Assembly: GCA_041661185.1 (NCBI GenBank)
Contig: JBAZUV010000001.1
Span: 224,721 to 288,720 of the forward strand
DNA from: Elusimicrobiota bacterium
Lineage (GTDB): Bacteria; Elusimicrobiota; Elusimicrobia; UBA1565
DNA: 64,000 nucleotides
Direction: 5' to 3'
Shown: positions 1 through 64,000 of the stretch, in pieces
Layout: every line of letters starts with the position of its first letter
Numbering within the stretch: position 1 is the first letter of the stretch
Made by a program: the position numbers and the translations under genes
The notes under the pieces: model-generated
The model's database searches: none
What the model was told of the DNA's origin: nothing
Seen by the model: the letters and a program-made list of their open reading frames with translations, nothing else

Positions 1-1329
1 ATCGGCGGCGGGAGCGTCAACAGCGGCATGCTCTTTTTGACCTTGAAGCCCAAGGGGGAGCGCGTGCCGCTCAAGCCCGGAGGGCATAAGCCGAGCCAGC
101 AGGAATTCATGAATTACGTCCGCAAATCCATCAAGTCCACCGAAGGATTGGACCGTGTTTCCATACAGGATCCCTCGCAGTCCGGCTTCACGGCCAAGCG
201 CGGCTATCCCGTGGAGCTCAGCCTGCGCGGTCCGGACTGGGAGACGCTCAGCCGGCTGGACCAGGCTCTGATGAAGCGCATGAACGACTCAGGCAAGATG
301 GTGGACGTGGACACCGATTACCAGGCCGGCATGCCCGAGGTCCAAGTCCTGCCGGATCGGGAAAAGGCCGCGGCGCATGGGGTCAATATCGCGTCCATCG
401 GCGACGCCGTCAACGCCATGATCGGCGGAGTGCGCGTGGGCAAGTTCACCAAGAACGGCAAGCGCTACGACATACGCCTGCGCTTGGTGGACAAGAACCG
501 CAAGACTCCGGGCGACATCGGAAAGATCTGGGTGCGCAACAATCGCGGAGAGCTCGTTCGCCTCTCGGAAGTCATGAAGATCGTGGAGAAGCCCACCCTG
601 CTGTCCATCTCGCGGCGCAATCGGGAGCGCGCCATCGGCATCTTCGCCAACCCGGCGCCGGGAGTCTCCCAGGCCGAGGCCCTTGCGCAGGTCCAGCGCG
701 ATGCCAAGGAGCTCCTGCCGGAGGGCTACCGGATCGTGCTCTCGGGGAGTTCGCAGACCTTCAAGGACTCCACAGGCAGCCTGCTCATGGCGCTGGTCTT
801 CGGCATCTTCGTGGCGTACATGGTGCTCGCCTCGCAGTTCAACAGCTTCATCCACCCCGTGACCGTGCTCCTGGCCCTTCCCTTCAGCATCACGGGCGCC
901 TTCGTGGCCCTGCTCGTGGGGCGGCAGTCGCTCAACATCTACAGCATGATCGGGCTGATCCTGCTCATGGGCATCGTCAAGAAGAACTCCATCCTCCTGG
1001 TGGAATTCACCAACAACAGGCGCCGTACCAAGGGGATGGGGGTCCACGACGCCCTGCTGGAGGCCTGTCCCATACGCTTGCGGCCCATCCTGATGACCTC
1101 GTTTGCCACGGTCGCGGCCGCCATCCCGCCGGCGCTGGGCCTGGGTCCTGGGGCGGAGACGCGCGTTCCCATGGCCCTGGTGGTCATCGGAGGGGTGCTC
1201 TTCTCGACCTTTCTGACCCTGCTGGTCGTGCCCTGCGCCTACAGCCTGCTCTCTTCTCTGGAAAGCACCCGCCACAAGGCGGACCTCAAGAAGGCGCTCC
1301 AGGAGCTGGGAGAGCTTCCTCTTGATTGA
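1..1329 (+). CDS. RND efflux transporter permease (AcrB/CzcA family), C-terminal part; 5' end lies outside the window
   Basis: Open frame from nt 1. The translation has the transmembrane and periplasmic-loop pattern of the C-terminal half of RND pumps (LMALVFGIFVAYMVLASQFNSF, ILLVEFTN). Confidence 0.85.
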   Translation: MGGGSVNSGMLFLTLKPKGERVPLKPGGHKPSQQEFMNYVRKSIKSTEGLDRVSIQDPSQSGFTAKRGYPVELSLRGPDWETLSRLDQALMKRMNDSGKMVDVDTDYQAGMPEVQVLPDREKAAAHGVNIASIGDAVNAMIGGVRVGKFTKNGKRYDIRLRLVDKNRKTPGDIGKIWVRNNRGELVRLSEVMKIVEKPTLLSISRRNRERAIGIFANPAPGVSQAEALAQVQRDAKELLPEGYRIVLSGSSQTFKDSTGSLLMALVFGIFVAYMVLASQFNSFIHPVTVLLALPFSITGAFVALLVGRQSLNIYSMIGLILLMGIVKKNSILLVEFTNNRRRTKGMGVHDALLEACPIRLRPILMTSFATVAAAIPPALGLGPGAETRVPMALVVIGGVLFSTFLTLLVVPCAYSLLSSLESTRHKADLKKALQELGELPLD

Positions 1330-1402
1330 AGGCAGTCTTGCGCGGCGCGCCGGTTTGCCAGTTCCCGGCATTTTCAGGGCGCGGAAATCTCCCATAGAGA
1401 CA

Positions 1403-1422
1403 TGCGTAGAATTCCGTATAGC
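1403..1422 (+). promoter_or_regulatory. recurrent motif tGCGTAtAATTCCGtATAG (direct repeats CGTATA-N5-CGTATA), instance a, upstream of bfr
   Basis: Five instances on the + strand upstream of + strand genes: 1403-1422, 12782-12801, 24752-24771, 24997-25016, 25851-25870. Confidence 0.5.
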
Positions 1423-1470
1423 GACCCAAGGCGCAGGAAGTATAATGTAAGACGTTGACTGGAGGGACAA

Positions 1471-1941
1471 ATGAAAGGTGATGCGAAACTGATCGGTACG
1501 CTCAATTCTCTTCTGGCCGACGAACTCACGGCCATCAGCCAGTATATGGTCCATGCCGAGATGTGCGAGAACTGGGGCTACGGCAAGCTCCATGATCATT
1601 TCAGGAAGCGCTCCATCGACGAGATGAAGCATGCCGAGCGGCTCATCGCGCGCATCCTCTTCCTGGAGGGGACTCCCGTCGTCAGCGAGCTTCGCGCGAT
1701 GAAGATCGGCGCAGAGGTCCCGCAGATGTTCGGCGGCGACCATTTTCTGGAGTTGGGCGCCATCAAGGCCTACAACGCCGCCATCGCCCAGGCCGTCGCG
1801 GCCAAGGACAACGCCACGCGGGAGATGCTCGAGGATATCCTCAAGGATGAGGACCGCCACATCGACCACATCGAGGAGCGCCGGGACCAGATATCGCAGA
1901 TGGGCATCCAGAATTTCCTCAGCGAGCAGACCAAGGATTAA
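1471..1941 (+). CDS. bfr: bacterioferritin
   Basis: 156 aa. MKGDAKLIGTLNSLLADELTAISQYMVHAEMCENWGY matches the bacterioferritin ferroxidase-site pattern. A -10-like TATAAT lies about 25 nt upstream. Confidence 0.9.
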   Translation: MKGDAKLIGTLNSLLADELTAISQYMVHAEMCENWGYGKLHDHFRKRSIDEMKHAERLIARILFLEGTPVVSELRAMKIGAEVPQMFGGDHFLELGAIKAYNAAIAQAVAAKDNATREMLEDILKDEDRHIDHIEERRDQISQMGIQNFLSEQTKD

Positions 1942-2047
1942 CCTGAGGTAGGGGATCGTCGAATTTGTTAAAATAGGACGTCGGCCGAGGGCGTTCGCAT
2001 CCAGCAGGCCGCTGAGAAGTTCCTCGTGAGCAAGCCTTCTGCTCTTC

Positions 2048-3166
2048 GTGGTGGTGCCAGGTGTCATTTTTGGCGCCATGATCCAAATAGCAGGAGGAGT
2101 ATTGAGTCCGTCTCGCATCACAGAGATGAAGCCTGAACTGTCTATGGATGAACCTGCCGCTTTTTGCGGACTCCTCTCCTGTGCCCTGGAACGCCGCGCC
2201 GATCTGCTGAGCCGGCTGCATGCTGAAGAGACCGACGCCTATCGGCTCTTCCACGGCACCGCGGAAGGACGGCCGGGCCTGACCGTGGACCGCTACGGCG
2301 GCTTGCTGCTGGTGCAGAGCTTCCATTCCCCTTTGCCGCAGCCGGAACTCGCGGCGCTGGAAGCCTTCTATGCCGGGGTCTTTCCGGGCCTGAGCGTCGT
2401 CTACAACGACCGCAGCCGGCCCAATTCCCGCATCCTCAACGAGCTTTCGCCCGAGTCCGTGGCCGCTGCCGTTGAGCCGCGCCAGGCGCGGGAGCTGGGC
2501 GTGCGCTACCGCATCCAGGGGCGGCACGCGGGCCAGGATCCGTGGCTCTTCCTCGACCTGCGCGCCGCGCGCCGCCGCGTGATGCAGGAAGCGGCGGGCA
2601 AATCCCTGCTCAACGTGTTCGCCTATACCTGCGGGGTGGGCATCGCCGCGGCCAAGGCCGGCGCGAGTTCCGTGATGAACGTGGATTTCTCGCGCACCTG
2701 GCTCGACGTGGGCGAGGAGAACGCGCGGCTCAATGAACTGTCCTCTCCGGTGAGCTTCGTTCACTGCGACGCGTTCGCGGCATTGCGCCAGCTTTCCGGA
2801 CTGGGTCAGCCGCGCTTCGTGCGCCGCAAGCGGCTGCCGGACTTTCCTGAGCTTGGAAAGCGGCAGTTCGACCGGGTGTTCTTGGATCCGCCCCGCTATG
2901 CGAAGAGTCCCTTCGGCGTGGTGGACGTCGTTAATGACTATGCGGCGATGTTCAAGCCTGCCTGGCTCTGCACGGCCGAGGGCGGAACGCTCATCTGCTG
3001 CAACAATGCGGCGCAGGCCGAGCGGGAGACGTGGCTGGACCAGCTGGAGCGCAGCGCCCGCAAAGCCGGCCGCCCGATCCGCGAGGCGGAATGGATCTCG
3101 CCGGAAAGCGACTTTCCAAGCATCGACGGACGGCCGCCCTTGAAGATCGTTCTTTTAAGGCCGTAA
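2048..3166 (+). CDS. class I SAM-dependent rRNA methyltransferase (RlmI/YccW-like)
   Basis: Motifs LFHGTAEGRPGLTVDRYGGLLLVQSF and LDPPRYAKS (SAM methyltransferase motif IV-like). The start is uncertain; M at 2123 is possible. No N-terminal PUA domain is evident. Confidence 0.7.
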   Translation: MVVPGVIFGAMIQIAGGVLSPSRITEMKPELSMDEPAAFCGLLSCALERRADLLSRLHAEETDAYRLFHGTAEGRPGLTVDRYGGLLLVQSFHSPLPQPELAALEAFYAGVFPGLSVVYNDRSRPNSRILNELSPESVAAAVEPRQARELGVRYRIQGRHAGQDPWLFLDLRAARRRVMQEAAGKSLLNVFAYTCGVGIAAAKAGASSVMNVDFSRTWLDVGEENARLNELSSPVSFVHCDAFAALRQLSGLGQPRFVRRKRLPDFPELGKRQFDRVFLDPPRYAKSPFGVVDVVNDYAAMFKPAWLCTAEGGTLICCNNAAQAERETWLDQLERSARKAGRPIREAEWISPESDFPSIDGRPPLKIVLLRP

Positions 3167-3190
3167 CAGACGATAAACGGAGGACGCACC

Positions 3191-4579
3191 ATGGGCTTCT
3201 CTTCTTTCAACTTCGATCCTAAGATCACCGCGGGCATACACGCGCTCGGCTACACGAAGCCGACGCCCATACAGGCGCAGGCCATCGGGCCCGTCATGCA
3301 GGGCCGCGATGTGATGGGTTTGGCCCAGACCGGCACCGGCAAGACCGCGGCTTTCGCCCTGCCCATACTCCAGCGCCTGCTCAAGGGCCCCCGCAGCGTC
3401 ACGCGCGCCCTGATCCTGGCGCCCACGCGCGAGCTGGCCGACCAGATCCAAGAGGCCTTCCGCGGCCTGGGCCGCCAGACCGGGCTGCGCAGCCTGACGG
3501 TCTACGGCGGGGTGGGCTTCGGGCCGCAGGTCAGCGGCCTCAGGAACGGCATGGAGATCGTGGTGGCCTGTCCGGGCCGCCTGCTCGTCCATCTTCAGAA
3601 CGGCATCTTCAAGCCCGCGCATGTGGAGGTCCTCGTCATCGACGAGGTCGACCGCCTCTTCGACATGGGCTTCATGCCGGATATCCGAAAAATACTCAAG
3701 CGCCTTCCGCCGCATCGGCAGACCTTGCTCTTCTCGGCCACGATGCCCGAGGATATCCGCAAGCTCTCGCACGAGGTCCTGCGCCAGCCGGTCACCGTGC
3801 AGGTCGATCACGCCGTTCCGCTGGCCACCGTGTCCCATGCCCTCTACCCCGTGGCCGAGCACTTGAAGACCGCCCTGCTCTCCAAGCTCCTGGCGCAGGA
3901 CGGCAAGTCCTCCGTTCTGATCTTCACGCGCACCAAGCACCGCGCCAAGCGCCTCTTCGAGCGCCTGCAGGAGCAGGGTTTGGCCGCGACGTGCCTTCAG
4001 GGGAATCTCTCTCAGAGCCGGCGCAAGTCCTCGCTCGACGGATTCCGGGAGGGCCGCTACAACATCATGGTCGCGACCGACATCGCCTCGCGCGGCATCG
4101 ACATCTCGCAGATCACGCATGTGATCAATTTCGACGTGCCGGATACGACCGAGGCCTACACCCACCGCATCGGCCGCACGGGCCGCGCCGCCAAGACCGG
4201 GGATGCCTTCACGTTCGTCACGCCGCAGGACGAGGGCATGGTGCGCGACATCGAGCGCGTCATGCGCAAGAAGCTCGAACGCCGCCAGCTCAAGGATTTC
4301 GATTATTCGGCCAAGCAGTCCGCCGCGCCCGCGCACGCGTCCCATGCGCCGCATCATCAGGGTCATGGGCATGCGCCCCATCATGCTCATCATGGAGGGC
4401 ATGCAGCCGGCCATCCGCACCCCAAGGCTTCCCACGCCGGGCACCACGCCCGACCGGCGCACTCTTCGGGAGCGTCAGGACAGCCTGGACAGTCTGAGCA
4501 GGGGAAGAAGCCCGCGGGAGGCTTCCACGGTTACGGACGCTTCAGTCGATTCCATTCCCGCGCGCGCCGCCCCCGCTGA
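3191..4579 (+). CDS. DEAD-box ATP-dependent RNA helicase with His-rich low-complexity C-terminal tail
   Basis: Q-motif and motif I (TPIQAQAIGPVMQGRDVMGLAQTGTGKTAAF), DEVD, SAT and HRIGRTGR motifs are present. The tail is rich in H, G, A and P. Confidence 0.9.
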   Translation: MGFSSFNFDPKITAGIHALGYTKPTPIQAQAIGPVMQGRDVMGLAQTGTGKTAAFALPILQRLLKGPRSVTRALILAPTRELADQIQEAFRGLGRQTGLRSLTVYGGVGFGPQVSGLRNGMEIVVACPGRLLVHLQNGIFKPAHVEVLVIDEVDRLFDMGFMPDIRKILKRLPPHRQTLLFSATMPEDIRKLSHEVLRQPVTVQVDHAVPLATVSHALYPVAEHLKTALLSKLLAQDGKSSVLIFTRTKHRAKRLFERLQEQGLAATCLQGNLSQSRRKSSLDGFREGRYNIMVATDIASRGIDISQITHVINFDVPDTTEAYTHRIGRTGRAAKTGDAFTFVTPQDEGMVRDIERVMRKKLERRQLKDFDYSAKQSAAPAHASHAPHHQGHGHAPHHAHHGGHAAGHPHPKASHAGHHARPAHSSGASGQPGQSEQGKKPAGGFHGYGRFSRFHSRARRPR

Positions 4580-4835
4580 AGCGGGGAGAGGCGGCTGATT
4601 CGTCGGAGCCGTTTGCCTGTCTGAGCGAGAGGCGCACGAAGGTCTTGCTGGCGCCTGTTTCACCCGCGACCTTGTCGATCAGTTCCGCCTGGCTCAGGCC
4701 CCGGCCGATGGAGCGGCCGTAATGGTTGTGGGCGCGCCAGCGCTGGATGCTCGCCCGGAGGATCTTTTGATTCTCCCGGTTCTGCGTGAAGGCTCCGGAG
4801 GGCTCATGGGCTTCGACGTTTTTTTGGGTTGCCAT
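4542..4835 (-). CDS. hypothetical small protein with an HU/IHF-like helix (LSQAELIDKVAGETGASKTF)
   Basis: ATG sits 4 nt after the stop of the upstream small ORF, suggesting translational coupling. The 3' end overlaps the convergent helicase by about 38 nt. Weak call. Confidence 0.3.
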   Translation of the reverse strand: MATQKNVEAHEPSGAFTQNRENQKILRASIQRWRAHNHYGRSIGRGLSQAELIDKVAGETGASKTFVRLSLRQANGSDESAASPRFSGGGARGNGID

Positions 4836-4839
4836 GGGT

Positions 4840-5127
4840 TTATCCCCGCCGCTGCTTCTTCTTCGAGGGAGGGCGGCTGATCGGGCGGCGCGAGGCGTCC
4901 GAGCTGCACGCGCTCTTGCTCCCGAAACGGAAGATGGTGACCTGCTTCTTGTGCTGCAGCTGGGCGTAGAGCTCGTAGAGGAGATTTCCAAGGTCCTCCC
5001 ATCGCCGCAGCTCCGGCTCGGAGGATGTCGCGCAGAGGCGGTGGATGAGCCGGATCTGGTCTTGGATGTCCGGCAGACCCACGACGATTTTCGGATGCGG
5101 ACCTCGGGAAGCGTTCGTGCCGGCCAT
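4840..5127 (-). CDS. hypothetical small basic protein
   Basis: 95-aa ORF from an internal ATG, with GGAG seven nt upstream. Basic tail SKKKQRRG. No recognisable domain. Confidence 0.4.
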   Translation of the reverse strand: MAGTNASRGPHPKIVVGLPDIQDQIRLIHRLCATSSEPELRRWEDLGNLLYELYAQLQHKKQVTIFRFGSKSACSSDASRRPISRPPSKKKQRRG

Positions 5128-5308
5128 GTCTATCTCCTTGCGGCCGGCAGTCCGTGAAAAAAGCCTATCGGGGACTGCCGGGAAGGCGCCGCGCTGCATT
5201 CGATGGCGTCGGATTCAGTATAACAGTTATAAGGCGCCGGGCACCGTTGTCAGACGGGGTTGCATTTCGAATTCGAAAACGGCACACTGAAACACAGGAG
5301 AAAACAGC

Positions 5309-6370
5309 ATGCACATGGCGGATGCCCTGATCTCCCCGGCGGTCGGGGGGGCGATGTGGGCGGTTTCGGGCGGGCTCATCGGCTACGGCGCTAAAAAAGT
5401 GCGGGAAGAGGCCGATGATCGGAAGATCCCGCTGATGGGCGTGCTGGGCGCGTTCATCTTCGCCGCGCAGATGATCAATTTCTCCATCCCCGGCACCGGG
5501 TCGAGCGGGCATCTCGGCGGAGGGATGATCCTTTCCATCCTGCTCGGGCCGCATGCGGCGTTCCTCGTCATGGCCTCCGTGCTCACGGTGCAGGCCTTGT
5601 TCTTCGCGGACGGGGGGCTGCTGGCGCTGGGCTGCAACATCTTCAATATGGGCTTCTTCACCTGCTTCATCGCCTATCCGCTGATCTATCGGAAGCTGGT
5701 CTGCGGCAGTCTCGATAAGAAGCGGGTGCTGCTGGGCGCCGTCCTGGCCGGCATCGTCGGCCTGCAGTTGGGGGCTTTCAGCGTGGTGCTGGAGACGGTG
5801 TTCTCCGGCGTTTCCGAACTGCCTTTCAAGACCTTCGTCTTCTTGATGCAGCCGATACACTTGGCCATAGGACTTGTGGAGGGGCTGGTCACCGCGGGGG
5901 TGGTATCCTTTGCGACGGCCGCCCGTCCGGAGATCCTGACCGCCGCCGCGGAGCGGACTCCGCTGGGCGGCAGCGTTAAAAAGGCCGCGCTGGGCATTGC
6001 CGGGGCGGCGATCCTCATTGGGACAGGGCTGAGCTGGTTCGCTTCGGCGGACCCGGACGGCCTCGAATGGGCCATGCTCAGGACCTCCGGCCAGGAGGCG
6101 CTTGAAAGCCGCGGTAAACTCCGCGGCGTTCTGGCTTCCTGGCAGGAGAAGACCGCCTTTCTGCCGGATTACAGTTTTAAAAAAGATGTCTCTGCGGCAG
6201 AGGCTGTTCTTGCCGGGAAAGCCGCGGCCGAGCCGGGCGCCGGGGGGAAGTCCGCTTGGCCCGCGGTCGATTCCGGAACCTCCGCGGCCGGGCTTGTGGG
6301 CGGCGTGATGACGCTGCTGCTGGCCGCGCTCATCGGGATCGCTTTGAAAAAACGGAACGCCGCCGCATGA
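5309..6370 (+). CDS. cbiM: ECF transporter substrate-specific component CbiM fused to a C-terminal PDGLE (CbiN-like) domain
   Basis: N-terminal MH. CbiM-like transmembrane core, then C-terminal ADPDGLEWAM. Followed by the CbiQ and CbiO genes. Confidence 0.85.
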   Translation: MHMADALISPAVGGAMWAVSGGLIGYGAKKVREEADDRKIPLMGVLGAFIFAAQMINFSIPGTGSSGHLGGGMILSILLGPHAAFLVMASVLTVQALFFADGGLLALGCNIFNMGFFTCFIAYPLIYRKLVCGSLDKKRVLLGAVLAGIVGLQLGAFSVVLETVFSGVSELPFKTFVFLMQPIHLAIGLVEGLVTAGVVSFATAARPEILTAAAERTPLGGSVKKAALGIAGAAILIGTGLSWFASADPDGLEWAMLRTSGQEALESRGKLRGVLASWQEKTAFLPDYSFKKDVSAAEAVLAGKAAAEPGAGGKSAWPAVDSGTSAAGLVGGVMTLLLAALIGIALKKRNAAA

Positions 6371-6374
6371 GCGC

Positions 6375-7187
6375 ATGAACAAGCTCGGGAAAAACCTCGT
6401 GGATATCGGCTACATGGACACTCTGTCCGCGGGCCGGAGCTTCCTGCACAAGCTCGATGCGCGCGCCAAGCTTTTGACGACCGTGCTTTTCATGGCGGCC
6501 GTGGTTTCCCTGGATAAATACCAGGTTTCCGCGATGATCCCGTTCTCCTTGTATCCGATATTCTTGATCGGCGCCGGGAACCTGCCTGCAGGATATATAC
6601 TCAGGAAGACGGCGGTGGTGGCGCCCTTCGCTGTTTTTGTGGGGATGTTCAATCCGCTTTTAGACCGGCAGATATTGTTCCACCTCGGCTCATTCGGAGT
6701 CTCGGGGGGCTGGGTTTCTTTCCTGTCCATACTGATCCGCTTCTCGCTGACGGTTTCCGCCGCCCTGGCGCTGCTTTGCGTCACGGGCATCAACGCCCTT
6801 TGCGAGGCGCTGGTGAGGGCGGGCGTTCCCAAGCCGTTCGCGGTCCAGCTGTTGTTCCTGAACCGATACCTGTTCGTGCTCACGGGAGAAGCCGAGCGCA
6901 TGACCCGAGCCCGCCGGCTGCGCTCCTGCGACCGGGGAGCGACGGCTCCGCGCGCATTCATCCAGATCGTCGGGCACCTGCTCCTGCGCACCATGGACCG
7001 CGCCGAGCGCGTTTACCGGGCCATGCTCTGCCGCGGCTTCGACGGGCATGTGCGCGTCGTCCGGTTTTCAAGGATCGGCCGCGCTGAGCTGGCGTTCATC
7101 CTCGGCTGGGCGGCCTTGTTCGCGGTCTTCAGATCCGTAAATCTCCCGGTCATCCTGGGACAAGCGGTCGCGGGAGCATGGAAATGA
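6375..7187 (+). CDS. cbiQ: ECF transporter transmembrane (T) component CbiQ
   Basis: 270-aa polytopic membrane protein between cbiM and cbiO. It has the conserved C-terminal R-rich motif of T components. Confidence 0.85.
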   Translation: MNKLGKNLVDIGYMDTLSAGRSFLHKLDARAKLLTTVLFMAAVVSLDKYQVSAMIPFSLYPIFLIGAGNLPAGYILRKTAVVAPFAVFVGMFNPLLDRQILFHLGSFGVSGGWVSFLSILIRFSLTVSAALALLCVTGINALCEALVRAGVPKPFAVQLLFLNRYLFVLTGEAERMTRARRLRSCDRGATAPRAFIQIVGHLLLRTMDRAERVYRAMLCRGFDGHVRVVRFSRIGRAELAFILGWAALFAVFRSVNLPVILGQAVAGAWK

Positions 7188-7915
7188 GCCACCACATCAT
7201 CGAAGCCGATGCGATACGATACTCTTACCCCGACGGCACGGCCGCGCTCGGCGGCGTCTCATTTAGGATAAGCCACGGGGAATCCGTCGCGCTGGTGGGG
7301 GAGAACGGGGCGGGAAAATCCACCTTGCTGCAGCATTTCACCGGCTGCCTTTTTCCTGAGTCCGGGAGCCTGAGCATCGGCGGGGTCCCTGTGTCGAAGC
7401 AGAACCTCTTGGCCGTGCGCCGGGCCGTGGGCATGGTCTTCCAGAATCCCGACGACCAGCTCTTCATGCCCACGGTCTTCGAGGACGTGGCCTTCGGCCT
7501 GCTGAACCTGGGCGTGCCCGAGGCGGAGCTGGAAGGGAAGGTCATGGCTGCGCTGGAAACGGTCGGCGCGCCGCATCTGCGGGCTCGGCCGCCCTACAGG
7601 CTTTCGCAGGGGGAGAAAAGGGCCGTTTCGATCGCCGGGGTCCTGGCCATGTCTCCGGATATCCTCGTCATGGACGAGCCGACCTCGAACCTGGATCCCC
7701 TCTCGCGCAGGCGCCTCATCGGCCTCCTGAGGACCTTTCAGCACACCAAGATCATCGCCACGCACGACTTGGATTTCGCCCTGGAGCTGTGCGAAAGGAC
7801 GCTCGTCATCCACAAAGGGAGCATCACCGCCGACGGCCCGACCCGGGAGATATTCCGCGACGAGCAGCTGCTCATGCGCAGCAGTCTGGAAAAGCCGTTG
7901 TCGCTCGGCTCCTGA
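7178..7915 (+). CDS. cbiO: ECF transporter ATPase CbiO
   Basis: Walker A GENGAGKST, ABC signature LSQGEKRAVSIAG, Walker B ILVMDEPTS. Overlaps cbiQ. Confidence 0.9.
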   Translation: MEMSHHIIEADAIRYSYPDGTAALGGVSFRISHGESVALVGENGAGKSTLLQHFTGCLFPESGSLSIGGVPVSKQNLLAVRRAVGMVFQNPDDQLFMPTVFEDVAFGLLNLGVPEAELEGKVMAALETVGAPHLRARPPYRLSQGEKRAVSIAGVLAMSPDILVMDEPTSNLDPLSRRRLIGLLRTFQHTKIIATHDLDFALELCERTLVIHKGSITADGPTREIFRDEQLLMRSSLEKPLSLGS

Positions 7916-7957
7916 GCGCGGAGTACGGCGCCATCATAAAATTGGCATAATCAGGGA

Positions 7958-8638
7958 ATGGCTGGAGAGAAGATCCTTATCGTCGAAGATGAGAAGCCCC
8001 TCGTCAAAGTCCTCAAATACAATCTCGAGAAGGAAGGCTATCGCGTTGCCGCGGCTTTCGACGGAGAGGCCGGGCTGCTGATGTGGCGTCAGGAGCGGCC
8101 GGATCTCATCATCCTCGACCTCATGCTCCCCAAAGTTGACGGCTTTGATTTCTGCAAGACGCTCCGCCGGGATTGCCAGACTCCCATATTGATGCTGACC
8201 GCCAGGAAAGAAGAAGTCGACCGCGTCTTGGGCTTGGAACTCGGGGCCGACGACTATGTCACCAAGCCTTTCAGCGTGAGGGAGGTCCTGGCGCGCATCA
8301 AGGCCATCCTCAAGCGCGCCTCAGGGAAGTCTTCTCCCGGCATCGTCCGCGCGGGCGCGCTCGAGGCGGACCTGGAACGCTATGAGACGCGGGTCAACGG
8401 CAAGCCGGTTTCCTTGAGCCCCAGGGAGTTCATGTTCTTGCGATGCCTCTTCGAGGCCGATGGGAAGGCTTTGTCTCGGGACCAGCTTCTGGAGAAGGTC
8501 TGGGGCTGCGACAAGTCCATGGACATCGACACGCGCACCATCGATCAGCATGTCGCGCGCATGCGGGAGAAGCTGGGGCCGGAAAGCAAGAGGATCGTCA
8601 CGGTCAAGGGCGTGGGCTACCGGATCAAGCTGGATTGA
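7958..8638 (+). CDS. OmpR/PhoB-family response regulator
   Basis: Receiver domain (ILIVEDE, DLIILDLMLP, K at KPF) plus a winged-helix C-terminal domain. Confidence 0.9.
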   Translation: MAGEKILIVEDEKPLVKVLKYNLEKEGYRVAAAFDGEAGLLMWRQERPDLIILDLMLPKVDGFDFCKTLRRDCQTPILMLTARKEEVDRVLGLELGADDYVTKPFSVREVLARIKAILKRASGKSSPGIVRAGALEADLERYETRVNGKPVSLSPREFMFLRCLFEADGKALSRDQLLEKVWGCDKSMDIDTRTIDQHVARMREKLGPESKRIVTVKGVGYRIKLD

Positions 8639-9570
8639 TGCATAGATACTGCTTCATCGAGGTCCTGCTGGGAGCTGCGGCGAGCGCGGTCCTGGCGTTC
8701 TTCTGGCTTCGCCGTTCCATGAGCCGCCCCATCGCCGAGATCGCGGCTGCCGCGGAAAGACTGGCGCGAGGAGAGCATGACGCCCGGGTGAGGCTGCCGC
8801 CGACCACGCGGTTGGGCCGCTTGGGCGCGACCCTGAACCTCTTGGCCGAACGATTCCAGCACGATATCAGCGAGCTGCACCGGCTCGAGCATGTGCGCAA
8901 GGAGTTCGTGGCCAATGTCTCGCACGAACTGCGCACTCCGCTGGCCACGATCAAGGCTTATGCCGAGACCCTTCGCGAGGGCGCCCTGGAAGATGCGGAG
9001 AACCGCCTGGAGTTCATTTCGGAGATCGAAAAGAACGCGGAGCGCATGACAAGGCTCGTAGACGACCTTCTCACCATTTCGGCCCTGGAGTCGGGCAAGA
9101 TGCCTCCGGTCTTCGAGCCGGTGGACCTCATGGATATCGCGCGCGAAGTCGTCGTCGGGATGATGGCGTTGGCGCAGAAGAAGCAGGCCATCATCCGCCT
9201 GGAGACGTTTCAGGGCATTGCGCGGGTCCGGGCCGACAAGAACCAGCTCAAGCAGGTCTTGACCAATCTCATCGAAAACGCCGTCAAATACACCGGAGAG
9301 AAAGGGATCATCAGCGTCTCGGCTTCCATGCAGGAGGGCCGGCCCGCCGTCTCGGTCCGGGACAACGGCTGCGGCATCCCTGCGGAGTCCATTCCCCGCA
9401 TTTTCGAGCGCTTCTACCGCGTAGACAAGAACCGATCCCGCGAGTCCGGAGGCACCGGCTTGGGCCTGGCGATCGTCAAGCATATCGTCGAGGTCCACGG
9501 CGGCTCGGTGAGCGTCGAGAGCACGCTCGGCGAAGGCTCGGTCTTCCGCTTCACGCTCCCCGCCGCATGA
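8638..9570 (+). CDS. sensor histidine kinase (one TM + HAMP + HisKA + HATPase); no extracytoplasmic sensor domain
   Basis: ATG overlaps the response-regulator stop (TGATG). H-box HELRTPLATI and N/G boxes are present. Confidence 0.85.
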   Translation: MHRYCFIEVLLGAAASAVLAFFWLRRSMSRPIAEIAAAAERLARGEHDARVRLPPTTRLGRLGATLNLLAERFQHDISELHRLEHVRKEFVANVSHELRTPLATIKAYAETLREGALEDAENRLEFISEIEKNAERMTRLVDDLLTISALESGKMPPVFEPVDLMDIAREVVVGMMALAQKKQAIIRLETFQGIARVRADKNQLKQVLTNLIENAVKYTGEKGIISVSASMQEGRPAVSVRDNGCGIPAESIPRIFERFYRVDKNRSRESGGTGLGLAIVKHIVEVHGGSVSVESTLGEGSVFRFTLPAA

Positions 9571-9652
9571 ATCGTCCCCCCGGCGAAAGCCGGGGCCCAG
9601 GAATTGCTGGATCCCGGCTTCCGCCGGGATGACGGACATCCCGTTTCCCGGG

Positions 9653-9670
9653 CTGTCACGCCGTTGTCAC
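9653..9670 (+). promoter_or_regulatory. Pho-box-like direct repeat CTGTCAC-GCCG-TTGTCAC upstream of the DUF47-pit operon
   Basis: Two 7-bp repeats with 11-bp periodicity. Consensus Pho box is CTGTCAT-N4-CTGTCAT. Adjacent to the phoB/phoR-like genes. Confidence 0.5.
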
Positions 9671-9726
9671 ATACCTTTTACTTCGTCGCTATCGGATGCG
9701 CGCGGCTTTGCGCGTATCATCTTCGC

Positions 9727-10353
9727 ATGGCATTCACATTGATCCCGAAAGAAGAGAAGTTCTTCGCCTTGTTCGATGCGCAGGCCGCGCACGGAGTCGC
9801 GGCGGCCAAGGCTTTCCGAGAGCTGGTGCTGAACTGGGAGCCGCAGTCCCCGCTCATTGAGAAGCTCCATGAGATCGAGCATGAAGCGGATCTCTCCACC
9901 CACGAGATCAAGGACAAGATCAACCGGACATTCATCACCCCGTTCGATCGGGAAGACATCCACCTGCTCGCCAGCGAACTCGACGACATCGTGGACATCA
10001 TCAATGCCACGGCCGTGCGCATGAGCCTCTATCGCTTGTCCGAATGCCGGCCGCAGCTCTGCGGGCTTGCCGATATCCTCTGCCAAGCCGCGGAGTCGAT
10101 TCAAAAAGCGATCGCCTGCCTGTCGGATCCCGCAAAGAGCCGACGCCTCATGGACTGCTGCATCGAGACCAACCGACTCGAGAATGAAGGCGACAAGCTC
10201 CTGGCCCAGGCCATCGAGGAGCTCTTCCGCGCTCCCACGGACCCCATCGAGGTCATCAAATGGGAGCGGATATATGAGGCGACCGAGGCGGCCATAGACA
10301 AGTGCGAACATGCGGCCCATACTCTCGAAGCCGTGCTCGTCAAACAGGGCTGA
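9727..10353 (+). CDS. DUF47/PhoU-like phosphate transport regulator
   Basis: MAFTLIPKEEKFFALFD... of about 208 aa, the family typically encoded upstream of pit. Start chosen at the internal ATG after the Pho-box-like site. Confidence 0.8.
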   Translation: MAFTLIPKEEKFFALFDAQAAHGVAAAKAFRELVLNWEPQSPLIEKLHEIEHEADLSTHEIKDKINRTFITPFDREDIHLLASELDDIVDIINATAVRMSLYRLSECRPQLCGLADILCQAAESIQKAIACLSDPAKSRRLMDCCIETNRLENEGDKLLAQAIEELFRAPTDPIEVIKWERIYEATEAAIDKCEHAAHTLEAVLVKQG

Positions 10354-10356
10354 GCC

Positions 10357-11346
10357 ATGGAGATATCCGTCATCCTCGTCATCGCCCTGGCCTTGGCATT
10401 CGACTTCATCAACGGCTTCCACGACTCGGCCAACTCCATCGCCACCGTGGTCTCCACCCGGGTCCTCTCGCCAAGGTCCGCGGTCCTATGGGCCGCATTC
10501 TTCAACTTCATCGCCTTCCTTATGTTCAAGCTGCACGTGGCCGCCACGATCGGGAAAGGCATCATAGACCCCGGCATCGTGGACATCCGGGTCATTGCCG
10601 CGACCTTGATCGGCGCCGCGCTATGGGACCTTGCCACATGGCACTGGGGCCTGCCCTCAAGCTCGTCTCACGCCCTCATCGGGGGGTTCATCGGCGCGGC
10701 TTTGGTCAAGGCCGGCACATCGGCCCTGATCTGGGAAGGCATCATCAGGACCGTGGTGTTCATGGTCATCGCGCCGGTGTTGGGCATCGTCTTGGGCTCG
10801 GCGATCGGAGTGGCGGTCTACTGGATATTCCGGCATGTGATGCCGGGGCGTATCGAGGGGATCTTCCGCAGAGGGCAGCTCGTTTCCGCGGCTCTTTATA
10901 GTTTGGGCCACGGCGGCAACGACGCACAGAAGACCATGGGAATCATCTCGGTACTGCTTTTTTCAACCGGCTACCTGGGAGGGGAGTTCCATGTCCCGAC
11001 ATGGGTCGTGCTCTCCTGCCATGCGGCCATGGGCTTGGGCACGCTCTTCGGCGGCTGGCGCATCGTCAAGACCATGGGCCAGAAGGTGGCCAAACTCCGG
11101 CCCGTGGACGGCTTCTGCGCGGAGACCGGCGGGGCCATGACGCTCTACTTGGCCTCGGCCTTGGGCGTGCCGGTGAGCACCACGCATACCATCACCGGAG
11201 CCATCATGGGAGTGGGCTCTCTTCGGCGTTTGACTGCGGTGCGCTGGGGCGTGAGCGGCAATATCGTCCTGGCCTGGCTGCTCACCATCCCCGCGGCCGC
11301 CCTGGTCTCAAGCCTCTCCTATTGGCTGATGACCCTTCTGAAATAA
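10357..11346 (+). CDS. pit: inorganic phosphate transporter, PiT family
   Basis: Contains the GFHDSANSIATVVSTRVL and GNDAQKTMGII signature repeats. Confidence 0.9.
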   Translation: MEISVILVIALALAFDFINGFHDSANSIATVVSTRVLSPRSAVLWAAFFNFIAFLMFKLHVAATIGKGIIDPGIVDIRVIAATLIGAALWDLATWHWGLPSSSSHALIGGFIGAALVKAGTSALIWEGIIRTVVFMVIAPVLGIVLGSAIGVAVYWIFRHVMPGRIEGIFRRGQLVSAALYSLGHGGNDAQKTMGIISVLLFSTGYLGGEFHVPTWVVLSCHAAMGLGTLFGGWRIVKTMGQKVAKLRPVDGFCAETGGAMTLYLASALGVPVSTTHTITGAIMGVGSLRRLTAVRWGVSGNIVLAWLLTIPAAALVSSLSYWLMTLLK

Positions 11347-11355
11347 CCGTCTTTT

Positions 11356-12090
11356 TTATTCCTTCTTTTTTCCGAACAATCCCTGGACCATGCCGGCTGC
11401 GGCTTTTCCCGCGTCCGAGATATCCTTCGTCCCGCTTTTGAGGAAGCTGCCTGTGCCCGACGCGGCCTTGATCGCGGACCCGGTAAGCGCGCCGAACATC
11501 TCCTTTGCGGCCTCTGCGATCGTGGCGCCGCCGGATTTGCGGCCGATATCGCGCAGTTCGATGTCCGGGAGAGGGACGCTCAGACTCTCGCTTCCGAACG
11601 CGCTCAGGTTCACCTTGCCGTTGGTCGCCTTGAAGAGGCCGATCTCGACCTTCGTCTCTTTCCGAGGCTTCTCGCTCTTGGGCGAGGAGGGGAAGAAGGA
11701 CTCCGCGTTCTTTTGGATGCGCGAGAGGTTGCTGCCGGATAAGCTTCCCTCAAGGGTGACTTCCAGACCGTCCACCACGATCTCCCGGATGACCACTCTG
11801 TCGGAGCCCAGGGACTTGAGGTCCACGGATAGGCGCACGGATCTGAACTCGAAGGCGCCGGGGGTCTTATAGCCGGCGGGATTCCCGATGAAGAGGCCGC
11901 GGATGCGTCCGCTCCCGGAGAACGGAGAAAGGACTACAGAATTGAGGCGCACTTCGGTCCGGGTCACTTTGGGACCCAGAGTCTCCACTGCGGTCTTCAC
12001 GATGGAGCCCAGCTTGATGTAAATGACGGCGGCCGCGATGATGAAGACCGCCAGGCAGCCTCCGGCGCAATAGAGCAGTATCTTTTTCAT
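11356..12090 (-). CDS. AsmA-like/DUF748-like membrane-anchored protein (short)
   Basis: MKKILLY start with an N-terminal transmembrane helix, followed by AsmA-like beta-rich repeats (SVDLKSLGSDRVVIREIVVDGLEV). Confidence 0.55.
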   Translation of the reverse strand: MKKILLYCAGGCLAVFIIAAAVIYIKLGSIVKTAVETLGPKVTRTEVRLNSVVLSPFSGSGRIRGLFIGNPAGYKTPGAFEFRSVRLSVDLKSLGSDRVVIREIVVDGLEVTLEGSLSGSNLSRIQKNAESFFPSSPKSEKPRKETKVEIGLFKATNGKVNLSAFGSESLSVPLPDIELRDIGRKSGGATIAEAAKEMFGALTGSAIKAASGTGSFLKSGTKDISDAGKAAAGMVQGLFGKKKE

Positions 12091-12115
12091 GCGGGGATTA
12101 GAGCATTTTCCCATT

Positions 12116-12725
12116 CTCGACCTCACCCACTTTTTAGAACAGTCGCGCAGGGGAGACTCTCTCCCTTCCCCCGCGCCCCTGGGAACCAGTTCCCACCCAC
12201 CTGTCGCACCCCGCGCATTCTGCTCGGGGCCTGAAGGCCGACGCGAGAGAGGTTTCATTTCTCGCGCCGGTGCTCCCCAAGGGGCTTACGCCCCTATGGC
12301 GCCGTCGGGATGCTTTGCATCCCAGGACGGCTGTTACCCCATTAAGGTGCGCGGGCCATGCCGCGCATCTTAATAGGGGCCCCCCTCTACGGGAGCGGGA
12401 GAGAGTCTCCCCTGCGCTCCTTGCGTTCTTCAGGGTGAGGTCGAGTCTGGAGATAGGGGCTGTTCGTTGAGGAAAGCCTCAGTCAAGACGTTTCCATCAC
12501 CCGGGGATACGGAAGTTTCAACAACGGCTTTCCTTGAGTCCGCTTCACGCGTTAACACTCGACATCACCCTAAGAAACGGCGGGTGGAGCAGAGGGGAAA
12601 CACCCTCCCGCTCCCGTGAAGGGGGCCCCGTAGCTTGGGGGGAACTGGTTCCCAGGGGCGCCGGGGGAAGGGAGGGTGTTTCCACTCTGCTCCAGGACCC
12701 GCTAGAAAAAGTGGGTGAGGTCGAG
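12116..12725. repeat. Non-coding region with three copies of an about 80-bp hairpin-rich unit (forward 12116-12194; reverse 12375-12446 and 12641-12725) plus long-range complementarity (12433-12446 with 12556-12570)
   Basis: Read directly from the sequence: ctcgacctcacccacttttt...gggaaccagttccc recurs in inverted orientation. Small stem-loops GGGAGA-CTC-TCTCCC and GGGAAC-CA-GTTCCC. No ORF with protein-like composition. Confidence 0.6.
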
Positions 12726-12781
12726 TTTCCCATTCCCTTGCATCTTGGCATCCTCTCGGTAAGGAGTTTTACCTAGGGTCC

Positions 12782-12801
12782 TGCGTATAATTTCTTATAG
12801 G
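12782..12801 (+). promoter_or_regulatory. same motif, instance b (TGCGTATAATTTCTTATAGG) upstream of tal-xfp
   Basis: Seen directly in the sequence. Confidence 0.5.
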
Positions 12802-12850
12802 CAGGATATGGGCAGGCGGCTAGGATGATATCTGGAAAGGAGACAAGAGC

Positions 12851-13972
12851 ATGAAGGACAATCCGTTGAAGCAATTAGGAAGGCTCGGCCAATCCCTCTG
12901 GCTGGACTATATCCGGAGAGATCTGATGGCGGGCGGCGGGCTCCGGCGCCTGATCGAGGAGGATGGATTGCGGGGGATGACCTCGAATCCGGCCATCTTC
13001 GAGAAAGCGATCGCGGACAGCAGCGATTACGACGAAGACATCCAAGCCATGGCGCTGAAGGGGAAGAGCGTCGGCGCGATTTATGAAGCCCTCAGCCGGC
13101 GCGACGTGCAGAGCGCCGCCGACGAGTTCCGGCCTCTCTACGACAGGACCGACGGCAAGGACGGCTATGTCAGCCTGGAGGTCAATCCCCACTTGGCGCA
13201 CGACACCCGCGGCACGCTGGATGAAGCCCGCCGGTTGTGGAGCGCCTTGAACAGGCCCAATGTCTTCATCAAGGTCCCGTCCACGGACGAAGGACTGCCC
13301 GCCATCCAGCAGCTCATCAGCGAAGGGATCAATGTCAACGTCACGCTGCTCTTCGGACTGCCCCGCTACCGGCAGGTCGCGCAAGCCTACATCGCCGGCA
13401 TCGAAGCCCGTCTGGCCCAGGGAAAGGCTGTAAGGCGGGTGGCTTCAGTGGCCAGCTTTTTTTTGAGCCGCATCGATACGCTGGCCGATCCGCCGCTGGG
13501 CAGGCTTGCCGCGCAAGGCGGCAAGGATGCAGACCTCGCGAAAAAAGCGCGCGGGCAAGTCGCCGTCGCCAGCGCGAAGCTGGCCTATCAGATATACAAG
13601 GAGATCTTCGGCAGCGATCGGTTCAAGAGGCTGGCGGCTCAGGGCGCTCTGGTCCAGCGGCTGCTCTGGGCCAGCACCGGCACTAAGAATTCCGACTATA
13701 GCGACGTGAAATACGTCGAGGAGATCATCGGGCCCGACACGATCAATACGGTCCCGCTGGAAACCCTTGAGGCCTATCGCGACCATGGAGAGCCGAAAGC
13801 CCGGCTCGAACAAGATTTCCAGGAAGCCTGCCGGGTGCTGGAGCGGCTGCCGGAACTGGGCCTCAGCATCGACGCCATAACGCAGCAGCTGGAGGACGAA
13901 GGGGTCGCGAAATTCAACAAGCCGTTCGACAAACTGATGGAGACCTTGGCGCAAAGGTCCTCCCGGAAATGA
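12851..13972 (+). CDS. tal: transaldolase (long Tal subfamily)
   Basis: [22 protein letters not shown] and active-site-Lys context. Overlaps xfp with ATGA. Confidence 0.9.
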
Positions 13973-16341
13973 ATACAAAGACTCTTGACCCGGAATCGCT
14001 CCGAAAGCTGGATGCTTATTGGCGCGCCGCCAACTATCTGTCGGTCGGCCAGATCTATCTTCGCGACAATCCTCTGCTGAAGCGTCCGCTGATGCCGACG
14101 GATGTGAAGCGCATGCTGCTGGGGCACTGGGGCACGACCCCCGGGCAGAACTTCATTTACGCGCACTTGAACCGGGCCATTAAAAAGTACGGCCTCGACA
14201 TGATCTACGTGTCCGGCCCCGGACACGGCGGCCCGGCCGTCGTGTCCAACACCTACCTGGAGGGCACTTACAGCGAGATTTATCCCGACATCAGCCAAGA
14301 TGAGGCCGGGCTGCGGAAGCTCTTCATTCAATTTTCGTTTCCCGGAGGCATTCCCAGCCACGCATCGCCGGAGTGCCCGGGCTCGATCCACGAGGGCGGC
14401 GAGTTGGGCTATTCGCTCAGCCATTCGTTCGGGGCGGCGTTCGATAACCCCGGACTCATCGTCGCCTGCGTCGTCGGCGACGGAGAGGCGGAGACCGGAC
14501 CGCTGGCCGCGGCGTGGCATTCCAATAAATTCCTCGATCCGGCAGCCGACGGCGCGGTGCTGCCGATCCTGCATCTCAACGGCTACAAGATCTCCAACCC
14601 GACTCTCCTCGCGCGCATCACCCGCGAGGAATTGGAGCAGTTCCTCCGCGGCTGCGGGTGGACGCCCTTCTTCGTCGAGGGCCATGAGCCCGGGCTGATG
14701 CATGAGGCTATGGCCGCGGCCCTTGACGCGGCGGTGGAGCGGATCAAACAGCTCCAGCAGAACGCCCGAGTCCACGGCGACCTTGCGCGTCCGCGCTGGC
14801 CGATGATCGTTCTCGCGTCGCCCAAAGGCTGGACGGGGCCGAAGAAGGTCGACGGGCTGCAGGTCGAAGGCGCCTTCCGTTCTCACCAGGTGCCGCTCTC
14901 CGACCCGGCCGCCCGCCCCGAACACCTCAAGCTGTTGGAAGATTGGCTGAGGAGCTACCGGCCGGAGGAGCTTTTCGACGCGCAGGGCCGCCTGAAGCCT
15001 GAACTGGCCGAACTTGCGCCCAAGGGCGAAGGGCGCATGGGCGCCAATCCCCATGCCAACGGCGGCCTGCTGCTGCGCGATCTGCGGCTGCCTGATTTCC
15101 GCGGCTATGCGGTGGACGTGCCCTCGCCGGGAGTGCGCGGCATCGGCGACACGCGCGTGCTCGGGCTGTTCCTGCGCGATGCGGTGAAGCTCAACAGCGA
15201 GCAGCGGAATTTCCGGGTCTTCGGCCCTGACGAGACCCTCTCCAACGGTCTGGGGGCTCTGTTTGAGGCGACCGTCCGACAATGGAACGCCGCGACGCTG
15301 CCCAACGACGAATTCCTCGCTCCGTCCGGGCGCGTGCTGGACTCGATGCTCAGCGAACACCAATGCGAGGGCTGGCTCGAGGGCTACCTGCTCACCGGGC
15401 GGCATGGACTCTTCAACTGCTACGAGGCCTTCATCCACATCATCGACTCGATGTTCAACCAGCACGCCAAGTGGCTGAAGGTCTCCTCGCAGCTGCCGTG
15501 GCGGCGGAAGATCGCCTCGCTGAACTACCTGCTGGCCTCGCATGTCTGGCGCCAGGATCACAACGGCTTCACGCATCAGGATCCCGGCTTCATCGACCAT
15601 GTCATGAACAAGAAGGCCGAGGTGGTGCGGGTCTACCTTCCGCCGGACGCCAACTGCCTGCTCTCGGTGATGGACCATTGCCTGCGAAGCCGCCATTACG
15701 TCAACGTCGTGATCGCGGGCAAGCACCCGGCGCCGCAGTGGCTGACGATGAGCGCCGCGGCCGAACACTGCGCCCGGGGCATCGGCATCTGGGAGTGGGC
15801 CGGCAGCGGCCGGGGCTCCGAGCCCGACGTGGTCATGGCCTGCTGCGGCGACGTGCCCACGCTGGAGACGCTCGCCGCCGTCTCCATCATGCGCGAGCAT
15901 CTGCCCGGCCTGAAGATCAGGGTGGTCAACGTCGTCGACCTTATGAAGCTCCAGCCGCAGACCGAGCATCCGCACGGGTTGAGCGACGCGGATTTCGACG
16001 AGCTCTTCACCCGGGACAAGCCGGTCATCTTCGCCTTCCATGCCTACCCGTGGCTGATCCACCGGCTCACCTATCGCCGCGCCAACCACGAAAACATCCA
16101 TGTTCGCGGCTACAAGGAAGAGGGCACCATCACCACGCCCTTCGACATGACGGTGCTCAACGACCTGGACCGCTTCCACCTCGTGATGGACGCCGTCGAC
16201 CGCCTGCCGCAGACCGGCGAGAAGGGCCGTTGCCTGAAGCAGCGGCTCAAGGACAAGCTCATCGAGCACAAGCGCTACATCGTCAAGCACGGCGAAGATC
16301 TGCCGGAAATAAGCGGCTGGAAGTGGGGCAGCTCCCAATGA
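13969..16341 (+). CDS. xfp: xylulose-5-phosphate/fructose-6-phosphate phosphoketolase
   Basis: 790 aa. GHWGTTPG and EGGELGY thiamine-diphosphate motifs typical of phosphoketolase. Confidence 0.95.
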
Positions 16342-16404
16342 ATCCCGTCGGCTTTGCACGCAACGGGTGAGTCGGCGGGCAGCGGACGCAGTTTTTCGAA
16401 ACGG

Positions 16405-19400
16405 CTATTTCGGCGACGCGTTTTGCGGCAGGGCTTCTCCCATCACCAGCTTTACCGCGTGGGCCGCTCCGTCGTCGACCAGCGCGATGGCGCTCGGATC
16501 GGCCGGCTTGCCGTCGAGCTCCGCGGAAACGACCCCTCGGCAGCGGTGTCCCGGGTTAGACACCGAGATCACGTAGCGCGTCCGGCCGAAGAGCCACGAG
16601 ATCTCATACTCGGACCAGGAAGAAGGGATGCAGGGGTCCAGTTCGAAGGCCGCGCCGCGGCGCTTGAGTCCCAGGATGCTCTCGAGCCCTGCGCGGTACA
16701 TCCAGCCCGCCGAACCGGTGTACCAGGTCCAGCCGGCTCGGCCGGAATGGTCGGGGTGCGCCAAGACGTCGCCGGCGAGGACGTAGGGCTCGCCCTTGTA
16801 GCGGCCGACGTCCGCGGCGCTGCGCGTGTGGTTGATGGGGTTGAGCATGTGGAAGAGCTCGGCGGCCTCGTCGCCGCAGCCCTGCTTGGCCAGGGCCATG
16901 ACGATCCAGGCGGCCGCGTGCGTGTATTGGCCGCCGTTCTCGCGCGCGCCGGGCGGGTAGCCCTTGATGTAGCCGGGCGACTGCTCCGAGCGGTCGAAGG
17001 GCGGCGTGAGCAGGAGGATGAGCCCGGCTCCGCGGCGGACGAGGTGGGTCCGCACCGCGTCCATCGCGCGCTCCGCCAGGCGCGGCGGGGCCGCGCCGGA
17101 AAGCACGGCCCAGGCCTGCGAGATCGAGTCGATCTGGCACTCGGGGCTTTGCGCCGAGCCCAGAGCGACGCCGTCGTCGTCGTAAGCGCGCCGGTACCAC
17201 TCGCCGTCCCACGACTGCTCGAGCACCGCCGCCAGGCGGCTCGCTTCGGCTCGGCAGCGCTCGGCTCGGGGGGAGTCTCCGCGGGACTCGCACAGGGGCG
17301 CGAAGTCGCCGAGCACTGCATATAGGAAAAAGCCGAGCCAGACGCTTTCGCCCCGTCCTTCACGTCCCACGCGGTTCATGCCGTCGTTCCAGTCGCCGTT
17401 GCCCATCAGCGGCAGGCCGTGCGCGCCCGAGGTGAGTCCGCGGTCGAGCGCGCGCGTGCAGTGCTCGAAGAGCGAGGCTCTTTCTGCACAGACGCTCGGC
17501 CGGCAATAGCTTTCCTGCTCGCCGGGCGCCAGCAGCGGGGACTCCAGGAACGGGACGCTCTCGTCGAGTATCCCGGAGTCTCCCGTCGTCTTCACGTAGT
17601 GCGCGACGGCGTAGGGAAGCCAGAGAAGGTCGTCGGAGCAGCGGGTGCGCGTGCCCCGGCCGCTGGGCGGATGCCACCAATGCTGGACGTCGCCCTCCAG
17701 GAACTGACGGGCGGCCGCGCGCAGGAGGTGCTCCCTCGCCAGGTCCGGCCGGGCCAGCATGAGAGCCAGCGCATCCTGAAGCTGGTCGCGAAATCCAAAG
17801 GCGCCGCCGGGCTGGGAGTAGCCGGTCCGCGCCCAGAGGCGGCAGCCGAGGTTCTGATAGAGCAGCCAGCGGTTCATCAGGAGATCGAAGGAGTCATCGG
17901 GCGTTTTGACCTGCACCGCACCGAGGGTATTCTCCCAGCCTTGGCGCACGCTCTCGAGCGCCGCGCGCGCCGCCGGGACGCCGCCGTGTCGGACGATCAA
18001 TTCACGGGCGTGCGCCGCGTCCTTTCCCTGGCCGAGGAGGAAGACCATGCGGCGCGTTTCGCCCGGCAGGAGCTTCACCGGGACCTGCAGCGCCGCGCAC
18101 GGATCGAGGCCGGCCCCGAAGCGTCCCGAGAGCGTTTCCCGGAATAGCGCCGCCGGACGGGAGAGCGAGCCGTTTCGCCCGAGGAAGGAGGTCCGGTCGC
18201 CCGAAGACGACTTCACCGCGTCGCTGGAATGGAGGAAGGCCGTTCGTCCCGCGAAGTCGTTGTTCCAGGCGTTGGAGGCCAGGATCGCCCCGGTCTGCGC
18301 GTCTCGCTGGGTTAGGACGTTCAGGTGCCGGCCGTCCTGAGGAGGCCCCAGCGACCACTCGTTGTAGGCGAAGATGCTCAATGCGCAGGGCGAGCCGCTC
18401 TCATTGCTCAGCGTCAGGAGAGAGAATTTCACGGGGTCCGCCGCGTCCACGAAGATCTCCAGGCGATGACGGATCCCGTGGACGGCGCGGTCGAAGCTCG
18501 TGACTCCGGCCGCGTGGCGGATCACGAAGCGGCCGCCTTCGCTCGTCCGGGGCAGCGGGCCCGGCGTCGGAGACCAGACCGCGCCCGTTTTGTCGTCGCG
18601 GACGAAGATCGCCTCGGAGGTCGGGTCGCAGACCGGGTCGTTGGCGAAGGGCGTGAGCCGATTCTCCCGGCTGTTTTCGGACCAAGTGTATGACGAGCCC
18701 GATTCCGTGACGACGGTTCCGAAAGCCGGGCCGGCGAGGACGTTGGCCCAGGGCAGCGGCGTCCCCTGGGCGCCTTCGAGGACGATGGCGTACTCGCGTC
18801 CGCCTTCCGTGAAGCCGCCCAGACCGTTGGCCATGACCATCGGCGGCGCCTCCGGCGGCATGCAGGGCTTGCCGTTTCGCGGGGCCCGCCGCGTCGGGGG
18901 CGCGGGCTCGCGGGACGCGCGCACGGTCCAATCCGGCGAGGGCCGGTCGAGCTGCTGCGAGAGGCCTCCGCGGTCGCTGCTGAGGATGGCCCGCGCGACG
19001 GCCTGGAGCAGGAGGCGTTCGGCTTCGGGCATGCGGTCCGCGCGGAGCAGGTATGCGCCGCCGGGCCGGTGCTTCCACGTCCGCCAGGGACCGTTGTCGA
19101 GCAGCGCCGTCAGCTGGGCGTGGACCTCGTCGTAATAGCTCACGGGATGCTCGTTGAGGATCACGACGTCCGCGAGCAGGCCCTTGAGCCGCCAGTACTC
19201 CTGGGCCTGGAGGATCTGGCGCGCGAGCGCGAGCCCGTCCTGCGAGAGGACGCGCACCAGCACGATCGGCAGGTCGCCCGAGATTTCGTGCGGCCAGAGT
19301 CCCGATTGGCCCAGCGTGCTGCGCGTCATGACCTCGGGAGCGGCGCGCAGAGAGGCGTCGTGGTAGAGGACGCGCGAGGCGAGGCGGTCGAAAAGGAGCG

Positions 19401-22400
19401 TTTCCTCGATCGAAAGGCCGAGGTGGCGCCGGTTGCTCTGGGCGTGCGCGAAGGCCATGGCGAAGGTGCGCGCCGCGGCGCTGGGATCGCGGTAGCGCTG
19501 GACGAGCGCCAGGGCCATCTCCCGGCTCGACGCCGCGCCCGTGGCGAAGGAGAGCCTCGCGACGGCGCCTGGCGCCAGGAGGATGCGCCGGCGCAGGCTG
19601 ACGATGGGATCGAGCAGGACGCCGGTCGTTCCGGTCAGCGGGCGCCCATCGAGCGCCTGCGGGTCCTCGGGACCGCGTCCGCGTCCGAGGAAGCGGGCCC
19701 GATCGCTCTCCCACTCCATGGGGCCTTGCGCGCGTCCGTCGAGACTAAGGACATGGACGGCCCATGCCGGCGCGTCTTCCGGAGAGCGCGATCGTCGCCG
19801 GCAGAGCAGCGCGCCGGCGTCGGCCAGATATTCCGACTCCACGAAGAGCTTGCCGAACGCCGGATGAGCGAGATCGTCGGCCGGCGGAGCCAGGACGATC
19901 TCGGCATAGCTCGTGACCTCGAGCTCGCGTGTCCGCTCGTCGTGGTTGGTCACCGTGAGGCGGCGGACCTCGACGTCGTCCTCGGGAGAGACGGCGATCT
20001 CCAGCTGGGTGGCGATTCCGTCGTCGCGGCGAAGGTAGGTCGCCTTGTCGATGGAGAAGGTGACGAGGGGGTTTTCTCCCTCCGTGCCGATCGGATGATG
20101 CGCCGTCGACCAGACGCGGCCGCTGCGCACGTCGCGCAGGTAGAGGAACTGGCTGCCGGGGTCGCGCGTCGCGTCCGAGCGCGTCCGGGTGATCGCTCGT
20201 CCCGCGCAGAAGCTGGCGCCGCCGCCCGCGTTGGTGACCACCACGGTGTATCGGCCGTTCGAGAGGAACTGGGCGTGAGGGAAGGTCGTGTAGGCGGAGC
20301 GGAATCTGCGCACCGCCGCCGCGGACACGGGCGCGGATATCCGCGTTCCGTCGTCCGGCCGCGGGCGGATGATCAGCGCGTGGCGCGGCGCGCGCTCCTG
20401 CAGGAGGAGCTCGGTGGCCCGCACGCGAGGATCGGCGTGGAATCGCTCCACCATCCGCCTTCCGTCGAGGACGTTGGCGATGGCGGTCAGCGCCATGCCC
20501 TGGTGATGGGCCATGTACGTCTTCACGATCGCGCCGGGAGGTCCGCGCCGGTCCGGGATCCGCGCGGTCGGCTCGTCGCTGCCGCGCGGGGTGTAGTCGA
20601 CGGCATCGAAATAGCCGTATTCGCCCTCGAGTCCCTCCGCTTTCAGGCGCCGCAGGTTGCCGGCGGCCGCCGCGGGGTCGACCAGGGCGGCCAGCGCCGC
20701 GGCGTAGGGCGCGATCACCAGTTCGTCGCCGAGGCCGCGCTTGAGGCCCAGGCCGGGCACGCCGAAGGCCTTGTATTGATAGTTGTCGTGGCGGTCGACG
20801 AGCGTGTAGGCGCATTCGGAGATCCCCCACGGCACGCCGCGCGCCTTCGCGTAGTCCTGCTGAGCGCGCACCGCCATCCGGCACGACTCATCGAGCAGGG
20901 TTCCCGGATATCTGCGCATCACGAGCAGCGGCATCAGATATTCGAACATCGTCGCGCTCCAAGACAGCAGCGTCGGCGTGCCGTGCACGTTCGTCACGGA
21001 GCGTCCCAGGTGGAACCAGTGCGCTTCCGGCAGGTCTCCCTTGGCGATGGCCAGGAAGCTCGCCAGACGCGCCTCCGAGGCGAGCAGATCGTACGCGGCG
21101 ACGTCGAGCTTTCCCGGCCCCTCCGCGTCCGCCGCGCGATACCCGATCGCGAGCAAGCGCCGCTGGGGGTCATAGAGGAAGCGGAAATTCATCGCGTCGC
21201 CGAACGCGGCGGCGCGCGCCGCCAGGCTCTCGAGCTTCGCGCGCGCGTCGAGGGGTTCGAGGGTCGCGGAGGGATCCAGGCGCGCGAGCTCCCGGAGCCC
21301 TTCGGCCAGGGCGATGAGCGCGCCGTAGAGATTCCCGCTGTCGACGCTGGAGACGTAGCGGGGAGTGAGCGCGGCCAGACTGCGCGTGTCGTACCAGTTG
21401 AACAGGTGGCCCTCGATGCGCTCGAGGCCCTCCATCGTCGTCAGCGCCGCGTCGATCTTCTCCAGCAATTCCGGGGTCTTGATGAAGCCGAGATCGTGCG
21501 CCGCGAGCGTCGAAAGCAGGCCGAAGCCGATATTGGTGGGAGAGGTCCGGTGCGCGAGCTTCGGCTCGGGAGAGAGCTGATAGTTGTCCGGCGGCAGGCC
21601 GTGGTCTTCCGGTCCCATGAAAGCCGCGAAATAGCCCCAGGTCTTGCGGGCCGCGGCGCGCAGGAACTCCCGGTCCTCCTCGCCGAGCTCGGCGTCCTCC
21701 CGCAAGATCGGCCGGCTCAGCACGCACGCGATCATCGGCGCGGCGGCCCACAAGACGAGCAGCGGCGCGGCCGCGGGCAGGGCACAGGGCCGGAGGATCG
21801 CGACCAGGGCCGCGCCGGCCAGCGCGATGATCGGACTCGCCGCCATCGCGATGAAGAACGACCGGGCGGCGGATGCTCCGGCGGGGCTCACGCCGCGCGC
21901 GGCGCTTGCGGCGGAGGTCTCCCACTCGAGCAGTCCTTGATGCGTGATCAGGACCCGCGCGAGCGTGACCAGGACGGCGTTGGCCGCCTCATGCGCCTGG
22001 TCGGCCAGCAAAACGAGCTGGAGCGCGATCCGCGCCAGGACGCATGCCGCATCTTCCCAGAACACGCGAAGGAAGCCTTGCCACGACTGCCGCGGCCTCG
22101 GGCCGTTGAGCGTCTCGATGGAAAGCAGGTACAACGGGAACGCGATGGCCGCAATGACGGCCGCGGTCCAGCGTCCGGGGCTTCCCGGCAGGAGCGTCCA
22201 CGCGAAGAGGAGAAGGGCGAGTGTCGCGGGAGCGACGAGGCTTCGGCGAAGGTTGTCGAGGATCTTCCACCGGGCGATCGGCGAGAGGCGGTTTCGCCGC
22301 AGGCCGGTGCGCGTCGGGACGAAGGGGAAGAGCCATGCCAGGAGCTGCCAGTCGCCGCGCATCCAGCGGCGCGCGCGGCGCGCGTACGCCGGATAGGTCG

Positions 22401-24714
22401 AGGGATAATCGTCGACGACCTCCACGTCGGTCACCAGCGCCGTGCGCGCATGAAGCCCTTCGAAAAGGTCGTGGGACAGGAGCGCATTCTCGGGCACGCG
22501 GCCGTTGAGCGCCGCTGTGAAGGCGTCGACGTCGTAGAGCCCCTTGCCGGTGAATATCCCTTCGCCGAAGAGGTCCTGATAGGCGTCCGAGACGGCCGTG
22601 GTGTAGGGATCGACGCCGGTGTGGCCGGCGTAGAGGCGCGCGAAGCGCGAGCCGGCGGCGCTGGAGCTGGTTACGCTGACGCGCGGCTGGAGGATCGCGT
22701 AGCCTTCAGTGATCCGTCCGAGCTTTTCATCGTAGTGCGGCCGGTTGAGCGGGTGCGCGATGATGCCGATGAGTTTTTTTGCCGCGTCGCGCGGCAGGCG
22801 CGTATCGGAGTCGAGGGTGATGCAGCAGCGCACGCGCGGGAGCGCCGACAAGTCCCCCGTCTGGACGGTGAAGCCCGTGTCCTTCGCCCCGCGCAGGAGG
22901 GCATTGAGCTCCTCGAGCTTGCCGCGCTTGCGCTCCCAGCCCATCCAGGACCCTTCGCCGGGGTTCCAGCGGCGCTCGCGATGGAGCAGGAAGAAGCGGT
23001 CTCCCCGCCCTTCGCTCAGGCGCGCGTTGAGTTCCGCGATGCCGCTGCGGGCGGCGTCCAGGATGGCGTCGTCGTCCGGCGTTTCTTTCGCGTCCGCGTC
23101 CGTGAAGTCGCTGAGGATCGCGAAATGGATCCGGGGATCGAGGTTGCCCAGAGCAAGGACCTCGATATGCTCGACGAGCTCCCGGGTTCCCTCGACGCTC
23201 GTCAGAAGGGTGGGCACCACGACGAGGGTCCGAGCGTCATCGGGGATCCCCGCCAGGAGGTCCAGGCGCGGCAGGCGCCGCGGCGGCGCGAACCACGCGG
23301 CGAGGCGCTGGATGAGGGCGATGGCCGCATCGCTGGCCGGCAGGAGCAGCAGCGCCGCGAGGACGAGCCGCATGCGGATCGAGCCTCCGTCGCTTCCGAC
23401 AAAAGAGAGCGCGGCCGCGATCAGCGCGCCGGTCGTCAGCGAGATCGCGCTCAGATAGACGAACCCGGCGTGGGCGAACGCCGCGCGCCTCAAGCGCTGC
23501 AGCGGGCCGGGATGCCAGGCTACGTCCTCTTCAAGGGTGCGGCGGCCCTTTCCGATCAGGTGCCAGCCCACGTGCGCGGCGCGCGCGGACGGCCCCCCGG
23601 TCTCGGCCGCCAGGCGGGCGCTTTCGACGGTCCTCAGGGCCACGCGCACCTGGGCTTCCGCGGCGGGCTCGGCCAGTTCCTCGATGGACTGCCGGTAGCG
23701 GTCCCGGCTCAAGAAATCCATGCGCGGGTAGATGCCGGCGGGATCGCGCCTGAGGACGCGCTCGACGAGACTCACGGCCTCGACGTACTCGCTCCAGTCC
23801 AAGGCGGAGACCAGGCGCATGCTGGTGATGACGTTGGCCGTGGAGACCTGGGAGACGGCCTCTCGCTGGTGTTCGCAGCGGATCGCTTCCTCGGGCGTCA
23901 TCGGCAAGGCGGCCAGATGCGCGTCGAGGCCTGCGCGAACGGCTTCAAGGCGGGGCCCATACTCCCGCACGCGCTGGAGGAGCTGCACGATCTGCGCGAG
24001 ATGGAGCTCTCGGGGCAGCGGCGGCGGGACTCCCTTGCCCGCCGCGTCGATCCGGGCCACATACGCGTCCGCGGCCCGCCGCGCCGCGCGGGCGGCCAGG
24101 ATCTCCTCGGTCAGGCGCCGCAGGTTCTCGATGAGGGCCAGCTTCAGCATGCTCGGCCATGCCCAGAGCTCTCCGATCGTCAGCGGGGCGACGGTCTGGA
24201 AGCTGTCCAGGAAGCGCACGAGCTGAGGGCGGTCCAGGCGGCTGTCGCTGTGGCGGATGAGCTCTACGGCCAGGGCGTAGACGCGGGCGTGGCCGGCAAG
24301 CTCGCGCGAGGCGAGCTTGGGCAGCTCGCGGTAGTAGGCGCGCGGGAGGTTTTGGTGCACTTCCCGGATCTCGGAGACCGCCAGGTAAAAATTATCCAGG
24401 AGCCACTCCGCCGCCGGAGTGACGAACTCGCCTTGGTGCACGTCGTCGGCGAGCGTGCGGTAGGCCTCGCGCAGGAGGCGGGCGTTGTCCTCGAAACGAG
24501 GGAAGACGCTGCGCGCCGCGCCTCCGGAGGGGTCCACCGTGAACCGGGCCGCCAGCGCGCGGGCCCGCTCCTCCAGGCGCTCGATGCTGAGCAGTTCATC
24601 GCGCAGAGGCTTCTCGGCCCTGGGGGCGGAGCGGAACCTTCCGCCGAAAGATCCTGAGGTGAACGCTGCGAAGAAGGAGTTCTCAATCCGACCAAAGTCA
24701 GAGTTTCGCAGCAT
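16405..24714 (-). CDS. cyclic beta-1,2-glucan synthase (Cgs/NdvB/ChvB-like: N-terminal membrane GT84 domain + C-terminal GH94 phosphorylase-like domain)
   Basis: 2769 aa. DSDTRLP and RRWMRGDWQ glycosyltransferase motifs, multiple transmembrane blocks, and a C-terminal GH94-type [13 protein letters not shown]. Codon bias produces long antisense shadow ORFs. Confidence 0.85.
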
Positions 24715-24996
24715 TCCTTTCAGTGTATCTTTATAATCCTTCCTTCAGGTATGCGTAATACTCCGTATAGCCGTTTATGATGCACGCGGATTCATGCGAA
24801 GATCCCGCATTTGGGCGGCTGTTCCGGGATATCGTCGAGCAGGGCGCAGACGTCATGATCCAGACCAATACCCCCGGCGCCGTGCAGTCGCTCATAGACG
24901 AAAGACGCCGGTAGCGGAAGGGAGCGGAGATTCCCTCGTCGCTAGGCGGCGTCATGACTTCCGGCCGCGGGGCTCTCAGTAATTCTCCCTCCAGGA

Positions 24997-25016
24997 TCGC
25001 GTATAATTCCGAATAG
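24997..25016 (+). promoter_or_regulatory. same motif, instance d (TCGCGTATAATTCCGAATAG), about 65 nt upstream of wrbA; instance c at 24752-24771
   Basis: Seen directly in the sequence. Confidence 0.5.
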
Positions 25017-25078
25017 ATTCGCTTGGGACAGGAATATACCATGCGCATCAGTAGAGGCGTTGTTATAAGGGGGAATCG

Positions 25079-25702
25079 ATGAAAATCCTCGTTGCCTATT
25101 ATTCGATGTACGGGCACGTCTACAAGCTGGCGCAGGCCGCCGCCGAGGGCGCCTCGGGCGTGAAAGGCGCGCAGGTTTCTCTCAAACGCATACCTGAGAC
25201 CCTTCCAAAAGAAGCGCTTGAAAAAATGGGAGCGCTGGATGCGCAGAAGGAGCAGGAGAAAGTGCCGGTATGCGCCGTTGACGACCTTGCGGCGGCCGAC
25301 GCCGTCATCTTCGGCACGCCTACGCGCTTCGGGAACATGTGCGGCCAGATGAGGCAGTTCCTTGACGCCACAGGCGGGCTCTGGCTCAAAGGCGCCATGG
25401 TGGGCAAGGTCGGCAGCGTGATAACCAGCTCCGCCACCCAGCATGGGGGGCAGGAATCCACGCTCCTCTCTTTCCACATCACGCTCCTGCACCAAGGCAT
25501 GGTGGTCGCCGGGCTGCCTTACGCCTTCCAAGGCCAGATGGGCACGGCTGAGATGACCGGAGGTTCGCCCTACGGCGCGTCGACCATCGCCGGTGCGAAG
25601 GGCGAGCGGATGCCGAGCCGGAATGAGCTTGCGGGCGCGAAGTTTCAAGGCAGGTACGTCGCCCTGTTGGCCGAACGCCTCGCGGGGATAAAGATCGGCT
25701 GA
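25079..25702 (+). CDS. wrbA: NAD(P)H:quinone oxidoreductase WrbA (flavodoxin-like)
   Basis: [20 protein letters not shown] and [12 protein letters not shown]-binding motifs. Confidence 0.9.
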
Positions 25703-25718
25703 CGTCGGCGAGCAAAAA

Positions 25719-25753
25719 CGCCCCCCGGCTCTTCAAGGCCGGGGGGCGCTTTC
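25719..25753 (+). terminator. stem-loop GCCCCCCGGC...GCCGGGGGGC after wrbA
   Basis: 10-bp GC stem directly downstream of the stop. The U-tract is weak (GCTTTCG). Confidence 0.5.
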
Positions 25754-25850
25754 GTGATCGTCGGGGCGCACGCCGCGGCCTTCTCCCGGCAGGCTGGCTT
25801 CCCTCAAGAAATAGCTCCTTTGGCTGCCTGCGGAGTTTTACTTCCTGCCT

Positions 25851-25870
25851 TGCGTATAATTCCGCATTGG
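25851..25870 (+). promoter_or_regulatory. same motif, instance e (TGCGTATAATTCCGCATTGG) upstream of the AAA ATPase gene
   Basis: Seen directly in the sequence. Confidence 0.5.
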
Positions 25871-25962
25871 CACAATATGGGTGTAGTAAATGGCAAGAAA
25901 TGCTTATAAATCAAGTAGCATATTGACTTTGAGCAAATTTGCTCATTATAATGAGTTAAATT

Positions 25963-27168
25963 ATGACATTGCCTAAATTCAACCGCCCCATCCTTAAAAA
26001 AATACGAACACGGCTGCAGGAAGATCGTAGATTCATCCAAGTCCTGATCGGCCCGCGTCAAGTGGGAAAGACCACGCTGGTCCGACAATTCCTGGAGGAC
26101 GCTGATATTGCGCACCACTACGCATCCGCGGACGAACCATCACTGCACGACCGGACGTGGATCGAAGCGCAGTGGGAGATCGCTCGCTTGCGGGCCAAGC
26201 ATGCGGACAAGCGCGGCGCGCTGTTTGTTTTGGACGAGGCGCACAAGACGACGCATTGGTCGGAAGCGGTCAAGCGGCTCTGGGATGAGGATACCGCTTC
26301 GGGCATGAATCTTAAAGTCGTTCTGCTCGGGTCATCTCCTCTGCTGATACAAAAGGGTTTGACGGAGAGCCTTGCCGGCCGCTTTGAACTCATCCGAGTT
26401 CCGCATTGGTCGTTTGCCGAAATGAAGGAGGCTTTCGGCTGGAGTCTGGATCAATATCTCTATTTCGGCGGTTATCCAAGCTGCGCGGAGCTCGCCGCGG
26501 ACGAGGAGCGCTGGCGCCGATATCTGCAGGATTCGTTGGTGGAGACGACGCTGTCTCGGGACATCCTGCTGCAGACTCGCGTCGATAAACCGGCATTGCT
26601 GCGGCAGCTTTTCCGCCTGGGCTGCGACTACTCGGGACAGATACTCTCCTATCAAAAGATGTTGGGACAACTGCATGATGCCGGGAATACGGTCACGCTG
26701 GCGCACTACCTCGAGCTGCTCTCAGGCGTCGGCATGCTCACGGGACTGCAAAAATATTCCGGAACCCGTTTGCGGCAGCGAGGCTCCAGCCCAAAATTCC
26801 TCGTGCTCAATACGGCCCTCATGACGAGCGGCGCCGACCAAACCTATGGCGCGGCTCGCGAGAATCGCGACGTATGGGGAAGGCTCGTGGAATCGGCGGT
26901 GGGCGCGCATCTGGTCAATGGCCTTTCAGGAACAGGCACGGAAGTGTTCTATTGGCGCGAAGGCAATCGCGAGGTGGATTTCGTGCTGAAAGGGCACGGC
27001 CGCGTCACGGCCGTTGAGGTCACCAGTTCGCGCCGCAAGGATTCCTTGCCCGGCATGGCGGCGTTCGCCGAGGAGTTCCATCCGCAGAGGCAGCTTCTGG
27101 TCGGCGGGCAAGGGATCCCGCTTGAGGAATTCTTGTCGGCTCCCGTCGAGAAATGGGTGGCGCCTTGA
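25963..27168 (+). CDS. AAA+ ATPase (AAA_14 + DUF4143 architecture)
   Basis: Walker A GPRQVGKTT, Walker B VLDEAH. AT-rich start region; first gene of the lower-GC segment. Confidence 0.8.
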   Translation: MTLPKFNRPILKKIRTRLQEDRRFIQVLIGPRQVGKTTLVRQFLEDADIAHHYASADEPSLHDRTWIEAQWEIARLRAKHADKRGALFVLDEAHKTTHWSEAVKRLWDEDTASGMNLKVVLLGSSPLLIQKGLTESLAGRFELIRVPHWSFAEMKEAFGWSLDQYLYFGGYPSCAELAADEERWRRYLQDSLVETTLSRDILLQTRVDKPALLRQLFRLGCDYSGQILSYQKMLGQLHDAGNTVTLAHYLELLSGVGMLTGLQKYSGTRLRQRGSSPKFLVLNTALMTSGADQTYGAARENRDVWGRLVESAVGAHLVNGLSGTGTEVFYWREGNREVDFVLKGHGRVTAVEVTSSRRKDSLPGMAAFAEEFHPQRQLLVGGQGIPLEEFLSAPVEKWVAP

Positions 27169-27257
27169 CGGCTGCCGGGCACGCATAAGCGAGTTTATCG
27201 ATTCCAGCAGTAAACTCGCCATATTTGATGGGCTGGAAGGTCGACCGCAAGTTAAAA

Positions 27258-27294
27258 GGAGAACCGGAAGCATTCGCTTCCGGTTCTCCTTTTG
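27258..27294 (+). terminator. rho-independent terminator (14-bp perfect stem GGAGAACCGGAAGC/GCTTCCGGTTCTCC + TTTT)
   Basis: Seen directly in the sequence downstream of the AAA ATPase gene. Confidence 0.8.
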
Positions 27295-27501
27295 AGTTAT
27301 CAGATAAACTGGCGGGCCCGATGGGGGCAATTTCCTACTGGTTTGAAGCGGTATATTGTTCCTTTGGTCCAGGAAGTGCATTTTATCCCTTCTCTGACTT
27401 TGTCTTGGCCCATCGAATTGAAGCGCATCCCCAATGGCGAAAAGGTCATCGTTGAGGTCTTGACTTGCCCTGTCCCTCAATTTGAGGTAGTCCTTATGTG
27501 A
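27292..27501 (+). CDS. AbrB/MazE-like (swapped-hairpin) small protein, paralog of 32775..33071
   Basis: PIELKRIPNGEKVIVEV resembles the AbrB looped-hinge motif and aligns with PVRLRRITNGEKVIWQT in the second copy. Confidence 0.35.
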   Translation: MSYQINWRARWGQFPTGLKRYIVPLVQEVHFIPSLTLSWPIELKRIPNGEKVIVEVLTCPVPQFEVVLM

Positions 27502-27505
27502 AAAG

Positions 27506-27545
27506 TTTCCAATCCCGTCGTCCCCTAAGACGATGGGGGCAATTG
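27506..27545 (+). repeat. att-like repeat R2 (tRNA-Asp 3'-end-like TTCCAATCCCGTCGTCCCC + TAAGACGATGGGGGCAATT)
   Basis: Matches 18 of 20 nt of the sense 3' end of tRNA-Asp (TTCGAATCCCGTCGACCCC). Other copies: R1 (partial) 27313-27332, R3 33006-33044, R4 33158-33193. Confidence 0.5.
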
Positions 27546-27564
27546 CGCTAAAAGGGGGTATGCC

Positions 27565-28008
27565 GTGACTAAGCCGAAGGCGGGCCAGGATTATCTTACG
27601 ACTACTGGATTGCCGGTCCGTTTCCTGAAACGGGACAGCGGATGCATGCTTTTGCAGAGTCTTTGGACGGATAATCGGTTTCTTGTTCCTGAGACCTATC
27701 CGCTTAAGCCCTTGAAAGAGAAGCCGTCTGGCCCGGATCTGCGCTCCACTCCGTACAAGGAGTCCACACGGCCGACGCCGGAGGAGAGGAATCGGCCACT
27801 GGCCCCTGTCATTGATGCTCTGCTGATGGAGGGCAGGTTGACCATGAAAGGCCTCGCGAGAGAGGTCAGGCGGCGGGCCAGTGCGGCGTGTTGGGGGAAG
27901 GACGTGCGGGCCAATATTCGATCCCGGATAAGCTGGTTGCAGAAGCGGGGGATGGAATTCCTCCGAGACGGTGGCGGCCGGCTTTGTATTCAGCGGAAGT
28001 GCGAATAG
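27565..28008 (+). CDS. hypothetical protein (possible winged-helix regulator)
   Basis: 147-aa ORF in the island. No confident domain. Confidence 0.35.
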   Translation: MTKPKAGQDYLTTTGLPVRFLKRDSGCMLLQSLWTDNRFLVPETYPLKPLKEKPSGPDLRSTPYKESTRPTPEERNRPLAPVIDALLMEGRLTMKGLAREVRRRASAACWGKDVRANIRSRISWLQKRGMEFLRDGGGRLCIQRKCE

Positions 28009-28055
28009 CTGACTATATTAAGGCGTGCTGGTTAGGTTCTCGAATCTGGAATATT

Positions 28056-29339
28056 CTACTTCTCGCCACGCTTGAAGTTAAGATATTCCAGATCATAAGC
28101 ATCTTGGATGTTCTCGCCCTTCGTGAATTTTCGCAAGATTGCCTTAAATGCCGAATCAGTGGTTCCGAACCAGTGTAAGTAGTATCGCGACTTGATGACG
28201 CTTAGGGCTGATTGGCCCAGCGGATTGTAGTGTAGTCGGCACCAAAGCGCATGATGGAAAGTCAGTCCAGTATGCGCCAAGTTATCGCTTTTCCACTGAG
28301 ATATGATGATCAGATTCTGGTAATGGAAGAAATTCACTGAAGCAAGAAGATTTTTCGTGCGAATGTATTTCACCACGGAGAACGGTCGACTGGTATTGGG
28401 TGCCACATCTGGAGCATCCGTAGCCCGCAAATCCTCAAACGAAGGTGGATAGTTAAAAAATACATGGTAAAGAGAATGCCCGACGGCTGTTGCCTGGCCA
28501 AGATTTTTTATTTCAAAAGGGATGTCAAAACGGTGGGATTCGTTTTTCCACTCGGCTTGAACGGGTGCTGCCGCCGGAATTACATCCAAAATTGGGCGTT
28601 GTGAGTAGAGATATACATAAAGGGAACTCGCAACACCGACGATTGCTGCGACGTATCCCCAGGCTTTGGAATGAAAGAGGGAGATGAATTTGTCACATAA
28701 GCCGCCCTGCTTGGTAGGACTTCTGGAATACTTTTTGGCTTCCTGGAGTGCTGATATCCATTTGGCATATTGGCACCGAAGGAGCTTTATGCCCACAGTT
28801 TCATCGCCAACCTTAATCTCGGCTTTTCTGGAAACCTCCTCAAGTAGTTTGCTTTCTCTACCGCAGTAGCGTTCGATGAGGGCAATAACCTTAATGCGAT
28901 AGCTGCCCACAATCCCAATCTCATCTTTTACATCCCGATATGAGGATGATTGCTCCCTGGTGAGTTCACGTATCAAGTCATCGATTTCGGACGGGGGTTG
29001 GGACGCCTTGCCCGGGAGTGCCTCTAGATTTGTGCGGATCAAAGCGAGGCATCTATCAATAGCGTTTCCAAGAGGGCGAAACTGTGCGAGCGTGAAGTAT
29101 CCCCTGCCTTGAAAATCGGTTGTCCCGCTGCTTTGCGGGATTTCTAAATTCTCTATATCCCCAAAAAGATGGGGATCAAGTTCTTTTAGGCGTGCTATTG
29201 TTCGGATCGCTCTTTCAAAAAAAGGCCTGTGCGAATCGGGATCAAAGTACCTTCCACCAGAGCCGAACACTTGTCCAGAGAGATGGCGGTGTAATGTGTC
29301 AAGCTCTGGAAGATGCTTTTGGGCAATTTCGCTATTCAC
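28056..29339 (-). CDS. hypothetical protein with one central TM helix; last gene of the defense-like operon
   Basis: 427 aa, GTG start 4 nt after the DGQHR gene stop. TM segment WGYVAAIVGVASSLYVYLY. Low GC. Confidence 0.5.
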   Translation of the reverse strand: MNSEIAQKHLPELDTLHRHLSGQVFGSGGRYFDPDSHRPFFERAIRTIARLKELDPHLFGDIENLEIPQSSGTTDFQGRGYFTLAQFRPLGNAIDRCLALIRTNLEALPGKASQPPSEIDDLIRELTREQSSSYRDVKDEIGIVGSYRIKVIALIERYCGRESKLLEEVSRKAEIKVGDETVGIKLLRCQYAKWISALQEAKKYSRSPTKQGGLCDKFISLFHSKAWGYVAAIVGVASSLYVYLYSQRPILDVIPAAAPVQAEWKNESHRFDIPFEIKNLGQATAVGHSLYHVFFNYPPSFEDLRATDAPDVAPNTSRPFSVVKYIRTKNLLASVNFFHYQNLIIISQWKSDNLAHTGLTFHHALWCRLHYNPLGQSALSVIKSRYYLHWFGTTDSAFKAILRKFTKGENIQDAYDLEYLNFKRGEK

Positions 29340-29343
29340 GAAT

Positions 29344-30891
29344 CTATTCTCTGAAAAGTGGATGTGTCTTTTTGATCTCCGCGACCATTTCTCGATGGAA
29401 TCTCTTCCAGCCCTGAGAGCCTGTGTAGTTCTGTTGGAGCTTGCTGGTTTCCCAGTTCTTCCATCCTGTTTTTAGGGGTTGGAGGTAGCTCTTAATTGTT
29501 TCGTGATCGAGAGTCCCGCCATGTGTCCGCAGCATAGACTTCAGGAGTTTTAGGAAAGCAGATATCCCCCGGTTAGTAGCTATGATGTAACGGTTGGGAT
29601 CTGCCCATTCCTTTTTGAACAAGCTTTGAATTGTTGAGAAATAAGTGCGAAGAGCCGTGTTGTATTCATCGGCGGTATTTGCGGTATAGTGCTTTCTTAG
29701 CAAGCCGCGGGGGCCCAAGAGTCCTTTGAGATCGTAGCCAGCGAAGCCTTTAAGCGTAATACGCTGGTCGCCGACATCTAATAGTCTAATGGCCTTCTTG
29801 AAGGGGCTGATCTTGTTGAGTTCTACGACGACGCGGATGGCCATGAGTTCATTGTCCGCTTGGCAGAGGACATCATCCTTGGTGTATTTGAGATATGCGA
29901 CAAGATTTGCATCCATCCTTCGGGAGTTGTCATTGATCGCGATAAACGCATCGCGCTTTTGTGAGTCGTCTAACTCGCGAAGCCCAGTCACAAGAACGCC
30001 GTAATTGCGCTGGGTTATCTCATCGCAATGGCTGAAGCCAAAAATCCGATGTTGGCCATCAATAATCTCCATCGAGGCATATTCGAGCGGGATGCTGAGT
30101 GCGACAAATCGCGAATCGCATCTGGAAAAATTGACAGGGTTGTCATGTTCGTTTTTGAACCTATCAGCATTCTTGAGATTATGGGAGACAACCTGTGGGC
30201 TTAGATGAAGCACGACGTTTGTTGGAAGGATAGAGTCTCTTTGAGAAAGAAATTTGGCAATGCTTGGCAACCGCTTGGTCGATAGCATGCGCTGGTAGGC
30301 ATTTGCGTCGCCTTGAGCTCGGCGAAATATGGCGCAGGTTTTGAGGAGCTTTTCAGCAGGCATTGAGAAGAGGAAGAGTTCGGTGGTTGAGTGCTTATTG
30401 GGTTGGGTAAGTCGGACAGCCGGGACCGTGAGTGTGGCTTTCTCCTCTCTTGTTGTTATGCCTAGGGAATGAATGATTTCATATCTGGACCACTTCCCAA
30501 TAGCGTTTGCGATGGCCTCGAAATATGCCAGCTCATCGAGCCCCCAAACCGTATCACCATTTTCTCTGGCGAACTGCCGATCTGCTTCGGTAATCTCGTG
30601 TTCTGTTGAAATAAATAGGACGGCATCCGCTTTCAGTTTCTTTTTGATAACGTCGTAATCGTGAACATGAGTCGAAAAAGACTCTTTGAGTTCCTTCCGT
30701 GCCTTATTCCACCCTACGATAGATATATCGAGTTCCTCTTCGGTAGCAAAAAGGTCGAGAGTCCGTTTCTTGCCACGAATATCCACCTCCTTTTCTGCGG
30801 GGTCGCTGGAGTGCGGCTGAGTTTTGAATCCGGCTTTGGAGAAAAGTTGCCACACGCGTTTGTTTAGGTGCGAACCTTTATTAATTGGCAT
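29344..30891 (-). CDS. DGQHR-domain (DndB-like, ParB/Srx superfamily) protein with N-terminal nuclease-like region
   Basis: Literal DGQHR motif (MEIIDGQHRIFGF). 515 aa. Lies 5 nt downstream of the restriction endonuclease gene. Confidence 0.7.
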   Translation of the reverse strand: MPINKGSHLNKRVWQLFSKAGFKTQPHSSDPAEKEVDIRGKKRTLDLFATEEELDISIVGWNKARKELKESFSTHVHDYDVIKKKLKADAVLFISTEHEITEADRQFARENGDTVWGLDELAYFEAIANAIGKWSRYEIIHSLGITTREEKATLTVPAVRLTQPNKHSTTELFLFSMPAEKLLKTCAIFRRAQGDANAYQRMLSTKRLPSIAKFLSQRDSILPTNVVLHLSPQVVSHNLKNADRFKNEHDNPVNFSRCDSRFVALSIPLEYASMEIIDGQHRIFGFSHCDEITQRNYGVLVTGLRELDDSQKRDAFIAINDNSRRMDANLVAYLKYTKDDVLCQADNELMAIRVVVELNKISPFKKAIRLLDVGDQRITLKGFAGYDLKGLLGPRGLLRKHYTANTADEYNTALRTYFSTIQSLFKKEWADPNRYIIATNRGISAFLKLLKSMLRTHGGTLDHETIKSYLQPLKTGWKNWETSKLQQNYTGSQGWKRFHREMVAEIKKTHPLFRE

Positions 30892-30896
30892 AGGGG

Positions 30897-31442
30897 CTAT
30901 ACGTCAATTAGGATGACCTTAACGGGCACGGCCGGGAAGTGGCGCTTGAGGCGTTCAATGTCGTAAATCAGTTGCTCGCCATAGGAGACGCCCGTGGACA
31001 TCTGCTTATGCATCGCATGGCAGGGCACGATCTCAATGCCGACATCTGCCTTGTTCTCATTGAAGAAATACTGAAACTTGGCCATGTCGTAGAACATGAA
31101 CGCATACTTTCCGAACTGAACCTCGACGAGGACTCGATTCTTGACGAAGTCTACCTGCTTGAAGGCCCCCTCCACACGTATGGGGTAGTTCGGAAGCTCA
31201 ATGGTGTAAGTGTCGCGAAGCTCCTTGTAGCCTCTGGCGTGGAACGCGGAATGAAACAGCGCGTTGATCTCCTTCGGGCTATAGAGGAGTTCGCCCGGCA
31301 TGGTCTTCTCTTTGCTGACCTTCGATTTCTTGAGATTCTTGATGCTAGCAATGACGTCGTCGATTTCTTTCTCAAGTTTCGGATAGCGCACCTTTAGAAT
31401 TTCGCTACCTCCCAGGTGGGAGTACTCGTAGGCTTTATGCAC
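30897..31442 (-). CDS. type II restriction endonuclease, BglII-like
   Basis: VLVEVQFGKYAFMF matches the BglII catalytic-core pattern (TLVEVQFSNYPFLL). Overlaps the methyltransferase gene by 8 nt. Confidence 0.65.
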   Translation of the reverse strand: MHKAYEYSHLGGSEILKVRYPKLEKEIDDVIASIKNLKKSKVSKEKTMPGELLYSPKEINALFHSAFHARGYKELRDTYTIELPNYPIRVEGAFKQVDFVKNRVLVEVQFGKYAFMFYDMAKFQYFFNENKADVGIEIVPCHAMHKQMSTGVSYGEQLIYDIERLKRHFPAVPVKVILIDV

Positions 31443-32463
31443 AGATTATCTCCTTGAGCAGTTTCTTGCCCGCTCGACTCCGTTTGCCATCCAGGAGGAA
31501 TAATTGGTCGAGCTTGTCCTTCCCATTGCCATAGGTGGTCTCTGGCGGCAATGATAGGCGCGAGCTCTTTGGGTCGTAGATCGGGCGGTTCATGGGTCGG
31601 GTACGGAGCTTCCCACTGGCCGCAAGCATGATGCGGTCTCTCGCGACCTTGATGTAGTTGGGCATGATGTCCGCACCAGCGGCCTTGCGGCCGTGCCGGA
31701 TCGCGGCTACGGCTGTCGTGCCCACACCCAGGAATGGGTCTAGGACTCTGTCTCCGGGGTTGGTCATCGAAAGCACTAGGCGCTCGATCAGTTCCACCGG
31801 GAACTGGCAGGGATGGATCGTCTTCTCTACATGGTTGTGCTTTACGTTTGGGATGACCCAAAGGTCTCCGGGATTCTTTCCGAGTGGGTTGCAGGAAAGC
31901 TGTCCCGCTTTCGGCCCCTTGAAGTATTTCTTGCCGGGATATTTCTGGGGGATTCGGACGGGATCCACGTTGAAGATGTAGTCGGAGGACTTGGTGAACC
32001 AGTTGATCGTTTCGTAGCGCCCGGAGAATCTTTTTGAGCAGTGCAGGCCATGCTCGAAGTGCCATATGATCCGATTGCGCATGCGCAGGCCAAGCTTGGC
32101 GAATATCGTGTAAAGTGGGATATCCAGCGGAACGATTTCGTCCTTGCCGATGTAATTGCCGACTTGCCAGCAGATGCTGCCATTGTTCGACAAGACCCGG
32201 ACACACTCCTTTATGACTGATTCCTGTTGCGCTAGATACTTCTCCAGCGAAACGCGTTTCTCATAGGACTTCCCGATGTTGTAGGGCGGTGAAGTGACGA
32301 TGAGCTGGACAGAGCTAGCGGGCATCGAAGCCAGCAGGTCTAAGCAGCTTCCTTGGAAGAGTACTACGTCGGCTTGGGGCTCATAGGACGAAGATATGCC
32401 GGGACCATTGGTTTCCCGGACGAGATGGTGGCCTTTGCGGCGTGGAATGCGATATTTAGTCAT
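31435..32463 (-). CDS. DNA methyltransferase (beta-class N4-cytosine/N6-adenine; SPPY motif)
   Basis: LIVTSPPYNIGK motif IV and a C-terminal FxGxG-like AdoMet motif (DPFLGVGTT). Confidence 0.85.
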   Translation of the reverse strand: MTKYRIPRRKGHHLVRETNGPGISSSYEPQADVVLFQGSCLDLLASMPASSVQLIVTSPPYNIGKSYEKRVSLEKYLAQQESVIKECVRVLSNNGSICWQVGNYIGKDEIVPLDIPLYTIFAKLGLRMRNRIIWHFEHGLHCSKRFSGRYETINWFTKSSDYIFNVDPVRIPQKYPGKKYFKGPKAGQLSCNPLGKNPGDLWVIPNVKHNHVEKTIHPCQFPVELIERLVLSMTNPGDRVLDPFLGVGTTAVAAIRHGRKAAGADIMPNYIKVARDRIMLAASGKLRTRPMNRPIYDPKSSRLSLPPETTYGNGKDKLDQLFLLDGKRSRAGKKLLKEIICA

Positions 32464-32656
32464 TGACCTTTCTGAGCAAGCGGCTCAGCTCCCTGCGATC
32501 ATAGAGACGGTACTGGTTCACGGGGTGTCGCCGACACACAAGTTTCCCGCTGCGATCCCATCTCCTTAATGTAAGAGCGGACACCCCTAAAAGTTCCGCA
32601 GCATCTTTTACCGTCATGAATTCTCGAAAAGTTTTCATTGCGGTCACCTTAATCAA
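32456..32656 (-). CDS. small HTH DNA-binding protein (MerR/excisionase-like); possible R-M controller
   Basis: MTVKDAAELLGVSALTLRRWDRSGKL helix-turn-helix. Overlaps the methyltransferase start. Confidence 0.55.
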   Translation of the reverse strand: MIKVTAMKTFREFMTVKDAAELLGVSALTLRRWDRSGKLVCRRHPVNQYRLYDRRELSRLLRKVND

Positions 32657-32774
32657 CGTTAATCATTCTACTAAGCATCAGCGATCGGGTCAAATTTCTC
32701 ATGCATGAACGGACTTGAGCTGTGCCGGAAACGAAGGTAGCTTGGGGTTGCCCTATAGGGCAAGGAGGCTACAG

Positions 32775-33071
32775 ATGCTTAATGAATCGAATCCGCAGTC
32801 TGATACACCGAAGGTTCTGCGGATCACACTGGCCATGCCGGTCCGCTTGCGGCGCATCACTAACGGCGAGAAGGTCATCTGGCAGACCGGGCCCGATGAC
32901 TGTGGAGTTGAGATCGTCGACGTGACAGACGACGCGCGTGCCCGACTTCAGGAGCTACTTAGAATTCTCGACGACGCCGAGCGTCAGCTACGCAAGCGGC
33001 GAAAAGTTCAAATCCCGTCGGGCCCTAAGACGACGGGGGCAATTACCCACCACAAGAACGAAGGCAAGTAG
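32775..33071 (+). CDS. AbrB/MazE-like small protein (paralog of 27292..27501)
   Basis: LAMPVRLRRITNGEKVIWQTGPDDCGVEIVDV. The 3' end contains the att-like repeat. Confidence 0.4.
   Translation: MLNESNPQSDTPKVLRITLAMPVRLRRITNGEKVIWQTGPDDCGVEIVDVTDDARARLQELLRILDDAERQLRKRRKVQIPSGPKTTGAITHHKNEGK
33006..33044 (+). repeat. att-like repeat R3 (GTTCAAATCCCGTCGGGCCC + TAAGACGACGGGGGCAATT)
   Basis: Same unit as R2. Contains the hairpin CCCGTCG...CGACGGG. Confidence 0.5.
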
Positions 33072-33157
33072 TCGGTAAGCGGGATGTGCGATTTGTGGAA
33101 TTATTCGGAAGCGCCTCGGTGTCCTCGACGAGAAAAATGGGATTGCGCTCCGTCGAG

Positions 33158-33193
33158 AAGTTCAAATCCCATCGTGAGGTGCAGTCGGGGGCA
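33158..33193 (+). repeat. att-like repeat R4 (degenerate: GTTCAAATCCCATCGTGAGG...GGGGGCAA)
   Basis: Degenerate third copy, 70 nt before tRNA-Asp. Confidence 0.35.
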
Positions 33194-33260
33194 AAAAAAC
33201 ACCGGCGCAATTTCTCTTATTATTCCTAGAGAAATTGCGCCGGGTTATCGCCAGAAGAGC

Positions 33261-33339
33261 TGGCGGGGTCGACGGGATTCGAACCCGCGGTCTCCGCCTT
33301 GACAGGGCGGCGTGTTAAACCAGGCTACACCACGACCCC
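33261..33339 (-). tRNA. tRNA-Asp (anticodon GTC), CCA encoded
   Basis: Reverse complement folds as a cloverleaf: acceptor GGGGTCG/CGACCCC, anticodon loop CTGTCAA, T-loop GTTCGAATC. Confidence 0.9.
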
Positions 33340-33433
33340 AAGAAATGAATCTTCCTGAAGTCGATTATAGCACATCCCGGCCCGGGCTTCCTCAAAAAGC
33401 GGGGCGCGATTTCCGCGCCGCCGGCGAAAAGCG

Positions 33434-33616
33434 CTAACGTTCTTTTTGGTCGTCGCGATCCATCATCTCAACGAGTTCGGAAAAGTCCGAGCTGAGGGTG
33501 CTGAAGCGTTCCTCGAGATGCTCCCATTCGGGGTCCGCATCCTTCACTTGGACCTTCTTTGTCGACGAGCGGACGGATTTTTTCGCCGGCTTCGCCGCTT
33601 TTTTCTTGATCGGCAT
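33434..33616 (-). CDS. hypothetical small basic protein
   Basis: 60-aa ORF; lysine-rich N-terminus. Confidence 0.25.
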   Translation of the reverse strand: MPIKKKAAKPAKKSVRSSTKKVQVKDADPEWEHLEERFSTLSSDFSELVEMMDRDDQKER

Positions 33617-33666
33617 AACCTTAGTATAGACCCCGGATAAAATTTCCGCCAGGGGGGACCTGCTTT

Positions 33667-34170
33667 TTACGGCAGGAGGTCCGCATAGGCTCCTTCAAGA
33701 AGGTCTTGACGCCGGATGCCCAGTTCCTTTATAAAACCTTCAGCAATGGCGCGGCCTTGCTCAGGGCTCTGGTCCGGCCGCAGGCAGACTTCGATCTCAA
33801 TGAAGCGGCCCATGGACTCGACCTCATCGAAGTGGATGCGCGTCTGTCCGCACAGGAAAAGGGTCCGCTCTTTGCGCACGACCTTGCCCTGGCCCAAGGC
33901 TTGGGCGAGCAGTCTTCGCATGCCTGCGGCATCGGCCACGGACGACATCTCGAAGGAGGACTGCTTCGGACCCGCGGTGTCGGGCCGCCGGTAGAAGATC
34001 ATATAGCTTTGCGCGTCTTGGCCCAGATCGCGGAGCTTGAGGCGTCCGCGGGAGCATTCGAAGAAGGTGTCTTCCTGCCGAAGCTTCTCCTCGCGGTCGG
34101 CCAAGGCGCGGGCGCGCGCTTGCTGGGCGTCCCAGTCCGCGGCGCGGGCCTTGATCTCGATGTTGGTCAT
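33667..34170 (-). CDS. CYTH-domain protein (class IV adenylate cyclase / triphosphatase-like)
   Basis: MTNIEIKARA start (ExExK CYTH signature). About 167 aa. Confidence 0.75.
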   Translation of the reverse strand: MTNIEIKARAADWDAQQARARALADREEKLRQEDTFFECSRGRLKLRDLGQDAQSYMIFYRRPDTAGPKQSSFEMSSVADAAGMRRLLAQALGQGKVVRKERTLFLCGQTRIHFDEVESMGRFIEIEVCLRPDQSPEQGRAIAEGFIKELGIRRQDLLEGAYADLLP

Positions 34171-34180
34171 GGGGAAAGTG

Positions 34181-34252
34181 TGGGCAGTGCAGGGTTCGAA
34201 CCTGCGACCCCCTCCTTGTAAGGGAGGTGCTCTACCGCTGAGCTAACTGCCC
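34181..34252 (-). tRNA. tRNA-Val (anticodon TAC), CCA not encoded
   Basis: Reverse complement: GGGCAGTTAGCTCAGCGGTAGAGCACCTCCCTTACAAGGAGGGGGTCGCAGGTTCGAACCCTGCACTGCCCA. All four stems pair. Confidence 0.85.
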
Positions 34253-34349
34253 GAAGCGTCCGTGCGTCCCGTCCCGCATATTATCTCAGATTTACAGACC
34301 CCTTGACGAACGGCTCCCCGCAGTCTATAACTTGACGGGTAACCGAACC

Positions 34350-34703
34350 ATGAAAAAAACAAAGAAGACCTCATGCCGCAAACCGAAGGCCAAGCCGTCG
34401 AGAACGGGTGCGGCGCGCGCGAAGAGCTCGTCGAAGAGCGCCGCGAAGTCTGGCGCTTTAGACGCGCCGGAGGCCGCGTTCAATCCCGAGGAGTTCCGCG
34501 TCGAGGAGGCGGCCCCGCGCGCGGAGCCGCGCTGGATCGAGGTGAGGTGTCCCTACTGCGACGAGCCCTTCGATATCCGCGTGGATCCTTCCGCGGAGGA
34601 AGGGCAGAGCATGGTGCAGGATTGCCAGGTCTGCTGCAAGACTATCCAGATCTCGGTGGACATCGAGGATGGAGAGATCTCCGTCTTCGCATCCCGCTCC
34701 TGA
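34350..34703 (+). CDS. CPXCG-type cysteine-rich small protein
   Basis: CPYCDEP...CQVCC motif. Lys-rich N-terminus. Confidence 0.55.
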   Translation: MKKTKKTSCRKPKAKPSRTGAARAKSSSKSAAKSGALDAPEAAFNPEEFRVEEAAPRAEPRWIEVRCPYCDEPFDIRVDPSAEEGQSMVQDCQVCCKTIQISVDIEDGEISVFASRS

Positions 34704-34715
34704 GCGCCGCGGTCG

Positions 34716-35078
34716 TTAACGAAGCTCTTCCAGGGTGAATTCCGTGCCCAGGTCGATGCGCGAGGAGGCCTCGGCCAGGGCGCGTTGAATGCGGCTTAGG
34801 CGCAAGTTCTTCTTTTTCGCCACGGTCAGGGACAGCGTGGGGGTCTCCTCGTCGAAGGAGGCCTCCTCTATTTCCGGCAGTTTGCGAAGCTCCCGGAGGA
34901 TGGCGCGCTTGCAGGCCTCGCAGAGTATTCCTCGCAATTTCGCGGTGTGCCGTCCTGGGGCCAGGGTCTTGGGCAGGATCGCTTCCACGGCCTTCGGCGC
35001 GGGGTCGGCTGCGAGAACCGAAACTGGGCTCGCAAAGGACAGGAATAAGGCGGCTAAGAAGATATGCATGACGGCCAC
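34716..35078 (-). CDS. secreted HMA-like (heavy-metal-associated fold) small protein
   Basis: Signal peptide, then GILCEACKRAILRELRKLPEIEE, which resembles the GMxCxxC HMA motif. Confidence 0.45.
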   Translation of the reverse strand: MAVMHIFLAALFLSFASPVSVLAADPAPKAVEAILPKTLAPGRHTAKLRGILCEACKRAILRELRKLPEIEEASFDEETPTLSLTVAKKKNLRLSRIQRALAEASSRIDLGTEFTLEELR

Positions 35079-35176
35079 CGTATCATAAAGGAAGGCGCTC
35101 CCTCCAGTTTTAATAGTAAACTCTGGTCGGGCCGATGAAGCGCGATTGCGGCCTGGGATATTCGGCGGAGGGTTCG

Positions 35177-35743
35177 ATGCGTGTTCTCAACGGTTGTGCA
35201 ATATGCGGATCCGGCGTATGGGCGCAAGTCCCTTCGTTGTTCCGTGCTTGCGGGTTGGACGTGCTGGCTTTCAGCCTGTTGACCGCGCTCGCGGCGCAGG
35301 CTGCCGTGCATCTTCCTTTTTCTCCGGTGCCCGTGACCGGGCAGACGCTCATGGTGCTTCTGGCCGGCGCGCTTCTGGGCCGCAAGCGCGGGGCCGCTGC
35401 CATGGCTGCGTACTTGGCCGAGGGGGCGTGCGGCCTGCCGGTGTTCGCGGCCGGCGCCTTCGGCATCCCGCATCTTCTGGGGCCGGCGGCCGGGTATCTG
35501 CTGGCCTTCCTGCCGGCGGCCTGGGTCGTGGGCGCGCTCGTGGAGAAAGGATGGGACCGGGGCCTGCGCGCGGCTGCGGCGTTCTTTATGGGGAGCATGC
35601 TCCTCCTTTCTTGCGGAAGCCTGGGGCTTCTGCGCTTCATGCCGCTTTCCGCTTGTTTGTGGTCCGGCTTCCTGCTCTTTGTGACGGGCGAAGTCCTCAA
35701 GATAGGCGCCGCGGTCTCAACCCTGGCTGTTTTCCGCAAGTAA
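35177..35743 (+). CDS. bioY: biotin transporter BioY (ECF S component)
   Basis: VPVTGQTLMVLLAGALLG and other BioY-typical transmembrane segments. Start uncertain. Confidence 0.8.
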   Translation: MRVLNGCAICGSGVWAQVPSLFRACGLDVLAFSLLTALAAQAAVHLPFSPVPVTGQTLMVLLAGALLGRKRGAAAMAAYLAEGACGLPVFAAGAFGIPHLLGPAAGYLLAFLPAAWVVGALVEKGWDRGLRAAAAFFMGSMLLLSCGSLGLLRFMPLSACLWSGFLLFVTGEVLKIGAAVSTLAVFRK

Positions 35744-35792
35744 GACCCACACCCCAACTCGGCATCACCGAAGGGAACAGCGGGTGGCGGAG

Positions 35793-35863
35793 GGGACGCA
35801 GACCTTCTTCCCGCTCCATTCGTGCGGGTGGAGGGTATGGGGCGGGAAGAAGGTCTGCGTCCC
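35793..35863. promoter_or_regulatory. 22-bp perfect inverted repeat GGGACGCAGACCTTCTTCCCGC / GCGGGAAGAAGGTCTGCGTCCC separated by 27 nt
   Basis: Seen directly in the sequence, 50 nt downstream of bioY. No U-tract. Confidence 0.5.
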
Positions 35864-35915
35864 AGGCCGCCAGGACCCGCCATGAAAATGGGTGAGGCCG
35901 TGATTAAAATTCCCA

Positions 35916-35944
35916 TTGACAGAGTTGCAGAGTTCCGTTAAACT
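35916..35944 (+). promoter_or_regulatory. sigma70-like promoter TTGACA-17nt-TAAACT upstream of the CHASE2 kinase gene
   Basis: Consensus -35 hexamer, 17-nt spacer, TAAACT -10. About 50 nt before the ATG. Confidence 0.55.
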
Positions 35945-35995
35945 CCCAAGATACGCTTTGGCGCACCCGTTTGCGCTGAGGGACGTGTTTTGCCG

Positions 35996-38900
35996 ATGAA
36001 AAAGACTTGGATACTCGACGTGCTGCTCGGACTCGCCGTGTCCCTTTTCGTGGGGGGCTCCTATGTGATGCAGGGAGCTTTCCTGGAGAGCCTGGAACTC
36101 AAGGCTTACGACGCGCGCGCGAAGTTCCGTCAGAGCCTGGAGCCGCCCACGGACGTGGTGCTCATCGCTATCGACGACGACTCCATCGCGCGCATGGGCC
36201 GCTGGCCCTGGCCGCGCACGCGCATCGCCGAGATGCTGGACCTGCTCGTTGCGGCCAAGCCCAAGGTCATCGGCTTGGACATCCTCTACAGCGAGCCCGA
36301 GGTCAACCCCGCCATCGCGGAGCTTGAGAATCTCAAGACGCGCTACGGGGAACTCCTTCAAGGCCGCAACATCGTCCAGAAGAAGGGCGTGGATTTCCAG
36401 AACGAGTTCTCCTCCATGGCGGTCCGTCTGGATACGGACTCCCGCCTGCTGGCCTCGCTGACCACGGCGCAGAACGTGGTCCTGCCCATGTTCTTCTCCG
36501 GCGGCGGCCTGCTGGGCGCCAAGCCCGAGGAGCTCCCGCCCGCGCTCTCGAGCGCGGCGCTCACCGCGCGCGTGACGCGCGCCGAGGCCGGGTTCCAGGA
36601 CGTCGAGGGCGGAAAGCCCGTGTATCCGATCCTTCCCTTCCTTAAAGCTTCGGCCGGCGTGGGACACGTGAGCATCTATCCGGATCTCGACGGCGTGGTT
36701 CGCCGCGAGGTGCCCGCGGTCAAGTACGGCGCGTCCTATTTCCCGTCCTACGCCCTGGCGCTCACGGCCCGCTACCTGGGCATCAAACCCGACGAGATCC
36801 TTGTGACTCCCGGCAGTTCCATCGAGCTGGGCAAGCTCAAGATCCCGCTCGACGAGCAGCAGTCCATGCTGGTCACCTTCAACGGTCCGGACCATACCTT
36901 CCGCTATTATTCCTTCCACGAGGTGCTCAACGGCAAGGTGTCCATGGACGTGTTCAAGGACAAAATCGTCATCCTGGGGCCCTCGGCCGCGGGCATCGCC
37001 ACGCTTTACGTGACGCCCGTGGCGCAGTCCCTGCCTTCCGTGGAGTTCATCGCCAACGTCATCGAGAACATACTGGGCCAGCGCTTCCTCGTGCGTCCGC
37101 CGTGGGCCGTGCGCCTGGAACTGGGGCTCATCGCTTTCTGCGCATTCTTCGTCATGTTCCTCCTTCCGCGCCTGAAGGCCTTGGGCGGCGCGATCATCAC
37201 GGCCCTGCTCTTGGCCGCGGCCATGGGCGCGGGCGGCTGGCTCTTCGTGGAGCGCGGGGAGTGGATCAAGGTCATCTATCCCTGCTTCCTGCTGGCCGCG
37301 GGCTACGTCGTCATCGTGACCAAGCGATTCCTCGTCACGGAGAAGGGCAAGGAGCTCGTGGAGGCCTCTGCCATCGAGACCAACAAGATGCTCGGGCTTT
37401 CCTTCCAGGGCCAGGGCATGTTCGACCTTGCGTTCGAGAAGTTCCGGCTCTGCCCGGTCGACGACAACATGAAGGAGACGCTCTACAGCCTGGCTCTGGA
37501 CTTCGAGCGCAAGCGCCAGTACGGGAAGGCCGTCAACGTCTACAAGCACGTTTCGGCGCACGATCCCAAATATAAGGATATCGTCGAGAAGATCAAGACC
37601 CTTTCTGCCGCGGCCGAAGGCGCGGTGTTCGGCGGCATCGGCCAGAAGGGCGGGGAAGGCACGGTGATGGTGACCGCGGGCGCCACCAAGCCCATGCTCG
37701 GCCGCTACGAGATCATCAAGGAACTCGGCCGCGGAGCCATGGGCATCGTCTATCTCGGCAAGGACCCCAAGATCAACCGGCAGGTGGCAATCAAGACCCT
37801 CATGCTCGAGGAGGGCGGCACTCCCGAGGAGACAAAGCAGATCAAGGAGCGCTTCTTCCGCGAGGCCGAGAGCGCGGGCACGCTGAATCATCCGAACATC
37901 GTGCGCATCTACGACGCGGGCGAGGAGCAGGACATCTGCTACATCGCCATGGAGCTGCTCGACGGCCATGATCTGACGCGCTACTGCGGCAAGGAGAACC
38001 GGCTCGATGCGCTGACGGCCATGGAGTACGTTGCCCGCGTGGCCGAGGGGCTCGACTACGCGCACAACCAGGGCATCATCCACCGCGACATCAAGCCCGC
38101 CAACATCATGCTGCTCAATGACGGCTCCGTGCGCGTGGCGGACTTCGGCATCGCGCGCATCGCGGCCTCCTCGAAGACCGCCACCGGCACGGTGATGGGC
38201 ACTCCTTCCTATATGAGCCCGGAGCAGATCGCTGGACGCAAGGTGGACGGCCGCTCGGACCTCTTCAGCCTGGGAGTGACCCTTTTCGAACTGCTTACGG
38301 GCGAGAAGCCTTTCAAGGGCGGAGACGGCATCGGCACGCTGCTCTTTCAGATCGCCAACGAGCCGGAGCCGGAGCCTTTGCAGATCGAGCCCAAGCTGCC
38401 GCGGCGCGTGAGCGCCATCGTGCATAAGGCGCTCAAGAAGAACGCGGACGAACGCCACCAGAAGGGCTCGGAGTTGGCCGCACAACTGCGGGCCTGCATC
38501 GAGGCCGTCAAGAGCGGCGCCGGCGATGAGGCGCAGACCGAGGAGGTCACGGCTGCGGCGGTTGTTCCTATCGTGGAGGCTGCGCCTGTCGTTGAGCCTG
38601 CGGCCGTCGAAGCTCCAGTTCCTGTCGTGGAGGCCGTGCCGGAGCCGGTCGTCGAAGCTTCTGTTTCGGAATCCACGATCGTTGAGTCTCCCGTGCCGGA
38701 ACCGGCAGCGACTTTTGAGATCCCTGTTCCCGTGCAGGAGACCGCGGCCGTTGACGCTCCCGTTTCGGAAGCCGCGGTCATGTCCGCGCCTGTCCAGGAG
38801 TCCACGTTCGTGGAGGCTCCTGCTCCTGAGCCCACGGTGGTCGAGGCTCCTGCGCCGGAGCCGCAGATCCATCTGCAGCCCTTCGATGTCCCTGCGGACT

Positions 38901-39205
38901 CCGAGCATACAATCGTCTTGGAACTCCCGCCCGTGCCTGCGGCTTCCGCTGAACCCGCGGCCGCGCCGGCGCCGCAGCCCGAGTCCGGCGCGGAGCATCA
39001 TTTCACTTTCGAGACGGACCCTATCCCGCCGCCTTCCGCGGAGATCGAGCTGGGTCCCAGGCCGGGAGGCGGTCTTGTCCGGCCGCGCACGCCCGGAGAG
39101 ATCGCCGCGGCTCTGCCCGGCGAGCCGCCGGCTTCCGCCGCGCCCGAGGAGCCCTTGGATCCGGATGCGACCATCCGGCTCGATCCGCCCGGGAGGAGCG
39201 CGTGA
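35996..39205 (+). CDS. CHASE2 sensor + TM + TPR-like + Ser/Thr protein kinase with Pro/Ala/Val/Glu-rich repetitive C-terminal tail
   Basis: CHASE2 motifs (VVLIAIDDDSIARMGRWPWPR). Kinase motifs GRGAMGIVY, AIK, HRDIKPANIML, DFG and SPE. Tail is (V/A)EAPxPEP-like repeats. Confidence 0.85.
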   Translation: MKKTWILDVLLGLAVSLFVGGSYVMQGAFLESLELKAYDARAKFRQSLEPPTDVVLIAIDDDSIARMGRWPWPRTRIAEMLDLLVAAKPKVIGLDILYSEPEVNPAIAELENLKTRYGELLQGRNIVQKKGVDFQNEFSSMAVRLDTDSRLLASLTTAQNVVLPMFFSGGGLLGAKPEELPPALSSAALTARVTRAEAGFQDVEGGKPVYPILPFLKASAGVGHVSIYPDLDGVVRREVPAVKYGASYFPSYALALTARYLGIKPDEILVTPGSSIELGKLKIPLDEQQSMLVTFNGPDHTFRYYSFHEVLNGKVSMDVFKDKIVILGPSAAGIATLYVTPVAQSLPSVEFIANVIENILGQRFLVRPPWAVRLELGLIAFCAFFVMFLLPRLKALGGAIITALLLAAAMGAGGWLFVERGEWIKVIYPCFLLAAGYVVIVTKRFLVTEKGKELVEASAIETNKMLGLSFQGQGMFDLAFEKFRLCPVDDNMKETLYSLALDFERKRQYGKAVNVYKHVSAHDPKYKDIVEKIKTLSAAAEGAVFGGIGQKGGEGTVMVTAGATKPMLGRYEIIKELGRGAMGIVYLGKDPKINRQVAIKTLMLEEGGTPEETKQIKERFFREAESAGTLNHPNIVRIYDAGEEQDICYIAMELLDGHDLTRYCGKENRLDALTAMEYVARVAEGLDYAHNQGIIHRDIKPANIMLLNDGSVRVADFGIARIAASSKTATGTVMGTPSYMSPEQIAGRKVDGRSDLFSLGVTLFELLTGEKPFKGGDGIGTLLFQIANEPEPEPLQIEPKLPRRVSAIVHKALKKNADERHQKGSELAAQLRACIEAVKSGAGDEAQTEEVTAAAVVPIVEAAPVVEPAAVEAPVPVVEAVPEPVVEASVSESTIVESPVPEPAATFEIPVPVQETAAVDAPVSEAAVMSAPVQESTFVEAPAPEPTVVEAPAPEPQIHLQPFDVPADSEHTIVLELPPVPAASAEPAAAPAPQPESGAEHHFTFETDPIPPPSAEIELGPRPGGGLVRPRTPGEIAAALPGEPPASAAPEEPLDPDATIRLDPPGRSA

Positions 39206-40011
39206 GCGCTTTGGAACTGGCCGGCCGCACGGACACCGGCTGCGTGCGCGAGCGCAACGAGGATTCCCTGGCCGTGGAATTCGACATCGGCCTTCTGGTG
39301 GTGGCCGACGGCATGGGCGGACATAATTCCGGCGAGGTAGCCAGCCGCACGGCCGTGGACACCATCGTGGGGAACGCCCGGAAGATGCTGGGCGGCAGCC
39401 AGATCGTGGTCCCCGAGGGCGGCGAGCCGGGGCGTTCCGTGCGCGCGCGCCAGCTCGAATATCTTCTTAAGCTGGCCAACACCGTGATCTTCGAGAAGGC
39501 CCGCGCTTTCCCCAAGGACCACGGCATGGGCACGACCGTGGTCGCGGTCCTGGCCGATGAAAAGTCCTTGACCGTGGCGCACGTGGGCGACAGCCGCCTC
39601 TATCTGCGCCGAGGCGGGACGCTCCAGCAGCTTACCGAGGACCATTCGCTGGTCATGGAGCAGGTCCGCCACGGCCTGATCACCCGCGAGCAGGCCGAGG
39701 CCTCCAATCTGCAGAACATCCTGACCAGGGCCCTGGGCACCGACGAGCAGGTGCAGATCGACGTCTCCGAGCATCCTCTGCTTGCCGGGGACACGTTCCT
39801 GATCTGCTCCGACGGCCTGACCAAGATGGTCTCGGAGGCCGACATCTCCGATATCCTGGCCGCTGCTTCGAGCGCGGACGATGCGGTCGAACGCCTCATC
39901 GCTTCCGCCCGCGAGGCAGGGGGAGCCGACAACATCACGGCCGTCGTGGCGCGCCTATCGGGTCCGCATGAAGGGATCCGGGGATTCTTCTCAAGGCTTT
40001 TCGGAGGGTAG
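39202..40011 (+). CDS. PP2C-family Ser/Thr phosphatase
   Basis: RTDTGCVRERNEDS and VADGMGGH motifs. GTG start overlaps the kinase stop. Confidence 0.9.
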   Translation: MSALELAGRTDTGCVRERNEDSLAVEFDIGLLVVADGMGGHNSGEVASRTAVDTIVGNARKMLGGSQIVVPEGGEPGRSVRARQLEYLLKLANTVIFEKARAFPKDHGMGTTVVAVLADEKSLTVAHVGDSRLYLRRGGTLQQLTEDHSLVMEQVRHGLITREQAEASNLQNILTRALGTDEQVQIDVSEHPLLAGDTFLICSDGLTKMVSEADISDILAAASSADDAVERLIASAREAGGADNITAVVARLSGPHEGIRGFFSRLFGG

Positions 40012-40016
40012 TCAGC

Positions 40017-40721
40017 ATGCCCAAACTCCTGCTCAAGTTCAATGCCGCGGTCATCAAGGAGATCCCGATCGATAAGACCGCGATCACCGTGGGCCGCAAG
40101 CCCGACAACGACGTGGTCATCGACAATCCGGCCGTGAGCGGGCACCACTGCCGCGTCCTGCTTTCCGGAGATACGTTCTTCGTGGAGGACTTGGATTCCA
40201 CCAACGGCACCTTCGTCAACGAGAAGCGCGTCATGAAGTCCGGCCTGCACCACAACGACGTCATCGGCGTGGCTAAGCACGCGCTCGTTTTCGTCAACGA
40301 GCAGGAGGCTGCGCAGGCCGCCGGGAATAAGCCCACGCCCGAGCCCGAGGCCACGGTGATGCTCTCGGCCAAAGCGCAAGAGGATATGGCCAAGGCCTCG
40401 GCCGAGGCGGCTCCCGGCAAACTGGGGGCTCTGCGGGTGCTCAAGGGGCTGGTGGCGGAGGCTGAGTACGAGCTCAAGGGCCTTTCCACCTATATCGGCA
40501 AGTCCGACCGCGTGCAGGTCCCCATCAAGGGCTCCGGGCTCTTCGGCTCCGCGCCCGAGGTTGCGGCCTCCGTTCACCGCAAGCCCGAGGGCTATGTGCT
40601 GGTGGCGGTCAAGGACGGCTATCCCGTGCTCAACGGCCAGAGCGTCTCAGGGCAGGTCCCTCTCAAGGACGGCGATATCATCGAAGTCGGCTCCACCACC
40701 CTGCAGTTCTATTTGAAATAA
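40017..40721 (+). CDS. protein with two FHA domains
   Basis: ITVGRKPDNDVVIDNPAVSGHHCRV...STNGTFVN and a second FHA-like C-terminal half. Confidence 0.85.
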   Translation: MPKLLLKFNAAVIKEIPIDKTAITVGRKPDNDVVIDNPAVSGHHCRVLLSGDTFFVEDLDSTNGTFVNEKRVMKSGLHHNDVIGVAKHALVFVNEQEAAQAAGNKPTPEPEATVMLSAKAQEDMAKASAEAAPGKLGALRVLKGLVAEAEYELKGLSTYIGKSDRVQVPIKGSGLFGSAPEVAASVHRKPEGYVLVAVKDGYPVLNGQSVSGQVPLKDGDIIEVGSTTLQFYLK

Positions 40722-40741
40722 GCCTCATTCGTTTAAAAAAA

Positions 40742-40780
40742 GAGCGGCCGCGTATTTCGCGGCCGCTGCTCTTTTCGTTT
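40742..40780. terminator. bidirectional rho-independent terminator (A-run, GAGCGGCCGCG stem, T-run) between convergent FHA gene and korB
   Basis: aaaaaaAGAGCGGCCGCGtatttCGCGGCCGCTgCTCttttcgttt. Confidence 0.75.
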
Positions 40781-40866
40781 CGTCATTCCGGCGGAAGCCG
40801 GAATCCAGGAACTGCTGTTGAATCGTACGCCTGGGTCCCGGGTCAAGCCCGGGATGACGACTTATG

Positions 40867-41891
<1,025 letters not shown>

Positions 41892-41895
<4 letters not shown>

Positions 41896-43778
41896 CCTTT
41901 CTTTGAACGGAGTATCTCGATGATGCGCTCGCGGATCTCATTGACGCTGAAGGGCTGTCCTTTGACCTTGTGCAGTCCTTCGACCGGGAGCATGTATTGG
42001 GAGCGCAGGATCATTTGGAGCTGGCCCAAGTTGAGTTCCGGGATCAGGACGCGCTCGAAGCGCTTGAGTATGCCGCCTAAGTCCGGCGGCAGGGGATGGA
42101 TGTGGCGCAGATGCACGCTGGAGACGCTCTCCCCGGCGGCCTGCAGCTCCTGCACCGCGGAGGTGATCATGCCGTAGGTGGAGCCCCAGCCGACTACCAG
42201 GAGCTTGCCCGAGTCCTTGCCTACGATCTTCGTGGGCGGGATATCGGAGGCCGCGCGGGCGATCTTCTCGGCGCGCTGCTGGGTCATGTGCTGGTGGTTG
42301 TCCGGGTCATAGCTCACGAAGCCCGTGACGTCCTGCTTTTCCAGGCCGCCGATGCGGTGTTCGTAGCCCGCGGTTCCCGGCGCCACCCAGGGCCGCGAGA
42401 GGGTCTTGGGGTCTCGGCGGTAGGGCGCGAAGGAGGCGGATTCCGGAATCGAGGCGGTCTCGAACGCCGGGAGTTCTTCCAGCTTGGGGATGCGCCAGGG
42501 CTCGGAGCCGTTGGCCAAGTAGCCGTCGCTGAGCAGGCAGACCGGGGTCATGTACTTGACCGCCAGGCGGCAGGCTTCCATGGTCATGTCGAAGCAGTCC
42601 GCAGGCGTGGCCGCGGCCAGAATGATGAGGGGGGACTCTCCATTGCGGCCGAAGGCGATCTGAAGGAGGTCGGATTGCTCGGTCTTTGTCGGCAAGCCCG
42701 TGGAGGGGCCGCCGCGCTGGACATTGACCACGACCAAGGGCAGCTCCGCGATGACCGCCAAGCCCAAGGCCTCGGATTTGAGCGCCAAGCCCGGGCCGCT
42801 CGTGCCCGTGGCCGCAAGGGCGCCGGCAAATGAGGCGCCGATAGTCGAGCAGACGGCCGCGATCTCATCCTCAGCCTGGAACACTTTCACGCGTTGGGCC
42901 TTCAGGCCCGAGAGCACCTGCAGGATCTCTGAAGCCGGCGTGATGGGATAGGAGCCGTAGAAGAGTTCCCGGCCCGCCCGCTTGGCTGCCGCGACCAGGC
43001 CCAGGGCCGCGGCTTCGTTGCCCGTGATGTTGCGGTAGCGGCCCGGACGGATAGGCGCTTTTCGCACGCGGTAGTGGTGTTCGAATATCTCGGTGGTCTC
43101 GGCAAAGGCATGGCCGGCCTGCAGGGCGCGCAGGTTGGCTTCCACGAGCTTCGGGTCCTTCTTGAACTTGGCGCGGATCCAGTGCTCCGTGGGCGTCAGG
43201 GACCGCTCGTACATCCAGTACATAAGGCCCAGGGCGAAGAAGTTCTTGCAGCGCTCGACCTGCTTGGGCGGGAGCTGGAGTTCGGCCAGGGCGCGGTCCG
43301 TGAGCGTGTTCATCTCGATGGGGATGACGCGGTAGCCCGAGAGGCTTCCGTCTTCCAGGGGGTTCTTCTCGTAGGCGGCTTTCTGGAGATTGGCGGGCTT
43401 GAAGGTGTCCGTGTTGGCGATGATGATGCCGCCGGGTTCCAGGGCCTTGAGATTGACCTTGAGGGCGGCCGGGTTGAAGGCCACCAGCACCTGGGGCCGG
43501 TCCCCGGGGGTGAGGACTTCCTTGGAGGAGAACTGGATCTGGAAGCCGCTCACGCCCGCGAGAGTGCCGGCAGGGGCGCGGATCTCGGCCGGGTAGTCGG
43601 GCAGGGTGCTCAGATCATTGCCTGCCGAGGCTGTTGTCGAGGTGAATTGACTGCCGGTCAGCTGGACCCCGTCGCCGGAGTCTCCGGCGAAGCGGATGGT
43701 GACCGCGTCGATCTCCGAGACCGGCTTGCGGGACGGCGGATTTTTCCCTGATTTTCCTTCTTTGGCTTGAGTGGACAT
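41892..43778 (-). CDS. korA: 2-oxoacid:ferredoxin oxidoreductase alpha subunit (fused gamma/alpha domains)
   Basis: 628 aa; pyruvate/2-oxoglutarate:ferredoxin oxidoreductase domain I-III pattern. Overlaps korB. Confidence 0.9.
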
Positions 43779-43857
43779 GGTTTATCTCATGGGGAGCGTC
43801 TGTGTGGGTATAATAATATAAAATCAACCTTAGCGCGTTTAGCGAAGGAGCGGCTCC

Positions 43858-45030
43858 ATGAAACTGCTCGAATACGAAGCAAAATCCATTTTCAGCGGTT
43901 ACGGCATCCCGGTGCCGCGCACCGGCGGGGTGATCACCAAGCTCGGACAGCTTCCAGCGGCTCTTCGTCGGGCGGGCAAGGGTCCCTGGGTGCTCAAGGC
44001 CCAGGTGCTGGCCGGCGGCCGGGGCAAGGCCGGGGGCGTCAAAGTGGTGAAGACCCCGGCGGATGCCCGCGCGGCCGCGCAGGCCATGCTGGGCATGAGG
44101 ATCGCCACGCACCAGACCCACGGCGCGGCCCTGACCGTGCGCGAGGTCTTGATCGACCAAGCCAGCCGCATCAGCCGTGAGATTTATCTGTCCGTGGTCC
44201 TGGACCGCCGCGAGGCCTGCCCCGTGGTCATCGCCTCCGCCGAGGGGGGGATGCAGATCGAGGAATTGGCCAAGTCCAAGCCCGAGGCCATATTAAAGGA
44301 AGCGGTGGATCCTTCGCGCGGCCTTGAAAGCTTCCAGGCCCGGCGCTTGGCCTTCCGCTTGCGCATCCCGGGCCCGCAGATCCCGGCCTTTGTCCGGCTC
44401 GCTCAGTCCCTTGCGCGCGTGTTCCTGGACTACGACGCCTCTTTAGTCGAGGTCAACCCTCTGGTCATCACCGGCTCCGGCGAGCTCGTCGCTCTGGATG
44501 GAAAGATCGTCGTCGACGACAACGCCCTCTTTAGGCAGAAGACCCTGGCCGGCCGCAAAGACGGTGAAGCCAGCGCCTTGGAGCTGCAGGCCAAGAAGGT
44601 CGGCATCTCCTACATCGGTTTGGACGGAGACATCGGCTGCATGATCAACGGCGCGGGCCTGGCCATGGGCACCATGGACACCGTGGCCCTGGCCGGCGGC
44701 TCGCCCGCGAACTTTCTTGACGTGGGCGGCGGCGCGACCGCCAAGCAGGTGACCGCGGCTTTCAAGATCCTGCTCAAGGACCGCAAGGTCAAGGCCGTGC
44801 TGGTCAACATCTTCGGCGGCATCATGCGCTGCGATGTGATCGCCCAGGGCGTGCTCGAAGCGCTCAAGAACGTGAACATGAAGGTCCCCCTGGTGGTGCG
44901 CTTGGAAGGCACCAACGTCGAAGAAGGGAAACGACTGCTCAAGGAATCCAGGGTGCGCCTGACCCTGGCCGACACTCTTTGGGACGCCGCGCAGAAGGCC
45001 GTGACAGCGGCTAAAGGGGCTGGCAAGTAA
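43858..45030 (+). CDS. sucC: succinyl-CoA synthetase beta subunit
   Basis: [23 protein letters not shown]-grasp N-terminus. RBS AAGGAG; TATAAT upstream. Confidence 0.95.
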
Positions 45031-45178
45031 CAATATGACCGATTGGCCAAGGGTGCTATCGGGCTGCGACTTCGTCTCTCGTCACTCACATACCGCAGAG
45101 GGTATGCTCGTTCCTCGATCCTCGTCTCGCTCCAATAGCACATTGTCCGATCAGTCATATTGTTACTTGTCAGCCCCT
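45016..45178 (+). promoter_or_regulatory. sucC-sucD intergenic structured element: about 43-nt imperfect inverted arms (45016-45060 / 45135-45177) enclosing a 74-nt loop with an inner hairpin
   Basis: Left arm GGGGCTGGCAAGTAACAATATGACCGATTGGCCAAGGGTGCTAT. Reverse complement of the right arm is GGGGCTGACAAGTAACAATATGACTGATCGGACAATGTGCTAT. The sucD RBS AGGAGG starts right after the right arm. Confidence 0.6.
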
Positions 45179-45191
45179 AGGAGGGCGCTTA

Positions 45192-46091
45192 ATGAGTATT
45201 CTTCTTAATAGGGACAGCCGCATCGTGGTGCAGGGATTCACCGGCGAGACCGGGACTTTCCATGCCAAGCAGTGCATGGAGTACGGCTCCCTCATCGTTG
45301 CCGGGGTCACTCCGGGCAAGGGCGGGACGCGGCATTTAGACGTTCCTGTCTTCGACACGGTCTCGGATGCGGTGAAGGAGACCCGCGCGGACGCTTCCCT
45401 CATCTTCGTGCCCCCGTCTTTTGCCGCGGACGCGATCCTGGAGGCCGCGGAGGCAGGCGTGCGCGTGATCATCTGCATTACCGAGGGCATCCCGGTGCTG
45501 GACATGGCGCGGGTCAAGCGCGTCCTTGCGCAGCGCGAGGCCGCGGGCCAGAGCGTGCGCTTGGTCGGTCCCAACTGTCCCGGAGTCATCACGCCCGGAC
45601 AGTGCAAGGCCGGCATCATGCCCGGCTATATCCATAAGTCCGGGCCCGTGGGCGTGGTGTCGCGTTCCGGCACCCTGACCTATGAGGCCGTCTGGCAGTT
45701 GACCCAGCGGGGCATCGGGCAGTCCACGGTCGTGGGCATCGGCGGAGACCCTATCGCGGGCTCGAACTTCACGGACATCCTCAAGCTTTACGAGGCCGAT
45801 GATGAGACTAAGGCCGTGGTGCTCATCGGCGAGATCGGCGGTTCCTCCGAGGAGGAGGCCGCGGAGTTTTACCGCCGCAGCATGAATAAGCCGGTCTTCG
45901 CCTTCATCGCCGGCAAGACGGCCCCGCCCGGCAGGCGCATGGGCCACGCGGGCGCCATCATCGAGGGCGGCTCGGGAACGCATGCCTCCAAGGTGGAAGC
46001 CTTGCGCAAGGTGGGCATCCGCGTCATCGAGAACTTAAGCGGCATCGGCGCGGCCGTGGCCGAGGCCATGCCCACCGCGGCGGCGCGATGA
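45192..46091 (+). CDS. sucD: succinyl-CoA synthetase alpha subunit
   Basis: [12 protein letters not shown] and SRSGTLTYE motifs; phosphohistidine loop. Confidence 0.95.
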
Positions 46092-46786
46092 ATCTGGCCA
46101 TTGCCTTCGGCGCGGGCCTGGCCAGCTTCCTCTCGCCCTGCGTCCTGCCCATCATCCCGCTCTATCTGGCGTATCTGTGCGGGACTTCCTATCAGAACCT
46201 GCTGGCTCAGACGGATAAGCGGACGACGCTGCTGCATTCGTTCTGCTTCGTGCTGGGCTTCTCGCTGGTCTTCATCGCTCTGGGCGCCTCGGCCTCGGCC
46301 TTAGGCGCCGGTCTTTTGCAGTGGCGCGGGGTCGTCGAGCGCATCGGGGGGCTGGTGCTCATCCTCCTGGGGCTCTGGATGGTCGGCCTGCTCAAGGCCG
46401 GCTTCCTGTATCACGAGGCGCGCTTTCACTTCCACGACAAACCCGTGGGATTCGCGGGTTCCGTGATAGTGGGCGCGGCCTTTGCCGCGGGCTGGACTCC
46501 CTGCGTGGGGCCCGTGCTGGCCGGCATCCTGATCATGGCCTCCCGCGAGGACTCGGTGCTCAAGGGCGTGCTGCTCTTGACGGCGTATTCCGCAGGCTTC
46601 GCCCTGCCCTTTTTGGCCTGCGCCTTGGCCATCGATCGGGCCACCCAGCTTATCCGAAAGCTCTCTCCGTACCTGTCCAAATTGGAGAAGTTCGTGGGCG
46701 GCCTGCTCGTGCTCATGGGCTGCATGCTGGCCGCCGGCCGCTTCGGTCAGTTCTCGTCGTGGATGTTCTCCCTCATCGTCCGCTAG
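46088..46786 (+). CDS. ccdA: cytochrome c-type biogenesis / thiol-disulfide transporter CcdA (DsbD core)
   Basis: LSPCVLP and TPCVGP cysteine motifs in transmembrane helices. ATGA overlap with sucD. Confidence 0.8.
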
Positions 46787-46787
46787 C

Positions 46788-46850
46788 CTGGATCCCGGCT
46801 TTCGCCGGGATGACATCCATCGTCATTCCGGCGGAAGCCGGAATCCAGGG
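46788..46850. repeat. REP/BIME-like palindromic element pair (cctggatcccggctttcgccgggatgac + gtcattccggcggaagccggaatccagg)
   Basis: Same family at 9609-9635, 40782-40858, 56060-56129 and 58484-58510. Each unit is an 8-bp-stem hairpin; the two unit types are reverse-complement variants. Confidence 0.75.
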
Positions 46851-46952
46851 GGAGTCTTTTGGGCCTAGTATAGGCTAGGTCCTTTATTGGTTCTTCCCTA
46901 GGTCCTCGACCTCAGTACCTTGCTGGGGGCTTTCCGATAAAATCCGCATGGA

Positions 46953-48647
46953 GTGAGTTCCAGATACCGACTCTTCTTCGCGGGGCTGATGCTTTGGCCT
47001 TGCTGCGCTTGGCCGCAGGCGGTCGTTGCGCCGGTGCCCGGCAGCGCGTTCGCGCCTCTTGGCGCGGCGGCAGGAGCGGCTGCGATCGCGCCCTTGAGCG
47101 TTGCCGCGCCGGCGGTTCTGCCGACGGCTCTGCCTGCGCTCAGCGGCGACTTGCGATTGGCCCAGCGCGTCATCGAGACCTTGGGCTCGGACCGCTTCGA
47201 GGGACGGGCTCCGGGTACGCGGGGAGGGGAGCTCGCCGAAGCCTATGTCCGGGACTTCTACAAGCGCTACGGCATGGCGCCCGAGAAGGGCAAGGACTAT
47301 CTTCAGCCCGTGAAGCTCAAGGGCTACACCGCCCAGGGCTTCTCCATCGACGACGGCCGGCAGACCCTGGAGTTCGAGAAGGACGTGGCCGGCACCTATG
47401 CCGCTGATGAGAAAGAGTTCGATCTCTCGGCCGAGGCGGTGTTCGTGGGCTTCGGGATCAAGACTCCGATATGGGACTGGGACGATTTCAAGGACGCGGA
47501 CGTGAAGGGCAAGCTCATCATCGCGCGGGTCAATGATCCCGGCCTCTACGATGAGACGATCTTCGAGGGCAAGACGCTGACGTATTTCGGCCGCTGGACC
47601 TATCACGTCGAGGAGGCCCTGCGCAGGGGCGCGGCCGGCATCCTGCTCATTCATACCGATGCGACCGCGGGCTACGGCTGGGAAGTGGTCAAGAACTCCT
47701 GGGGAGCGGAGGCCCTGCTTCTGCCCGAGGACGCGAACAATCCCCTGAAGTTCCGAGGCTGGGTGCAGGAGAAGAGCCTGGAGCGGATGCTTTCGGCGCA
47801 CGGCGTCGATCTGCAGAAGCTCTACGAAGCGTCGAGTTCCAGGGATTTCAGGCCCGTTCCCTTGGGCTTCTCCCTGCGCGTGAAGGGAAAGCAGGCTCTC
47901 CGGGAGCTGACCGCGCACAACGTGGTCGCCGAGATCCCGGGCAAGGTGAAGGAGCGCATCGTGCTCAGCGCGCATATAGACCATCTGGGCAAGAAGGGCG
48001 ACAAGATCTTCAACGGCGCCATCGACAACGGCTCGGCTGTGGCGGCCATGCTCATGCTGGCCAAGGAACTCCAGGAACATCAGAAGGACCTGTACTACAC
48101 GGTCACGGTCCTGGCCTCCGAGGCCGAGGAGGCAGGGCTCCTGGGCAGCCGGCAGTATGCACGCTCCACGGACAGGGACACGGTCGTGGCGAACATCAAT
48201 TTCGAGTCCACGCCCGTCTGGGAGAAGGCGAAGAGCATCATGGGCGTGGGCGCGCGCTATTCCACGCTGGAGGATTCGCTGAAATCCGTGGCAAGCAAGC
48301 GCGGCTGGGACTATTCCGAGTTTTCCTTGGTCGACCAGGGCTTCTTCTACCGCGCCGACCAGTTCTCATTCGCCCGCGCCGGGATCCCTTCGCTCTGGAT
48401 CAGCGCCGGGGAGGATGATCTCTCCGGCCAGCGCAAGTATTCCAAGTTCTGGAAGACCGATTACCACACGCCCAAGGACCGCTTCGACCCCCAATGGCCG
48501 TTGGGCGGCCTGGAGCAGACCGTCGAGGCCGCCCAATCCCTCATCGACGAACTCGGACGCACGCACATCCGCCCCCAGTGGAAAGGCGAGCCCCCCTTCC
48601 CCATGGATGGGGTTGGAATTAAGATGGATTCTGTCCGAACGCCATAG
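46953..48647 (+). CDS. secreted M28-family peptidase with PA domain
   Basis: Signal peptide, then HIDHLGKKGDKIFNGAIDNGSAVAAML zinc-ligand region. GTG start assumed. Confidence 0.8.
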   Translation: MSSRYRLFFAGLMLWPCCAWPQAVVAPVPGSAFAPLGAAAGAAAIAPLSVAAPAVLPTALPALSGDLRLAQRVIETLGSDRFEGRAPGTRGGELAEAYVRDFYKRYGMAPEKGKDYLQPVKLKGYTAQGFSIDDGRQTLEFEKDVAGTYAADEKEFDLSAEAVFVGFGIKTPIWDWDDFKDADVKGKLIIARVNDPGLYDETIFEGKTLTYFGRWTYHVEEALRRGAAGILLIHTDATAGYGWEVVKNSWGAEALLLPEDANNPLKFRGWVQEKSLERMLSAHGVDLQKLYEASSSRDFRPVPLGFSLRVKGKQALRELTAHNVVAEIPGKVKERIVLSAHIDHLGKKGDKIFNGAIDNGSAVAAMLMLAKELQEHQKDLYYTVTVLASEAEEAGLLGSRQYARSTDRDTVVANINFESTPVWEKAKSIMGVGARYSTLEDSLKSVASKRGWDYSEFSLVDQGFFYRADQFSFARAGIPSLWISAGEDDLSGQRKYSKFWKTDYHTPKDRFDPQWPLGGLEQTVEAAQSLIDELGRTHIRPQWKGEPPFPMDGVGIKMDSVRTP

Positions 48648-48757
48648 CGACATTTTGACACTTGAAAGACTTTCCGGTTAGGTCTTTTGGGGTCCTGAAC
48701 AAGACCCGATAGACCCAGGTAATTTTACCGCACGAGGATTATCCTGTACGGAATCGG

Positions 48758-50557
48758 ATGGATTCTAGGATACTCGACGTTCTTTTCCTGCGGCCGGGCG
48801 GACGATTTCCGACGGTCGATCATGATATCGGTTCCGCTTGGGATGCGGTGTCTTGCGGATCGCATCAAGTGCGCAGGCACGACTCGAATTATATTTTTTG
48901 GAAGATCCTGTTATCGTGTCGAGCGAGTGAGTATTTTTTCGGGCGAGGCTTGGCTTCCTTTGCATTGCGATGGGTATTCAAAAAGACTTTTGGGGTTTCT
49001 ATCGAGGAGAGCGCGAGTCGTGCCGAATATTGTTCGGGAATGCTCCAGGATGAATGCACGTATCGTTCGGCGGATGGATATCTCGCCGCAGTCTGCGGCA
49101 TGATCGCTCATCTGAAGAGACTCAATGCCAGCCAGAAAGAATATGCCTTTTCCTTGGGGGCGGGCGTCTGCGTGAATCTCGTCGACTATCGGAAAAGCGA
49201 CAGCATCGTTGAATATGCTCGACGGGCATTTAAAGAGAAGAATTTCTTGTCGCTGCTTGCGGAGTCTTCTTTGGACGGGGCGGGGGATGCCGCTGATCTG
49301 GTTTTCCTTTCGGCGCATTCTCCTGAAGAGCTGCTTTTCGCGGCGCTTTTGGCGCTGCATTTGAAGGCGAGGAATCCGCGTGCATATATTTGCCTTTATG
49401 AGCATGGATATGAAAATTTCTCGCTTCAGCCTCATCTGAGCGAACTTGAGAGGAATCGTCATTTCCTCGGCATTTTTGAGAGCATATTGGTGGGGCCTGC
49501 GGATGTCCCGGAGATGACTGCCGGCATCGTGAAGTGCGCTTCTTCGGACGTCTATCCTTGCGGCATTCTTCGGCGGGCCGATGTCCCAGGTCTTGGGACG
49601 GCCCCCCAGGAGAAGGGGGCGTTCCCTCGCTCGCGGCCGCTACCGACTTTTTCGCCGATGCCTATCCTGTGGACGCGTTTGAATCAGGAACGTTGTTATT
49701 GGGGGCGATGCTCATTTTGCGTCCAGAACCATAAACATGGGGGAGGGCCGGTCGGAGGATCCGGCGGGATGGAAGATTCGTTGAGGAGGCTTCAGACTGC
49801 TCGGGAGGCGGGCTATCGGCATGTCATACTTTCCGACGAGGCCTTGTCTCCTGGAAGATTCAGGGAATTGTCGGCAAGGCTTCTGCTGCTGAAGCTGGAT
49901 CTGCGATGGGCGTGCCGAATCCGGTTCGATGGAGAATTTCGGAGGGAGGATTTCTTCCGGGCAAAAGAGGCGGGCTGTTTCGAGGCCCTTTTGGGGCTCG
50001 AGAGCGTCTCTCCACGAGTCCAGCGGCTTATGAATAAGTATCCCGAGAATCTCGAGCGGAAGCATATCGAGGATATGCTGGCGTGGATGCGTGAGGCGGG
50101 GCTCGGGAGTCATGTGAATATTTTGGGAGGGTTTCCAGGCGAGACGGTCCAGGAGCTTGAGGATACCGTCGGCTTCGTTGCCGCTCATGCGAAAGTGACG
50201 CCGAATATGACGCTTACCTGCAACTGTTTCGAGCTTTTCCCTGGATCGGAGGTCGCGGAGGATCCCAATCGCTATGGGATAGAGGTAAGGCCTTTCTCTG
50301 GGGATGTCGCCCGGGGGCTTTCATTCTCCGTGCGGGGAGAAGGGAACGGCGGCTCGCGGGACCAGCGTCCCTATGTGGATGAGATGCGGCAGCGATTGTT
50401 TTCAGAGGCTGGCTGGGGGACTTTGCTGAATACCGAAGAGGGTATGGCTGCGCTCGGTTTATATATGGATTCCGGCCACGGAGCGGTATTCAAATCCATG
50501 CTGGACAATGTATTCGAAGCCTCAATAAAGGGGAGCGCATGCCGACGATCCTCTTGA
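48758..50557 (+). CDS. B12-binding-domain radical SAM protein (class B-like)
   Basis: CYWGRCSFC cluster (RCSFC context; CX4CX2C spacing) and ILGGFPGET motif. N-terminal Rossmann-like region. Lower GC than the flanks. Start uncertain. Confidence 0.65.
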   Translation: MDSRILDVLFLRPGGRFPTVDHDIGSAWDAVSCGSHQVRRHDSNYIFWKILLSCRASEYFFGRGLASFALRWVFKKTFGVSIEESASRAEYCSGMLQDECTYRSADGYLAAVCGMIAHLKRLNASQKEYAFSLGAGVCVNLVDYRKSDSIVEYARRAFKEKNFLSLLAESSLDGAGDAADLVFLSAHSPEELLFAALLALHLKARNPRAYICLYEHGYENFSLQPHLSELERNRHFLGIFESILVGPADVPEMTAGIVKCASSDVYPCGILRRADVPGLGTAPQEKGAFPRSRPLPTFSPMPILWTRLNQERCYWGRCSFCVQNHKHGGGPVGGSGGMEDSLRRLQTAREAGYRHVILSDEALSPGRFRELSARLLLLKLDLRWACRIRFDGEFRREDFFRAKEAGCFEALLGLESVSPRVQRLMNKYPENLERKHIEDMLAWMREAGLGSHVNILGGFPGETVQELEDTVGFVAAHAKVTPNMTLTCNCFELFPGSEVAEDPNRYGIEVRPFSGDVARGLSFSVRGEGNGGSRDQRPYVDEMRQRLFSEAGWGTLLNTEEGMAALGLYMDSGHGAVFKSMLDNVFEASIKGSACRRSS

Positions 50558-51441
50558 CGGGAGGGACAGGCAATGCCGGCAGCCATGTTGCACGGCAGCT
50601 TCTTGCCCATGGATATGAAATTCTTGCCGTGTCCCGGAGCAAACCGGATTTCCATTGCCGTCATCTTCGTCGAGACCTTCGCGATTTAGAGGGGATTTCT
50701 TCCGAGATCGAATCGACTGATGGGATCATTCATTTGGCGAGTCCGCGCAGCCAAGACGCGAGGGTTACGGTGGAGGAGGATGTCCTTTCTTTTCATATTA
50801 TCTGCCGATACTGGCGAAAAGGCAGCCTGATCTTTGCCAGTAGTCAAGTGGTTTATGGCGTTGCAGTCGGGGACATATGTGAGGACTCGGCGTACCATCC
50901 TTGCGGATGGTACGATTTGGGCAAGATCATTAATGAGCTCCAACTGCAGATGGCGTGCATGGAATCCGGTCGCGGGGCGGGAGTAAGTTTGAGGATACCG
51001 ATCCTCTTCTCTACTGGGAGGAGGAGAACGGATCGTCAGTTCATGACAGATATTCTGGAGCACTGCCGCAAGGGCGGATCATTCGCTTTTGAGAGTGAAG
51101 CGGACTTATATGCGAATGGGACCTCTTTTATTGGGGAAGAGGATTTCGCAGCGGCCGCCGTTGCTGCTCTGCGTATCGACCGGACAGGCGAGTATAATCT
51201 CGCCGGAGGATTTTGCACGTGGAAAGAACTTATCGAATGCGCGCACCGTTTTCTGGGTTCGAGGCCGCGTTTTATTCTTCGCAGGGGGGGGTATAGCATG
51301 CCGGATGAGCTGCGCCTCCCTAGTTCGCGTGCGCGGTTGGACTGCTCGAAATTTCAGAGGGCAGCAAATTGGATCCCGAAAGAAGCGTTAGATATGCTTG
51401 TCGCCCGCTATTTCCAGGAAGATCAGCTGGAGAATGGATGA
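50539..51441 (+). CDS. NAD-dependent epimerase/dehydratase family (SDR) protein
   Basis: ILLTGGTGNAGSHV Rossmann motif. Confidence 0.75.
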   Translation: MPTILLTGGTGNAGSHVARQLLAHGYEILAVSRSKPDFHCRHLRRDLRDLEGISSEIESTDGIIHLASPRSQDARVTVEEDVLSFHIICRYWRKGSLIFASSQVVYGVAVGDICEDSAYHPCGWYDLGKIINELQLQMACMESGRGAGVSLRIPILFSTGRRRTDRQFMTDILEHCRKGGSFAFESEADLYANGTSFIGEEDFAAAAVAALRIDRTGEYNLAGGFCTWKELIECAHRFLGSRPRFILRRGGYSMPDELRLPSSRARLDCSKFQRAANWIPKEALDMLVARYFQEDQLENG

Positions 51442-51478
51442 GTCTTGCGGGATGTTTGGGCGGAAGGGGATAAAACGC

Positions 51479-52885
51479 ATGTTGCTGAGATCGAAATGGG
51501 TCCATCATTATCAGCGAGGGAGCGATGTCGTCTTGTTTCATGCGCTGACCGGGGAGGCTCTATTTGGGAGTTCAGCGCTGCTGTGTTTGTTCCATTCTTT
51601 CCCGGGTCAGGATGTCCTGTCTCAGGGACATCCCGGATTTAAGAGAGGGGAGAGCGATGCTGTCGTCGGTCGGTTGTGTTCTAAGAAAATGCTTGTCCTT
51701 TCGCCTTCGGAAGATGATGGGATGGCGGATTCGTTGCTGGAGAAGGCTGATGGATTTTTCAAAGGGAGGAATAGGCTGTCCCTTCTTTCTACGGATGCAT
51801 GCAATCTTCGGTGCAGATATTGCTATGTGCGCAATAAGGATCACTCGCCGACATTGATGACGGTGGATACTGCGAGGCGTACGGTCGATTACTTCTTCCG
51901 TTTGACAGGGCGACAGGGGGATGAGCGAGAACTGCACTTTCACGGCGGAGAGCCATTGCTCAATCTCCCGGCGGTATTCGCCGCTGCCGATCGCGCGCTG
52001 GAATTGCAGGGGGAGGAGTTCTCGGCGGGGCTGTCGCTTTCCCTGACGACGAACGGGGTCTTGTTGGATGAGGAGGCGGCGCGTCAGTTTGCGAAAAGGG
52101 GGGTCCGAATCTCTGTTTCACTCGATGGGCCTCCCGATGTTCATGACGTATATCGGCGCTCGAAGGAGGGGCAAGGCAGCTGCGAGCAGGCAAGACGCGC
52201 GATAGAGCTCTTGCGTGCTGAGGGGGTTGACGTGCAGATTGCATGCACGTTGACGCCGGAGGTCCTCTCGAGTTGGGACAGGGTCGTGAGCTATTTTGTC
52301 GATGAGGTGGGCGTCGATTCTGTAATAATAGGGACGCTATTGCTGTCTTCTTCCGGAGAGAAAGGAATGTCTTCGGAGATGTCCGAGGGGAGGTCTGCGG
52401 GGGCGGCCATTCGGAGCGTCATCGGTGCGGCCGAGAAGAATCGCTTCGAGGATATAGATATTCTGCCTCGGATTAGAGCGTTTTCGAAGAAAAGGGTTTA
52501 TTTGAAATCGTGCGCGGCGACCGGCGGACAGATGGCTGTCGATCCCGCCGGGAATATAGGGCCGTGCCATGGGTTGTTGGGGGAGTCTCGGTATTTCCCG
52601 CGGAATGTTTTCCGAGACTATGATGAGGATATCGGCGCAAACGAAATGTTTGTAGAATGGAGTCGTCGTAGTCCGTTGCGCTTTCCTGTTTGTCGGCGAT
52701 GTCCAGCCATCGGCATCTGCGGCGGAGGATGTCCTGCATCTGCTTTGCGGGACAGCGGGGATATTTGGGCGGTCGATCGCAGGACATGCTGGTTGGTCAA
52801 GCCGCTTCACGAGTGGCTTATGTGGCGTGTCTTCGATCAAGACGAGAGGCGTTCTGAGGGCGACGTTCGATTGGGAAGGAAATGA
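51479..52885 (+). CDS. radical SAM/SPASM-domain enzyme with N-terminal PqqD-like RRE (peptide-maturase-like)
   Basis: CNLRCRYC (CX3CX2C). C-terminal CHGLL...CRRCPAIGICGGGC auxiliary cluster motifs. N-terminal KWVHHYQRGSDVVLFHALTGEALF resembles a RiPP recognition element. Start could be 51398 or 51452. Confidence 0.75.
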   Translation: MLLRSKWVHHYQRGSDVVLFHALTGEALFGSSALLCLFHSFPGQDVLSQGHPGFKRGESDAVVGRLCSKKMLVLSPSEDDGMADSLLEKADGFFKGRNRLSLLSTDACNLRCRYCYVRNKDHSPTLMTVDTARRTVDYFFRLTGRQGDERELHFHGGEPLLNLPAVFAAADRALELQGEEFSAGLSLSLTTNGVLLDEEAARQFAKRGVRISVSLDGPPDVHDVYRRSKEGQGSCEQARRAIELLRAEGVDVQIACTLTPEVLSSWDRVVSYFVDEVGVDSVIIGTLLLSSSGEKGMSSEMSEGRSAGAAIRSVIGAAEKNRFEDIDILPRIRAFSKKRVYLKSCAATGGQMAVDPAGNIGPCHGLLGESRYFPRNVFRDYDEDIGANEMFVEWSRRSPLRFPVCRRCPAIGICGGGCPASALRDSGDIWAVDRRTCWLVKPLHEWLMWRVFDQDERRSEGDVRLGRK

Positions 52886-52907
52886 GCATAGCCGGATAGG
52901 AGGTCTT

Positions 52908-53117
52908 ATGACGAAGGCGCAAAAATTGGTGTTCTTGCCGCTGCTGCAGGTCCTGATGTCGTTTGTCGGAGGCGCTCGGCCCGTGATGGCCGCTGATTTG
53001 CAGGTGCGGGAGCCTTCTGATAATGCGTATCTCACAGTCATATCGGTCGCGCATGCAGGAGAAGAAGGGTCGCGGCCTATCGGTCGACCGTGTGCGGTTA
53101 CAGGGGTTCGCGGCTGA
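52908..53117 (+). CDS. small ORF encoding signal peptide + about 40-aa peptide (possible product or precursor of the radical SAM cluster)
   Basis: Strong RBS TAGGAGGTC 5 nt before the ATG. MTKAQKLVFLPLLQVLMSFVGGARPVMAADL is signal-peptide-like. Terminator immediately downstream. Confidence 0.4.
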   Translation: MTKAQKLVFLPLLQVLMSFVGGARPVMAADLQVREPSDNAYLTVISVAHAGEEGSRPIGRPCAVTGVRG

Positions 53118-53132
53118 TCTTTTAATGCAGGA

Positions 53133-53169
53133 TGCGCCCCGCCTTTTCCAGGCGGGGCGCATCTTTTTT
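53133..53169 (+). terminator. rho-independent terminator GCGCCCCGCC-loop-GGCGGGGCGC + ATCTTTTTT
   Basis: Seen directly in the sequence; closes the radical SAM gene cluster. Confidence 0.8.
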
Positions 53170-53331
53170 ATGCAGACTTCCTTTGCCCGAATCGTCCGAT
53201 CTCAGACTTGCCATAAATCATCTCGACGAATGGCATGCTGAAAAACTGTATGAGGAGTTGTGGGGGCAGGATTCCTCAGGTCCATCGAGTACTGTTACAG
53301 GGATTGACAGTATTGAAGTACAATACTCACT

Positions 53332-55410
53332 ATGAGCGACAAAGCGAAGGCGAAGGGATCGAGATTCCCATTTTATTTTTCGGTGATTTTCACGATTATT
53401 CTTGTGCTTTTGCAGGCTGTCGGGTTGTTCGCTCCGGCGGACAACCGTTGGCAGGATAATCTGTATCGTTGGCGCGGGATGGTTCAGGGAGATCCTCGTA
53501 TAATTTTCGTGGCGATCGATGACCGATCCATTCAGTCGGTCGGACAGTACCCGTGGCCTCGCAGTAAATATACAAAACTGGTCGATGAAATTTTCCGGAA
53601 TGGAGCGAAGGTCGTCGGTATAGATATCCTTTTTGTGGATCCTTCCCAGCCGCAAGAGGATGATGCGCTCATCGCACTTACACGGAAATATGGTGAAAGG
53701 ATTGTTCATTCGATGGCTTCGGATCCGTCCTTTCAAAATGAGATTCGTTTCATGCGTCCCTTTCCACGTTTGGCTGCCGTCACTCGTTCATTGGGGATGG
53801 TCAAACAGGAGCCTGAGGATGATGGGCAGGTGCGAAAGCTTCCGTTATTCATGGGGAAAAGCGTTTATTACGATGATTGGTTGTCCGATCCGGACCGAGT
53901 CCCAGGATTCGGTTTGAAATTGCTGTCGCTTTATGAGGGCAAATCTCCGAAAAGCTATTTGGAGCGTTTTCCGAACTGGATCAGGATCAATATTCGCGGG
54001 AAGACGAAGAGAGTCATCGGGAAGACTGTCGATGCCAAGGGTGAGACTATAGAGATCGAACAGGAGGTTTTTGGCATCGCACGCATCCCTGCTTGGAAGC
54101 TGCTCTCGAATTCCTTGAGCGCCGATGAACGCAAGAGGTTCAAGGGGGCGATCGCCATCGTGGGTTCTTCCACGGTCGGGGCATTCGACCATTATCCTAC
54201 GGCATTCGATTCAATGTCTCCGGGTGCGGAAGTGTATGCGAACTTCATCGATAACCTTTTGCACGACAGCTATTTCCGATCGGCATCAGGGTATGCCATT
54301 TGTTTGCTCATAATTCTTTTTGTGAGTGCAGTTTGTTTCTTAAGCGTACGGCTGAGTCCGTTCTATACGGCTCTTTCCTTTTTGGGTATGGCCGTGGGTT
54401 GGCTTGCCGTGTCTTGGATATCCTTTCAGCATCTCTATATCCTTGCGTTCGTGGGGCCGATGCTGGCCATCGCGGGAACATTCAGCGTGCTGCTCATCCA
54501 TCGCGCGCTGATGGAAGAGCAGCAGAAGCGCGAGGTGCGGCGGATGTTCGGGCAGTACGTCTCGCCCGAGGTCGTGGACATCCTGGTGCAGGATCCCTCG
54601 AAGATCCGGCTCGGCGGAGACCGGCGGGATATGACGGTGTTCTTCCTCGACATCGCGCACTTCACCACCATCTCGGAGAAGATGTCGCCTGAGAAGCTCA
54701 TCAAGTTCCTCAACAGTTATCTTACGGAGCTCACTGATATCATCCTCAAGAACCACGGGGTCGTGGACAAGTACATCGGCGACTGCATCATGGCCTTCTG
54801 GAATGCGCCCCTGGAGGTCCCGGGGCACCGCGTGCACGCTTGCGTCGCGGCCGTGGAGTGCATCGCGGCCATCGAGAAGCTCAACCGCGAGTACGTGGAC
54901 CCCACCATCCCGGAGAGGCCCTCCGTGCGCATCGGCCTCAACGCGGGAGAGGTGGTCGTGGGCAACACGGGCTCGGCGCGCAAGCTGGCCTACACCGTGC
55001 TGGGCGACGACGTGAACCTAGCCAGCCGCTTGGAAGGCGCCAACAAGTTCTTCGGCTCCACTATCATGGTCAGCGAGAACGTCTACAAGGAAGCTGCCGG
55101 AGTGGTGGAAGCCCGCGAGTTGGGCCGCGTGCGCGTGGTGGGCAAGGCCATCCCCATCCGCGTCTACGAGCTCCTGGCCAAGAAGGGCGCTCTTTCCGAG
55201 CATTGGCAGCAGGCCCTGCCCGAGTATTCCAAGGGAGTGGAGCTCTACAACGCGAAAGATTTCAGCGGCGCTCTCTCTCACTTCGAGAAGGCGCTCAAGG
55301 TCCTGCCTGAGGACAAGCCCTCCAAGCTCTACGCCGAGCTCTGTAAAGGCTATCAGAAGTCTCCGCCTGCCGCGGATTGGGACGGGGTCTTCAACCTGAC
55401 GTCGAAATAA
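53332..55410 (+). CDS. CHASE2 sensor + TM + class III adenylate/guanylate cyclase + C-terminal TPR-like region
   Basis: CHASE2 (IIFVAIDDRSIQSVGQYPWPR). Cyclase motifs DIAHFTTISE and GDCIMAFWNAP. Confidence 0.85.
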   Translation: MSDKAKAKGSRFPFYFSVIFTIILVLLQAVGLFAPADNRWQDNLYRWRGMVQGDPRIIFVAIDDRSIQSVGQYPWPRSKYTKLVDEIFRNGAKVVGIDILFVDPSQPQEDDALIALTRKYGERIVHSMASDPSFQNEIRFMRPFPRLAAVTRSLGMVKQEPEDDGQVRKLPLFMGKSVYYDDWLSDPDRVPGFGLKLLSLYEGKSPKSYLERFPNWIRINIRGKTKRVIGKTVDAKGETIEIEQEVFGIARIPAWKLLSNSLSADERKRFKGAIAIVGSSTVGAFDHYPTAFDSMSPGAEVYANFIDNLLHDSYFRSASGYAICLLIILFVSAVCFLSVRLSPFYTALSFLGMAVGWLAVSWISFQHLYILAFVGPMLAIAGTFSVLLIHRALMEEQQKREVRRMFGQYVSPEVVDILVQDPSKIRLGGDRRDMTVFFLDIAHFTTISEKMSPEKLIKFLNSYLTELTDIILKNHGVVDKYIGDCIMAFWNAPLEVPGHRVHACVAAVECIAAIEKLNREYVDPTIPERPSVRIGLNAGEVVVGNTGSARKLAYTVLGDDVNLASRLEGANKFFGSTIMVSENVYKEAAGVVEARELGRVRVVGKAIPIRVYELLAKKGALSEHWQQALPEYSKGVELYNAKDFSGALSHFEKALKVLPEDKPSKLYAELCKGYQKSPPAADWDGVFNLTSK

Positions 55411-55412
55411 GG

Positions 55413-56012
55413 ATGGTTCCCGTGAGAACTAAGGCTATTTCGTCCAAGCAGACTCCTCTTGAGGAGGTCTCTTTCTGCTTCGTGGACACGGAGACCACGG
55501 GAATCTCTCCCGCGCGGGGCAGCCGGGTCTGCGAGCTGGCGATCCTGCGCGTGCGCAACGGGCAGGTCGAAGGCGAGCTCAACGCCTTGGTCGATCCTCA
55601 GTCGCCCATCGACCCTTATGCGCAGGCCGTGCATGGGATCACGGACGCCATGGTGGCCGGCCAGCCGACTTTTGAGGCGTTCGTTCCGAAGGTGGAGACC
55701 CTGTTCTCCGGTGCGGTGTTCGTAGGCCACAATGCGAACTTCGACGTGAGCTTCCTTCGCTCGGAGTTCGAGCGCGCCGGGCGCGGCCTTCCGGAGCTGA
55801 CCGTGCTGGACACCCTGCGCTGGGCCCGACGGCACTACAAGTTCCCGTCGAACCGGCTGGGGGCATTGGCCGAGGGCTTCGGCTTCGACACCCAGGGCGC
55901 GCACCGCGCGGGCCGCGACGTGGAGCTGCTCAAGCGCGTCTTCGACCGCTTCGTCGAAGATTTTCGGACCAAGAAAAAGATCCATACATTGGAGGGGCTC
56001 ATCACGCTTTGA
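55413..56012 (+). CDS. DnaQ-like 3'-5' exonuclease (DEDDh)
   Basis: FVDTETTG (Exo I), HNANFD (Exo II), HRAGRD (Exo III). Confidence 0.8.
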   Translation: MVPVRTKAISSKQTPLEEVSFCFVDTETTGISPARGSRVCELAILRVRNGQVEGELNALVDPQSPIDPYAQAVHGITDAMVAGQPTFEAFVPKVETLFSGAVFVGHNANFDVSFLRSEFERAGRGLPELTVLDTLRWARRHYKFPSNRLGALAEGFGFDTQGAHRAGRDVELLKRVFDRFVEDFRTKKKIHTLEGLITL

Positions 56013-56173
56013 CGTCTAGTGCGGCACAATTCCCTTTGCGTTCGTCGTCCTGGGCCTGACCTGACGGCCGTCATTCCGGCGGAAGCCGGAATCCAGGATT
56101 GCGACGGAGTTCCTGGGTCCCGGCTTTCGCCGGGACGACGAAGAGGGATGAGCGTGCCCCGCAGGAGGAGACA

Positions 56174-57838
<1,665 letters not shown>

Positions 57839-57850
57839 AGCTCTCGAAAA

Positions 57851-57883
57851 AGCCCCTCGCTCTGATAGAGCGGGGGGCTTTTC
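57851..57883. terminator. bidirectional terminator hairpin between hutU and rubrerythrin (aaaaAGCCCCTCGCTC-tgata-GAGCGGGGGGCTtttcg)
   Basis: Seen directly in the sequence. Confidence 0.7.
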
Positions 57884-57909
57884 GTTGGTCGTTTGCGGGA
57901 CTTTTTAGG

Positions 57910-58422
57910 TCAGTCGATGCGTTGGTACTTCTCGGCCGGGAGATTGCAAATGGGGCATTTGGCCGAGGGCTTGCCGATCTCGAGGTTGCCGCAGACCGGG
58001 CAGAGATAAATCTCGGAGGAGGCCAGGTCCTTTCCCGCGGCTACGGCTTCCAGGGCTTTCTTGTAGAGGTTCGCGTGAACCTCTTCGGCTTTGAGGGCCC
58101 AGGCGAACATGGTCTTGGCGCGGTGCCCTTCCTTCACGGCCTCTTCCAGCATGGGCGGATACATCTTCGTGAACTCGTAGGTCTCGCCTTCGACGGCGGA
58201 CTTGAGGTTGTCCGCGGTGGAGTTGATGCCTCCCATGGCGGCCAGGTGCCCGAGCGCATGGATCGTCTCCGCCTCGGCGGCGGCCTTGAAGAGCTTGGCG
58301 ACTTGCGGAAAGCCGTCCTTCTCAGCCTTGCGGCTGAAGGCCAGGTACTTGCGGTTGGCCTGGCTCTCTCCCGCGAAGGCGGTCTTGAGGTCTTCCAGGG
58401 TGCTCGACGTGGTGTTGGGCAT
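57910..58422 (-). CDS. rbr: rubrerythrin (diiron ferritin-like domain + C-terminal rubredoxin-like CPVCG...CPIC)
   Basis: Start at the internal ATG with AGGAGG RBS. E...EXXH diiron motifs and a CxxC-x12-CxxC C-terminus. Confidence 0.85.
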   Translation of the reverse strand: MPNTTSSTLEDLKTAFAGESQANRKYLAFSRKAEKDGFPQVAKLFKAAAEAETIHALGHLAAMGGINSTADNLKSAVEGETYEFTKMYPPMLEEAVKEGHRAKTMFAWALKAEEVHANLYKKALEAVAAGKDLASSEIYLCPVCGNLEIGKPSAKCPICNLPAEKYQRID

Positions 58423-58686
58423 GGGCGTCCTCCTGTGAAGTCTCCGGCTGATGCGAAGATTATATCTTACTGCGTATCGGCTGGACCCCGGCTTCCGCCG
58501 GAATGACGGCGGGAGCTTCAACCGGCTGACCTGTTGCCATTTGCTTTGGCGGATGGGTCTTAGGGCCCACATTTATATGGGTCCAAATAGTCGTGTCCCC
58601 CGTCATAAAAAAGCCCTTGCAGAAACGGAACCCTTCGCCAATACTTATTATTACTGCCTGCATAACGTATGCAGGCATCAATAAGA

Positions 58687-61600
58687 ATGGAAAAAATGCG
58701 CCGTCGCTCTGCGCTGTTTCGAGGCATCGCTCTCCTGCTTTCCATCTGCATCCCGGCAGGGAGCATGGCTCCCTTGTGGGCCCAGTCCGGAGCCGCTGCG
58801 CAGGCCGCTTCAGGCGAAGCCGTTGCCCCTGTCAACGTCCAAGGAGTCGGTTCCGTTGTCGACGCCGTTCAACCGGTTCCTCTCGATCTCGGCCTCGGCC
58901 TCCAACCCGGAGCGGTCCTTCCGGTCTCGGCGCTCAAGATTCTCGCAACACAGGCCCTCCAGCCGGCCGCATCCAAGAAAGGGCTGGCCTTGCCCGCTGC
59001 TTCGATCCTGAAGACGGCGCAGCAGCCGTCGGAGACCGGCCGTGCGCAGGAGACGGATGCCGCGGATGCTCAGCCGATGGACAGCCCTCACCGCGTGAAA
59101 ACAGGAGCAGGCAAGTCCGCAGCAAAGAAGCGGAACGCTTCGCACGCGGCAACGATGCCGGCGGGTAGGGACCAACAGCCTGCGCCGGCAGAGGCGCAGC
59201 CGGGTCATAAGCCCGCGTCCGGGCTGGAACTTCTGACCCAGGCGGTGAATGCCCTCGCCGGCGCAGCCAAGAGTCCCTCCTCCATGGCCGGGAAGGCCCT
59301 TTTAGACGAGACGTTCGCGGGAGAGCGGCGTCAAACCGCCGAGCTCGACGGCATCCCCGGTTTCATCGACGGCGCGCAGCTTAAGTCTCTACTTCTCCCG
59401 AGCGCCCGCGTCCAGGACCCCGAAACAAAGGCCGTCCTTGAAACGCTGGGCCTGACGCGCGCGCGCTTCAAGCAATTGGCCAGGGCCCAGGCCGATTTCC
59501 ATCAGGCGATGCTCAAAGAGGAGCCCTCTCTCCAGGAAACGGGGTACTCGCTCAGGACGCAGAAGCGCTTTTCCAGGGCCGTTCTCGCGCTGGCCCGCCG
59601 GCTCGCGCAGGAAGGCGTCGGCGACCCTCTCGGGAAAGCCCTTCTGCTCTCCTGCCAGAGCTATTACGGCGACCCTGTCGATTCCGGCGTCTTGCTTCAT
59701 AAGCGCGAGCGTTTCCTGATGCTGATCAAGAGGCACTTCGGCGGCTTCATCTCAGCCGCGAATATCGCGACGGTCGAGCGTTTCAGCCGGACGATGACGG
59801 CGGCCCAGGAGAGCGTCTTGGGCATCCCGGCCGCCTCTTTCTCCGGCTCGCCCGTCTTGATGCGGGCGGCCCGCGCGCTGATGACCGCCAATCCCGTCCT
59901 GCTCAAACCGGCCTCGGGCAGCGATGCGGCGCTCATGGACGCCTTGCGTTCGGTGAGCAAAAGCCTCGGCATCGAGCTCTCGACCTTCTGGTGTCATCCG
60001 CTTGAAGAGCAGCAGCTCGTGGGCTACAAGGTCCCCCGGAGCGATTCGGAAGGCTGGGTGTTCGGTCAGGCCGAACTCATCCGGCTCATCGCCAAGGCGC
60101 GAAGGGAGCCCGGCAAGCGCTTTGCCATGCTCATCAAGAACGTGGAGGCCATGGACCCCGGCCTGCGGCTCTCCCTGCAGGAGGCCTTGAACATGGGAGA
60201 GCTCAACGACCGCGAGCTCGGCGTCGTCGAGATCCCCTCGAACCTCCAGTTCATCTTCACCATGAACGAAGGCGCGGATCTTTCGGATGAATCCTTCCAG
60301 GACAGGGTCTCGGTCAAGAGCATCCAAGCCGGAGCGAATGCGAAGCTTGCGGTCCCGGTCTTCCAGCTGCCCAAGGGGGTGACGGAATCGAACTACCTCG
60401 ACCATATCTCGATCGGACAGGCGGCCGGCGCCTGGCCGGTTCTCTCGCTGGCCGGCTACGACCTGCTGCTGGCCCCGGAGTTCTCGGATCAATATCTCAT
60501 CACTCGGAATAGTGTCCAGGATCGGCTCTTCCAGAAGGCCGGCTTGGTCCTCGATTTCGAGACGTTCCGCCTGCTCGCGGCCATGGCCTGGGCGCGGAAG
60601 AAGCATCTTCCCATCCTCCGCATCGAAGGGCCCACGGGTTCGCGCAAGACCTTCTCCGCGGCCTCGCTGGCCCGGCTCACGGGCAGCCGCTTCTTCTCCA
60701 ACCCCGTCAATGTGGATACGGGGCTCAGCGATTGGATCGGACGCTTCAAGCAGGACAAGAGCGGACGCTACCGCTTCCACGCGGAGACCGCTTTCAAGGA
60801 GCGCGTCGAGAGCGGCGGCGTGGTCGCCTTGAGCGAGCTCAACACCTTGACCGACCACAACGACAAGGCCGGCTTGGCGTGGTGGCTGACCCAGATCGCG
60901 GAGACCGAGCCCGACGCCGACGGCTATAGGACGATCCGATTGACGGACATCCCCGCGGCCGAGGGAGAAGAGGTCCCGGTCATCCGCGTCCATCCGCAGA
61001 CGCTCATCGTCGTGGACGTCAATCCTGAGGGCGAGTACAGCGTCCGAGGCGCGATGCCCGAGGTCTTCAAGGAGCATACGCCTTCCTTGACCGTTTCCCC
61101 GCTGGTCAGCGGGCTCGACGCGCGCAGGGAGGCGGAGAAAACGGCGCTCAACCTGCACGCGGAGATGAATCTCAAGCACGGCTGGACTCCCAGGTCTGGA
61201 GGGGAGAAGATCCCCGGCTTGAAGGATGCGGCGCAGCGCAAGGCCTTGGCCAAGCGCCTCGTGGACGTCTTCTACCGCGTCTCTGTCGGCCAGGTCCGGG
61301 GGGAGTTCGGCTGGGGCGAGCACCGGGTCTTCTCGATCAGGGAGTTCAAGCGGATGTGCCAGGACGTGCTCTCCGGCTTGCGCCAGGGACGGACCGAGGA
61401 CCAGGCGCTGGCCCAGGCGGCCTATACCCATCTGGCTTCAGGCTGGGAATCTCCCCAGGACCGCGGCCGCGTGCTCGAACTCCTCGAATCCGAATTCAAG
61501 CTCAAGGCCGTGCAGCCCGATATGGTCGCCGCGGTGCAGGATCAGCTCATGGAGAAGGGCCGGCCGCTTCATCTGCGCGTCGCGCCTGAGACCGATCTGC

Positions 61601-64000
61601 GCAGGGAGCTCGAAGCCCTTCGCGCGGCCTTGCCCGACACGGACATCTCGCTGGTCACCTTCACCGATGAGACCGACCGCTTCCAGCTGGAAGGGGACCT
61701 TGTCCCGGTCGGAGACGGCAGCCGCCTGGATTTCGGGCACGGGATCTTCGGGCGGCTGATCCAAAAGGCCCTCGGCCGACCCGACCGGAAGGTCCTCTAC
61801 GTCTTCGACGACGCGCACAATCTCAAACCCGAGGAGATCGTTGCGGCCGACGAGTTCTTCCAGACCGGCGAGCTCCAGCCCGCTTCGCTGGGAAAGACCC
61901 TGCGCCTGCCGGCCAATGCGAACATGCTCTTCATCAGCCGGACCGATTCTCCGCTGCCATGGGCGGCCGCCGAGCGCTCGCGCTTCGTGGAGATGGTTCT
62001 TTCCAGGGACGAGGACTGGCTGGTCCGCACGGTCCGCGCCGCCTTCGAGCAGGCTTCCACGCATTGGCCCTCCGCCTTGGCGGACCTGCTTTCCCGGTGG
62101 ACGCTCGACCTTCCGGAGGGCTGGTCCGAGGCCAAGGTCTTCCGCTGGGTCCAGAACACGGTCCAGGCGCTCGGCAAGAGCGGGCGTGAAAACTTGGCCG
62201 AGGGGATCGAGGATGCTCTGCGCGACAACCTTCTGATGGCCGTGCCCTCCAGCATGAGGGAATCGATGCTTTGGCGATGCATGACGCCCATCCGGCGGCT
62301 TCTCGGAACGCAGGACGCAAAGAGGAGCGCTTCTCCTCTTCGGCGCTTGGCCGGCTTTCAGCAGGAGTCCGCGGCCGCCTCCGACAGGATGAGCCAAGCT
62401 CTGAGCAAGCTGCGGAGGCTGCTCGGTGCCGCCGCCGCGGACCCTGCCGGGCAGGAGACCGATGAGCCGGCTCTCAAGCCGGGCGATATCGTCGAGACCT
62501 ATGAGGATTCCGGAGCCCTGCCTTCCGGGATGCACGCCAAGGCCCTGGCCAGGACGCCGGACGGTCGGCACATTCTTCTGGCCGAGGAAGACAGGATCGA
62601 ACTCCTGCGCAAAGACGAGACAGGGGCCTTCCGGAAGGTTTGGAGCCATGAGGTGGAGAACGCCGATCTCGTGGCCCTGAGCGACGATGCGGGTATGCTG
62701 GTCGCGTCAGGGAGATTCAGCGGCTTCAAAGCCTTCAAACTCGAGGGAACCGATTATCGAATGATCAGCGACATGGGACACGGCAAAGGTCCGGTCACTG
62801 CATTGGCCCTCACCCCGGACGGCAAGACCCTTGCCGCGGGATTCTTCCACAAACTCATTCCGTATGCATGGGACGGGAACGGCTATAAGGAACTTCTTGA
62901 CAGCGGCCTTGGCAGCGGCGTGACTTCGGTCGGGATCACGGCGGACGGAGGGACCATCGTCGCCAGCGGGAAGTCGCATATGCTGTATGCCTTCCGGCGA
63001 AAAGGGGGCGATTTCGTCCACGACTGGCAGGATGAGTTGAGCGGCGAGCGGATGTCCACGGCGGTCTCTCCGGACGGGAAATATATCCTGAGCGGCAGCG
63101 GCGACGGGAGCGCGAGGCTCATGGTTCAGGATGAGTCCGGCCGACAGGCCGTCTGGGAGGAGGAGTCCGAGAGCAAGATCGTCCATGTCTCCCTCACTGC
63201 GGATGCCGGGCATCTCCTGCTCGTACATCTGGAGCCGGGCGGAAGCAGGATTCGGCTGCTGCGCTTTAAAGGCATCGAAGCGGGGCGACGCGTTTACGAG
63301 ACGATATGGGAAAAGCGGGTCTCAGGGTCCGTCCGGACGGCCAGTCTCGCTCCCGACGCCGGGAGCATCCTTATCGACGGAGAGGTTCGTCTATTCGAGC
63401 CCGGGCATGTGTTCATCAAGGATGAAGGAAGCGCCGTGCTCCTGGCTTCCGACGCCAATATCCGTCGGAACGAACTTCCTGTCAAGGGACTCCGAAAGCG
63501 CGGTTTTGAGGCGCGCGGCAAAGACTTGGAGGCTGCCCGCCAAGAGTATCTCTCGGCTTGGGCCGAACAGAGGAGCGCGCTTAAAGAGATGGGGAGCGTG
63601 CTCGAACGGGACGCGCAGGAATTCCTCTGGGAGCGGCGCAAGCCCGGCGAGCTCAAGCCCCTCGACGTCGCCAAGCCGATCGGCCCCGCCGTGCTCGTGG
63701 ACGTGATCGAACTCGGGCTCAAGCCTTCTCAACTGCGCATGTCCCCGGACGGCCTGCGCATCCTCGCGGCAGTGGAAAAGACGCTCTACCTCTTTGAGAG
63801 GGCCCGGACGGGGCTGCCTTTCAAGGAAATGTGGCGCAAGGATTTTCCCGAAGAGATCGGCGCGATCGCCATGACGTCGGACGGCCGGACCCTCCTGGCG
63901 GGCATCAATCCCAAGAAGGACGCCTGGAGCAACAAGCACAGCAAGGCCTTTGCGTTCCTCCAGAGCGAAGGAGGCTACGAACAAGTCTGGGAGAAGGACT
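58687..64000 (+). CDS. giant secreted protein (more than 1770 aa; 3' end outside the window): signal peptide, disordered Ala/Pro/Gln-rich region, three tandem degenerate AAA_5 (MoxR/dynein/midasin-like) modules, WD40/beta-propeller repeats
   Basis: Hand translation is open from 58687 to the window end. It is absent from the ORF track only because no stop lies inside the window. Degenerate P-loop EGPTGSRKT; Walker-B-like ALSELN and VFDDAHN; sensor-like FIFTMNEG and LIVVDVNPEG. Repeats TPDGKTLAAG and SPDGKYILSGSGDGSARL. Confidence 0.7.
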   Translation, partial: MEKMRRRSALFRGIALLLSICIPAGSMAPLWAQSGAAAQAASGEAVAPVNVQGVGSVVDAVQPVPLDLGLGLQPGAVLPVSALKILATQALQPAASKKGLALPAASILKTAQQPSETGRAQETDAADAQPMDSPHRVKTGAGKSAAKKRNASHAATMPAGRDQQPAPAEAQPGHKPASGLELLTQAVNALAGAAKSPSSMAGKALLDETFAGERRQTAELDGIPGFIDGAQLKSLLLPSARVQDPETKAVLETLGLTRARFKQLARAQADFHQAMLKEEPSLQETGYSLRTQKRFSRAVLALARRLAQEGVGDPLGKALLLSCQSYYGDPVDSGVLLHKRERFLMLIKRHFGGFISAANIATVERFSRTMTAAQESVLGIPAASFSGSPVLMRAARALMTANPVLLKPASGSDAALMDALRSVSKSLGIELSTFWCHPLEEQQLVGYKVPRSDSEGWVFGQAELIRLIAKARREPGKRFAMLIKNVEAMDPGLRLSLQEALNMGELNDRELGVVEIPSNLQFIFTMNEGADLSDESFQDRVSVKSIQAGANAKLAVPVFQLPKGVTESNYLDHISIGQAAGAWPVLSLAGYDLLLAPEFSDQYLITRNSVQDRLFQKAGLVLDFETFRLLAAMAWARKKHLPILRIEGPTGSRKTFSAASLARLTGSRFFSNPVNVDTGLSDWIGRFKQDKSGRYRFHAETAFKERVESGGVVALSELNTLTDHNDKAGLAWWLTQIAETEPDADGYRTIRLTDIPAAEGEEVPVIRVHPQTLIVVDVNPEGEYSVRGAMPEVFKEHTPSLTVSPLVSGLDARREAEKTALNLHAEMNLKHGWTPRSGGEKIPGLKDAAQRKALAKRLVDVFYRVSVGQVRGEFGWGEHRVFSIREFKRMCQDVLSGLRQGRTEDQALAQAAYTHLASGWESPQDRGRVLELLESEFKLKAVQPDMVAAVQDQLMEKGRPLHLRVAPETDLRRELEALRAALPDTDISLVTFTDETDRFQLEGDLVPVGDGSRLDFGHGIFGRLIQKALGRPDRKVLYVFDDAHNLKPEEIVAADEFFQTGELQPASLGKTLRLPANANMLFISRTDSPLPWAAAERSRFVEMVLSRDEDWLVRTVRAAFEQASTHWPSALADLLSRWTLDLPEGWSEAKVFRWVQNTVQALGKSGRENLAEGIEDALRDNLLMAVPSSMRESMLWRCMTPIRRLLGTQDAKRSASPLRRLAGFQQESAAASDRMSQALSKLRRLLGAAAADPAGQETDEPALKPGDIVETYEDSGALPSGMHAKALARTPDGRHILLAEEDRIELLRKDETGAFRKVWSHEVENADLVALSDDAGMLVASGRFSGFKAFKLEGTDYRMISDMGHGKGPVTALALTPDGKTLAAGFFHKLIPYAWDGNGYKELLDSGLGSGVTSVGITADGGTIVASGKSHMLYAFRRKGGDFVHDWQDELSGERMSTAVSPDGKYILSGSGDGSARLMVQDESGRQAVWEEESESKIVHVSLTADAGHLLLVHLEPGGSRIRLLRFKGIEAGRRVYETIWEKRVSGSVRTASLAPDAGSILIDGEVRLFEPGHVFIKDEGSAVLLASDANIRRNELPVKGLRKRGFEARGKDLEAARQEYLSAWAEQRSALKEMGSVLERDAQEFLWERRKPGELKPLDVAKPIGPAVLVDVIELGLKPSQLRMSPDGLRILAAVEKTLYLFERARTGLPFKEMWRKDFPEEIGAIAMTSDGRTLLAGINPKKDAWSNKHSKAFAFLQSEGGYEQVWEKD

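Follow-up and report, generated by a model that had tools for sequence, protein, structure and literature searches.

Regulators with a GerE-type helix-turn-helix (GerE-HTH), such as LuxR, TraR, and RcsB, bind as dimers just upstream of or overlapping the -35 element, with the centre of the lux box near -42.5. RcsB is a controller of envelope and osmotic stress genes, LuxR and TraR depend on a ligand and not on phosphorylation, and the box sequences of these proteins differ from the motif described here. In the DevR/DosR dormancy regulon of Mycobacterium tuberculosis, the DevR boxes are placed in tandem at -42.5 and -63.5 (PMC3177182), and a single NarL 7-2-7 site at -44.5 is enough for activation (PMC9314961). 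The Elusimicrobiota are almost entirely uncultured, and no description of transcriptional regulation in this phylum was found in our literature search. A repeated motif in a 64-kb stretch of Elusimicrobiota DNA (the window) is compared with these systems below; it is best explained, and probably, as the class-II-type activator site of a NarL-family regulator controlling a stress-type regulon.

Five copies of (T/C)GCGTAtAATTCCGnATwG, all on the + strand, start at 1403, 12782, 24752, 24998, and 25851. As the first-pass annotation had claimed, the 19-base repeated motif is real: GCGTATAATTCCGTATAG, searched for with at most 3 mismatches, matched five times (1404-1421, 12783-12800, 24753-24770, 24999-25016, and 25852-25869, all +), compared to no match in 100 dinucleotide-preserving shuffles. 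The gaps between the motif end and the start codon were 49, 50, 308, 62, and 93 nt, in keeping with the 20 to 330 nt given for + strand genes in that annotation, and Pfam agreed with its naming of the downstream genes (bfr, tal-xfp, wrbA, and an ATPase gene). The rest of the window and the 8.5 kb preceding it yielded no additional copy; the one remaining candidate, at 45193, falls within the beginning of the 45192-46091 ORF, read by eye as sucD.

The geometry around the motif was analyzed in 38 related sites gathered from about 13 Elusimicrobia, 31 of which were used for the -10 test. The 16-bp core, with the consensus (T/C)GCGTAkAAyTCCGyA, ends where a -35-like hexamer T(T/A)Gnnn begins, and this hexamer is opened by the last three motif bases (TTG or TAG). 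At 16-18 nt after the hexamer starting at motif position 17, a TAnnnT was present in 27/31 sites against a background of 1.66% (binomial P about 1e-44); the spacer was 17 nt in most sites, and a G at -14 was frequent. The same geometry was seen in 17/19 sites of the loci that were fetched by protein homology, not by motif (P about 1e-28). Counted from the -10, the core would have its centre near -43.5; the distance to a second, weaker site upstream is 22-24 bp, which puts the centre of that one at about -65.5. In the logo, G4, A6, C13, A16, and T17 were invariant, and the distal element was conserved at -21 to -9. The arrangement is that of a class II site, which abuts the -35, has its inferred centre within -41.5 to -44.5, and is followed by a recognisable -10.

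The TATAAT embedded in the motif could itself be a -10. The motif would then represent a special promoter class, its -35 being GGAGTT or GAAATC and its sigma factor either the housekeeping or an alternative one. A perfect TATAAT does occur in 3/5 window copies, and an AT-rich patch is located ~17 nt upstream of it. However, this patch turns out to be another copy of the site, a consistent upstream -35 is absent across the sites, and the central positions vary in relatives (TAAAGT, TAGAGT, CATTAT, TACAAC) while the GC-rich flanks are invariant. Since 27 of the 31 sites have a separate -35/-10 pair downstream, at a fixed distance and with its TAnnnT ~29 nt further on, the embedded TATAAT is not taken as the -10, and the special promoter class is very improbable. 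The loosely conserved second box of the first-pass annotation likewise did not hold together as a single element: for the copies at 1404 and 24999 it overlaps the -10 predicted here (TATAAT, 1441-1446; TACCAT, 25037-25042), and at 12783 and 25852 the common ATATGGG sits in the promoter spacer.

We also considered an UP-element-like contact for the alpha subunit of RNA polymerase, or a transcribed RNA element, neither of which would need a dedicated regulator. The site, at -52 to -36, occupies the position at which the alpha-CTD binds, and its core centre is AT-rich. Nevertheless, the conservation was strongest at GC positions (G4, C13, G14), unlike that of UP elements, and the site is present only at a subset of genes. 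The motif had no match in Rfam, a scan of the window bringing two tRNAs alone to gathering scores, and the geometry described above would place the site upstream of the transcript. Such a contact or RNA element is thus scarcely to be expected, and the motif is most likely a transcription-factor binding site and not a promoter hexamer.

The individual copies in the window were inspected for these elements. Upstream of bfr (ferritin-like by Pfam; 1471..1941, +, start codon 1471), the proximal site TGCGTAGAATTCCGTATAG (1403..1421, +) has its 16-bp core at 1403-1418 (+), and its last 3 nt begin the -35-like hexamer TAGCGA (1419-1424, +), from which the predicted -10 TATAAT (1441..1446, +) is separated by a spacer of 16. 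A weak distal site, CGCGGAAATCTCCCAT (1380..1395, +), lies ~23 bp upstream of the proximal one and agrees with the distal consensus TGCGGAATTTTACCTA at 10/16 positions in a by-eye count. The tal-xfp operon (12851..16341, +) consists, according to Pfam, of a transaldolase gene (12851-13972, +, start codon 12851) followed by a phosphoketolase gene (13969-16341, +). The transaldolase has 100% identity to a protein assigned by NCBI to an Elusimicrobiota MAG. It is preceded by the distal site TAAGGAGTTTTACCTA (12760..12775, +), the proximal site TGCGTATAATTTCTTATAG (12782..12800, +) 22 bp from it centre to centre, the -35-like TAGGCA (12798-12803, +), and the predicted -10 TAGGAT (12821..12826, +; spacer 17, G at -14). 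In front of wrbA, which encodes a WrbA-like FMN reductase (Pfam; 25079..25702, +, start codon 25079), there are the distal element CTCAGTAATTCTCCCT (24975..24990, +), the proximal site CGCGTATAATTCCGAATAG (24998..25016, +), the -35-like TAGATT (25014-25019, +), and the predicted -10 TACCAT (25037..25042, +; spacer 17). TATACC at 25035-25040 is an alternative -10 of wrbA. The related contig L183 has the 9-mer CTCAGTAAT of the wrbA distal element in front of one of its sites, at an identical offset, and the near-identical CTCTCAGTAATA precedes a site in L251. These three transcription units, bfr, tal-xfp, and wrbA, are putative regulon members.

Two window copies, those at 24752 and 25851, are without a downstream -10. 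The latter, TGCGTATAATTCCGCATTG (25851..25869, +), is the best-scoring copy and has a distal site TGCGGAGTTTTACTTC (25829..25844, +; 22 bp centre to centre) and a -35 TTGGCA (25867-25872, +), with no -10 at 16-18 nt after this -35. The AAA_14/DUF4143 ATPase gene downstream (Pfam; 25963-27168, +) has a separate promoter, TTGACT-N18-TATAAT, at 25923-25952, and the 25851 copy is an orphan.

The geometry was also looked for among control matches to the motif. It was found in 0/20 chance matches on viral contigs, in 2/88 genome matches, one of which came from an Elusimicrobiaceae MAG, and in 11/117 metagenome matches; 7 of these 11 were on high-GC contigs and were judged to be genuine. Among the sequences scanned, the motif was confined to Elusimicrobia. 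The earlier view of the motif as a common cis-regulatory element, set in one orientation ahead of stress or redox genes, is supported.

The half-sites could be read in two ways. Two half-sites one helical turn apart had been described in the first-pass annotation, and this part stands; the periodicity of 11 bp does not, the CG-centred half-sites being 10 bp apart (C2 to C12). Read as an inverted repeat, the consensus heptamers YGCGTAK and TGCGGAR have 5/7 positions in common; read as a direct repeat, CGyAT recurs at motif positions 3-7 and 13-17, that is, with a 10-bp period. The mean match per site was 3.79/7 for the inverted repeat versus 3.82/7 for the 10-bp direct repeat. Near-perfect 7-2-7 palindromes were present at one orthologous promoter (TGCGTAAAGTTACGCA in L238 and TGCGTAGAGTTACGCA in L239), TGCGTAA-AG-TTACGCA being an example among these orthologous sites.

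The pho box of PhoB and the OmpR boxes also consist of similar half-sites about one helical turn apart that are oriented to the promoter, and the motif might be of their kind, with tandem direct repeats recognised by a winged-helix response regulator. The 10-bp period, on a par with the inverted reading in its fit to the logo, and the orientation of the sites, always toward their promoters, agree with this. However, the pho box replaces the -35, whereas the motif here precedes a recognisable -35-like hexamer; near-perfect palindromic variants exist; and the regulators associated with the sites in relatives carry a GerE-HTH, not a winged helix. Moreover, the only winged-helix (Trans_reg_C) regulator in the window, the suggested candidate at 7958-8638, belongs to a HAMP kinase-PhoU_div-PHO4 operon that is not preceded by a site. 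Binding by an OmpR/PhoB-type regulator is therefore highly unlikely.

The relatives point to another kind of response regulator. All the relatives examined have their best sites flanking a conserved two-component locus, which consists of a CheB/CheR-PAS-HisKA_3 kinase and two or three NarL/LuxR-type (REC + GerE-HTH) response regulators. Regulators of this type, homologous to each other, adjoin the site in 3/5 of the first metagenome contigs (L111, L117, L183, L197, L226), and a regulator with an upstream or adjacent site was recorded in L183, L117, L111, L236/237, L238, L239, L240-245, L246-250, L251, and L253. Seven further regulator loci from distinct organisms each had 3-7 intergenic sites, mostly oriented to the downstream gene, with one site before OMP-RR2 or the regulator operon in each. 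Over a total of 123 kb, these loci contained 31 sites scoring 9 bits or more, 26/31 with a -10; the enrichment over the window density was roughly 4-fold and only moderate. The control loci L228 and L232 had no sites. The regulator family has 2472 homologues, all the named ones from Elusimicrobia, and the closest solved structures are NarL (1a04, E 8e-32), VraR, and DevR. Other genes preceded by sites in relatives encode BON/OsmY-like, Transgly_assoc, GrpE (grpE), and outer-membrane beta-barrel proteins, and divergent promoter pairs have two sites 22 bp apart that are common to both. The earlier suggestion that a response regulator is the likely binder is supported in this form, with NarL/LuxR-type regulators flanked by sites in relatives.

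An equal geometry could be used by a different transcription factor, whether it activates or, by shielding the -35, represses, the NarL-type genes being merely members of its regulon. With ~1 site per 16 kb in the window, none of them near a regulator gene, the regulon may be large, and neither the window nor the 8.5 kb before it contained an orthologue of the NarL-type regulator. Furthermore, a repressor role is possible because many of the sites are accompanied by fairly good -35 and -10 elements. Nevertheless, it is the regulator operon that has the most consensus-like and best-conserved site ahead of it in all organisms examined, additional sites are located before the kinase and receiver-only paralogue genes in relatives, three of the first five metagenome contigs were regulator-adjacent, and no other transcription-factor gene recurred near the sites in the loci examined. 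A different factor is unlikely, though by no means negligible. Since the best-conserved copies precede genes of the regulator locus, autoregulation of this locus is suggested.

Under the NarL-family explanation, the binder would most likely be a phosphorylated dimer of an Elusimicrobia-specific NarL/LuxR-family (REC + GerE-HTH) response regulator. Bound beside the -35, it would recruit a sigma-70-type RNA polymerase by class II activation, which the upstream site at about -65.5 may assist. The genes switched on would be bfr, tal-xfp, and wrbA in the window and, in relatives, the BON/OsmY-like, Transgly_assoc, grpE, outer-membrane beta-barrel, and two-component genes themselves. The identity of the binding protein, activation as the effect, the signal, and the transcription starts are all inferred. 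As a mechanism, class II activation by a NarL-family protein from tandem sites is conventional.

Like the DevR/DosR regulon (PMC3177182), the proposed system has tandem boxes in helical phase, the proximal one beside the -35 (the centres here are near -43.5 and -65.5, with 22 bp between them), secondary boxes that are weaker, divergent promoters with two common boxes, a putatively autoregulated two-component operon, and putative targets of the stress or dormancy type. It differs in its box, 16 bp of GCGnA-N4-TnCGC versus the 18-20 bp Dev box, in its CheB/CheR-PAS-HisKA_3 kinase versus the GAF-haem DosS/DosT, in its two or three paralogous regulators per locus, and in its phylum. Like the NarL sites of Escherichia coli, the motif is readable as inverted heptamers with a 2-bp gap (TGCGTAT-AA-TTCCGCA). 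Unlike them, its heptamer is unrelated to TACYYMT, the palindrome is imperfect (5/7 at the consensus level), the direct-repeat reading is equally possible, and the putative targets are stress genes rather than those of nitrate respiration.

For the phylum, there is now a concrete operator that can be put to the test, together with a promoter architecture and a candidate for its regulator, and regulon prediction becomes possible from MAGs alone. The results suggest how Elusimicrobiota coordinate iron storage, redox, pentose-phosphate, envelope, and chaperone genes under stress. More tentatively, and with considerable doubt, we speculate that the whole phylum may rely for its general stress response on a two-component system devoted to it instead of an alternative sigma factor. 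In this system, two or three paralogous NarL-type regulators, paired with a CheB/CheR-fused multi-PAS HisKA_3 kinase, would act on the 16-bp operator (-43.5/-65.5). If so, the genes under its control would look much like the RpoS or SigB regulons known from model bacteria, with OsmY-like BON, YeaQ/YmgE-like, GrpE-DnaK, Bfr, WrbA, and Tal-Xfp as members, and possibly a cyclic-glucan-synthase-like enzyme.

The window has one gene of the last kind, a GH94/GT2 gene of 2769 aa (16405..24714, -), which was read as cyclic beta-1,2-glucan-synthase-like. The copy TGCGTAATACTCCGTATAG (24752..24770, +) is divergent and lies in the intergenic region between this gene and wrbA, with no -10 after it in the forward direction. 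On the minus strand, TACCTG-N18-TACACT comes after it (TACACT at 24727-24722), 7 nt before the GH94 start codon (24714), and this reverse reading weakly suggests that the GH94/GT2 gene may be a further regulon member.

When up to 3 mismatches were allowed, GCGTATAATTCCGTATAG matched the window at exactly five positions, all on the + strand (1404, 12783, 24753, 24999, and 25852), and 0 matches were obtained in 100 shuffles. Pfam assigned the genes 3' of the copies to ferritin (bfr), transaldolase and phosphoketolase (tal-xfp), a WrbA-like FMN reductase (wrbA), and an AAA_14/DUF4143 ATPase. The five near-identical + strand copies described in the first-pass annotation were thus borne out. A weight matrix found no extra copy across the window and the 8.5 kb upstream of it. 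The window transaldolase was 100% identical to a protein recorded at NCBI for an Elusimicrobiota MAG, and the window DNA was also present in ENA and Logan assemblies.

To define the promoter geometry, each site was searched for TAnnnT 16-18 nt past the hexamer beginning at motif position 17. Such a -10 was present at 27 of the 31 compiled sites (background 1.66%, P about 1e-44), and at 17 of 19 when only the sites in loci fetched by protein homology were counted (P about 1e-28). It was found in 0 of 20 chance matches from viral contigs, in 2 of 88 genome-scan matches, and, among the matches listed, in 11 of 117 from the metagenome scan. Matrix matches of at least 9 bits carried it in 26 of 31 cases in regulator loci and in 0 of 27 in control DNA. 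The first-pass annotation had noted an embedded TATAAT; a role of this hexamer as the -10 was not sustained, since a separate TAnnnT lies downstream and the hexamer itself varies among sites (TAAAGT, TAGAGT, CATTAT, TACAAC), the GC-rich flanks being constant.

As judged from the sequence logo, G4, A6, C13, A16, and T17 were invariant and G was frequent at -14. A further conserved stretch, T..GgAAT..TAC, occupied positions -21 to -9 counted from the motif; it is a second, weaker instance of the 16-bp site at a distance of 22-24 bp. If +1 is taken ~7 nt past the predicted -10, the two sites would be centred near -43.5 and -65.5. In three divergent promoter pairs (L240 7011/7018, L246 6944/6951, and L251 740/747), two sites lie 22 bp apart, each facing its own promoter. 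Given the fixed downstream -35/-10 geometry and the second site, the embedded TATAAT would be the AT-rich centre of a putative protein-binding site. Other readings of the region were dropped. A sigma-54 reading of the ATATGGG box (GG-N10-GC) and ECF or SigB-type readings (GGAAT-N16-CGTA; GTTT...GGGTAT), considered by eye, gave way to the fixed -35/-10 pair downstream of the motif. An RNA hairpin of the motif with the GGAATAT box was also abandoned, as the pairing was inconsistent among copies and the motif is untranscribed under the mapped geometry.

The genome scan with the strict pattern GCGTAKAATTCCGNATAG, one genome per species, gave 88 matches. Their flanks, coding context, and taxa marked nearly all of them as chance or coding matches in unrelated organisms. 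The sole genuine match was in an Elusimicrobiaceae MAG (L067), which was upheld in a later test. The remaining family was missed because GCGTAKAATTCCGNATAG demanded ...ATAG while most real sites end in ...ATTG. Much of the background came from the recurrence of GCGTAGAATTCCGCATAG, with similar flanks, in numerous genomes of alphaproteobacteria and a few of other proteobacteria (L027, L028, L040, L046, L055, L061, L063, L095, L097, L105, and L110); these flanks resemble conserved coding sequence. The metagenome scan gave at least 117 loci, and only about 7 among the matches listed were genuine. The high-GC contigs L111, L117, L183, L197, and L226 carry TGCGTAkAATTCCGyATTG with TAnnnT exactly 17 nt past the hexamer starting with the motif's final TTG. 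A second copy in L183, on the opposite strand and not picked by the scan pattern, shares this geometry (TTGTCG-N17-TATACT) and is flanked upstream by CTCAGTAAT-N14, in agreement with the window wrbA copy. The homologues of Tal (~82% identity) were in unrelated genomic contexts with no site.

The first site of L183 stands ahead of genes for a small membrane protein and a response regulator of the NarL/LuxR type, and in L117 and L111 tblastn found site-adjacent regulators 65-71% identical to the latter. At E <= 1e-40 the regulator family comprised 2472 homologues, and all those with a source name were from Elusimicrobia. Further loci, from seven organisms, were fetched by protein homology and not by the motif (L236/237, L238, L239, L240-245, L246-250, L251, and L253). 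Common to the seven organisms was a locus with a 1200-1400-aa CheB/CheR-PAS-HisKA_3 kinase, regulator 1, in some cases an outer-membrane beta-barrel gene, and regulator 2 (L236 4916-10550; L238 3943-12341; L239 3910-12378; L251 3829-10672; L253 1142-3328). In this kinase a CheB methylesterase, a CheR methyltransferase, several PAS domains, and HisKA_3 are fused. Two or three NarL-type paralogues, mutually 62% identical, follow the kinase in the locus; a receiver-only paralogue is present in some relatives, and BON (OsmY-like), DUF5670, AI-2E, and Omp85/TamB genes lie nearby.

Each locus held 3-7 matrix matches of at least 9 bits, all intergenic and nearly all aimed at the downstream gene, although a few make better sense as the distal partner of an adjacent site. 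No site match was present in the two control loci, which came from other organisms. Every organism had one site ahead of the operon of the outer-membrane protein and regulator 2, or of the regulator itself. Sites were also present ahead of the kinase, the receiver paralogue, BON genes, Transgly_assoc, DUF6627, DUF7948, and a conserved ~150-aa protein, and grpE is preceded by a site in L197. The ~150-aa proteins of L236 (19609-20058, - strand) and L240 (7535-7987, + strand), from different organisms, are 59% identical, have no Pfam match, and have a site ahead of each, and the protein is by its sequence a putative conserved regulon member. L246 encodes a 149-aa protein (7005-7454, + strand), also with a site ahead, which is possibly a further copy.

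These loci bear on the earlier proposal of a shared regulon with a response-regulator site. The proposal itself stood; however, its OmpR/PhoB-type candidate and the TATAAT as -10 fell. The sites in relatives adjoin NarL/LuxR-type regulators. Because sites also occur fairly often at a distance from regulator loci, a factor other than the NarL-type regulator could bind instead. An orthologue of the NarL-type regulator was absent from the window, and an accession comparison and the homologues examined for a copy from the source genome (P0123, P0124, P0170, and P0171) yielded only other organisms.

The closest solved relatives of the candidate NarL-type regulator are NarL, VraR, ChrA, and DevR. 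The half-sites had been assigned an 11-bp periodicity, but the actual period is 10 bp. The conserved columns can also be read as an imperfect inverted repeat, GCGnA-N4-TnCGC, in a 7-2-7 layout, and the two readings fitted equally (mean match 3.79/7 for the inverted repeat vs 3.82/7 for the 10-bp direct repeat, CGyAT). Near-perfect palindromes are found at one orthologous promoter. Since dimers are the usual DNA-binding form of GerE-HTH proteins, we tentatively favoured the inverted repeat. In M. tuberculosis, DevR promoters have tandem in-phase boxes at -42.5 and -63.5, of which the secondary ones are weaker, and divergent promoters share boxes (PMC3177182); one NarL 7-2-7 site at -44.5 is enough for activation (PMC9314961). 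The Elusimicrobia element would work like the DevR and NarL promoters; however, it differs from those systems in sequence, phylum, and kinase. Activation, and not repression, is the putative mode of action of the site, and the signal and the transcription starts of the proposed system are likewise putative. We found neither this motif nor any Elusimicrobia regulon described in the literature. Through this element, regulation in an uncultured phylum becomes testable.

Three window copies fit the model, namely bfr (site 1403-1418, -35-like TAGCGA, spacer 16, predicted -10 TATAAT), tal-xfp (12782-12797, TAGGCA, spacer 17, TAGGAT), and wrbA (24998-25013, TAGATT, spacer 17, TACCAT), and each predicted promoter has a short leader with a Shine-Dalgarno sequence. 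The copies at 24752 and 25851 lie outside it. The former has no -10 in the forward direction; read on the minus strand, it has TACCTG-N18-TACACT after it, just ahead of the start of a GH94/GT2 gene encoding 2769 aa. As such a -10 is expected by chance at ~1.7%, this arrangement is suggestive only. The GH94/GT2 gene (16405-24714, - strand, ~70% GC) is divergent from the wrbA region, and with its Glyco_trans_2_3, Glycoamylase, GH94 beta-supersandwich, and GH94 domains it was read as resembling cyclic beta-1,2-glucan synthases. Directly past the 24752 site lies a 45-aa ORF (24777-24914, + strand) that two Logan assemblies annotate as a gene; it matches no family, and no -10 is evident ahead of it.

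The 25851 copy has the best core of the window copies and TTGGCA as -35, but it lacks a -10. The downstream ATPase gene carries a near-consensus promoter of its own, TTGACT-N18-TATAAT (25923-25952), which ends 10 nt ahead of the ATG at 25963, within ~90 nt of markedly AT-rich DNA, and its mRNA would, from this sequence, be almost leaderless. That a genomic island had severed the 25851 promoter was rejected: with its direct repeats at 27502 and 33002, the island includes neither the ATPase gene nor the site.

Elsewhere in the window, 5309-11346 encodes a CbiM/CbiQ/ABC transporter and, after it, an OmpR-type regulator, a HAMP-HisKA kinase, PhoU_div, and a PHO4 phosphate transporter. This probably represents a two-component unit connected with phosphate and independent of the motif. 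Outside the phylum, a Kiloniellaceae MAG (L036, 2227-2290) has a perfect GCGTATAATTCCGTATAG and, 18 nt later, a second cgtataattccg; the promoter geometry of the Elusimicrobia sites is missing there, and the pair may form a tandem operator of an alphaproteobacterium with no relation to them. Rfam reported two tRNAs in the window and nothing else, and tRNA genes lie near the island at 33264-33339 and 34181-34252. The island repeats, 43 nt long and 86% identical (27502-27544 and 33002-33044; also 27319-27332), resemble a tRNA 3' end. Between them lies a low-GC stretch (48-55%) with DndB, a BglII-type endonuclease, and an N6/N4 methyltransferase, and the arrangement resembles an integrated defence island.

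Follow-up and report, generated by a model that had tools for sequence, protein, structure and literature searches.

Bacterial hairpin MITEs, among them Correia of Neisseria, ERIC/IRU of enterobacteria, RUP of pneumococci and Nezha of cyanobacteria, are small, non-coding, intergenic elements with terminal inverted repeats and a target-site duplication; they are present as dispersed copies, have hairpin potential over the whole element and lack a transposase of their own. The repeat family described here is similar in these respects, the duplication being present in two of its four complete copies. It differs from them in its host, an Elusimicrobiota MAG, and in its unit, a 490–610-bp composite in which two inverted hairpin modules and a spacer provide four 'ends'. 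The flanking duplication is 9 bp long, in contrast to the TA of IS630-derived MITE families, and searches of Rfam and of plasmid and phage collections found nothing similar to the family in sequence.

A second comparison is with RAYT-mobilised REPINs and BIME clusters, inverted hairpin doublets with common inter-REP spacings of 71 and 110 bp that combine conserved ends with compensatory stem changes (PMC3116915). The family shares the doublets, the conserved ends and the compensated stems, as well as clusters of alternating orientation and restriction to a lineage, but it has flanking duplications, tips that are not REP-like palindromes, larger modules, fewer copies and no RAYT among the genes scanned. 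Composite transposons and eukaryotic foldback elements offer an architectural analogy: a central segment stands between two inverted mobile modules, and the whole is moved by its outer ends. In the present case, the modules are non-coding hairpins instead of IS, and the centre is a 110-nt non-coding spacer instead of cargo genes. The IS200/IS605-derived palindrome-associated elements (PATEs) are likewise non-autonomous and hairpin-rich; they are not known to have terminal inverted repeats or a target duplication, both of which are present here.

Anatomy of the DUF748–tal intergenic region

The window, that is, the whole 64-kb stretch of DNA analysed, contains a 760-bp gap between a DUF748/AsmA-like gene and tal, in which long inverted repeats are found. 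The features of this region, together with a further family member in the window, are as follows.

11356–12090, minus strand: DUF748/AsmA-like gene (Pfam), start codon at 12090, 244-aa protein
12107–12115: left 9-bp target-site duplication TTTCCCATT (repeat finder), within the 25-nt leader from the DUF748 start codon to the element
12116–12725: whole composite element, 610 bp, with 20-bp perfect terminal inverted repeats CTCGACCTCACCCACTTTTT / AAAAAGTGGGTGAGGTCGAG
12116–12202, plus strand: arm U1 ('R2' type), outer end of hairpin module E1 (arm alignment)
12203–12373: long apical region of module E1, with four small hairpins (alignment with other copies)
12374–12446, minus strand: arm U2 ('L2' type), inner end of module E1, pairing 21/21 with U1
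12447–12556: 110-nt spacer between modules E1 and E2, ~90% conserved in six of six composite copies
12557–12632, plus strand: arm U4 ('L1' type), inner end of module E2 (arm alignment)
12633–12725, minus strand: arm U3 ('R1' type), outer end of module E2, pairing with U4 (25 nt, 96%) or alternatively with U1
12726–12734: right 9-bp target-site duplication TTTCCCATT (repeat finder)
12851–13972, plus strand: tal, transaldolase (Pfam)
35757–35903, plus strand: solo hairpin module 'V' of the same family, 147 nt, −98 kcal/mol, z = −7 (self-search of the window)

The first-pass annotation of this region had reported an about 80-bp unit in three copies, one forward (12116–12194) and two reversed (12375–12446 and 12641–12725). 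These repeats are real, with limits at 12116–12202, 12374–12446 and 12633–12725, but a fourth unit, forward at 12557–12632, had been missed; the units are in fact four homologous arms in the order forward, reverse, forward, reverse (U1, U2, U4, U3), forming two hairpin modules of one composite. A 13-nt tip, CTCGAC(C/A)TCACCC, is common to the four arms, and this 13-mer occurs eight times at ≤2 mismatches, against 2.6 expected.

Module E1 consists of U1, the long apical region and U2, while in module E2 arm U4 is followed directly by U3. The two modules stand head-to-head around the 110-nt spacer, and the outer ends of the element thereby form a perfect terminal inverted repeat. This outer pair, already recognised in the earlier annotation, matches at 20/20 positions (12116–12135 / 12706–12725) and at 80% over 94 nt. 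Further inverted repeats join the arms at 12145–12165 / 12397–12417 (21/21, U1/U2), 12163–12202 / 12632–12671 (40 nt, 85%), 12374–12420 / 12586–12632 (47 nt, 81%), 12585–12609 / 12670–12694 (25 nt, 96%) and 12424–12446 / 12557–12579 (23 nt, 83%). The pairing formerly proposed between 12433–12446 and 12556–12570 was recovered with 12557–12570 (14 nt at 93%), and both of the tight hairpins noted before are present, GGGGCTTACGCCCC at 12281–12294 and GGGATGCTTTGCATCCC at 12309–12325. The 9-bp direct repeat TTTCCCATT, which is absent from the first-pass annotation, touches both ends of the element and matches at 9/9 positions.

The arms are mosaic: their middle segment is common to U1 and U2 and to U4 and U3, whereas the inner segment is common to U1 and U3 and to U2 and U4. 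As a consequence, two alternative folds are open to the locus, a pair of adjacent hairpins or a single nested foldback, the latter being the minimum-energy form. The fold of 12100–12740 reaches −384 kcal/mol, compared with −261 ± 7 in shuffles (z = −16.6), and pairing in this region is far beyond chance.

In agreement with the earlier view that the region holds no protein-like ORF, none of its reading frames has a Pfam match. Its failure to match a known structured-RNA family also stands after an Rfam scan: with Rfam 15, two tRNAs alone reach the gathering threshold in the window, and at E ≤ 10 the element region yields only sub-threshold generic miRNA-hairpin matches (13–27 bits, against gathering scores of 37–100).

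The element is inserted upstream of both genes, at 25 bp from the DUF748/AsmA-like start codon and 125 bp from tal. Excision of 12116–12734 leaves an intergenic region of ~141 bp, which fits the upstream gaps of 73–145 bp seen for DUF748 orthologues in related Elusimicrobia (66–73% identity, non-syntenic with tal). The divergent DUF748–tal promoter region would thus have been ~140–150 bp long before the insertion. With the element only 25 bp from its start codon, the DUF748 promoter must sit inside the element or beyond it. A scan of 11950–12950 for promoter and terminator consensus found no site, so that an outward promoter in the element is unsupported.

Just upstream of tal, at 12763–12812, lies a 50-nt block, GGAGTTTTAC-N9-TGCGTATAATT...ATATGGG. 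Its second copy (25832–25881, 76% identity) is found upstream of an AAA_14/DUF4143 ATPase gene (25963–27168). The window has no further copy of the block, nor do the family loci; it may serve as a promoter or operator common to both genes, or be a small repeat of another kind. The gene downstream of tal encodes an XFP phosphoketolase and overlaps the tal stop by 4 nt at its start, and convergent to this pair is the gene of a 2769-aa giant protein of GH94/glycoamylase type that looks like a cyclic beta-1,2-glucan synthase (stretch 12851–24714).

Beyond these genes, the stretch 25963–32463 is a low-GC3 islet with the AAA_14/DUF4143 ATPase, a 427-aa ORF without assignment, a DndB-like protein, a BglII-like restriction endonuclease and an N6/N4 DNA methylase. 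It adjoins two tRNA genes (33264–33339 and 34181–34252) and is probably an acquired restriction-modification or defence islet. Two apparent ORFs of odd composition on the minus strand at 59752–62649 look like antisense frames of plus-strand genes and were rejected.

Dispersed copies and the proposed insertion model

An HMM of the arms, run over the window, recovers exactly six arms, four in 12116–12725 and two in the solo hairpin V. The latter is located between bioY (35135–35743) and a CHASE2 Ser/Thr kinase gene (35990–39205), and its closest relative is found at 563–708 of the metagenome locus L149. The kinase is one of two CHASE2-domain sensors in the 64 kb, the other (53332–55410) being fused to an adenylate/guanylate cyclase with TPR.

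Metagenome contigs were scanned with a tight right-arm pattern, which returned 40 loci. Of these, 29 are chance matches and 11 hold 28 true family arms; all 11 are contigs of the JGI metagenome Ga0172379. The arms in these loci are usually clustered in groups of two to five with alternating orientation. By BLAST, large pieces of the window element are found again in the Ga0172379 loci at 87–97% identity, with unrelated flanks, and similarity to other copies stops exactly at 12116/12117 and 12724/12725. Another assembly (L115/L167), with a contig in ENA, was compared with the window over 21,122 bp, element included, and matches it at 100% identity. Copy number appears modest, at roughly a dozen loci per metagenome population.

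Multiple alignment reveals the same composite (R1 arm, L1' arm, spacer, L2 arm, loop, R2' arm) in five Ga0172379 loci. It is complete in L124 and L133 and cut by locus ends in L135, L144 and L145; in all six composite copies, the window included, the boundaries are base-exact. The same tips are found in all copies. Composites measure 490–610 bp, with the window copy at 610 bp, and other copies 96–495 bp. What chiefly sets the window copy apart from the other composites is its E1 loop, which has ~137 nt more than the ~35-nt loop found in the others; in L124 and L133, it is the other loop that is enlarged, by 26 nt. Reading frames are broken by indels between copies.

Four copies are complete at both ends, the others being cut by locus ends. 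Flanking duplications are found in two of the four, namely in the window (9/9) and in L124, where the repeat (GCCTTGAAT / ACCTTGAAT, 8/9) occupies the same register; they are absent in L133 and L154. In L154, positions 6152–6247 are a 96-bp derivative that has kept just the two termini. Solo modules are present in L128, at two sites in L149 and in the window (V). At L125 1–140, the long apical region is joined to an R1 arm, while in the window the same region stands beside the R2 arm, a case of further mosaicism. The stretch 128–708 of L149 (Ga0172379_10002493) contains an E2-type module, a spacer that starts family-like and diverges over ~260 nt, and then a V-type module, and looks like a degenerate composite. 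The V-type modules of L149 and the window have an extra conserved left flank of ~13 nt, CCCACACCC(C)AA, in common, which suggests that their true left boundary may lie outside the tip.

All copies are intergenic, and their neighbours are unrelated ordinary genes or a tRNA: a PAS histidine kinase with tRNA-Val, a Mur ligase, an SLT transglycosylase, a DUF900 hydrolase, a YaaH-family protein, a radical-SAM protein, MFS transporters, a T2SS ATPase, an M20 peptidase and a glycoamylase. The copies occur in both orientations, some behind stop codons, ahead of a tRNA or antisense to the ends of genes.

No new copy was found in the 6.8 kb further left of the window. No gene record was found for the 244-aa DUF748 protein, nor for the ORFs at the two ends of the window, which probably start elsewhere than the called genes. 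In ~149 kb from more distant relatives and unrelated tal carriers there are no family arms, from which the family appears to be lineage-restricted; homologues of tal (L157–L160, 82% identity) and of the DUF748 gene (L161–L166, 66–73%) are non-syntenic and likewise devoid of arms. Plasmid, phage and viral collections gave no match to the family. The loose pattern CTCGRCMTCACCN{115,145}GGTGAKGYCGWG, run on genome contigs, was not specific enough for high-GC genomes: none of its 114 matching loci, which come from unrelated taxa, holds a family arm by nhmmer. In L157–L159 (JGI), from unrelated organisms, tal is followed at a distance of 2 kb by an IS110-family transposase gene (DEDD_Tnp_IS110 + Transposase_20) that is unconnected with the hairpin family.

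On this evidence, 12116–12725 is most probably one inserted copy of a non-autonomous transposon (MITE) of composite, foldback build that is moved in trans. We base this classification on a size below ~600–700 bp without coding capacity, 20/20 terminal inverted repeats and dispersed copies with unrelated flanks. One of the two readings offered by the first-pass annotation, a non-autonomous element with terminal inverted repeats or a MITE cluster, is supported by sharp termini, the 9-bp duplication, a second member in the window and at least 11 further loci with unrelated flanks. That annotation had also held that dozens of copies across the genome, with clear target-site duplications and no expression, would make a simple MITE family; dispersed copies and a 9-bp duplication are essentially what we find, the duplication being present in two of the four complete copies.

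The element would consist of two related hairpin modules (~170–330 bp), each with the tip CTCGAC(C/A)TCACCC, set head-to-head around the 110-nt spacer. A transposase encoded elsewhere would bind the terminal repeats and move the whole unit, and the same enzyme may sometimes move a single module or a deletion derivative. A staggered cut of the target would produce the 9-bp duplication, and the copy in the window would have landed at TTTCCCATT in the divergent DUF748–tal promoter region. The length of the duplication points to a DDE-type enzyme, as 9-bp duplications are typical of IS1-, IS4-, IS256- or ISAs1-type DDE enzymes. Mobility is read from the distribution of copies, as no empty orthologous site was obtained.

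No transposase or RAYT gene is adjacent to the copies. In ~160 kb of relevant genome inspected, neither a transposase nor a RAYT was found among the 27 of ~47 window ORFs scanned or the 20 genes beside family loci. An autonomous partner with the family termini CTCGACCTCACCC...GGGTGAGGTCGAG was also not found among the scanned window ORFs or the genes beside the 11 family loci (~95 kb).

The sequence TTCCCATT occurs five times in the window (12108, 12727, 35910, 31520 and 53365), against 1.6 expected. Three of the five sites adjoin family elements. Two of them belong to the duplication pair, and the third lies 7 nt beyond the solo hairpin V, where TTCCCATT runs into TTGACA. Given this third site, a preference for certain targets or flanks could account for part of the 'duplication', and the repeated occurrence of TTCCCATT may indicate a target-site or promoter-proximal preference.

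Stem conservation and strand bias of the modules

Ten E2/V-type modules were aligned for covariation and the copies compared with 500 shuffles. Their consensus hairpin has 57 pairs, with 91% of cells paired, and double-sided changes are found in 8 of the 57 pairs; the observed covariation measures are reached by 0–5 of the 500 shuffles. When the partners are slid by 1–3 columns, pairing falls to 44–58%. The two V-type copies show three fully compensated changes in a perfect 29-bp stem. In 15 of 15 modules tested, the L->R' strand folds 1–18 kcal/mol better than its complement, with more G.U pairs. Because the copies share ancestry, these counts of compensated changes and strand bias are not independent. 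Within the window, the better-folding strand of each module is the sense strand of the gene that it faces.

The compensatory stem changes and the strand asymmetry of folding go beyond what a plain DDE-type MITE model requires. Together with the G.U excess and the occurrence of TTCCCATT next to promoter-like sequence beside elements, they hint at strand-specific structural selection. The hairpin modules would then be units under such selection, either a REPIN-like replicator moved as a folded single strand or RNA hairpins co-opted by the host as leader, terminator or processing modules for neighbour genes, a reading that we regard as doubtful. We found no description of a strand-specific hairpin system in Elusimicrobiota. 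Compensated stems, strand-biased folding and a composite of two modules all have precedents and are only mildly unusual.

The compensated-stem signal of the family resembles that reported for REPINs, which also combine conserved ends with compensatory changes (PMC3116915). A REPIN/BIME-like system, in which single-strand-folded doublets are replicated by a single-copy HUH (RAYT-type) transposase and the locus is a REPIN-like cluster of alternating orientation, would account for ends that are conserved around a variable yet still paired interior, for the three compensated changes of the V-type copies, for the uniform strand bias with its G.U pairs, for the clustering of arms and for their confinement to one lineage. 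Several features of the family make it unlikely all the same. Flanking 9-bp duplications are present at two copies in the same register, while we know of none made by HUH/RAYT-type transposition. REPs are imperfect palindromes of 20–40 nt with a conserved 5' GTAG-like head, but the 13–20-nt tip CTCGACCTCACCCACTTTTT has neither an internal dyad nor a 5' GTAG-type head. Moreover, modules of 150–330 nt are far larger than REPINs, no Y1 transposase was found among the genes scanned in the window and beside family loci, and copies number apparently in the tens rather than the hundreds.

Further alternatives and implications of the family

Palindromic repeats spread by recombination or segmental duplication, now immobile, could also give rise to similar sequences at several loci. 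Such an inert relic would agree with the two complete copies that lack duplications (L133 and L154), with the mosaic arms, which suggest recombination or gene conversion between copies, and with the finding of no transposase among the genes scanned. The base-exact boundaries of all six composite copies are where this model fails. The calculated probability of the duplications arising by chance in a fixed register is ~4e-6 for the 9/9 match and ~1e-4 for the 8/9 match, and copies that are 90–97% identical stand in unrelated flanks. We therefore consider a relic very improbable.

The other reading offered by the first-pass annotation was a large structured ncRNA. As a cis-regulatory leader or ncRNA specific to tal or the DUF748 gene, with the repeats as helices of one fold, it would draw on the extreme stability of the predicted fold (z = −16.6), on the compensatory changes in the stems and on the agreement, in the window, between better-folding strand and sense strand. 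The distribution of the family speaks against it: copies of either orientation have unrelated genes as neighbours and are found behind stop codons, ahead of a tRNA and antisense to the ends of genes, and DUF748 orthologues in relatives are without the element. The build of the copies argues in the same direction, with a unit bounded by terminal inverted repeats and a duplication, arms that are mosaic between copies, loops that differ by indels of 26–137 nt and a derivative (L154 6152–6247) that retains the termini alone. Generic miRNA-hairpin noise apart, there is no Rfam match even at E ≤ 10, and a dedicated structured RNA is the least probable of these explanations. An integron attC site (no core-site consensus, no adjacent integrase), a CRISPR array (no same-orientation spacing) and a retron (no adjacent RT) were rejected on anatomy, and a riboswitch or leader for want of an Rfam match.

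Read as a MITE, the family is previously undescribed in Elusimicrobiota. An oversized, hairpin-dense intergenic region is explained as an insertion, and what had looked like a lead to a new large structured RNA is thereby set aside. The repeat family, which had not been annotated before, is now defined by its termini, its modules, its composite form and its 9-bp duplication. In a poorly studied, uncultured phylum, this aids the annotation of MAGs, the spotting of assembly breaks and strain typing by presence or absence of copies. The compensated stems and strand-biased folding provide a small natural test case for the upkeep of hairpins in palindromic mobile repeats. At the locus itself, the insertion parts the DUF748/AsmA-like gene from its likely promoter region and places 610 nt of hairpins upstream of tal, and it may thereby affect the expression of both genes.

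Follow-up and report, generated by a model that had tools for sequence, protein, structure and literature searches.

Positions 27296-33276 of the window, the whole 64-kb stretch analysed, can be read with reasonable confidence as one integrated mobile element, of a family that uses a large serine recombinase (LSR) to insert at the tRNA-Asp 3' end. The repeats in this segment probably mark a ~6-kb defence-gene island at the end of tRNA-Asp, left by a mobile element whose serine recombinase has since been lost. By analogy, the island would quite likely be a recombinase-less, pseudo-SCC-like passenger that is mobile only with LSR given in trans. Its cargo is a type II R-M system with a DGQHR protein and an unknown protein, and its boundaries, homologies and breakpoints are read directly from alignment. 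Horizontal acquisition of the segment is supported because GC content is 46-50% in the island versus 62-70% in the flanks; insertion at tRNA-Asp by site-specific recombination is likewise supported. An earlier note on this DNA had arrived at integration at tRNA-Asp from four repeat copies, which were recovered (R2 and R3 over 43 nt, R4 degenerate, R1 partial), but it took them for serial att scars. That part does not stand, as R2-R4 appear to belong to LSR-gene 3' ends.

Boundaries and gene content of the island

The integration target is an intact minus-strand tRNA-Asp(GTC) gene (33261-33339; ARAGORN; Rfam tRNA, 68 bits). At the distal boundary, attL (27296-27325, minus strand), which includes R1, consists of GTTATC, a three-position gap and AGATAAACTGGCGGGCCCGATGGG, fused to the element-side half CGATGGGGGCAATT; the former part repeats, directly and in tRNA orientation, the tRNA-Asp 3' end with its trailer (repeat D12). 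Its counterpart, attR (33244-33276, minus strand; GTTATCGCCAGAAGAGCTGGCGGGGTCGACGGG), comprises the tRNA-Asp trailer and the last 16 nt of the gene, and the trailer pairs with the CCA end as CGCCAG-N5-CTGGCG. In gapped comparison the two boundary repeats match at 24/30 positions with a 3-nt gap. In its left half, CTGGCGGG, R1 copies the extreme 3' end of tRNA-Asp in the orientation of the gene (D12); this half is the true tRNA-derived boundary repeat of the island, and since it is correctly oriented, there is no orientation paradox. R1 itself (27319-27338) matches only the right half of R, CGAYGGGGGCAATT (D1).

Comparison with the orthologous locus of a related MAG (L095) places the junction at R1. 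Homology starts exactly at 27301, and to the left of this point there is none, with an AAA_14 gene in the window versus an LSR gene in L095; synteny holds in the right flank (77-81%). L095 has an equivalent boundary pair, tcgccagaaaaCTGGCGG, at 7485-7502 and 10473-10490, and the junction CTGGCGG(G/C)G also occurs in L009, L010, L012, L014 and L043. In L020 the order is LSR, R, 75 nt and then gagcaaaaCTGGCGGGG joined to CCAACGGGATTCG, which is tRNA-Asp; L043 has LSR, R and 75 nt as in L020, then CTGGCGGGG joined to ACAAGAAGGGGGCG, ORF A and ORF147. A terminator and the trailer tatggtacgaa abut tRNA-Asp in L009, and L014 has this trailer next to CTGGCGGCG, ORF A, R and ORF147.

Two hairpins accompany the boundaries. 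Just outside attL, the inverted repeat I1 (27249-27298) forms a 23-bp stem, 91% complementary, with T/A runs on both sides; judging from its position, it probably served as terminator for tRNA-Asp before the island arrived, and for the AAA_14 gene from the other side. The present intrinsic terminator of tRNA-Asp (33202-33243, minus strand; I9), a perfect 16-bp stem with 100% complementarity followed by TGTTTTTTTG, is supplied by the island and is also found in L003, L005 and L095.

The left-flank AAA_14/DUF4143 ATPase gene (25963-27168, plus strand; Pfam AAA_14 and DUF4143), a member of the PADLOC candidate defence family PDC-S01 (E 2.7e-177), lies outside the island as bounded by R1; elsewhere the family often directly follows an R site (L009, L066, L081). 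ORF147 (27565-28008, plus strand) is the conserved first element gene after R, with homologs directly after R in nine other loci. It had no Pfam, NCBIfam or PADLOC match, and a role as regulator or directionality factor is only a guess. The cargo, all on the minus strand, begins with a 427-aa protein in the low-GC block (28056-29339), absent from L095 and with no family match in Pfam, NCBIfam or PADLOC. It continues with a DndB/DpdB-like DGQHR-domain protein (29344-30891; TIGR03187, E 8e-34; DpdB, E 9e-20; Pfam DndB), a BglII-like type II restriction endonuclease (30897-31442; Pfam Endonuc-BglII, E 8e-21; PADLOC REase_II, E 1.5e-37) and a type II N6/N4 DNA methyltransferase (31435-32463; Pfam N6_N4_Mtase, E 9e-54; PADLOC MTase_II, E 8e-87). 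A small DNA-binding protein of the MerR/HTH_17, excisionase type (32456-32656; Pfam MerR_1 and HTH_17; PADLOC mad1) overlaps the methylase start, has a promoter-like site nearby in the promoter scan (32693-32665) and is probably the R-M controller.

The LSR-gene 3' module and its palindromes

The earlier note had seen no integrase in the window, and we agree: tblastn with a full LSR as query gave no match in the 64 kb, and no Phage_integrase or Resolvase Pfam domain occurs among called genes within 10 kb either side of the methyltransferase, a span covering island and flanks. Complete elements were found in relatives, where the C-terminal extension of the LSR runs R-I, a spacer of ~60-75 nt, the att core TGGCGGGG, an NGEK domain and R-II, and is followed by ORF147. 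The core, which is the reverse complement of tRNA CCCCGCCA and is read as codons NWRG, lies inside the LSR ORF, with R copies ~75 nt upstream and ~190 nt downstream of it. Full-length LSRs of L015 (634 aa; Resolvase, Recombinase and Zn_ribbon_recom domains), L050 and L095 (617 aa) continue across (E/N)WRG into the NGEK domain and R; the L020 LSR ORF instead stops inside the antisense tRNA. The crossover dinucleotide could fall in the core or in the trailer of 4-5 nt that separates CGCCAG from CTGGCG. The LSR mechanism is drawn wholly from these relatives, most of them MAGs or metagenome contigs, in which repeats may have caused mis-assembly. On sequence comparison the element family appears, so far, in Elusimicrobiota assemblies, with CcrB and XisF as the apparent nearest named relatives of its LSR.

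We propose that recombination of the core in the LSR gene with the tRNA end would keep the tRNA intact and cut the LSR gene, leaving the catalytic part beside the tRNA and the core, NGEK domain and R-II tail at the far end as attL. In the window, R1, ORF A and R2 would represent this displaced tail, followed by ORF147 and the swappable cargo of type II R-M, DGQHR and unknown proteins. The tRNA-proximal end would hold a free-standing NGEK paralog (ORF B) with R3, the spacer, R4 and the tRNA terminator, the catalytic LSR part being absent. The L095 locus is built in the same order, ORF A, R, ORF147, cargo, ORF B, R, stub, R4 and terminator, and departs from the window solely in the cargo between ORF147 and ORF B, which speaks against the earlier proposal of three independent cassettes. 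Alternatively, LSR, core and ORF A of L095 may form a single gene, never cut, within one larger element instead of a chimera of two tandem elements.

ORF A (27292-27501, plus strand; ..INWRA..HFIPSLTLSWPIELKRIPNGEKVIVEV..) aligns from NWR to its end with the part of the C-terminal extension that follows the core in LSRs or LSR remnants of L009, L010, L014 and L091 (40-46% identity; tblastn E 2.5e-8 against the L009 copy). It appears to be the displaced 3' end of an LSR gene, not a free-standing AbrB-like gene. ORF B (32775-33071, plus strand; 98 aa), which starts at 32775 and not at 32715, is a free-standing paralog of the NGEK domain (alignments A3, A4), and its homologs P0002, P0003, P0010 and P0011 hold the equal position adjoining tRNA-Asp in relatives. 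The paralogy of the two small ORFs is upheld; ORF B shares the NGEK domain of the extension that ORF A matches. Their supposed AbrB-like identity is not: neither had a Pfam, NCBIfam or PADLOC match, and a low-confidence small-ORF structure model found no PDB match in Foldseek at E <= 0.001. A profile search of 1.84 billion representative proteins returned only 33 members of the ORF B family; nearly all the matches were short, and none was a full-length LSR. Losing or exchanging the NGEK tail may carry regulatory meaning. The repeat had also been described at the 3' ends of both ORFs; the last codons of ORF B pass through R3, and R lies after the ORF A stop codon.

R2, R3 and R4 are roughly 17-8-17 palindromes (17-nt arms, 8-nt spacer), all listed on the plus strand and scored with a covariance model for which 22 copies from other metagenomes were used. 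R2 (27500-27551; AATCCCGTCG-TCCCCTAAGA-CGATGGG; 51 bits, E 2.6e-8) occupies the R-II position between the LSR 3' remnant and ORF147. R3 (33000-33051; AATCCCGTCG-GGCCCTAAGA-CGACGGG, then GGCAATTACCCACC) scores 57 bits (E 1.5e-9) and the degenerate R4 (33154-33203; GTTCAAATCCCATCG..CGGGGGCAA) 28 bits (E 9e-4). Over 43 nt, R2 (27502-27544) and R3 (33002-33044) are 86% identical at an offset of exactly 5500 nt (D4); R4 matches the left part of R3 at 88% (33151-33174) and keeps a degenerate right half (D3, D6). Between R3 and R4 lies the stub, a non-coding spacer of ~100 nt (33052-33153, plus strand) without a significant RNA fold (z +1.2 and -0.4), in a layout shared with relatives: R, ~106-120 nt and a second copy, R', recur in L003, L015 and L050. 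The left arms of R2 and R3 are complementary to the T-loop/acceptor stretch of tRNA-Asp on the plus strand (17/19 and 17/20; I3, I4), bearing out the opposite-orientation likeness first noted. R resembles the tRNA 3' end in the "wrong" orientation because its arms copy, as inverted pairs, the T-arm stretch adjoining the core (CGACGGGATTYGAAC).

With filters off, the covariance model found no further credible R copy in the 64-kb window, so within it the copies are not dispersed repeats; short R halves alone, allowing 3 mismatches, were not rarer than chance. In other assemblies the sites are tied to a recurring context, with NGEK-domain coding DNA upstream of 18/26 and most followed by one of a few partners (ORF147 in 10, a spacer and R' in 4, AAA_14 in 3). 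Several of these loci also have a full LSR gene or lie beside tRNA-Asp. The junction of NGEK-coding sequence, R and ORF147 recurs in L010, L014, L021, L028, L091, L094 and L095. Conservation of R is at the DNA level: across copies it is translated in any of three frames or falls after a stop codon, and it varies less than the coding sequence next to it, with ~40 nt near-identical between L087 and L074 where the neighbouring peptide is ~60% identical. From their sequence and context, R2, R3 and R4 appear to be conserved palindromes of the LSR-gene 3' module and not tRNA-derived att scars.

Competing explanations of R

R sites probably serve the LSR for binding or for secondary recombination; as we envisage it, LSR dimers would bind them and different downstream modules would be joined there. 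R behaves as a junction in two further comparisons. In a 42.7-kb predicted provirus (L094), homology to the LSR at the left end begins at the right arm of R-I, and a 1.4-kb segment that differs between L050 and L074 is flanked by R' and R. The breakpoint in this pair falls within the right arm, off the palindrome centre, and also fits deletion by short-repeat homologous recombination. A recombining R would be unorthodox, because known LSRs need only 40-50 bp sites without accessory sites and do not normally recombine near-identical ones. It is conceivable, but rather unlikely, that the LSR binds R as an accessory or regulatory site without crossing over there, R being, for example, an autoregulation operator or a synapsis site like res subsites II/III of small serine resolvases, with its varied partners arising by ordinary recombination. 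The fixed spacing of two copies about the core, the identity of the arms with the adjoining tRNA half-site and the off-centre L050/L074 breakpoint would suit this, as would loop dinucleotides (CT, AG, AC, AT) unlike the core, which make R-by-core exchange unlikely. Weighing on the other side, the L094 boundary and the constant-left, variable-right pattern look like true junctions, and characterised LSRs work with minimal sites and no accessory ones (PMC3783163).

That R1-R4 are tRNA-Asp 3'-end scars of serial integrations, typically by a tyrosine integrase, with pairs bracketing independent cassettes, is largely refuted and strikes us as very improbable. The tRNA match of R2 and R3, their position as direct repeats flanking low-GC cargo and the tandem accretion at tRNA-Asp seen in L012 and L043 invited it. 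Yet simple integration cannot yield the inversion of R2-R4 relative to the tRNA, the similarity ends 5-7 nt before the tRNA 3' end, complete elements carry R inside or at the end of LSR coding sequence, no tyrosine integrase was present at any locus examined, and L095 differs in cargo alone rather than cassette by cassette. An RNA-level role, as a terminator or insulator hairpin (a minus-strand stem then ATTTGAACTTTT) or a tRNA-like processing signal, is improbable. All copies have a GC-rich stem of 8-11 bp (86.8% of cells paired), R2 folds better than shuffles (z -2.9) and, going downstream from tRNA-Asp on its own strand, the L020 copy is the first hairpin reached; against these stand z values of ~0 for R3, R4 and the minus strands, a terminator scan that missed R and the lack of any Rfam match besides true tRNAs. 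Mismatches in the arms are frequent and uncompensated (6/22 are C.A), with covariation barely above shuffles, palindromic conservation reaches 8-10 nt past the stem on both sides, and the loop is reverse-complemented between copies with identical flanks, which a functional RNA loop would not allow. There is almost no chance that R amounts to no more than C-terminal coding sequence (KVQIPSGPKTTG) conserved in a duplicated small gene, its tRNA likeness being coincidental; frame analysis already contradicts this reading. Although the repeat is in frame and its peptide conserved in ORF B, L003 and the L015 LSR, other copies read the same DNA as KFKSRR.. or SSNPVVP*, R follows the stop codon in ORF A of the window, L012 and L014, and R4 and R' are non-coding. 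The palindromic symmetry and a 15-nt exact tRNA T-loop/stem match (GTTCRAATCCCGTCG) that recurs across lineages argue further against coincidence.

Relation to known systems

As with SCC/SCCmec, its composite islands and its LSRs CcrAB and CcrC, the present family inserts by LSR at the 3' end of a single conserved gene, which survives the insertion, has direct repeats at its boundaries and piles up in tandem. The related LSR is not a Ccr, since its best NCBIfam match, CcrB (E 1.4e-48), scores 166 bits, far under the 900-bit family cut-off. The target differs too (tRNA-Asp versus rlmH/orfX), as does the phylum, here Elusimicrobiota, and the att core lies inside the recombinase gene, unlike in SCC. 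We know of no SCC counterpart of the tRNA-like palindromes. SCC also includes recombinase-less members that have R-M or other protective genes as cargo and stand in tandem arrays at a single LSR site (PMC6243372); the present island would be comparable to such a pseudo-SCC.

Integron attC sites resemble R in being imperfect palindromes that punctuate unrelated genes with a constant left and a variable right partner. Unlike integrons, the present loci have no IntI, and R lacks RYYYAAC/GTTRRRY core sites, is ~42 nt long and is tied to the LSR gene end; the units between R sites are not single promoter-less ORFs. Like this island, classical tRNA islands and prophages integrate at a tRNA 3' end, keep the tRNA whole through a copy that the element brings along, leave part of the tRNA 3' end displaced at the far boundary in tRNA orientation (here R1) and carry low-GC cargo. 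They use a tyrosine integrase, whereas the related loci have an LSR. Serine integrases are usually reported in protein-coding targets, not tRNA genes, and the literature searched gave no report of an LSR at tRNA-Asp.

In SSV-type "suicidal" integrases, the att site lies in the integrase gene and matches a tRNA gene, so that integration splits the gene to both element ends (PMC8371274). The present family shares this arrangement, and related genomes suggest that the LSR gene is cut by its own integration; the same review describes self-disrupting recombinases as exclusively archaeal (PMC8371274). SSV-type enzymes are archaeal tyrosine recombinases versus a bacterial serine recombinase here, and, unlike in SSV, the cut removes only the non-catalytic C-terminal extension that follows the coiled coil, and the catalytic, recombinase, zinc-ribbon and coiled-coil domains stay together.

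The island and its ends at tRNA-Asp

The four tRNA-like repeats described in the earlier note are present in the sequence at the positions it gave them. Two are complete copies of a 43-nt palindrome, here called R: R2 and R3 (43 nt each) are 86% identical and lie 5500 nt apart. R4 keeps its left half at 88% and has a degenerate right half, and R1 consists of the right half of R only. The likeness to the tRNA also stands, the left arms of R2 and R3 matching tRNA-Asp from T-loop to acceptor at 17/19 and 17/20 positions in inverted orientation (inverted repeats I3 and I4). A covariance model of R built from 22 copies in other assemblies scored R3 at 57 bits, R2 at 51 and R4 at 28 and, run with filters off, found no further copy in the 64 kb. 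In the window the repeats are therefore real and local, and not the dispersed intergenic repeats that would have spoken against an island.

The window belongs to contig JBAYGF010000001.1 of the Elusimicrobiota MAG GCA_041666825.1. GC content is 46-50% at 28.0-31.5 kb versus 62-70% in the flanks. The tRNA-Asp(GTC) gene (33261-33339) and a tRNA-Val gene (34180-34252) both lie on the minus strand. Encoded between the repeats are a 147-aa protein without family (ORF147, 27565-28008), a 427-aa protein with no function assigned, a DGQHR protein (DndB/DpdB-like), a BglII-like endonuclease, an N6/N4 methyltransferase and a HTH protein of MerR/excisionase type.

As the earlier note had proposed, comparison with related genomes made attL and attR definable. 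Three independent comparisons of occupied with unoccupied sites break exactly at a tRNA-derived core, CTGGCGG(G/C)G. Comparison loci L020 and L043 have in common a large serine recombinase (LSR) gene, R and 75 nt up to ..gagcaaaaCTGGCGGGG; beyond this break L020 continues into tRNA-Asp, its LSR ORF ending within the antisense tRNA, and L043 into ORF A, a degenerate R and ORF147. Loci L009 and L014 agree over more than 150 nt, made up of terminator and trailer and ending in tatggtacgaa. The next feature in L009 is the tRNA; in L014, CTGGCGGCG comes next, then ORF A, R and ORF147. The third comparison sets the window against L095, the orthologous locus of a related MAG (GCA_041660925.1). The right flanks are syntenic at 77-81% and homology covers 27301-27915 and 32784-33538, whereas the two loci are unrelated left of 27301 (AAA_14 versus LSR) and at 27915-32784, the cargo. 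Because all three comparisons break at the core, R1 is assigned as attL. The displaced tRNA end, oriented like the tRNA itself, makes up its left half (direct repeat D12); the right half belongs to the element. Between attL (27296-27325, GTTATC---AGATAAACTGGCGGGCCCGATGGG) and attR (33244-33276, GTTATCGCCAGAAGAGCTGGCGGGGTCGACGGG) 24/30 positions are identical, with a 3-nt gap; the L095 counterpart of this boundary pair reads tcgccagaaaaCTGGCGG.

Read on the plus strand, the tRNA gene has the sequence CTGGCGGGG-T-CGACGGGATTCGAAC. Its stretch adjoining the core, CGACGGGATTYGAAC, is the right arm of R, and its reverse complement, GTTCRAATCCCGTCG, is the left arm. R is thus an inverted pair of the tRNA-side half-site, and the apparent wrong orientation of the repeats is no paradox. 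The earlier proposal that the repeats are scars of the tRNA-Asp 3' end survives for the left half of R1, which faces as the tRNA does, and fails for R2-R4, which are palindromes of the inverted half-site. Crossover by an LSR at the CG of GTCGAC in the acceptor stem, which would let the element insert either way round, became needless once R1 had provided a correctly oriented junction.

The tRNA-Asp 3' trailer folds back on the CCA end as CGCCAG-N4/5-CTGGCG in the window (33244-33268), in L095 (10469-10492) and in L003 (527-551), and in L095 the LSR gene encodes this small inverted repeat too, at its att core (attcgccagaaaaCTGGCGG). The repeat is a candidate for the actual midpoint of the att site.

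The recombinase gene and the anatomy of the elements

Scans for the R pattern in collections of genomes, viruses and metagenomes yielded about 25 more true R copies, many on contigs labelled Elusimicrobia. On one contig of 105 kb, two copies lie about 42.8 kb apart, each within 0.9 kb of an end of a provirus predicted in IMG/VR, and at the right end a full-length LSR of 634 aa (L015; Resolvase, Recombinase and Zn_ribbon_recom domains) runs into R. Further LSRs adjoining R were found by tblastn with this protein at L050, L043, L020, L066, L010, L012, L081 and L091, and gene calls gave one of 617 aa at L095/L096. The nearest named relatives are CcrB and XisF, both far under family cut-offs (CcrB model, 166 bits against a cut-off of 900). 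The C-terminal extension of these LSRs runs ..(E/N)WRG.., about 40 aa, ..I.NGEK.., R. The codons for NWRG are the DNA CTGGCGGGG; tRNA-Asp ends in the reverse complement of this, CCCCGCCAG. The core, TGGCGGGG, is read as (E/N)WRG within the LSR ORFs of L015, L050 and L095. In a complete LSR gene the order is a first palindrome (R-I), 60-75 nt or so of spacer, the core, the NGEK domain and a second palindrome (R-II), after which comes ORF147 (L015, L091, L095).

In the window, the absence of an integrase reported earlier was borne out: tblastn with the L015 LSR gave no match at E<1e-3, and Pfam found none among the island ORFs. What is left of an LSR there is its 3'-terminal 69 codons. ORF A (27292-27501) is homologous, by tblastn and alignment, to the last 70-110 or so residues of the LSRs that adjoin R. 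The description of the small ORFs as AbrB-like drew no match in Pfam or NCBIfam, and the AF2 model of ORF B (32775-33071) had none in PDB by Foldseek at E<=0.001; the fold test is a weak one because this model, of four strands and a long helix, is of low confidence (pLDDT 65.6). ORF B has very few homologs, and all those on contigs reaching far enough downstream adjoin tRNA-Asp (L003, L005, L095, L097). The common order is ORF B, R, a spacer, a degenerate R, a terminator and the tRNA on the opposite strand. Native synteny of ORF B, R3, R4 and tRNA-Asp was considered, and the comparison instead showed that these parts form the conserved end, on the tRNA side, of elements of this family.

Integration at the tRNA end would leave the tRNA intact and would place the catalytic part of the LSR beside it, with the tail (core, NGEK domain and R-II) at the distal end. 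The window has the distal end (R1, ORF A, R2, ORF147). At the tRNA-proximal end there is no LSR; ORF B, a paralog of the NGEK domain that stands free, lies there with R3, some 100 nt of spacer, R4 and the tRNA terminator (33202-33243). The same recombinase-less framework carries other cargo in L095/L096 (a HEAT-repeat protein) and L012 (HEAT/TPR proteins, an M78 peptidase and a HTH protein), and in L095 it adjoins an LSR. Since L095 keeps the whole framework and differs in the cargo, 27915-32784, the three cassettes of the earlier note are not independent units. A circle of the core type would be expected to read ..GTTATCGCCAGAAGAGCTGGCGGG|CCCGATGGGGGCAATTTCC.., and one of the R type would join the 3' end of ORF B, ..AAGTTCAAATCCCGTCGGGCC|CTAAGACGATGGGGGCAATTGCGCTAAAAGG, leading to ORF147. 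Taken together, the sequence comparisons point to an LSR-type integrative island that is without its recombinase, carries restriction-modification and DGQHR defence genes and has defined ends. Comparators are mostly metagenome contigs.

In L095, just upstream of the LSR (2402-4848), lie two tandem IS3-family copies (HTH_Tnp_1 and rve) and a fragment of a terminase large subunit, so that this LSR-bearing element looks like a decaying prophage. L094 (7138-11949) is the left part of a 42.7-kb predicted provirus on contig Ga0265297_10000585. There the genes immediately after ORF146, a homolog of ORF147, encode a PLD-like nuclease, an enzyme of N6_Mtase/Eco57I type with 918 aa and an N6_N4 methylase. 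The large element, too, thus has defence or restriction-modification cargo behind ORF147. As in the window, this cargo lies on the strand opposite the ORF147 homolog.

The palindrome R

The consensus of R is aaaaGTTCAAATCCCGYCGT, 8 nt, ACGRCGGGATTAC(C/A)AC, an imperfect palindrome with arms of about 17 nt and a spacer of 8 nt. Its dyad (about 17-8-17) is clear; symmetry at the core of the tRNA end is limited to CGCCAG-N4/5-CTGGCG. A stem of 8-11 bp is preserved among copies, with uncompensated mismatches, 6/22 being C.A at one pair, and covariation exceeded that of shuffles barely, in a test that is weak with 22 copies. Folding energies of R2, R3, R4 and the stub on both strands were ordinary except for the plus strand of R2. 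An Rfam scan of the whole window at the gathering threshold returned the two real tRNAs only, and a scan with the terminator consensus did not pick up R. Where R is translated it is read in three frames (KVQIPS.., KFKSRR.., SSNPVVP*), and elsewhere it follows a stop codon, as does R2 of the window.

Copies differ in the 10-nt loop, which reads either TCCCCTAAGA or the exact reverse complement of this, TCTTAGGGGA, as seen on comparing R2 (27514-27537) with L012 (9955-9978), L014 (9875-9898) and L095 (7698-7724). Outer flanks of the loop-reversed copies are homologous and in the same orientation, with the same stop codon upstream and the same start of ORF147 downstream. The reversal reflects either a small inversion of the hairpin loop or a switched polarity of the site.

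Varying frames, uncompensated mismatches, ordinary folding, silent Rfam and terminator scans and the reversed loop together indicate an inverted repeat acting at the level of DNA, most simply a putative binding site for a dimeric protein. A structured RNA was dropped as the main explanation given the weak covariation test and the uncompensated mismatches. The reading of R2 and R3 as no more than the conserved C-terminal coding part of a duplicated small gene is rejected, given copies in three frames and after stop codons. An integron attC site would call for a core-site match and IntI, and neither was found; a REP or MITE is rejected too, as there is no RAYT and R is not dispersed in the window.

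The putative binding protein is likely the LSR itself, and whether R then serves as a secondary recombination site or as an accessory or regulatory one is about even, given the evidence on each side of a junction role. A junction role is favoured by the neighbours of R: NGEK-coding DNA lies upstream of 18/26 sites, and the downstream partner at these 26 is ORF147 in 10, AAA_14 in 3, a spacer and a second copy of R (R') in 4 and something else in the rest. In the 42.7-kb provirus, homology to the LSR sets in, at the left end, with the right arm of R-I, and the 1.4 kb by which L050 and L074 differ has R' on one side and R on the other. Against such a role, the breakpoint between L050 and L074 lies off-centre and the loop dinucleotides of R are unlike those of the core. 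We know of no characterised LSR that needs accessory sites, and like sites are, to our knowledge, not recombined. In L084 (305-336) the right arm of R is fused to a tRNA-end-like GGGAGCCGCCAGCC, and in L038 (1453-1484) a tRNA-end-like TTGGCGGGCAAATCCCGTCG is fused ahead of the left arm. These unusual direct fusions hint that R and the tRNA end recombine in additional registers.

Known counterparts and the surroundings of the island

LSR sites are usually reported in protein-coding genes. Judged from sequence, the traits that make this element family unusual are its tRNA target, an att core within the recombinase ORF and palindromes mimicking the tRNA; we found no specific report in the literature of LSRs at tRNA-Asp or of LSR prophages in Elusimicrobia. 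A parallel in organization is pseudo-SCC, recombinase-less passengers at the LSR site of SCC that often carry restriction-modification genes and form tandem arrays (PMC6243372). Like these, the window island is without LSR and has the same direct repeats and target as its LSR-bearing relatives, but the LSR of those relatives is not Ccr (166 versus 900 bits) and the target is tRNA-Asp instead of rlmH (orfX). A 2021 review restricts self-disrupting integrases to Archaea and to tyrosine enzymes (PMC8371274). The SSV type is resembled in that the att core lies inside the LSR ORF of relatives, so that integration splits the gene, of which the window has the displaced 3' piece only. It differs in that the enzyme is a serine recombinase of Elusimicrobiota MAG hosts, not an archaeal tyrosine enzyme, and in that the non-catalytic tail alone is removed. 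What the window shares with tRNA islands of tyrosine integrases is that the tRNA 3' end recurs at the distal boundary as a direct repeat, oriented like the tRNA (left half of R1); no Phage_integrase gene occurs at the loci examined. The tyrosine recombinase that the earlier note proposed to look for was lacking among called genes of the window locus (within 10 kb of the methyltransferase gene on each side) and of L003, L005, L012, L014, L094 and L095.

Taken jointly, it is possible but rather doubtful that the Elusimicrobiota elements form an LSR family that spans its own tRNA-Asp core, uses R as secondary sites and exchanges recombinase-less defence cassettes. Every integration would then remove or swap the C-terminal NGEK domain, possibly as a switch of directionality built into the element; NGEK proteins that stand free, such as ORF B, might act in trans, and the R sites would capture or exchange cassettes to build SCC-like or integron-like islands at one tRNA. 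For the window, seemingly wrongly oriented att repeats without an integrase become an ordinary object, the recombinase-less remnant of a serine-recombinase element. Related loci point further, to an LSR that is aimed at a tRNA gene and whose own gene is cut by integration, and to a palindrome mimicking the tRNA half-site at module joints. If true, the self-cut LSR would be the serine-recombinase equivalent of the self-partitioning integrases of Archaea, and with the palindrome it would offer a new control of serine-integrase directionality and a new cassette-capturing site. Both would be of practical interest because LSRs are tools of genome engineering.

Loci around the target carry traces of other elements. 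L012 holds a truncated LSR without catalytic domain (8389-9003 and 8864-9010), with R-I and the core, then TGGCGGGCACGACGCCATGG, which looks like a decayed fragment of the 3' part of tRNA-Asp. A second core junction follows at a distance of 0.9 kb, and no fewer than three degraded elements are arrayed at this locus. Left of the window island, just outside attL, an AAA_14/DUF4143 ATPase (25963-27168) matches the PADLOC candidate defence family PDC-S01 (E 2.7e-177). ATPases of this kind lie directly beside R in several unrelated contigs, replacing ORF147 (L009 3448-4640, L066 782-1876, L012 6703-8151, L081 and L038), and the window copy may be a remnant of an older element. A lower-GC block begins near 24.7 kb, immediately right of a 2769-aa ORF (16405-24714, minus strand, about 70% GC) that has GH94, glycoamylase and glycosyltransferase domains among its recorded Pfam families and looks like a cyclic beta-1,2-glucan synthase.

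Follow-up and report, generated by a model that had tools for sequence, protein, structure and literature searches.

A mosaic gene block in which a BstYI/BglII-like restriction-modification cassette with a DGQHR protein appears joined to an unrelated membrane-protein gene

The five genes described here lie on the minus strand of the window, the 64,000-nucleotide stretch of DNA that was analysed, and code in this order for a small HTH protein, a DNA methyltransferase (MTase), a BglII-like restriction endonuclease (REase), a protein with a DGQHR domain (literal MEIIDGQHRIFGF in its translation) and a 427-aa protein (Table 1). The ORF coordinates confirm the compact co-directional block of the original prediction, with gaps or overlaps of 4-8 nt. 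The low GC content that had been claimed for a block beside tRNA genes was also recovered, at 0.46-0.50 across 28.0-31.5 kb and 0.59-0.71 in the flanks. The neighbouring genes code for a phosphoketolase, a GH94 glucan synthase, an FMN reductase, CYTH and BioY proteins and a Ser/Thr kinase, and a PADLOC search showed that a PDC-S01 ATPase also belongs to the small defence island around the block. Inspection of the neighbour genes in the window found no dnd, ssp or dpd genes, as expected for a DGQHR protein proposed to lie outside a dnd cluster. Since promoters and terminators in the region are no more numerous than in shuffled controls, the tight gene spacing is what points to the single transcript that had been proposed.

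Table 1. Features of the five-gene block and its surroundings (window positions)
Feature	Position	Strand	Remark
HTH gene, 66 aa, excisionase/MerR-type	32456-32656	-	first in cassette
MTase gene, 342 aa	31435-32463	-	overlaps HTH gene by 8 nt
REase gene, 181 aa	30897-31442	-	overlaps MTase gene by 8 nt
DGQHR gene, 515 aa + stop	29344-30891	-	5-nt gap to REase gene
DGQHR protein, residues 1-145: predicted restriction-endonuclease (PD-(D/E)xK) fold domain	30457..30891	-	remodelled active site
DGQHR protein, residues about 150-335: predicted DGQHR / ParB-Srx-fold NTPase-type domain	29887..30444	-
DGQHR protein, residues about 336-515 + stop: predicted alpha-helical C-terminal domain, DpdB/DndB layout	29344..29886	-	model secondary structure
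427-aa protein gene	28056-29339	-	4-nt gap to DGQHR gene
427-aa protein, residues 1-115: predicted helical domain, RYFDP...SGTTDFxGRGY motif	28995..29339	-	AlphaFold model
427-aa protein, residues 215-246: predicted single transmembrane helix, hydrophobic WGYVAAIVGVASSLYVYLY	28602..28697	-	model and translation
427-aa protein, residues 251-390: predicted beta-sandwich, TMEM106B-luminal/LEA-2-like	28170..28589	-
Mosaic junction: HTH-M-R-DGQHR homology ends, AbiD-linked 427-aa-type homology begins	29340..29358		blastn
Sigma-70-like promoter match, TTGACC-17-TAGAAT, 10/12	32665..32693	-	directly upstream of HTH start; weak evidence
Direct repeat, 43 nt, left copy bracketing block	27502..27544	+
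Direct repeat, 43 nt, right copy	33002..33044	+	86% identical, 5,500 bp from left copy
tRNA-Asp	33261-33339
tRNA-Val	34180-34252

Judged by their sequences, the first three genes appear to code for a small HTH protein and a type II R-M system of the usual BstYI/BglII-family kind, in line with the conventional system that had been predicted. The MTase is a beta-class amino-DNA methyltransferase (N6_N4_Mtase PF01555, 8.9e-54; PADLOC MTase_II, 7.9e-87) with a TSPPY motif IV near its N-terminus and an FLGVG motif I near its C-terminus. The REase matches Endonuc-BglII (PF09195, 7.7e-21) and PADLOC REase_II (1.5e-37), and its full-length alignment with BstYI (PDB 1sdo, E 1e-35) leaves the D-x8-E-x-Q motif (VDFVKNRVLVEVQ) intact; the target of the system is most likely a GATC-core site. 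As in the BstYI, BglII and BamHI systems, a BstYI-like REase lies beside a beta-class N6_N4 MTase with an SPPY motif, and a small DNA-binding protein is coded upstream, in the position of a controller. The window cassette differs from these systems in having a conserved fourth member, the 515-aa DGQHR gene, and in its HTH protein, which is not an Xre-type C-protein but of the excisionase/MerR type (Pfam MerR_1, 1.3e-10, and HTH_17, 1.7e-9; PADLOC mad1, 1.5e-12; NCBIfam TIGR01764 'excise', under its cut-off). The suggestion of a possible controller thus fits loosely. HTH homologues 58-61% identical lie upstream of the MTase in loci L002 and L005, and only these two closest cassettes keep this arrangement.

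The 427-aa protein had been described as uncharacterised and single-TM, and both descriptions hold: profile searches found no family in Pfam, NCBIfam, PADLOC or PHROGs, and in the AlphaFold model a lone long helix (residues 215-246) separates a helical N-terminal half from a beta-sandwich. Its close homologues amount to one among 5.8 billion proteins, located after an AbiD gene in locus L001. An exhaustive HMMER search resolved the protein into two separable rare modules. Elsewhere, the N-terminal domain is fused to CAP12/Pycsar TIR, ThsB/SpbK-like TIR, Aga-type HEPN, cytidine deaminase and PDC-S05, and the TM plus sandwich module is also found standalone, adjoining a DRT RT_UG13b reverse transcriptase (1e-128); as part of P0002, the C-terminal module adjoins AbiD (1e-53). 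By these matches, the 427-aa protein combines two modules that are otherwise both tied to defence effectors or sensors.

Is the 427-aa protein a partner of the DGQHR protein? The original prediction was that both form an undescribed defence module coupled to R-M, which would amount to a sensor with a membrane effector. The two genes are on the same strand with a 4-nt gap, which suggests that they are co-transcribed in this genome, their GC3 values (0.54 for DGQHR and 0.49 for the 427-aa gene) lie below those of the MTase gene (0.70) and the REase gene (0.72), and the TM plus beta-sandwich module follows varied defence genes (DRT UG13b RT, AbiD), a pattern to be expected of an exchangeable effector. 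However, neither module of the 427-aa protein was present at any of the roughly 160 loci with a gene for a DGQHR relative, no conserved gene was found downstream of DGQHR in any branch of the family, and the N-terminal domain occurs elsewhere on stand-alone TIR, HEPN and deaminase proteins, in single-gene contexts. Moreover, nucleotide homology changes donor at the end of the DGQHR gene: in blastn, window positions 29359-32527 are about 70% identical over 3.2 kb to L005, an HTH-M-R-DGQHR locus of an Elusimicrobia MAG; this continuous homology runs out 15 nt short of the DGQHR stop codon. Positions 28056-28676 and 29036-29330 instead match L001, at 76% and 72% identity. L005 (protein identities with the window of 72% for DGQHR, 74% for the MTase, 81% for the REase and 58% for the HTH protein) and L002, the closest relatives, keep the gene order without the 427-aa gene, their cassettes stopping at the DGQHR stop codon. 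From these alignments, the adjacency looks like a one-off junction of two unrelated cassettes. We consider a dedicated two-gene module very unlikely, and a functional coupling that evolved locally is conceivable. The original prediction stands for the gene block, the R-M system and the non-dnd DGQHR protein, and fails for the functional pair, which was not co-conserved at the DGQHR loci of other genomes.

The DGQHR protein scores 117.6 bits against TIGR03187 (cut-off 58.85). Its structure model (pLDDT 88) predicts a restriction-endonuclease-fold N-terminal domain, a ParB-like NTPase domain and a helical domain of putative DNA-binding type, which agrees with the PD-(D/E)xK fold suspected at its N-terminus, with the catalytic motif remodelled. 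The active-site positions read N10, E33, D46, W61, N62 and K63. The motifs of the NTPase-type domain are Y199-Q-R, D278-G-Q-H-R282 and F316xxxN320, and DGQHR, QR and FxxxN are invariant across 148 sequences; the DpdB model match covers residues 154-484. In the window's branch of the family two canonical catalytic acids are gone (E10 -> N, E61 -> W/S), and six members also lack K63, most of these six being without a nearby MTase. Since these canonical acids are missing in its branch, the nuclease activity of the window protein is doubtful.

Across many bacteria, the conserved partner of the DGQHR protein is a DNA methyltransferase coded upstream, a result close to the alternative considered in the original prediction, that of an R-M accessory factor. 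In the close branch, that of the window (~513 aa), an N6_N4 MTase lies within 1.5 kb in 14 of the 19 loci with both flanks informative, and a BglII-like REase is also present in 8 of the 19; orthologs of the window MTase (47-74% identity) adjoin DGQHR genes in L002, L005, L007, L013, L016, L017 and others. In the distant branch (~770 aa, 22-27% identical to the window protein over its residues 9-513), the MTase, mostly Dam-type, lies within 1.5 kb in 53/81 loci, and in 46/81 its gene is the immediate neighbour on the DGQHR strand. This branch keeps the canonical nuclease motif E...D...ExK, carries an Rx4H HEPN-type motif at the C-terminus in 49 of 108 members (Pfam HEPN_Swt1 matches are weak, E about 1e-4), and has interchangeable partners of modification type: a Dam MTase, an N6_N4 MTase, or a radical-SAM protein with a GHKL ATPase. 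The layout seen most often is an MTase gene whose stop codon overlaps the start codon of the DGQHR gene that follows; in L006, L009, L010, L013, L088, L091, L092 and L100 this layout occurs without another nuclease gene, and in L097, L010 and L007 two- or three-gene modules lie between housekeeping genes. PADLOC has no model for either branch. Roughly one in four close-branch loci and one in three distant-branch loci lack an MTase within 5 kb; this fits an obligate restriction arm poorly, unless the MTase gene lies in another part of the genome. DGQHR and MTase divergence showed no co-variation in a low-power test (Spearman rho 0.09, Mantel p about 0.2), an observation that argues against a tight specific interface.

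The DGQHR protein could instead be an autonomous nuclease, modification-dependent (type IV-like) or otherwise independent, that adjoins R-M genes by defence clustering. Like GmrSD, BrxU and SspE, it unites a nuclease fold and a ParB-fold NTPase (motif DGQ(Q/H)R) in a single chain and occurs in a defence setting (PMC4619093, PMC10164549), the block lies in a small defence island with the PDC-S01 ATPase, about 25-35% of loci lack a nearby MTase, and the missing co-variation would fit. In those enzymes, however, the nuclease is a C-terminal HNH/DUF1524 domain, whereas the window protein has an N-terminal PD-(D/E)xK fold and no DUF262, DUF1524 or HNH match in Pfam, and its linkage to an MTase makes a modification-dependent family improbable. 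Same-strand MTase adjacency recurs in two deeply diverged branches and with three MTase families; this recurrence, the overlapping stop and start codons and the isolated two-gene MTase-DGQHR modules between housekeeping genes make loose island clustering an insufficient explanation. We regard an autonomous nuclease as unlikely.

A role on the modification side, as helper or regulator of the MTase, deserves more weight, although we judge it doubtful. The two characterised DGQHR proteins act there: the DpdB ATPase, with the same layout of ParB-like and helical C-terminal domains, is needed for DpdA-dependent base insertion (PMC10164549), and DndB is a transcriptional autoregulator that represses dndBCDE (PMC4507180). 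Neither is a nuclease, which counts against a nuclease arm. The window protein could similarly be a DpdB-like DNA-remodelling NTPase or a DndB-like, NTP-modulated repressor, the analogue of a C-protein: its gene also adjoins that of a DNA-modifying enzyme, MTase then DGQHR with overlapping codons is the commonest order in the family, its branch lacks the canonical nuclease residues, and phage ParB-fold domains are often fused straight to N6_N4 MTases (PMC12704722). In contrast to DpdB and DndB, it has an extra restriction-endonuclease-fold domain, its partner is a SAM-dependent MTase rather than DpdA or DndCDE, dnd and dpd genes are absent from the window, and its 72 and 80 bits are far under the equivalog cut-offs of 300 and 450. 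The family retains this complete fold, and its older and larger branch has the full E...D...ExK set, about half of its members adding the HEPN-type RNase motif; such features are those of effectors and speak against a helper. So does the absence of the family from 50,697 phage records, since a phage could make good use of a helper for its MTase. Ordinary N6_N4 and Dam MTases, as is well established, work without an NTPase helper.

We propose, with a probability of roughly one half, that the block is a mosaic whose DGQHR protein provides the methylation-based system with a second arm, NTP-gated and acting on DNA. The gene structure, the domain and fold assignments, the neighbourhood statistics and the mosaic junction are results of the analysis, and all biochemical activities and the role in defence are inferred. 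Two independently circulating units appear to be joined head to tail. The first (32656-29344) is the conserved four-gene cassette of HTH protein, N6_N4 MTase, BstYI-like REase and DGQHR protein. A ParB-type nucleotide switch may load or clamp the latter on DNA, and its action (cleavage, nicking, or recruitment of an adjacently encoded nuclease) would be licensed where the mark of the partner MTase is absent. As the nuclease residues are remodelled in the branch of the window protein, cleavage may fall to the neighbouring BstYI-like enzyme. The second unit (29339-28056) codes for a rare protein that would join a helical domain in the cytoplasm to a beta-sandwich anchored in the membrane. Most likely this unit is a self-contained gene of the abortive-infection type which came to lie behind the cassette, at its 3' end, and not a dedicated partner of DGQHR.

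A second arm of this kind has a functional analogy in type III R-M (Mod and Res), as a beta-class N6_N4 MTase is encoded with a protein predicted to combine an NTPase switch and a PD-(D/E)xK fold. The NTPase is of the ParB fold and not an SF2 helicase, and there is no signal of DGQHR/MTase co-variation; the likeness would be one of function. A further known class is that of the ParB nucleases described in silico within R-M and DNA-methylase operons, in which ParB/DGQHR domains are fused to PD-(D/E)xK, HNH or HEPN domains, including the Saro_3948-type ParB-Swt1-HEPN fusions and the MAE_28990 operons (Makarova 2013, PMC3632139; Anantharaman 2013, PMC3710099). The distant ~770-aa branch matches this class, with PD-(D/E)xK, DGQHR and Swt1-like HEPN domains beside a Dam MTase, and the window protein is its HEPN-less relative. 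The ~513-aa branch differs in its remodelled nuclease motif, in its partners, which are N6_N4 and not D12 MTases, and in the BglII-family REase of about half of its loci. The coupling of an MTase with a DGQHR protein has therefore already been noted, computationally, and the window cassette is a variation on that theme.

Our results show that the five-gene block is a mosaic of two cassettes, with the junction at about 29340-29358. Window positions 29359-32527, which begin within the HTH gene and end 15 nt short of the DGQHR stop codon, form a single continuous 3.2-kb alignment of about 70% identity with a cassette from an Elusimicrobia MAG (L005). The homology then switches, as positions 28056-29330 match instead, at 72-76% identity, a locus from which a DGQHR gene is absent (L001), and the block is therefore read as two joined cassettes. 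The original prediction had been that the DGQHR protein and the 427-aa membrane protein form an undescribed defence pair coupled to restriction-modification (R-M). Among 5.8 billion proteins, the 427-aa protein matches itself and one homolog, P0002, which is 78% identical over the C-terminal half and is encoded in L001 directly after an Abi_2 gene (PADLOC AbiD, 1.4e-53). The DGQHR protein has 361 detectable relatives, and the best 120 of the 361 are full-length proteins of about 513 aa with 50-80% identity. When 80 genome loci and 80 metagenome loci of these relatives were searched with the window's proteins (tblastn, phmmer) and with neighbour-cluster HMMs, the approximately 160 loci yielded neither module of the 427-aa protein, and no conserved gene was seen downstream of the DGQHR gene. 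The pair, which has only two points in its favour, the 4-nt spacing of the two genes and the promiscuity of the transmembrane (TM) module, is thus very improbable, since the two proteins do not co-occur in these loci and the closest homolog of the 427-aa protein adjoins AbiD and not a DGQHR gene.

The layout of the block is as had been described: five consecutive co-directional genes, spaced by two 8-nt overlaps, a 5-nt gap and a 4-nt gap, in a region of low GC (0.46-0.50 over 28.0-31.5 kb versus 0.59-0.71 on either side), with two tRNA genes just past the HTH gene and no dnd, ssp or dpd genes among the neighbours of the DGQHR gene. On both sides the neighbours are housekeeping genes (phosphoketolase, GH94 glucan synthase, FMN reductase, CYTH protein, BioY, CHASE2 Ser/Thr kinase). 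GC3 is 0.70 in the methyltransferase (MTase) gene, 0.72 in the endonuclease (REase) gene, 0.54 in the DGQHR gene and 0.49 in the 427-aa gene, versus 0.77-0.88 in host genes. A promoter-like hexamer pair lies directly upstream of the HTH start. A single transcript had also been claimed, and the tight gene spacing agrees with it, but shuffled sequence yields promoter and terminator matches just as often as this region, so it is the spacing that argues for one transcript. In an Rfam scan of 24-35 kb, nothing but the two tRNAs reached gathering scores.

Features of the block and its surroundings (window coordinates)
Feature	Position	Strand	Family match or remark
ATPase, 401 aa, AAA_14/DUF4143	25963-27168	+	PADLOC candidate PDC-S01, 2.7e-177
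43-nt direct repeat, first copy	27502-27544		
orf147, 147 aa	27565-28008	+	no family match in Pfam, NCBIfam, PADLOC or PHROGs
427-aa protein	28056-29339	-	no match in Pfam, NCBIfam, PADLOC v2 or PHROGs
DGQHR protein	29344-30891	-	TIGR03187, 117.6 bits vs cut-off 58.85
endonuclease	30897-31442	-	Endonuc-BglII, 8e-21
methyltransferase	31435-32463	-	N6_N4_Mtase, 9e-54
HTH	32456-32656	-	MerR_1 / HTH_17
orf118, 118 aa	32715-33071	+	no family match in Pfam, NCBIfam, PADLOC or PHROGs
43-nt direct repeat, second copy	33002-33044		
43-nt repeat, third, partial copy	33151-33190		adjoins tRNA-Asp
tRNA-Asp	33261-33339		
tRNA-Val	34180-34252		

The PDC-S01-like ATPase gene lies 0.9 kb from the block, and this match gives the low-GC stretch of 25.9-33.1 kb, next to the two tRNA genes, the look of a small defence island. 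A 43-nt direct repeat, with two full copies that are 86% identical and stand at a distance of 5,500 bp, encloses the five genes together with orf147 and most of orf118; these two ORFs flank the block convergently and divergently, and their GC3 (0.67-0.68) is intermediate between block and host genes. The similarity reaches over about 150 bp into a degenerate version of the orf118 3' end (27390-27544 versus 32860-33044). A hairpin (CCCGTCG-N10-CGACGGG) lies within the repeat, which may represent an att-like or cassette-boundary element that has been reiterated. No integrase is seen near the island or the repeat, and an origin as a tRNA-derived att site, prompted by the T-arm-like GTTCAAATCC, found no support, as the repeat lies on the strand opposite to the tRNA genes and is not accompanied by such an enzyme.

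Judged by the families of their products, the first three genes are, as predicted, an ordinary type II R-M system, with a BstYI-type REase, an N6_N4 MTase and a small HTH protein. The REase (PF09195, 74.9 bits versus a cut-off of 26) aligns over its full length with BstYI (PDB 1sdo, E 1e-35; residues 6-177), and more weakly with BglII. Its D-x8-E-x-Q catalytic signature is intact (VDFVKNRVLVEVQ), VDFVK...VEVQ being conserved in the BstYI alignment, and both its fold and its D-x(8-9)-E-x-Q/E motif are those of the BglII/BamHI/BstYI family. The adjacent MTase (PF01555, 183 bits), whose gene overlaps the REase start by 8 nt, is a beta-class amino-methyltransferase, with TSPPY near the N-terminus and FLGVG near the C-terminus of its translation. 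The target is probably GATC-centred; RGATCY, AGATCT (11 observed versus 18.7 expected, z = -1.8) and other 6-bp palindromes show no significant depletion in the 64-kb window, and these counts say nothing on specificity. A possible controller had been suggested as well, and the 66-aa HTH protein is encoded upstream of the MTase, a position conserved only in the two closest cassettes (L002 and L005), but it is excisionase/MerR-like (MerR_1, HTH_17 and excisionase families) and not an Xre-type C-protein, no HTH_3/Xre family being among the matches listed.

The AlphaFold model of the DGQHR protein is confident (pLDDT 88.2, pTM 0.79). It has an N-terminal restriction-endonuclease fold, which bears out the suggestion of a PD-(D/E)xK fold in this part of the protein, and a ParB-like fold with the DGQHR pentapeptide, QR pair and FxxxN that characterize the DGQHR/ParB-Srx superfamily; an alignment of 148 relatives shows the DGQHR, Y-Q-R and FxxxN motifs to be invariant. 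The remainder of the model is alpha-helical, which is the layout described for DpdB (PMC10164549). The DGQHR profile gave no match to PDB sequences. The nuclease-site residues of the window protein are N10, E33, D46, W61, N62 and K63 (N-E-D-W-N-K). N10, E33, D46 and N62 are present in 26 of the 26 sequences at least 45% identical to it, with W, S, Q or E at position 61 and K at position 63, or T in six sequences that are mostly without a nearby MTase. The distant branch, 22-27% identical over residues 9-513, consists of proteins of about 770 aa in which the REase-fold and DGQHR core is preceded by an N-terminal extension; the canonical E10...D46...E61-C-K63 is found in most of its 108 sequences. 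Since in the window's branch the canonical acids are replaced and E33 is invariant and branch-specific, its nuclease site may be either inactive or rebuilt around E33, possibly with a migrated acidic residue in the style of Cfr10I. A C-terminal Rx4H HEPN-type motif is found in 49 of the 108 distant-branch members, and two of three representatives match Pfam HEPN_Swt1 weakly (E ~1e-4, below the gathering score).

Among the 19 informative loci of the window's branch (about 513 aa, at least 39% identity), for which the sequence extends 1.2 kb or more to either side, 14 encode an N6_N4 MTase within 1.5 kb of the DGQHR gene and 8 encode a BglII-family REase within this distance. The M-R-DGQHR order occurs in L002, L005, L007 and L089 and is reversed in L017 and L087, while in L006, L009, L010, L013, L088, L091, L092 and L100 the MTase stop overlaps or abuts the DGQHR start and there is no other nuclease gene. 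Clean modules stand amid housekeeping genes in L097, L010 and L007, that of L097 (DGQHR and MTase) lying between a sigma factor gene and xdhC. In the distant branch an MTase lies within the same distance in 53 of 81 informative loci (D12/Dam-type in 48 of the 53), and is directly adjacent on the same strand in 46. In three DpnII-type cassettes (Dam MTase, DpnII REase, N6_N4 MTase; L064, L071, L080) an inserted DGQHR gene of the long branch separates the REase gene from that of the second MTase. In a minority of distant-branch DGQHR(-HEPN) proteins the partner is a radical-SAM-like protein (~546 aa) with a GHKL/HATPase_c_3 ATPase (~520 aa) and no MTase (L026, L034, L049, L062, L074, L084), as exemplified by Novosphingobium aromaticivorans plasmid pNL1 (NC_009426.1 119857-125348; L172); this pair could be an alternative DNA-modification module. 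Across branches 25-35% of the DGQHR loci are MTase-less, and no co-variation of DGQHR and MTase divergence was detected (Spearman rho 0.09, Mantel p ~0.2), in a comparison of low power because nearly all pairs are near 50% identity. These two observations would fit an autonomous type IV-like enzyme whose place in a defence island is incidental, but the recurrent arrangement of overlapping genes does not, and we regard such an enzyme as quite unlikely. Two observations were made on the neighbouring MTases themselves. The N6_N4 MTases upstream of DGQHR in L006, L009, L010, L088, L091 and L093 are 446-564 aa long and end in an additional segment of about 190 aa that matches nothing in Pfam. Adjoining the DGQHR gene of L016 is a 535-aa ORF (8275-9882, minus strand) with LexA_DNA_bind, Peptidase_S24 and N6_N4_Mtase domains, which is either a LexA-MTase fusion or an artefact of crude ORF calling.

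What could be the role of the DGQHR protein? We propose, with a probability of about 0.5, that it acts as an NTP-gated, DNA-acting arm of the methylation-based system, in which the DNA mark made by the partner would serve as the self/non-self cue for the effector. The main rival, that it is a DpdB/DndB-like helper or regulator of the MTase, would agree with the two characterised relatives, DpdB and DndB, with the ParB-MTase fusions found in phages (PMC12704722) and with the degenerate nuclease motif, and we consider it unlikely. The effector role is suggested by the nuclease-fold domain, kept in every member, by the larger branch, with its complete catalytic set and, in about half of the members, the HEPN-type RNase motif, by the interchangeable modification modules of the partners, and by the absence of the family from phages: there was no match in 50,697 phage records, and none in PHROGs. 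Its hosts are Elusimicrobia, Acidobacteriota, Binatia, Chloroflexota, Planctomycetota, Gemmatimonadota, Saganbacteria, Pseudomonadota, Bacteroidota, Bacillota and archaea. For the window's branch, which has lost the canonical acids, cleavage may be provided by the BstYI-like enzyme encoded alongside.

An exhaustive HMMER search of 1.84 billion representatives yielded 41 relatives of the 427-aa protein and resolved it into two separable modules. Its model (pLDDT 86) has an N-terminal helical domain (residues 3-106) with an RYFDP...SGTTDFxGRGY motif, followed by a helical linker and by one TM helix (residues 215-246), the single TM segment that had been predicted; no enzyme-like match was obtained. 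The N-domain profile retrieved 22 proteins only, the module being either rare or past the reach of the word index. Its companions are CAP12/Pycsar-type TIR, ThsB/SpbK-like TIR and Aga-type HEPN / Hypoth_Ymh domains, and also a cytidine deaminase, a PDC-S05-type C-terminal domain and other TM segments. The TM and sandwich module occurs alone (~210-225 aa) directly downstream of a defence-associated reverse transcriptase (RT_UG13b, 1e-128), is also fused to an alpha/beta-hydrolase or DUF2321, and as part of P0002 follows AbiD. As both modules accompany abortive-infection-type components, the 427-aa protein is best read as a self-contained sensor/adaptor plus membrane module. L166 (5001-6555) has a DDE transposase gene between an N-domain gene with the RYFDP/SGTTDF motif and a gene for a CAP12/Pycsar-type TIR, as if an IS element had interrupted an N-domain-TIR fusion gene. 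A stand-alone TM and beta-sandwich protein of 225 aa (P0124) is encoded downstream of a DRT-class reverse transcriptase (L168 2096-4406, L169 279-2580), and modules of this type may be an unrecognised effector partner of RT_UG13b-class enzymes.

The R-M core is routine, and the value of this analysis lies in the corrected picture of the MTase-coupled DGQHR family, which has hundreds of members in at least 10 phyla and shows a systematic linkage to DNA methyltransferases. DpdB and DndB function in modification, yet the architecture of the family itself looks effector-like. The MTase-DGQHR module is widespread and its mechanistic ambiguity is informative, and deciding between a restriction arm and a helper or regulator would show what a ParB-fold nucleotide switch does in R-M-type immunity. 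More tentatively, and on the doubtful side, MTases with REase-fold/ParB-NTPase DGQHR proteins might constitute a widespread R-M-like immunity class, of which the window form is derived, and the 427-aa protein a new single-gene Abi family. If so, the link between recognising unmodified DNA and cleaving it would be a ParB-style nucleotide switch or DNA clamp, standing where type I and III systems use a helicase-type motor, and in the long branch recognition would be linked to HEPN-mediated suicide. Different modification modules could freely replace one another (N6_N4 MTase, Dam MTase, or radical-SAM and GHKL ATPase), the window cassette would have outsourced cutting to the BstYI-like enzyme, and the 427-aa protein would represent an abortive-infection family built from two previously unnamed modules. 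These modules, the RYFDP/SGTTDFxGRGY helical domain and the TM-anchored TMEM106B/LEA-2-like beta-sandwich, recombine with TIR, HEPN, deaminase, DRT and AbiD components, and are therefore useful markers for mining abortive-infection genes.

Compared with known systems, the DGQHR protein falls short of the DndB equivalog (TIGR04172, 80.2 bits versus a cut-off of 450) and has no dnd neighbours, and it likewise falls short of the DpdB equivalog (NF041060, 71.9 bits versus 300) and has no TGT-like neighbour. It has no DUF262, DUF1524 or HNH match, and unlike GmrSD, BrxU and SspE, whose nuclease is C-terminal and of the DUF1524/HNH type, its nuclease fold is an N-terminal PD-(D/E)xK. Membership in MADS (mad1-mad8) was rejected, as only the generic HTH protein matches mad1 (1.5e-12) and no other protein of the block matches the mads models. 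The DGQHR protein thus belongs to known families at the superfamily level only, by its DGQHR/ParB fold and its REase fold. We found no experimental study in the literature, and no PADLOC model, of the MTase-linked DGQHR family. Fusions of ParB/DGQHR/COG1479 domains with PD-(D/E)xK, HNH or HEPN domains have been described, as has the association of the former with modification systems, R-M among them (PMC3632139), and ParB-Swt1-HEPN fusions and 'ParB nuclease + DNA methylase' operons have been listed (PMC3710099), so the general theme is not new. The novelty lies in the HEPN-less branch of about 513 aa, in its pairing with N6_N4 MTases and BstYI/BglII-type enzymes, and in the figures given for the linkage.
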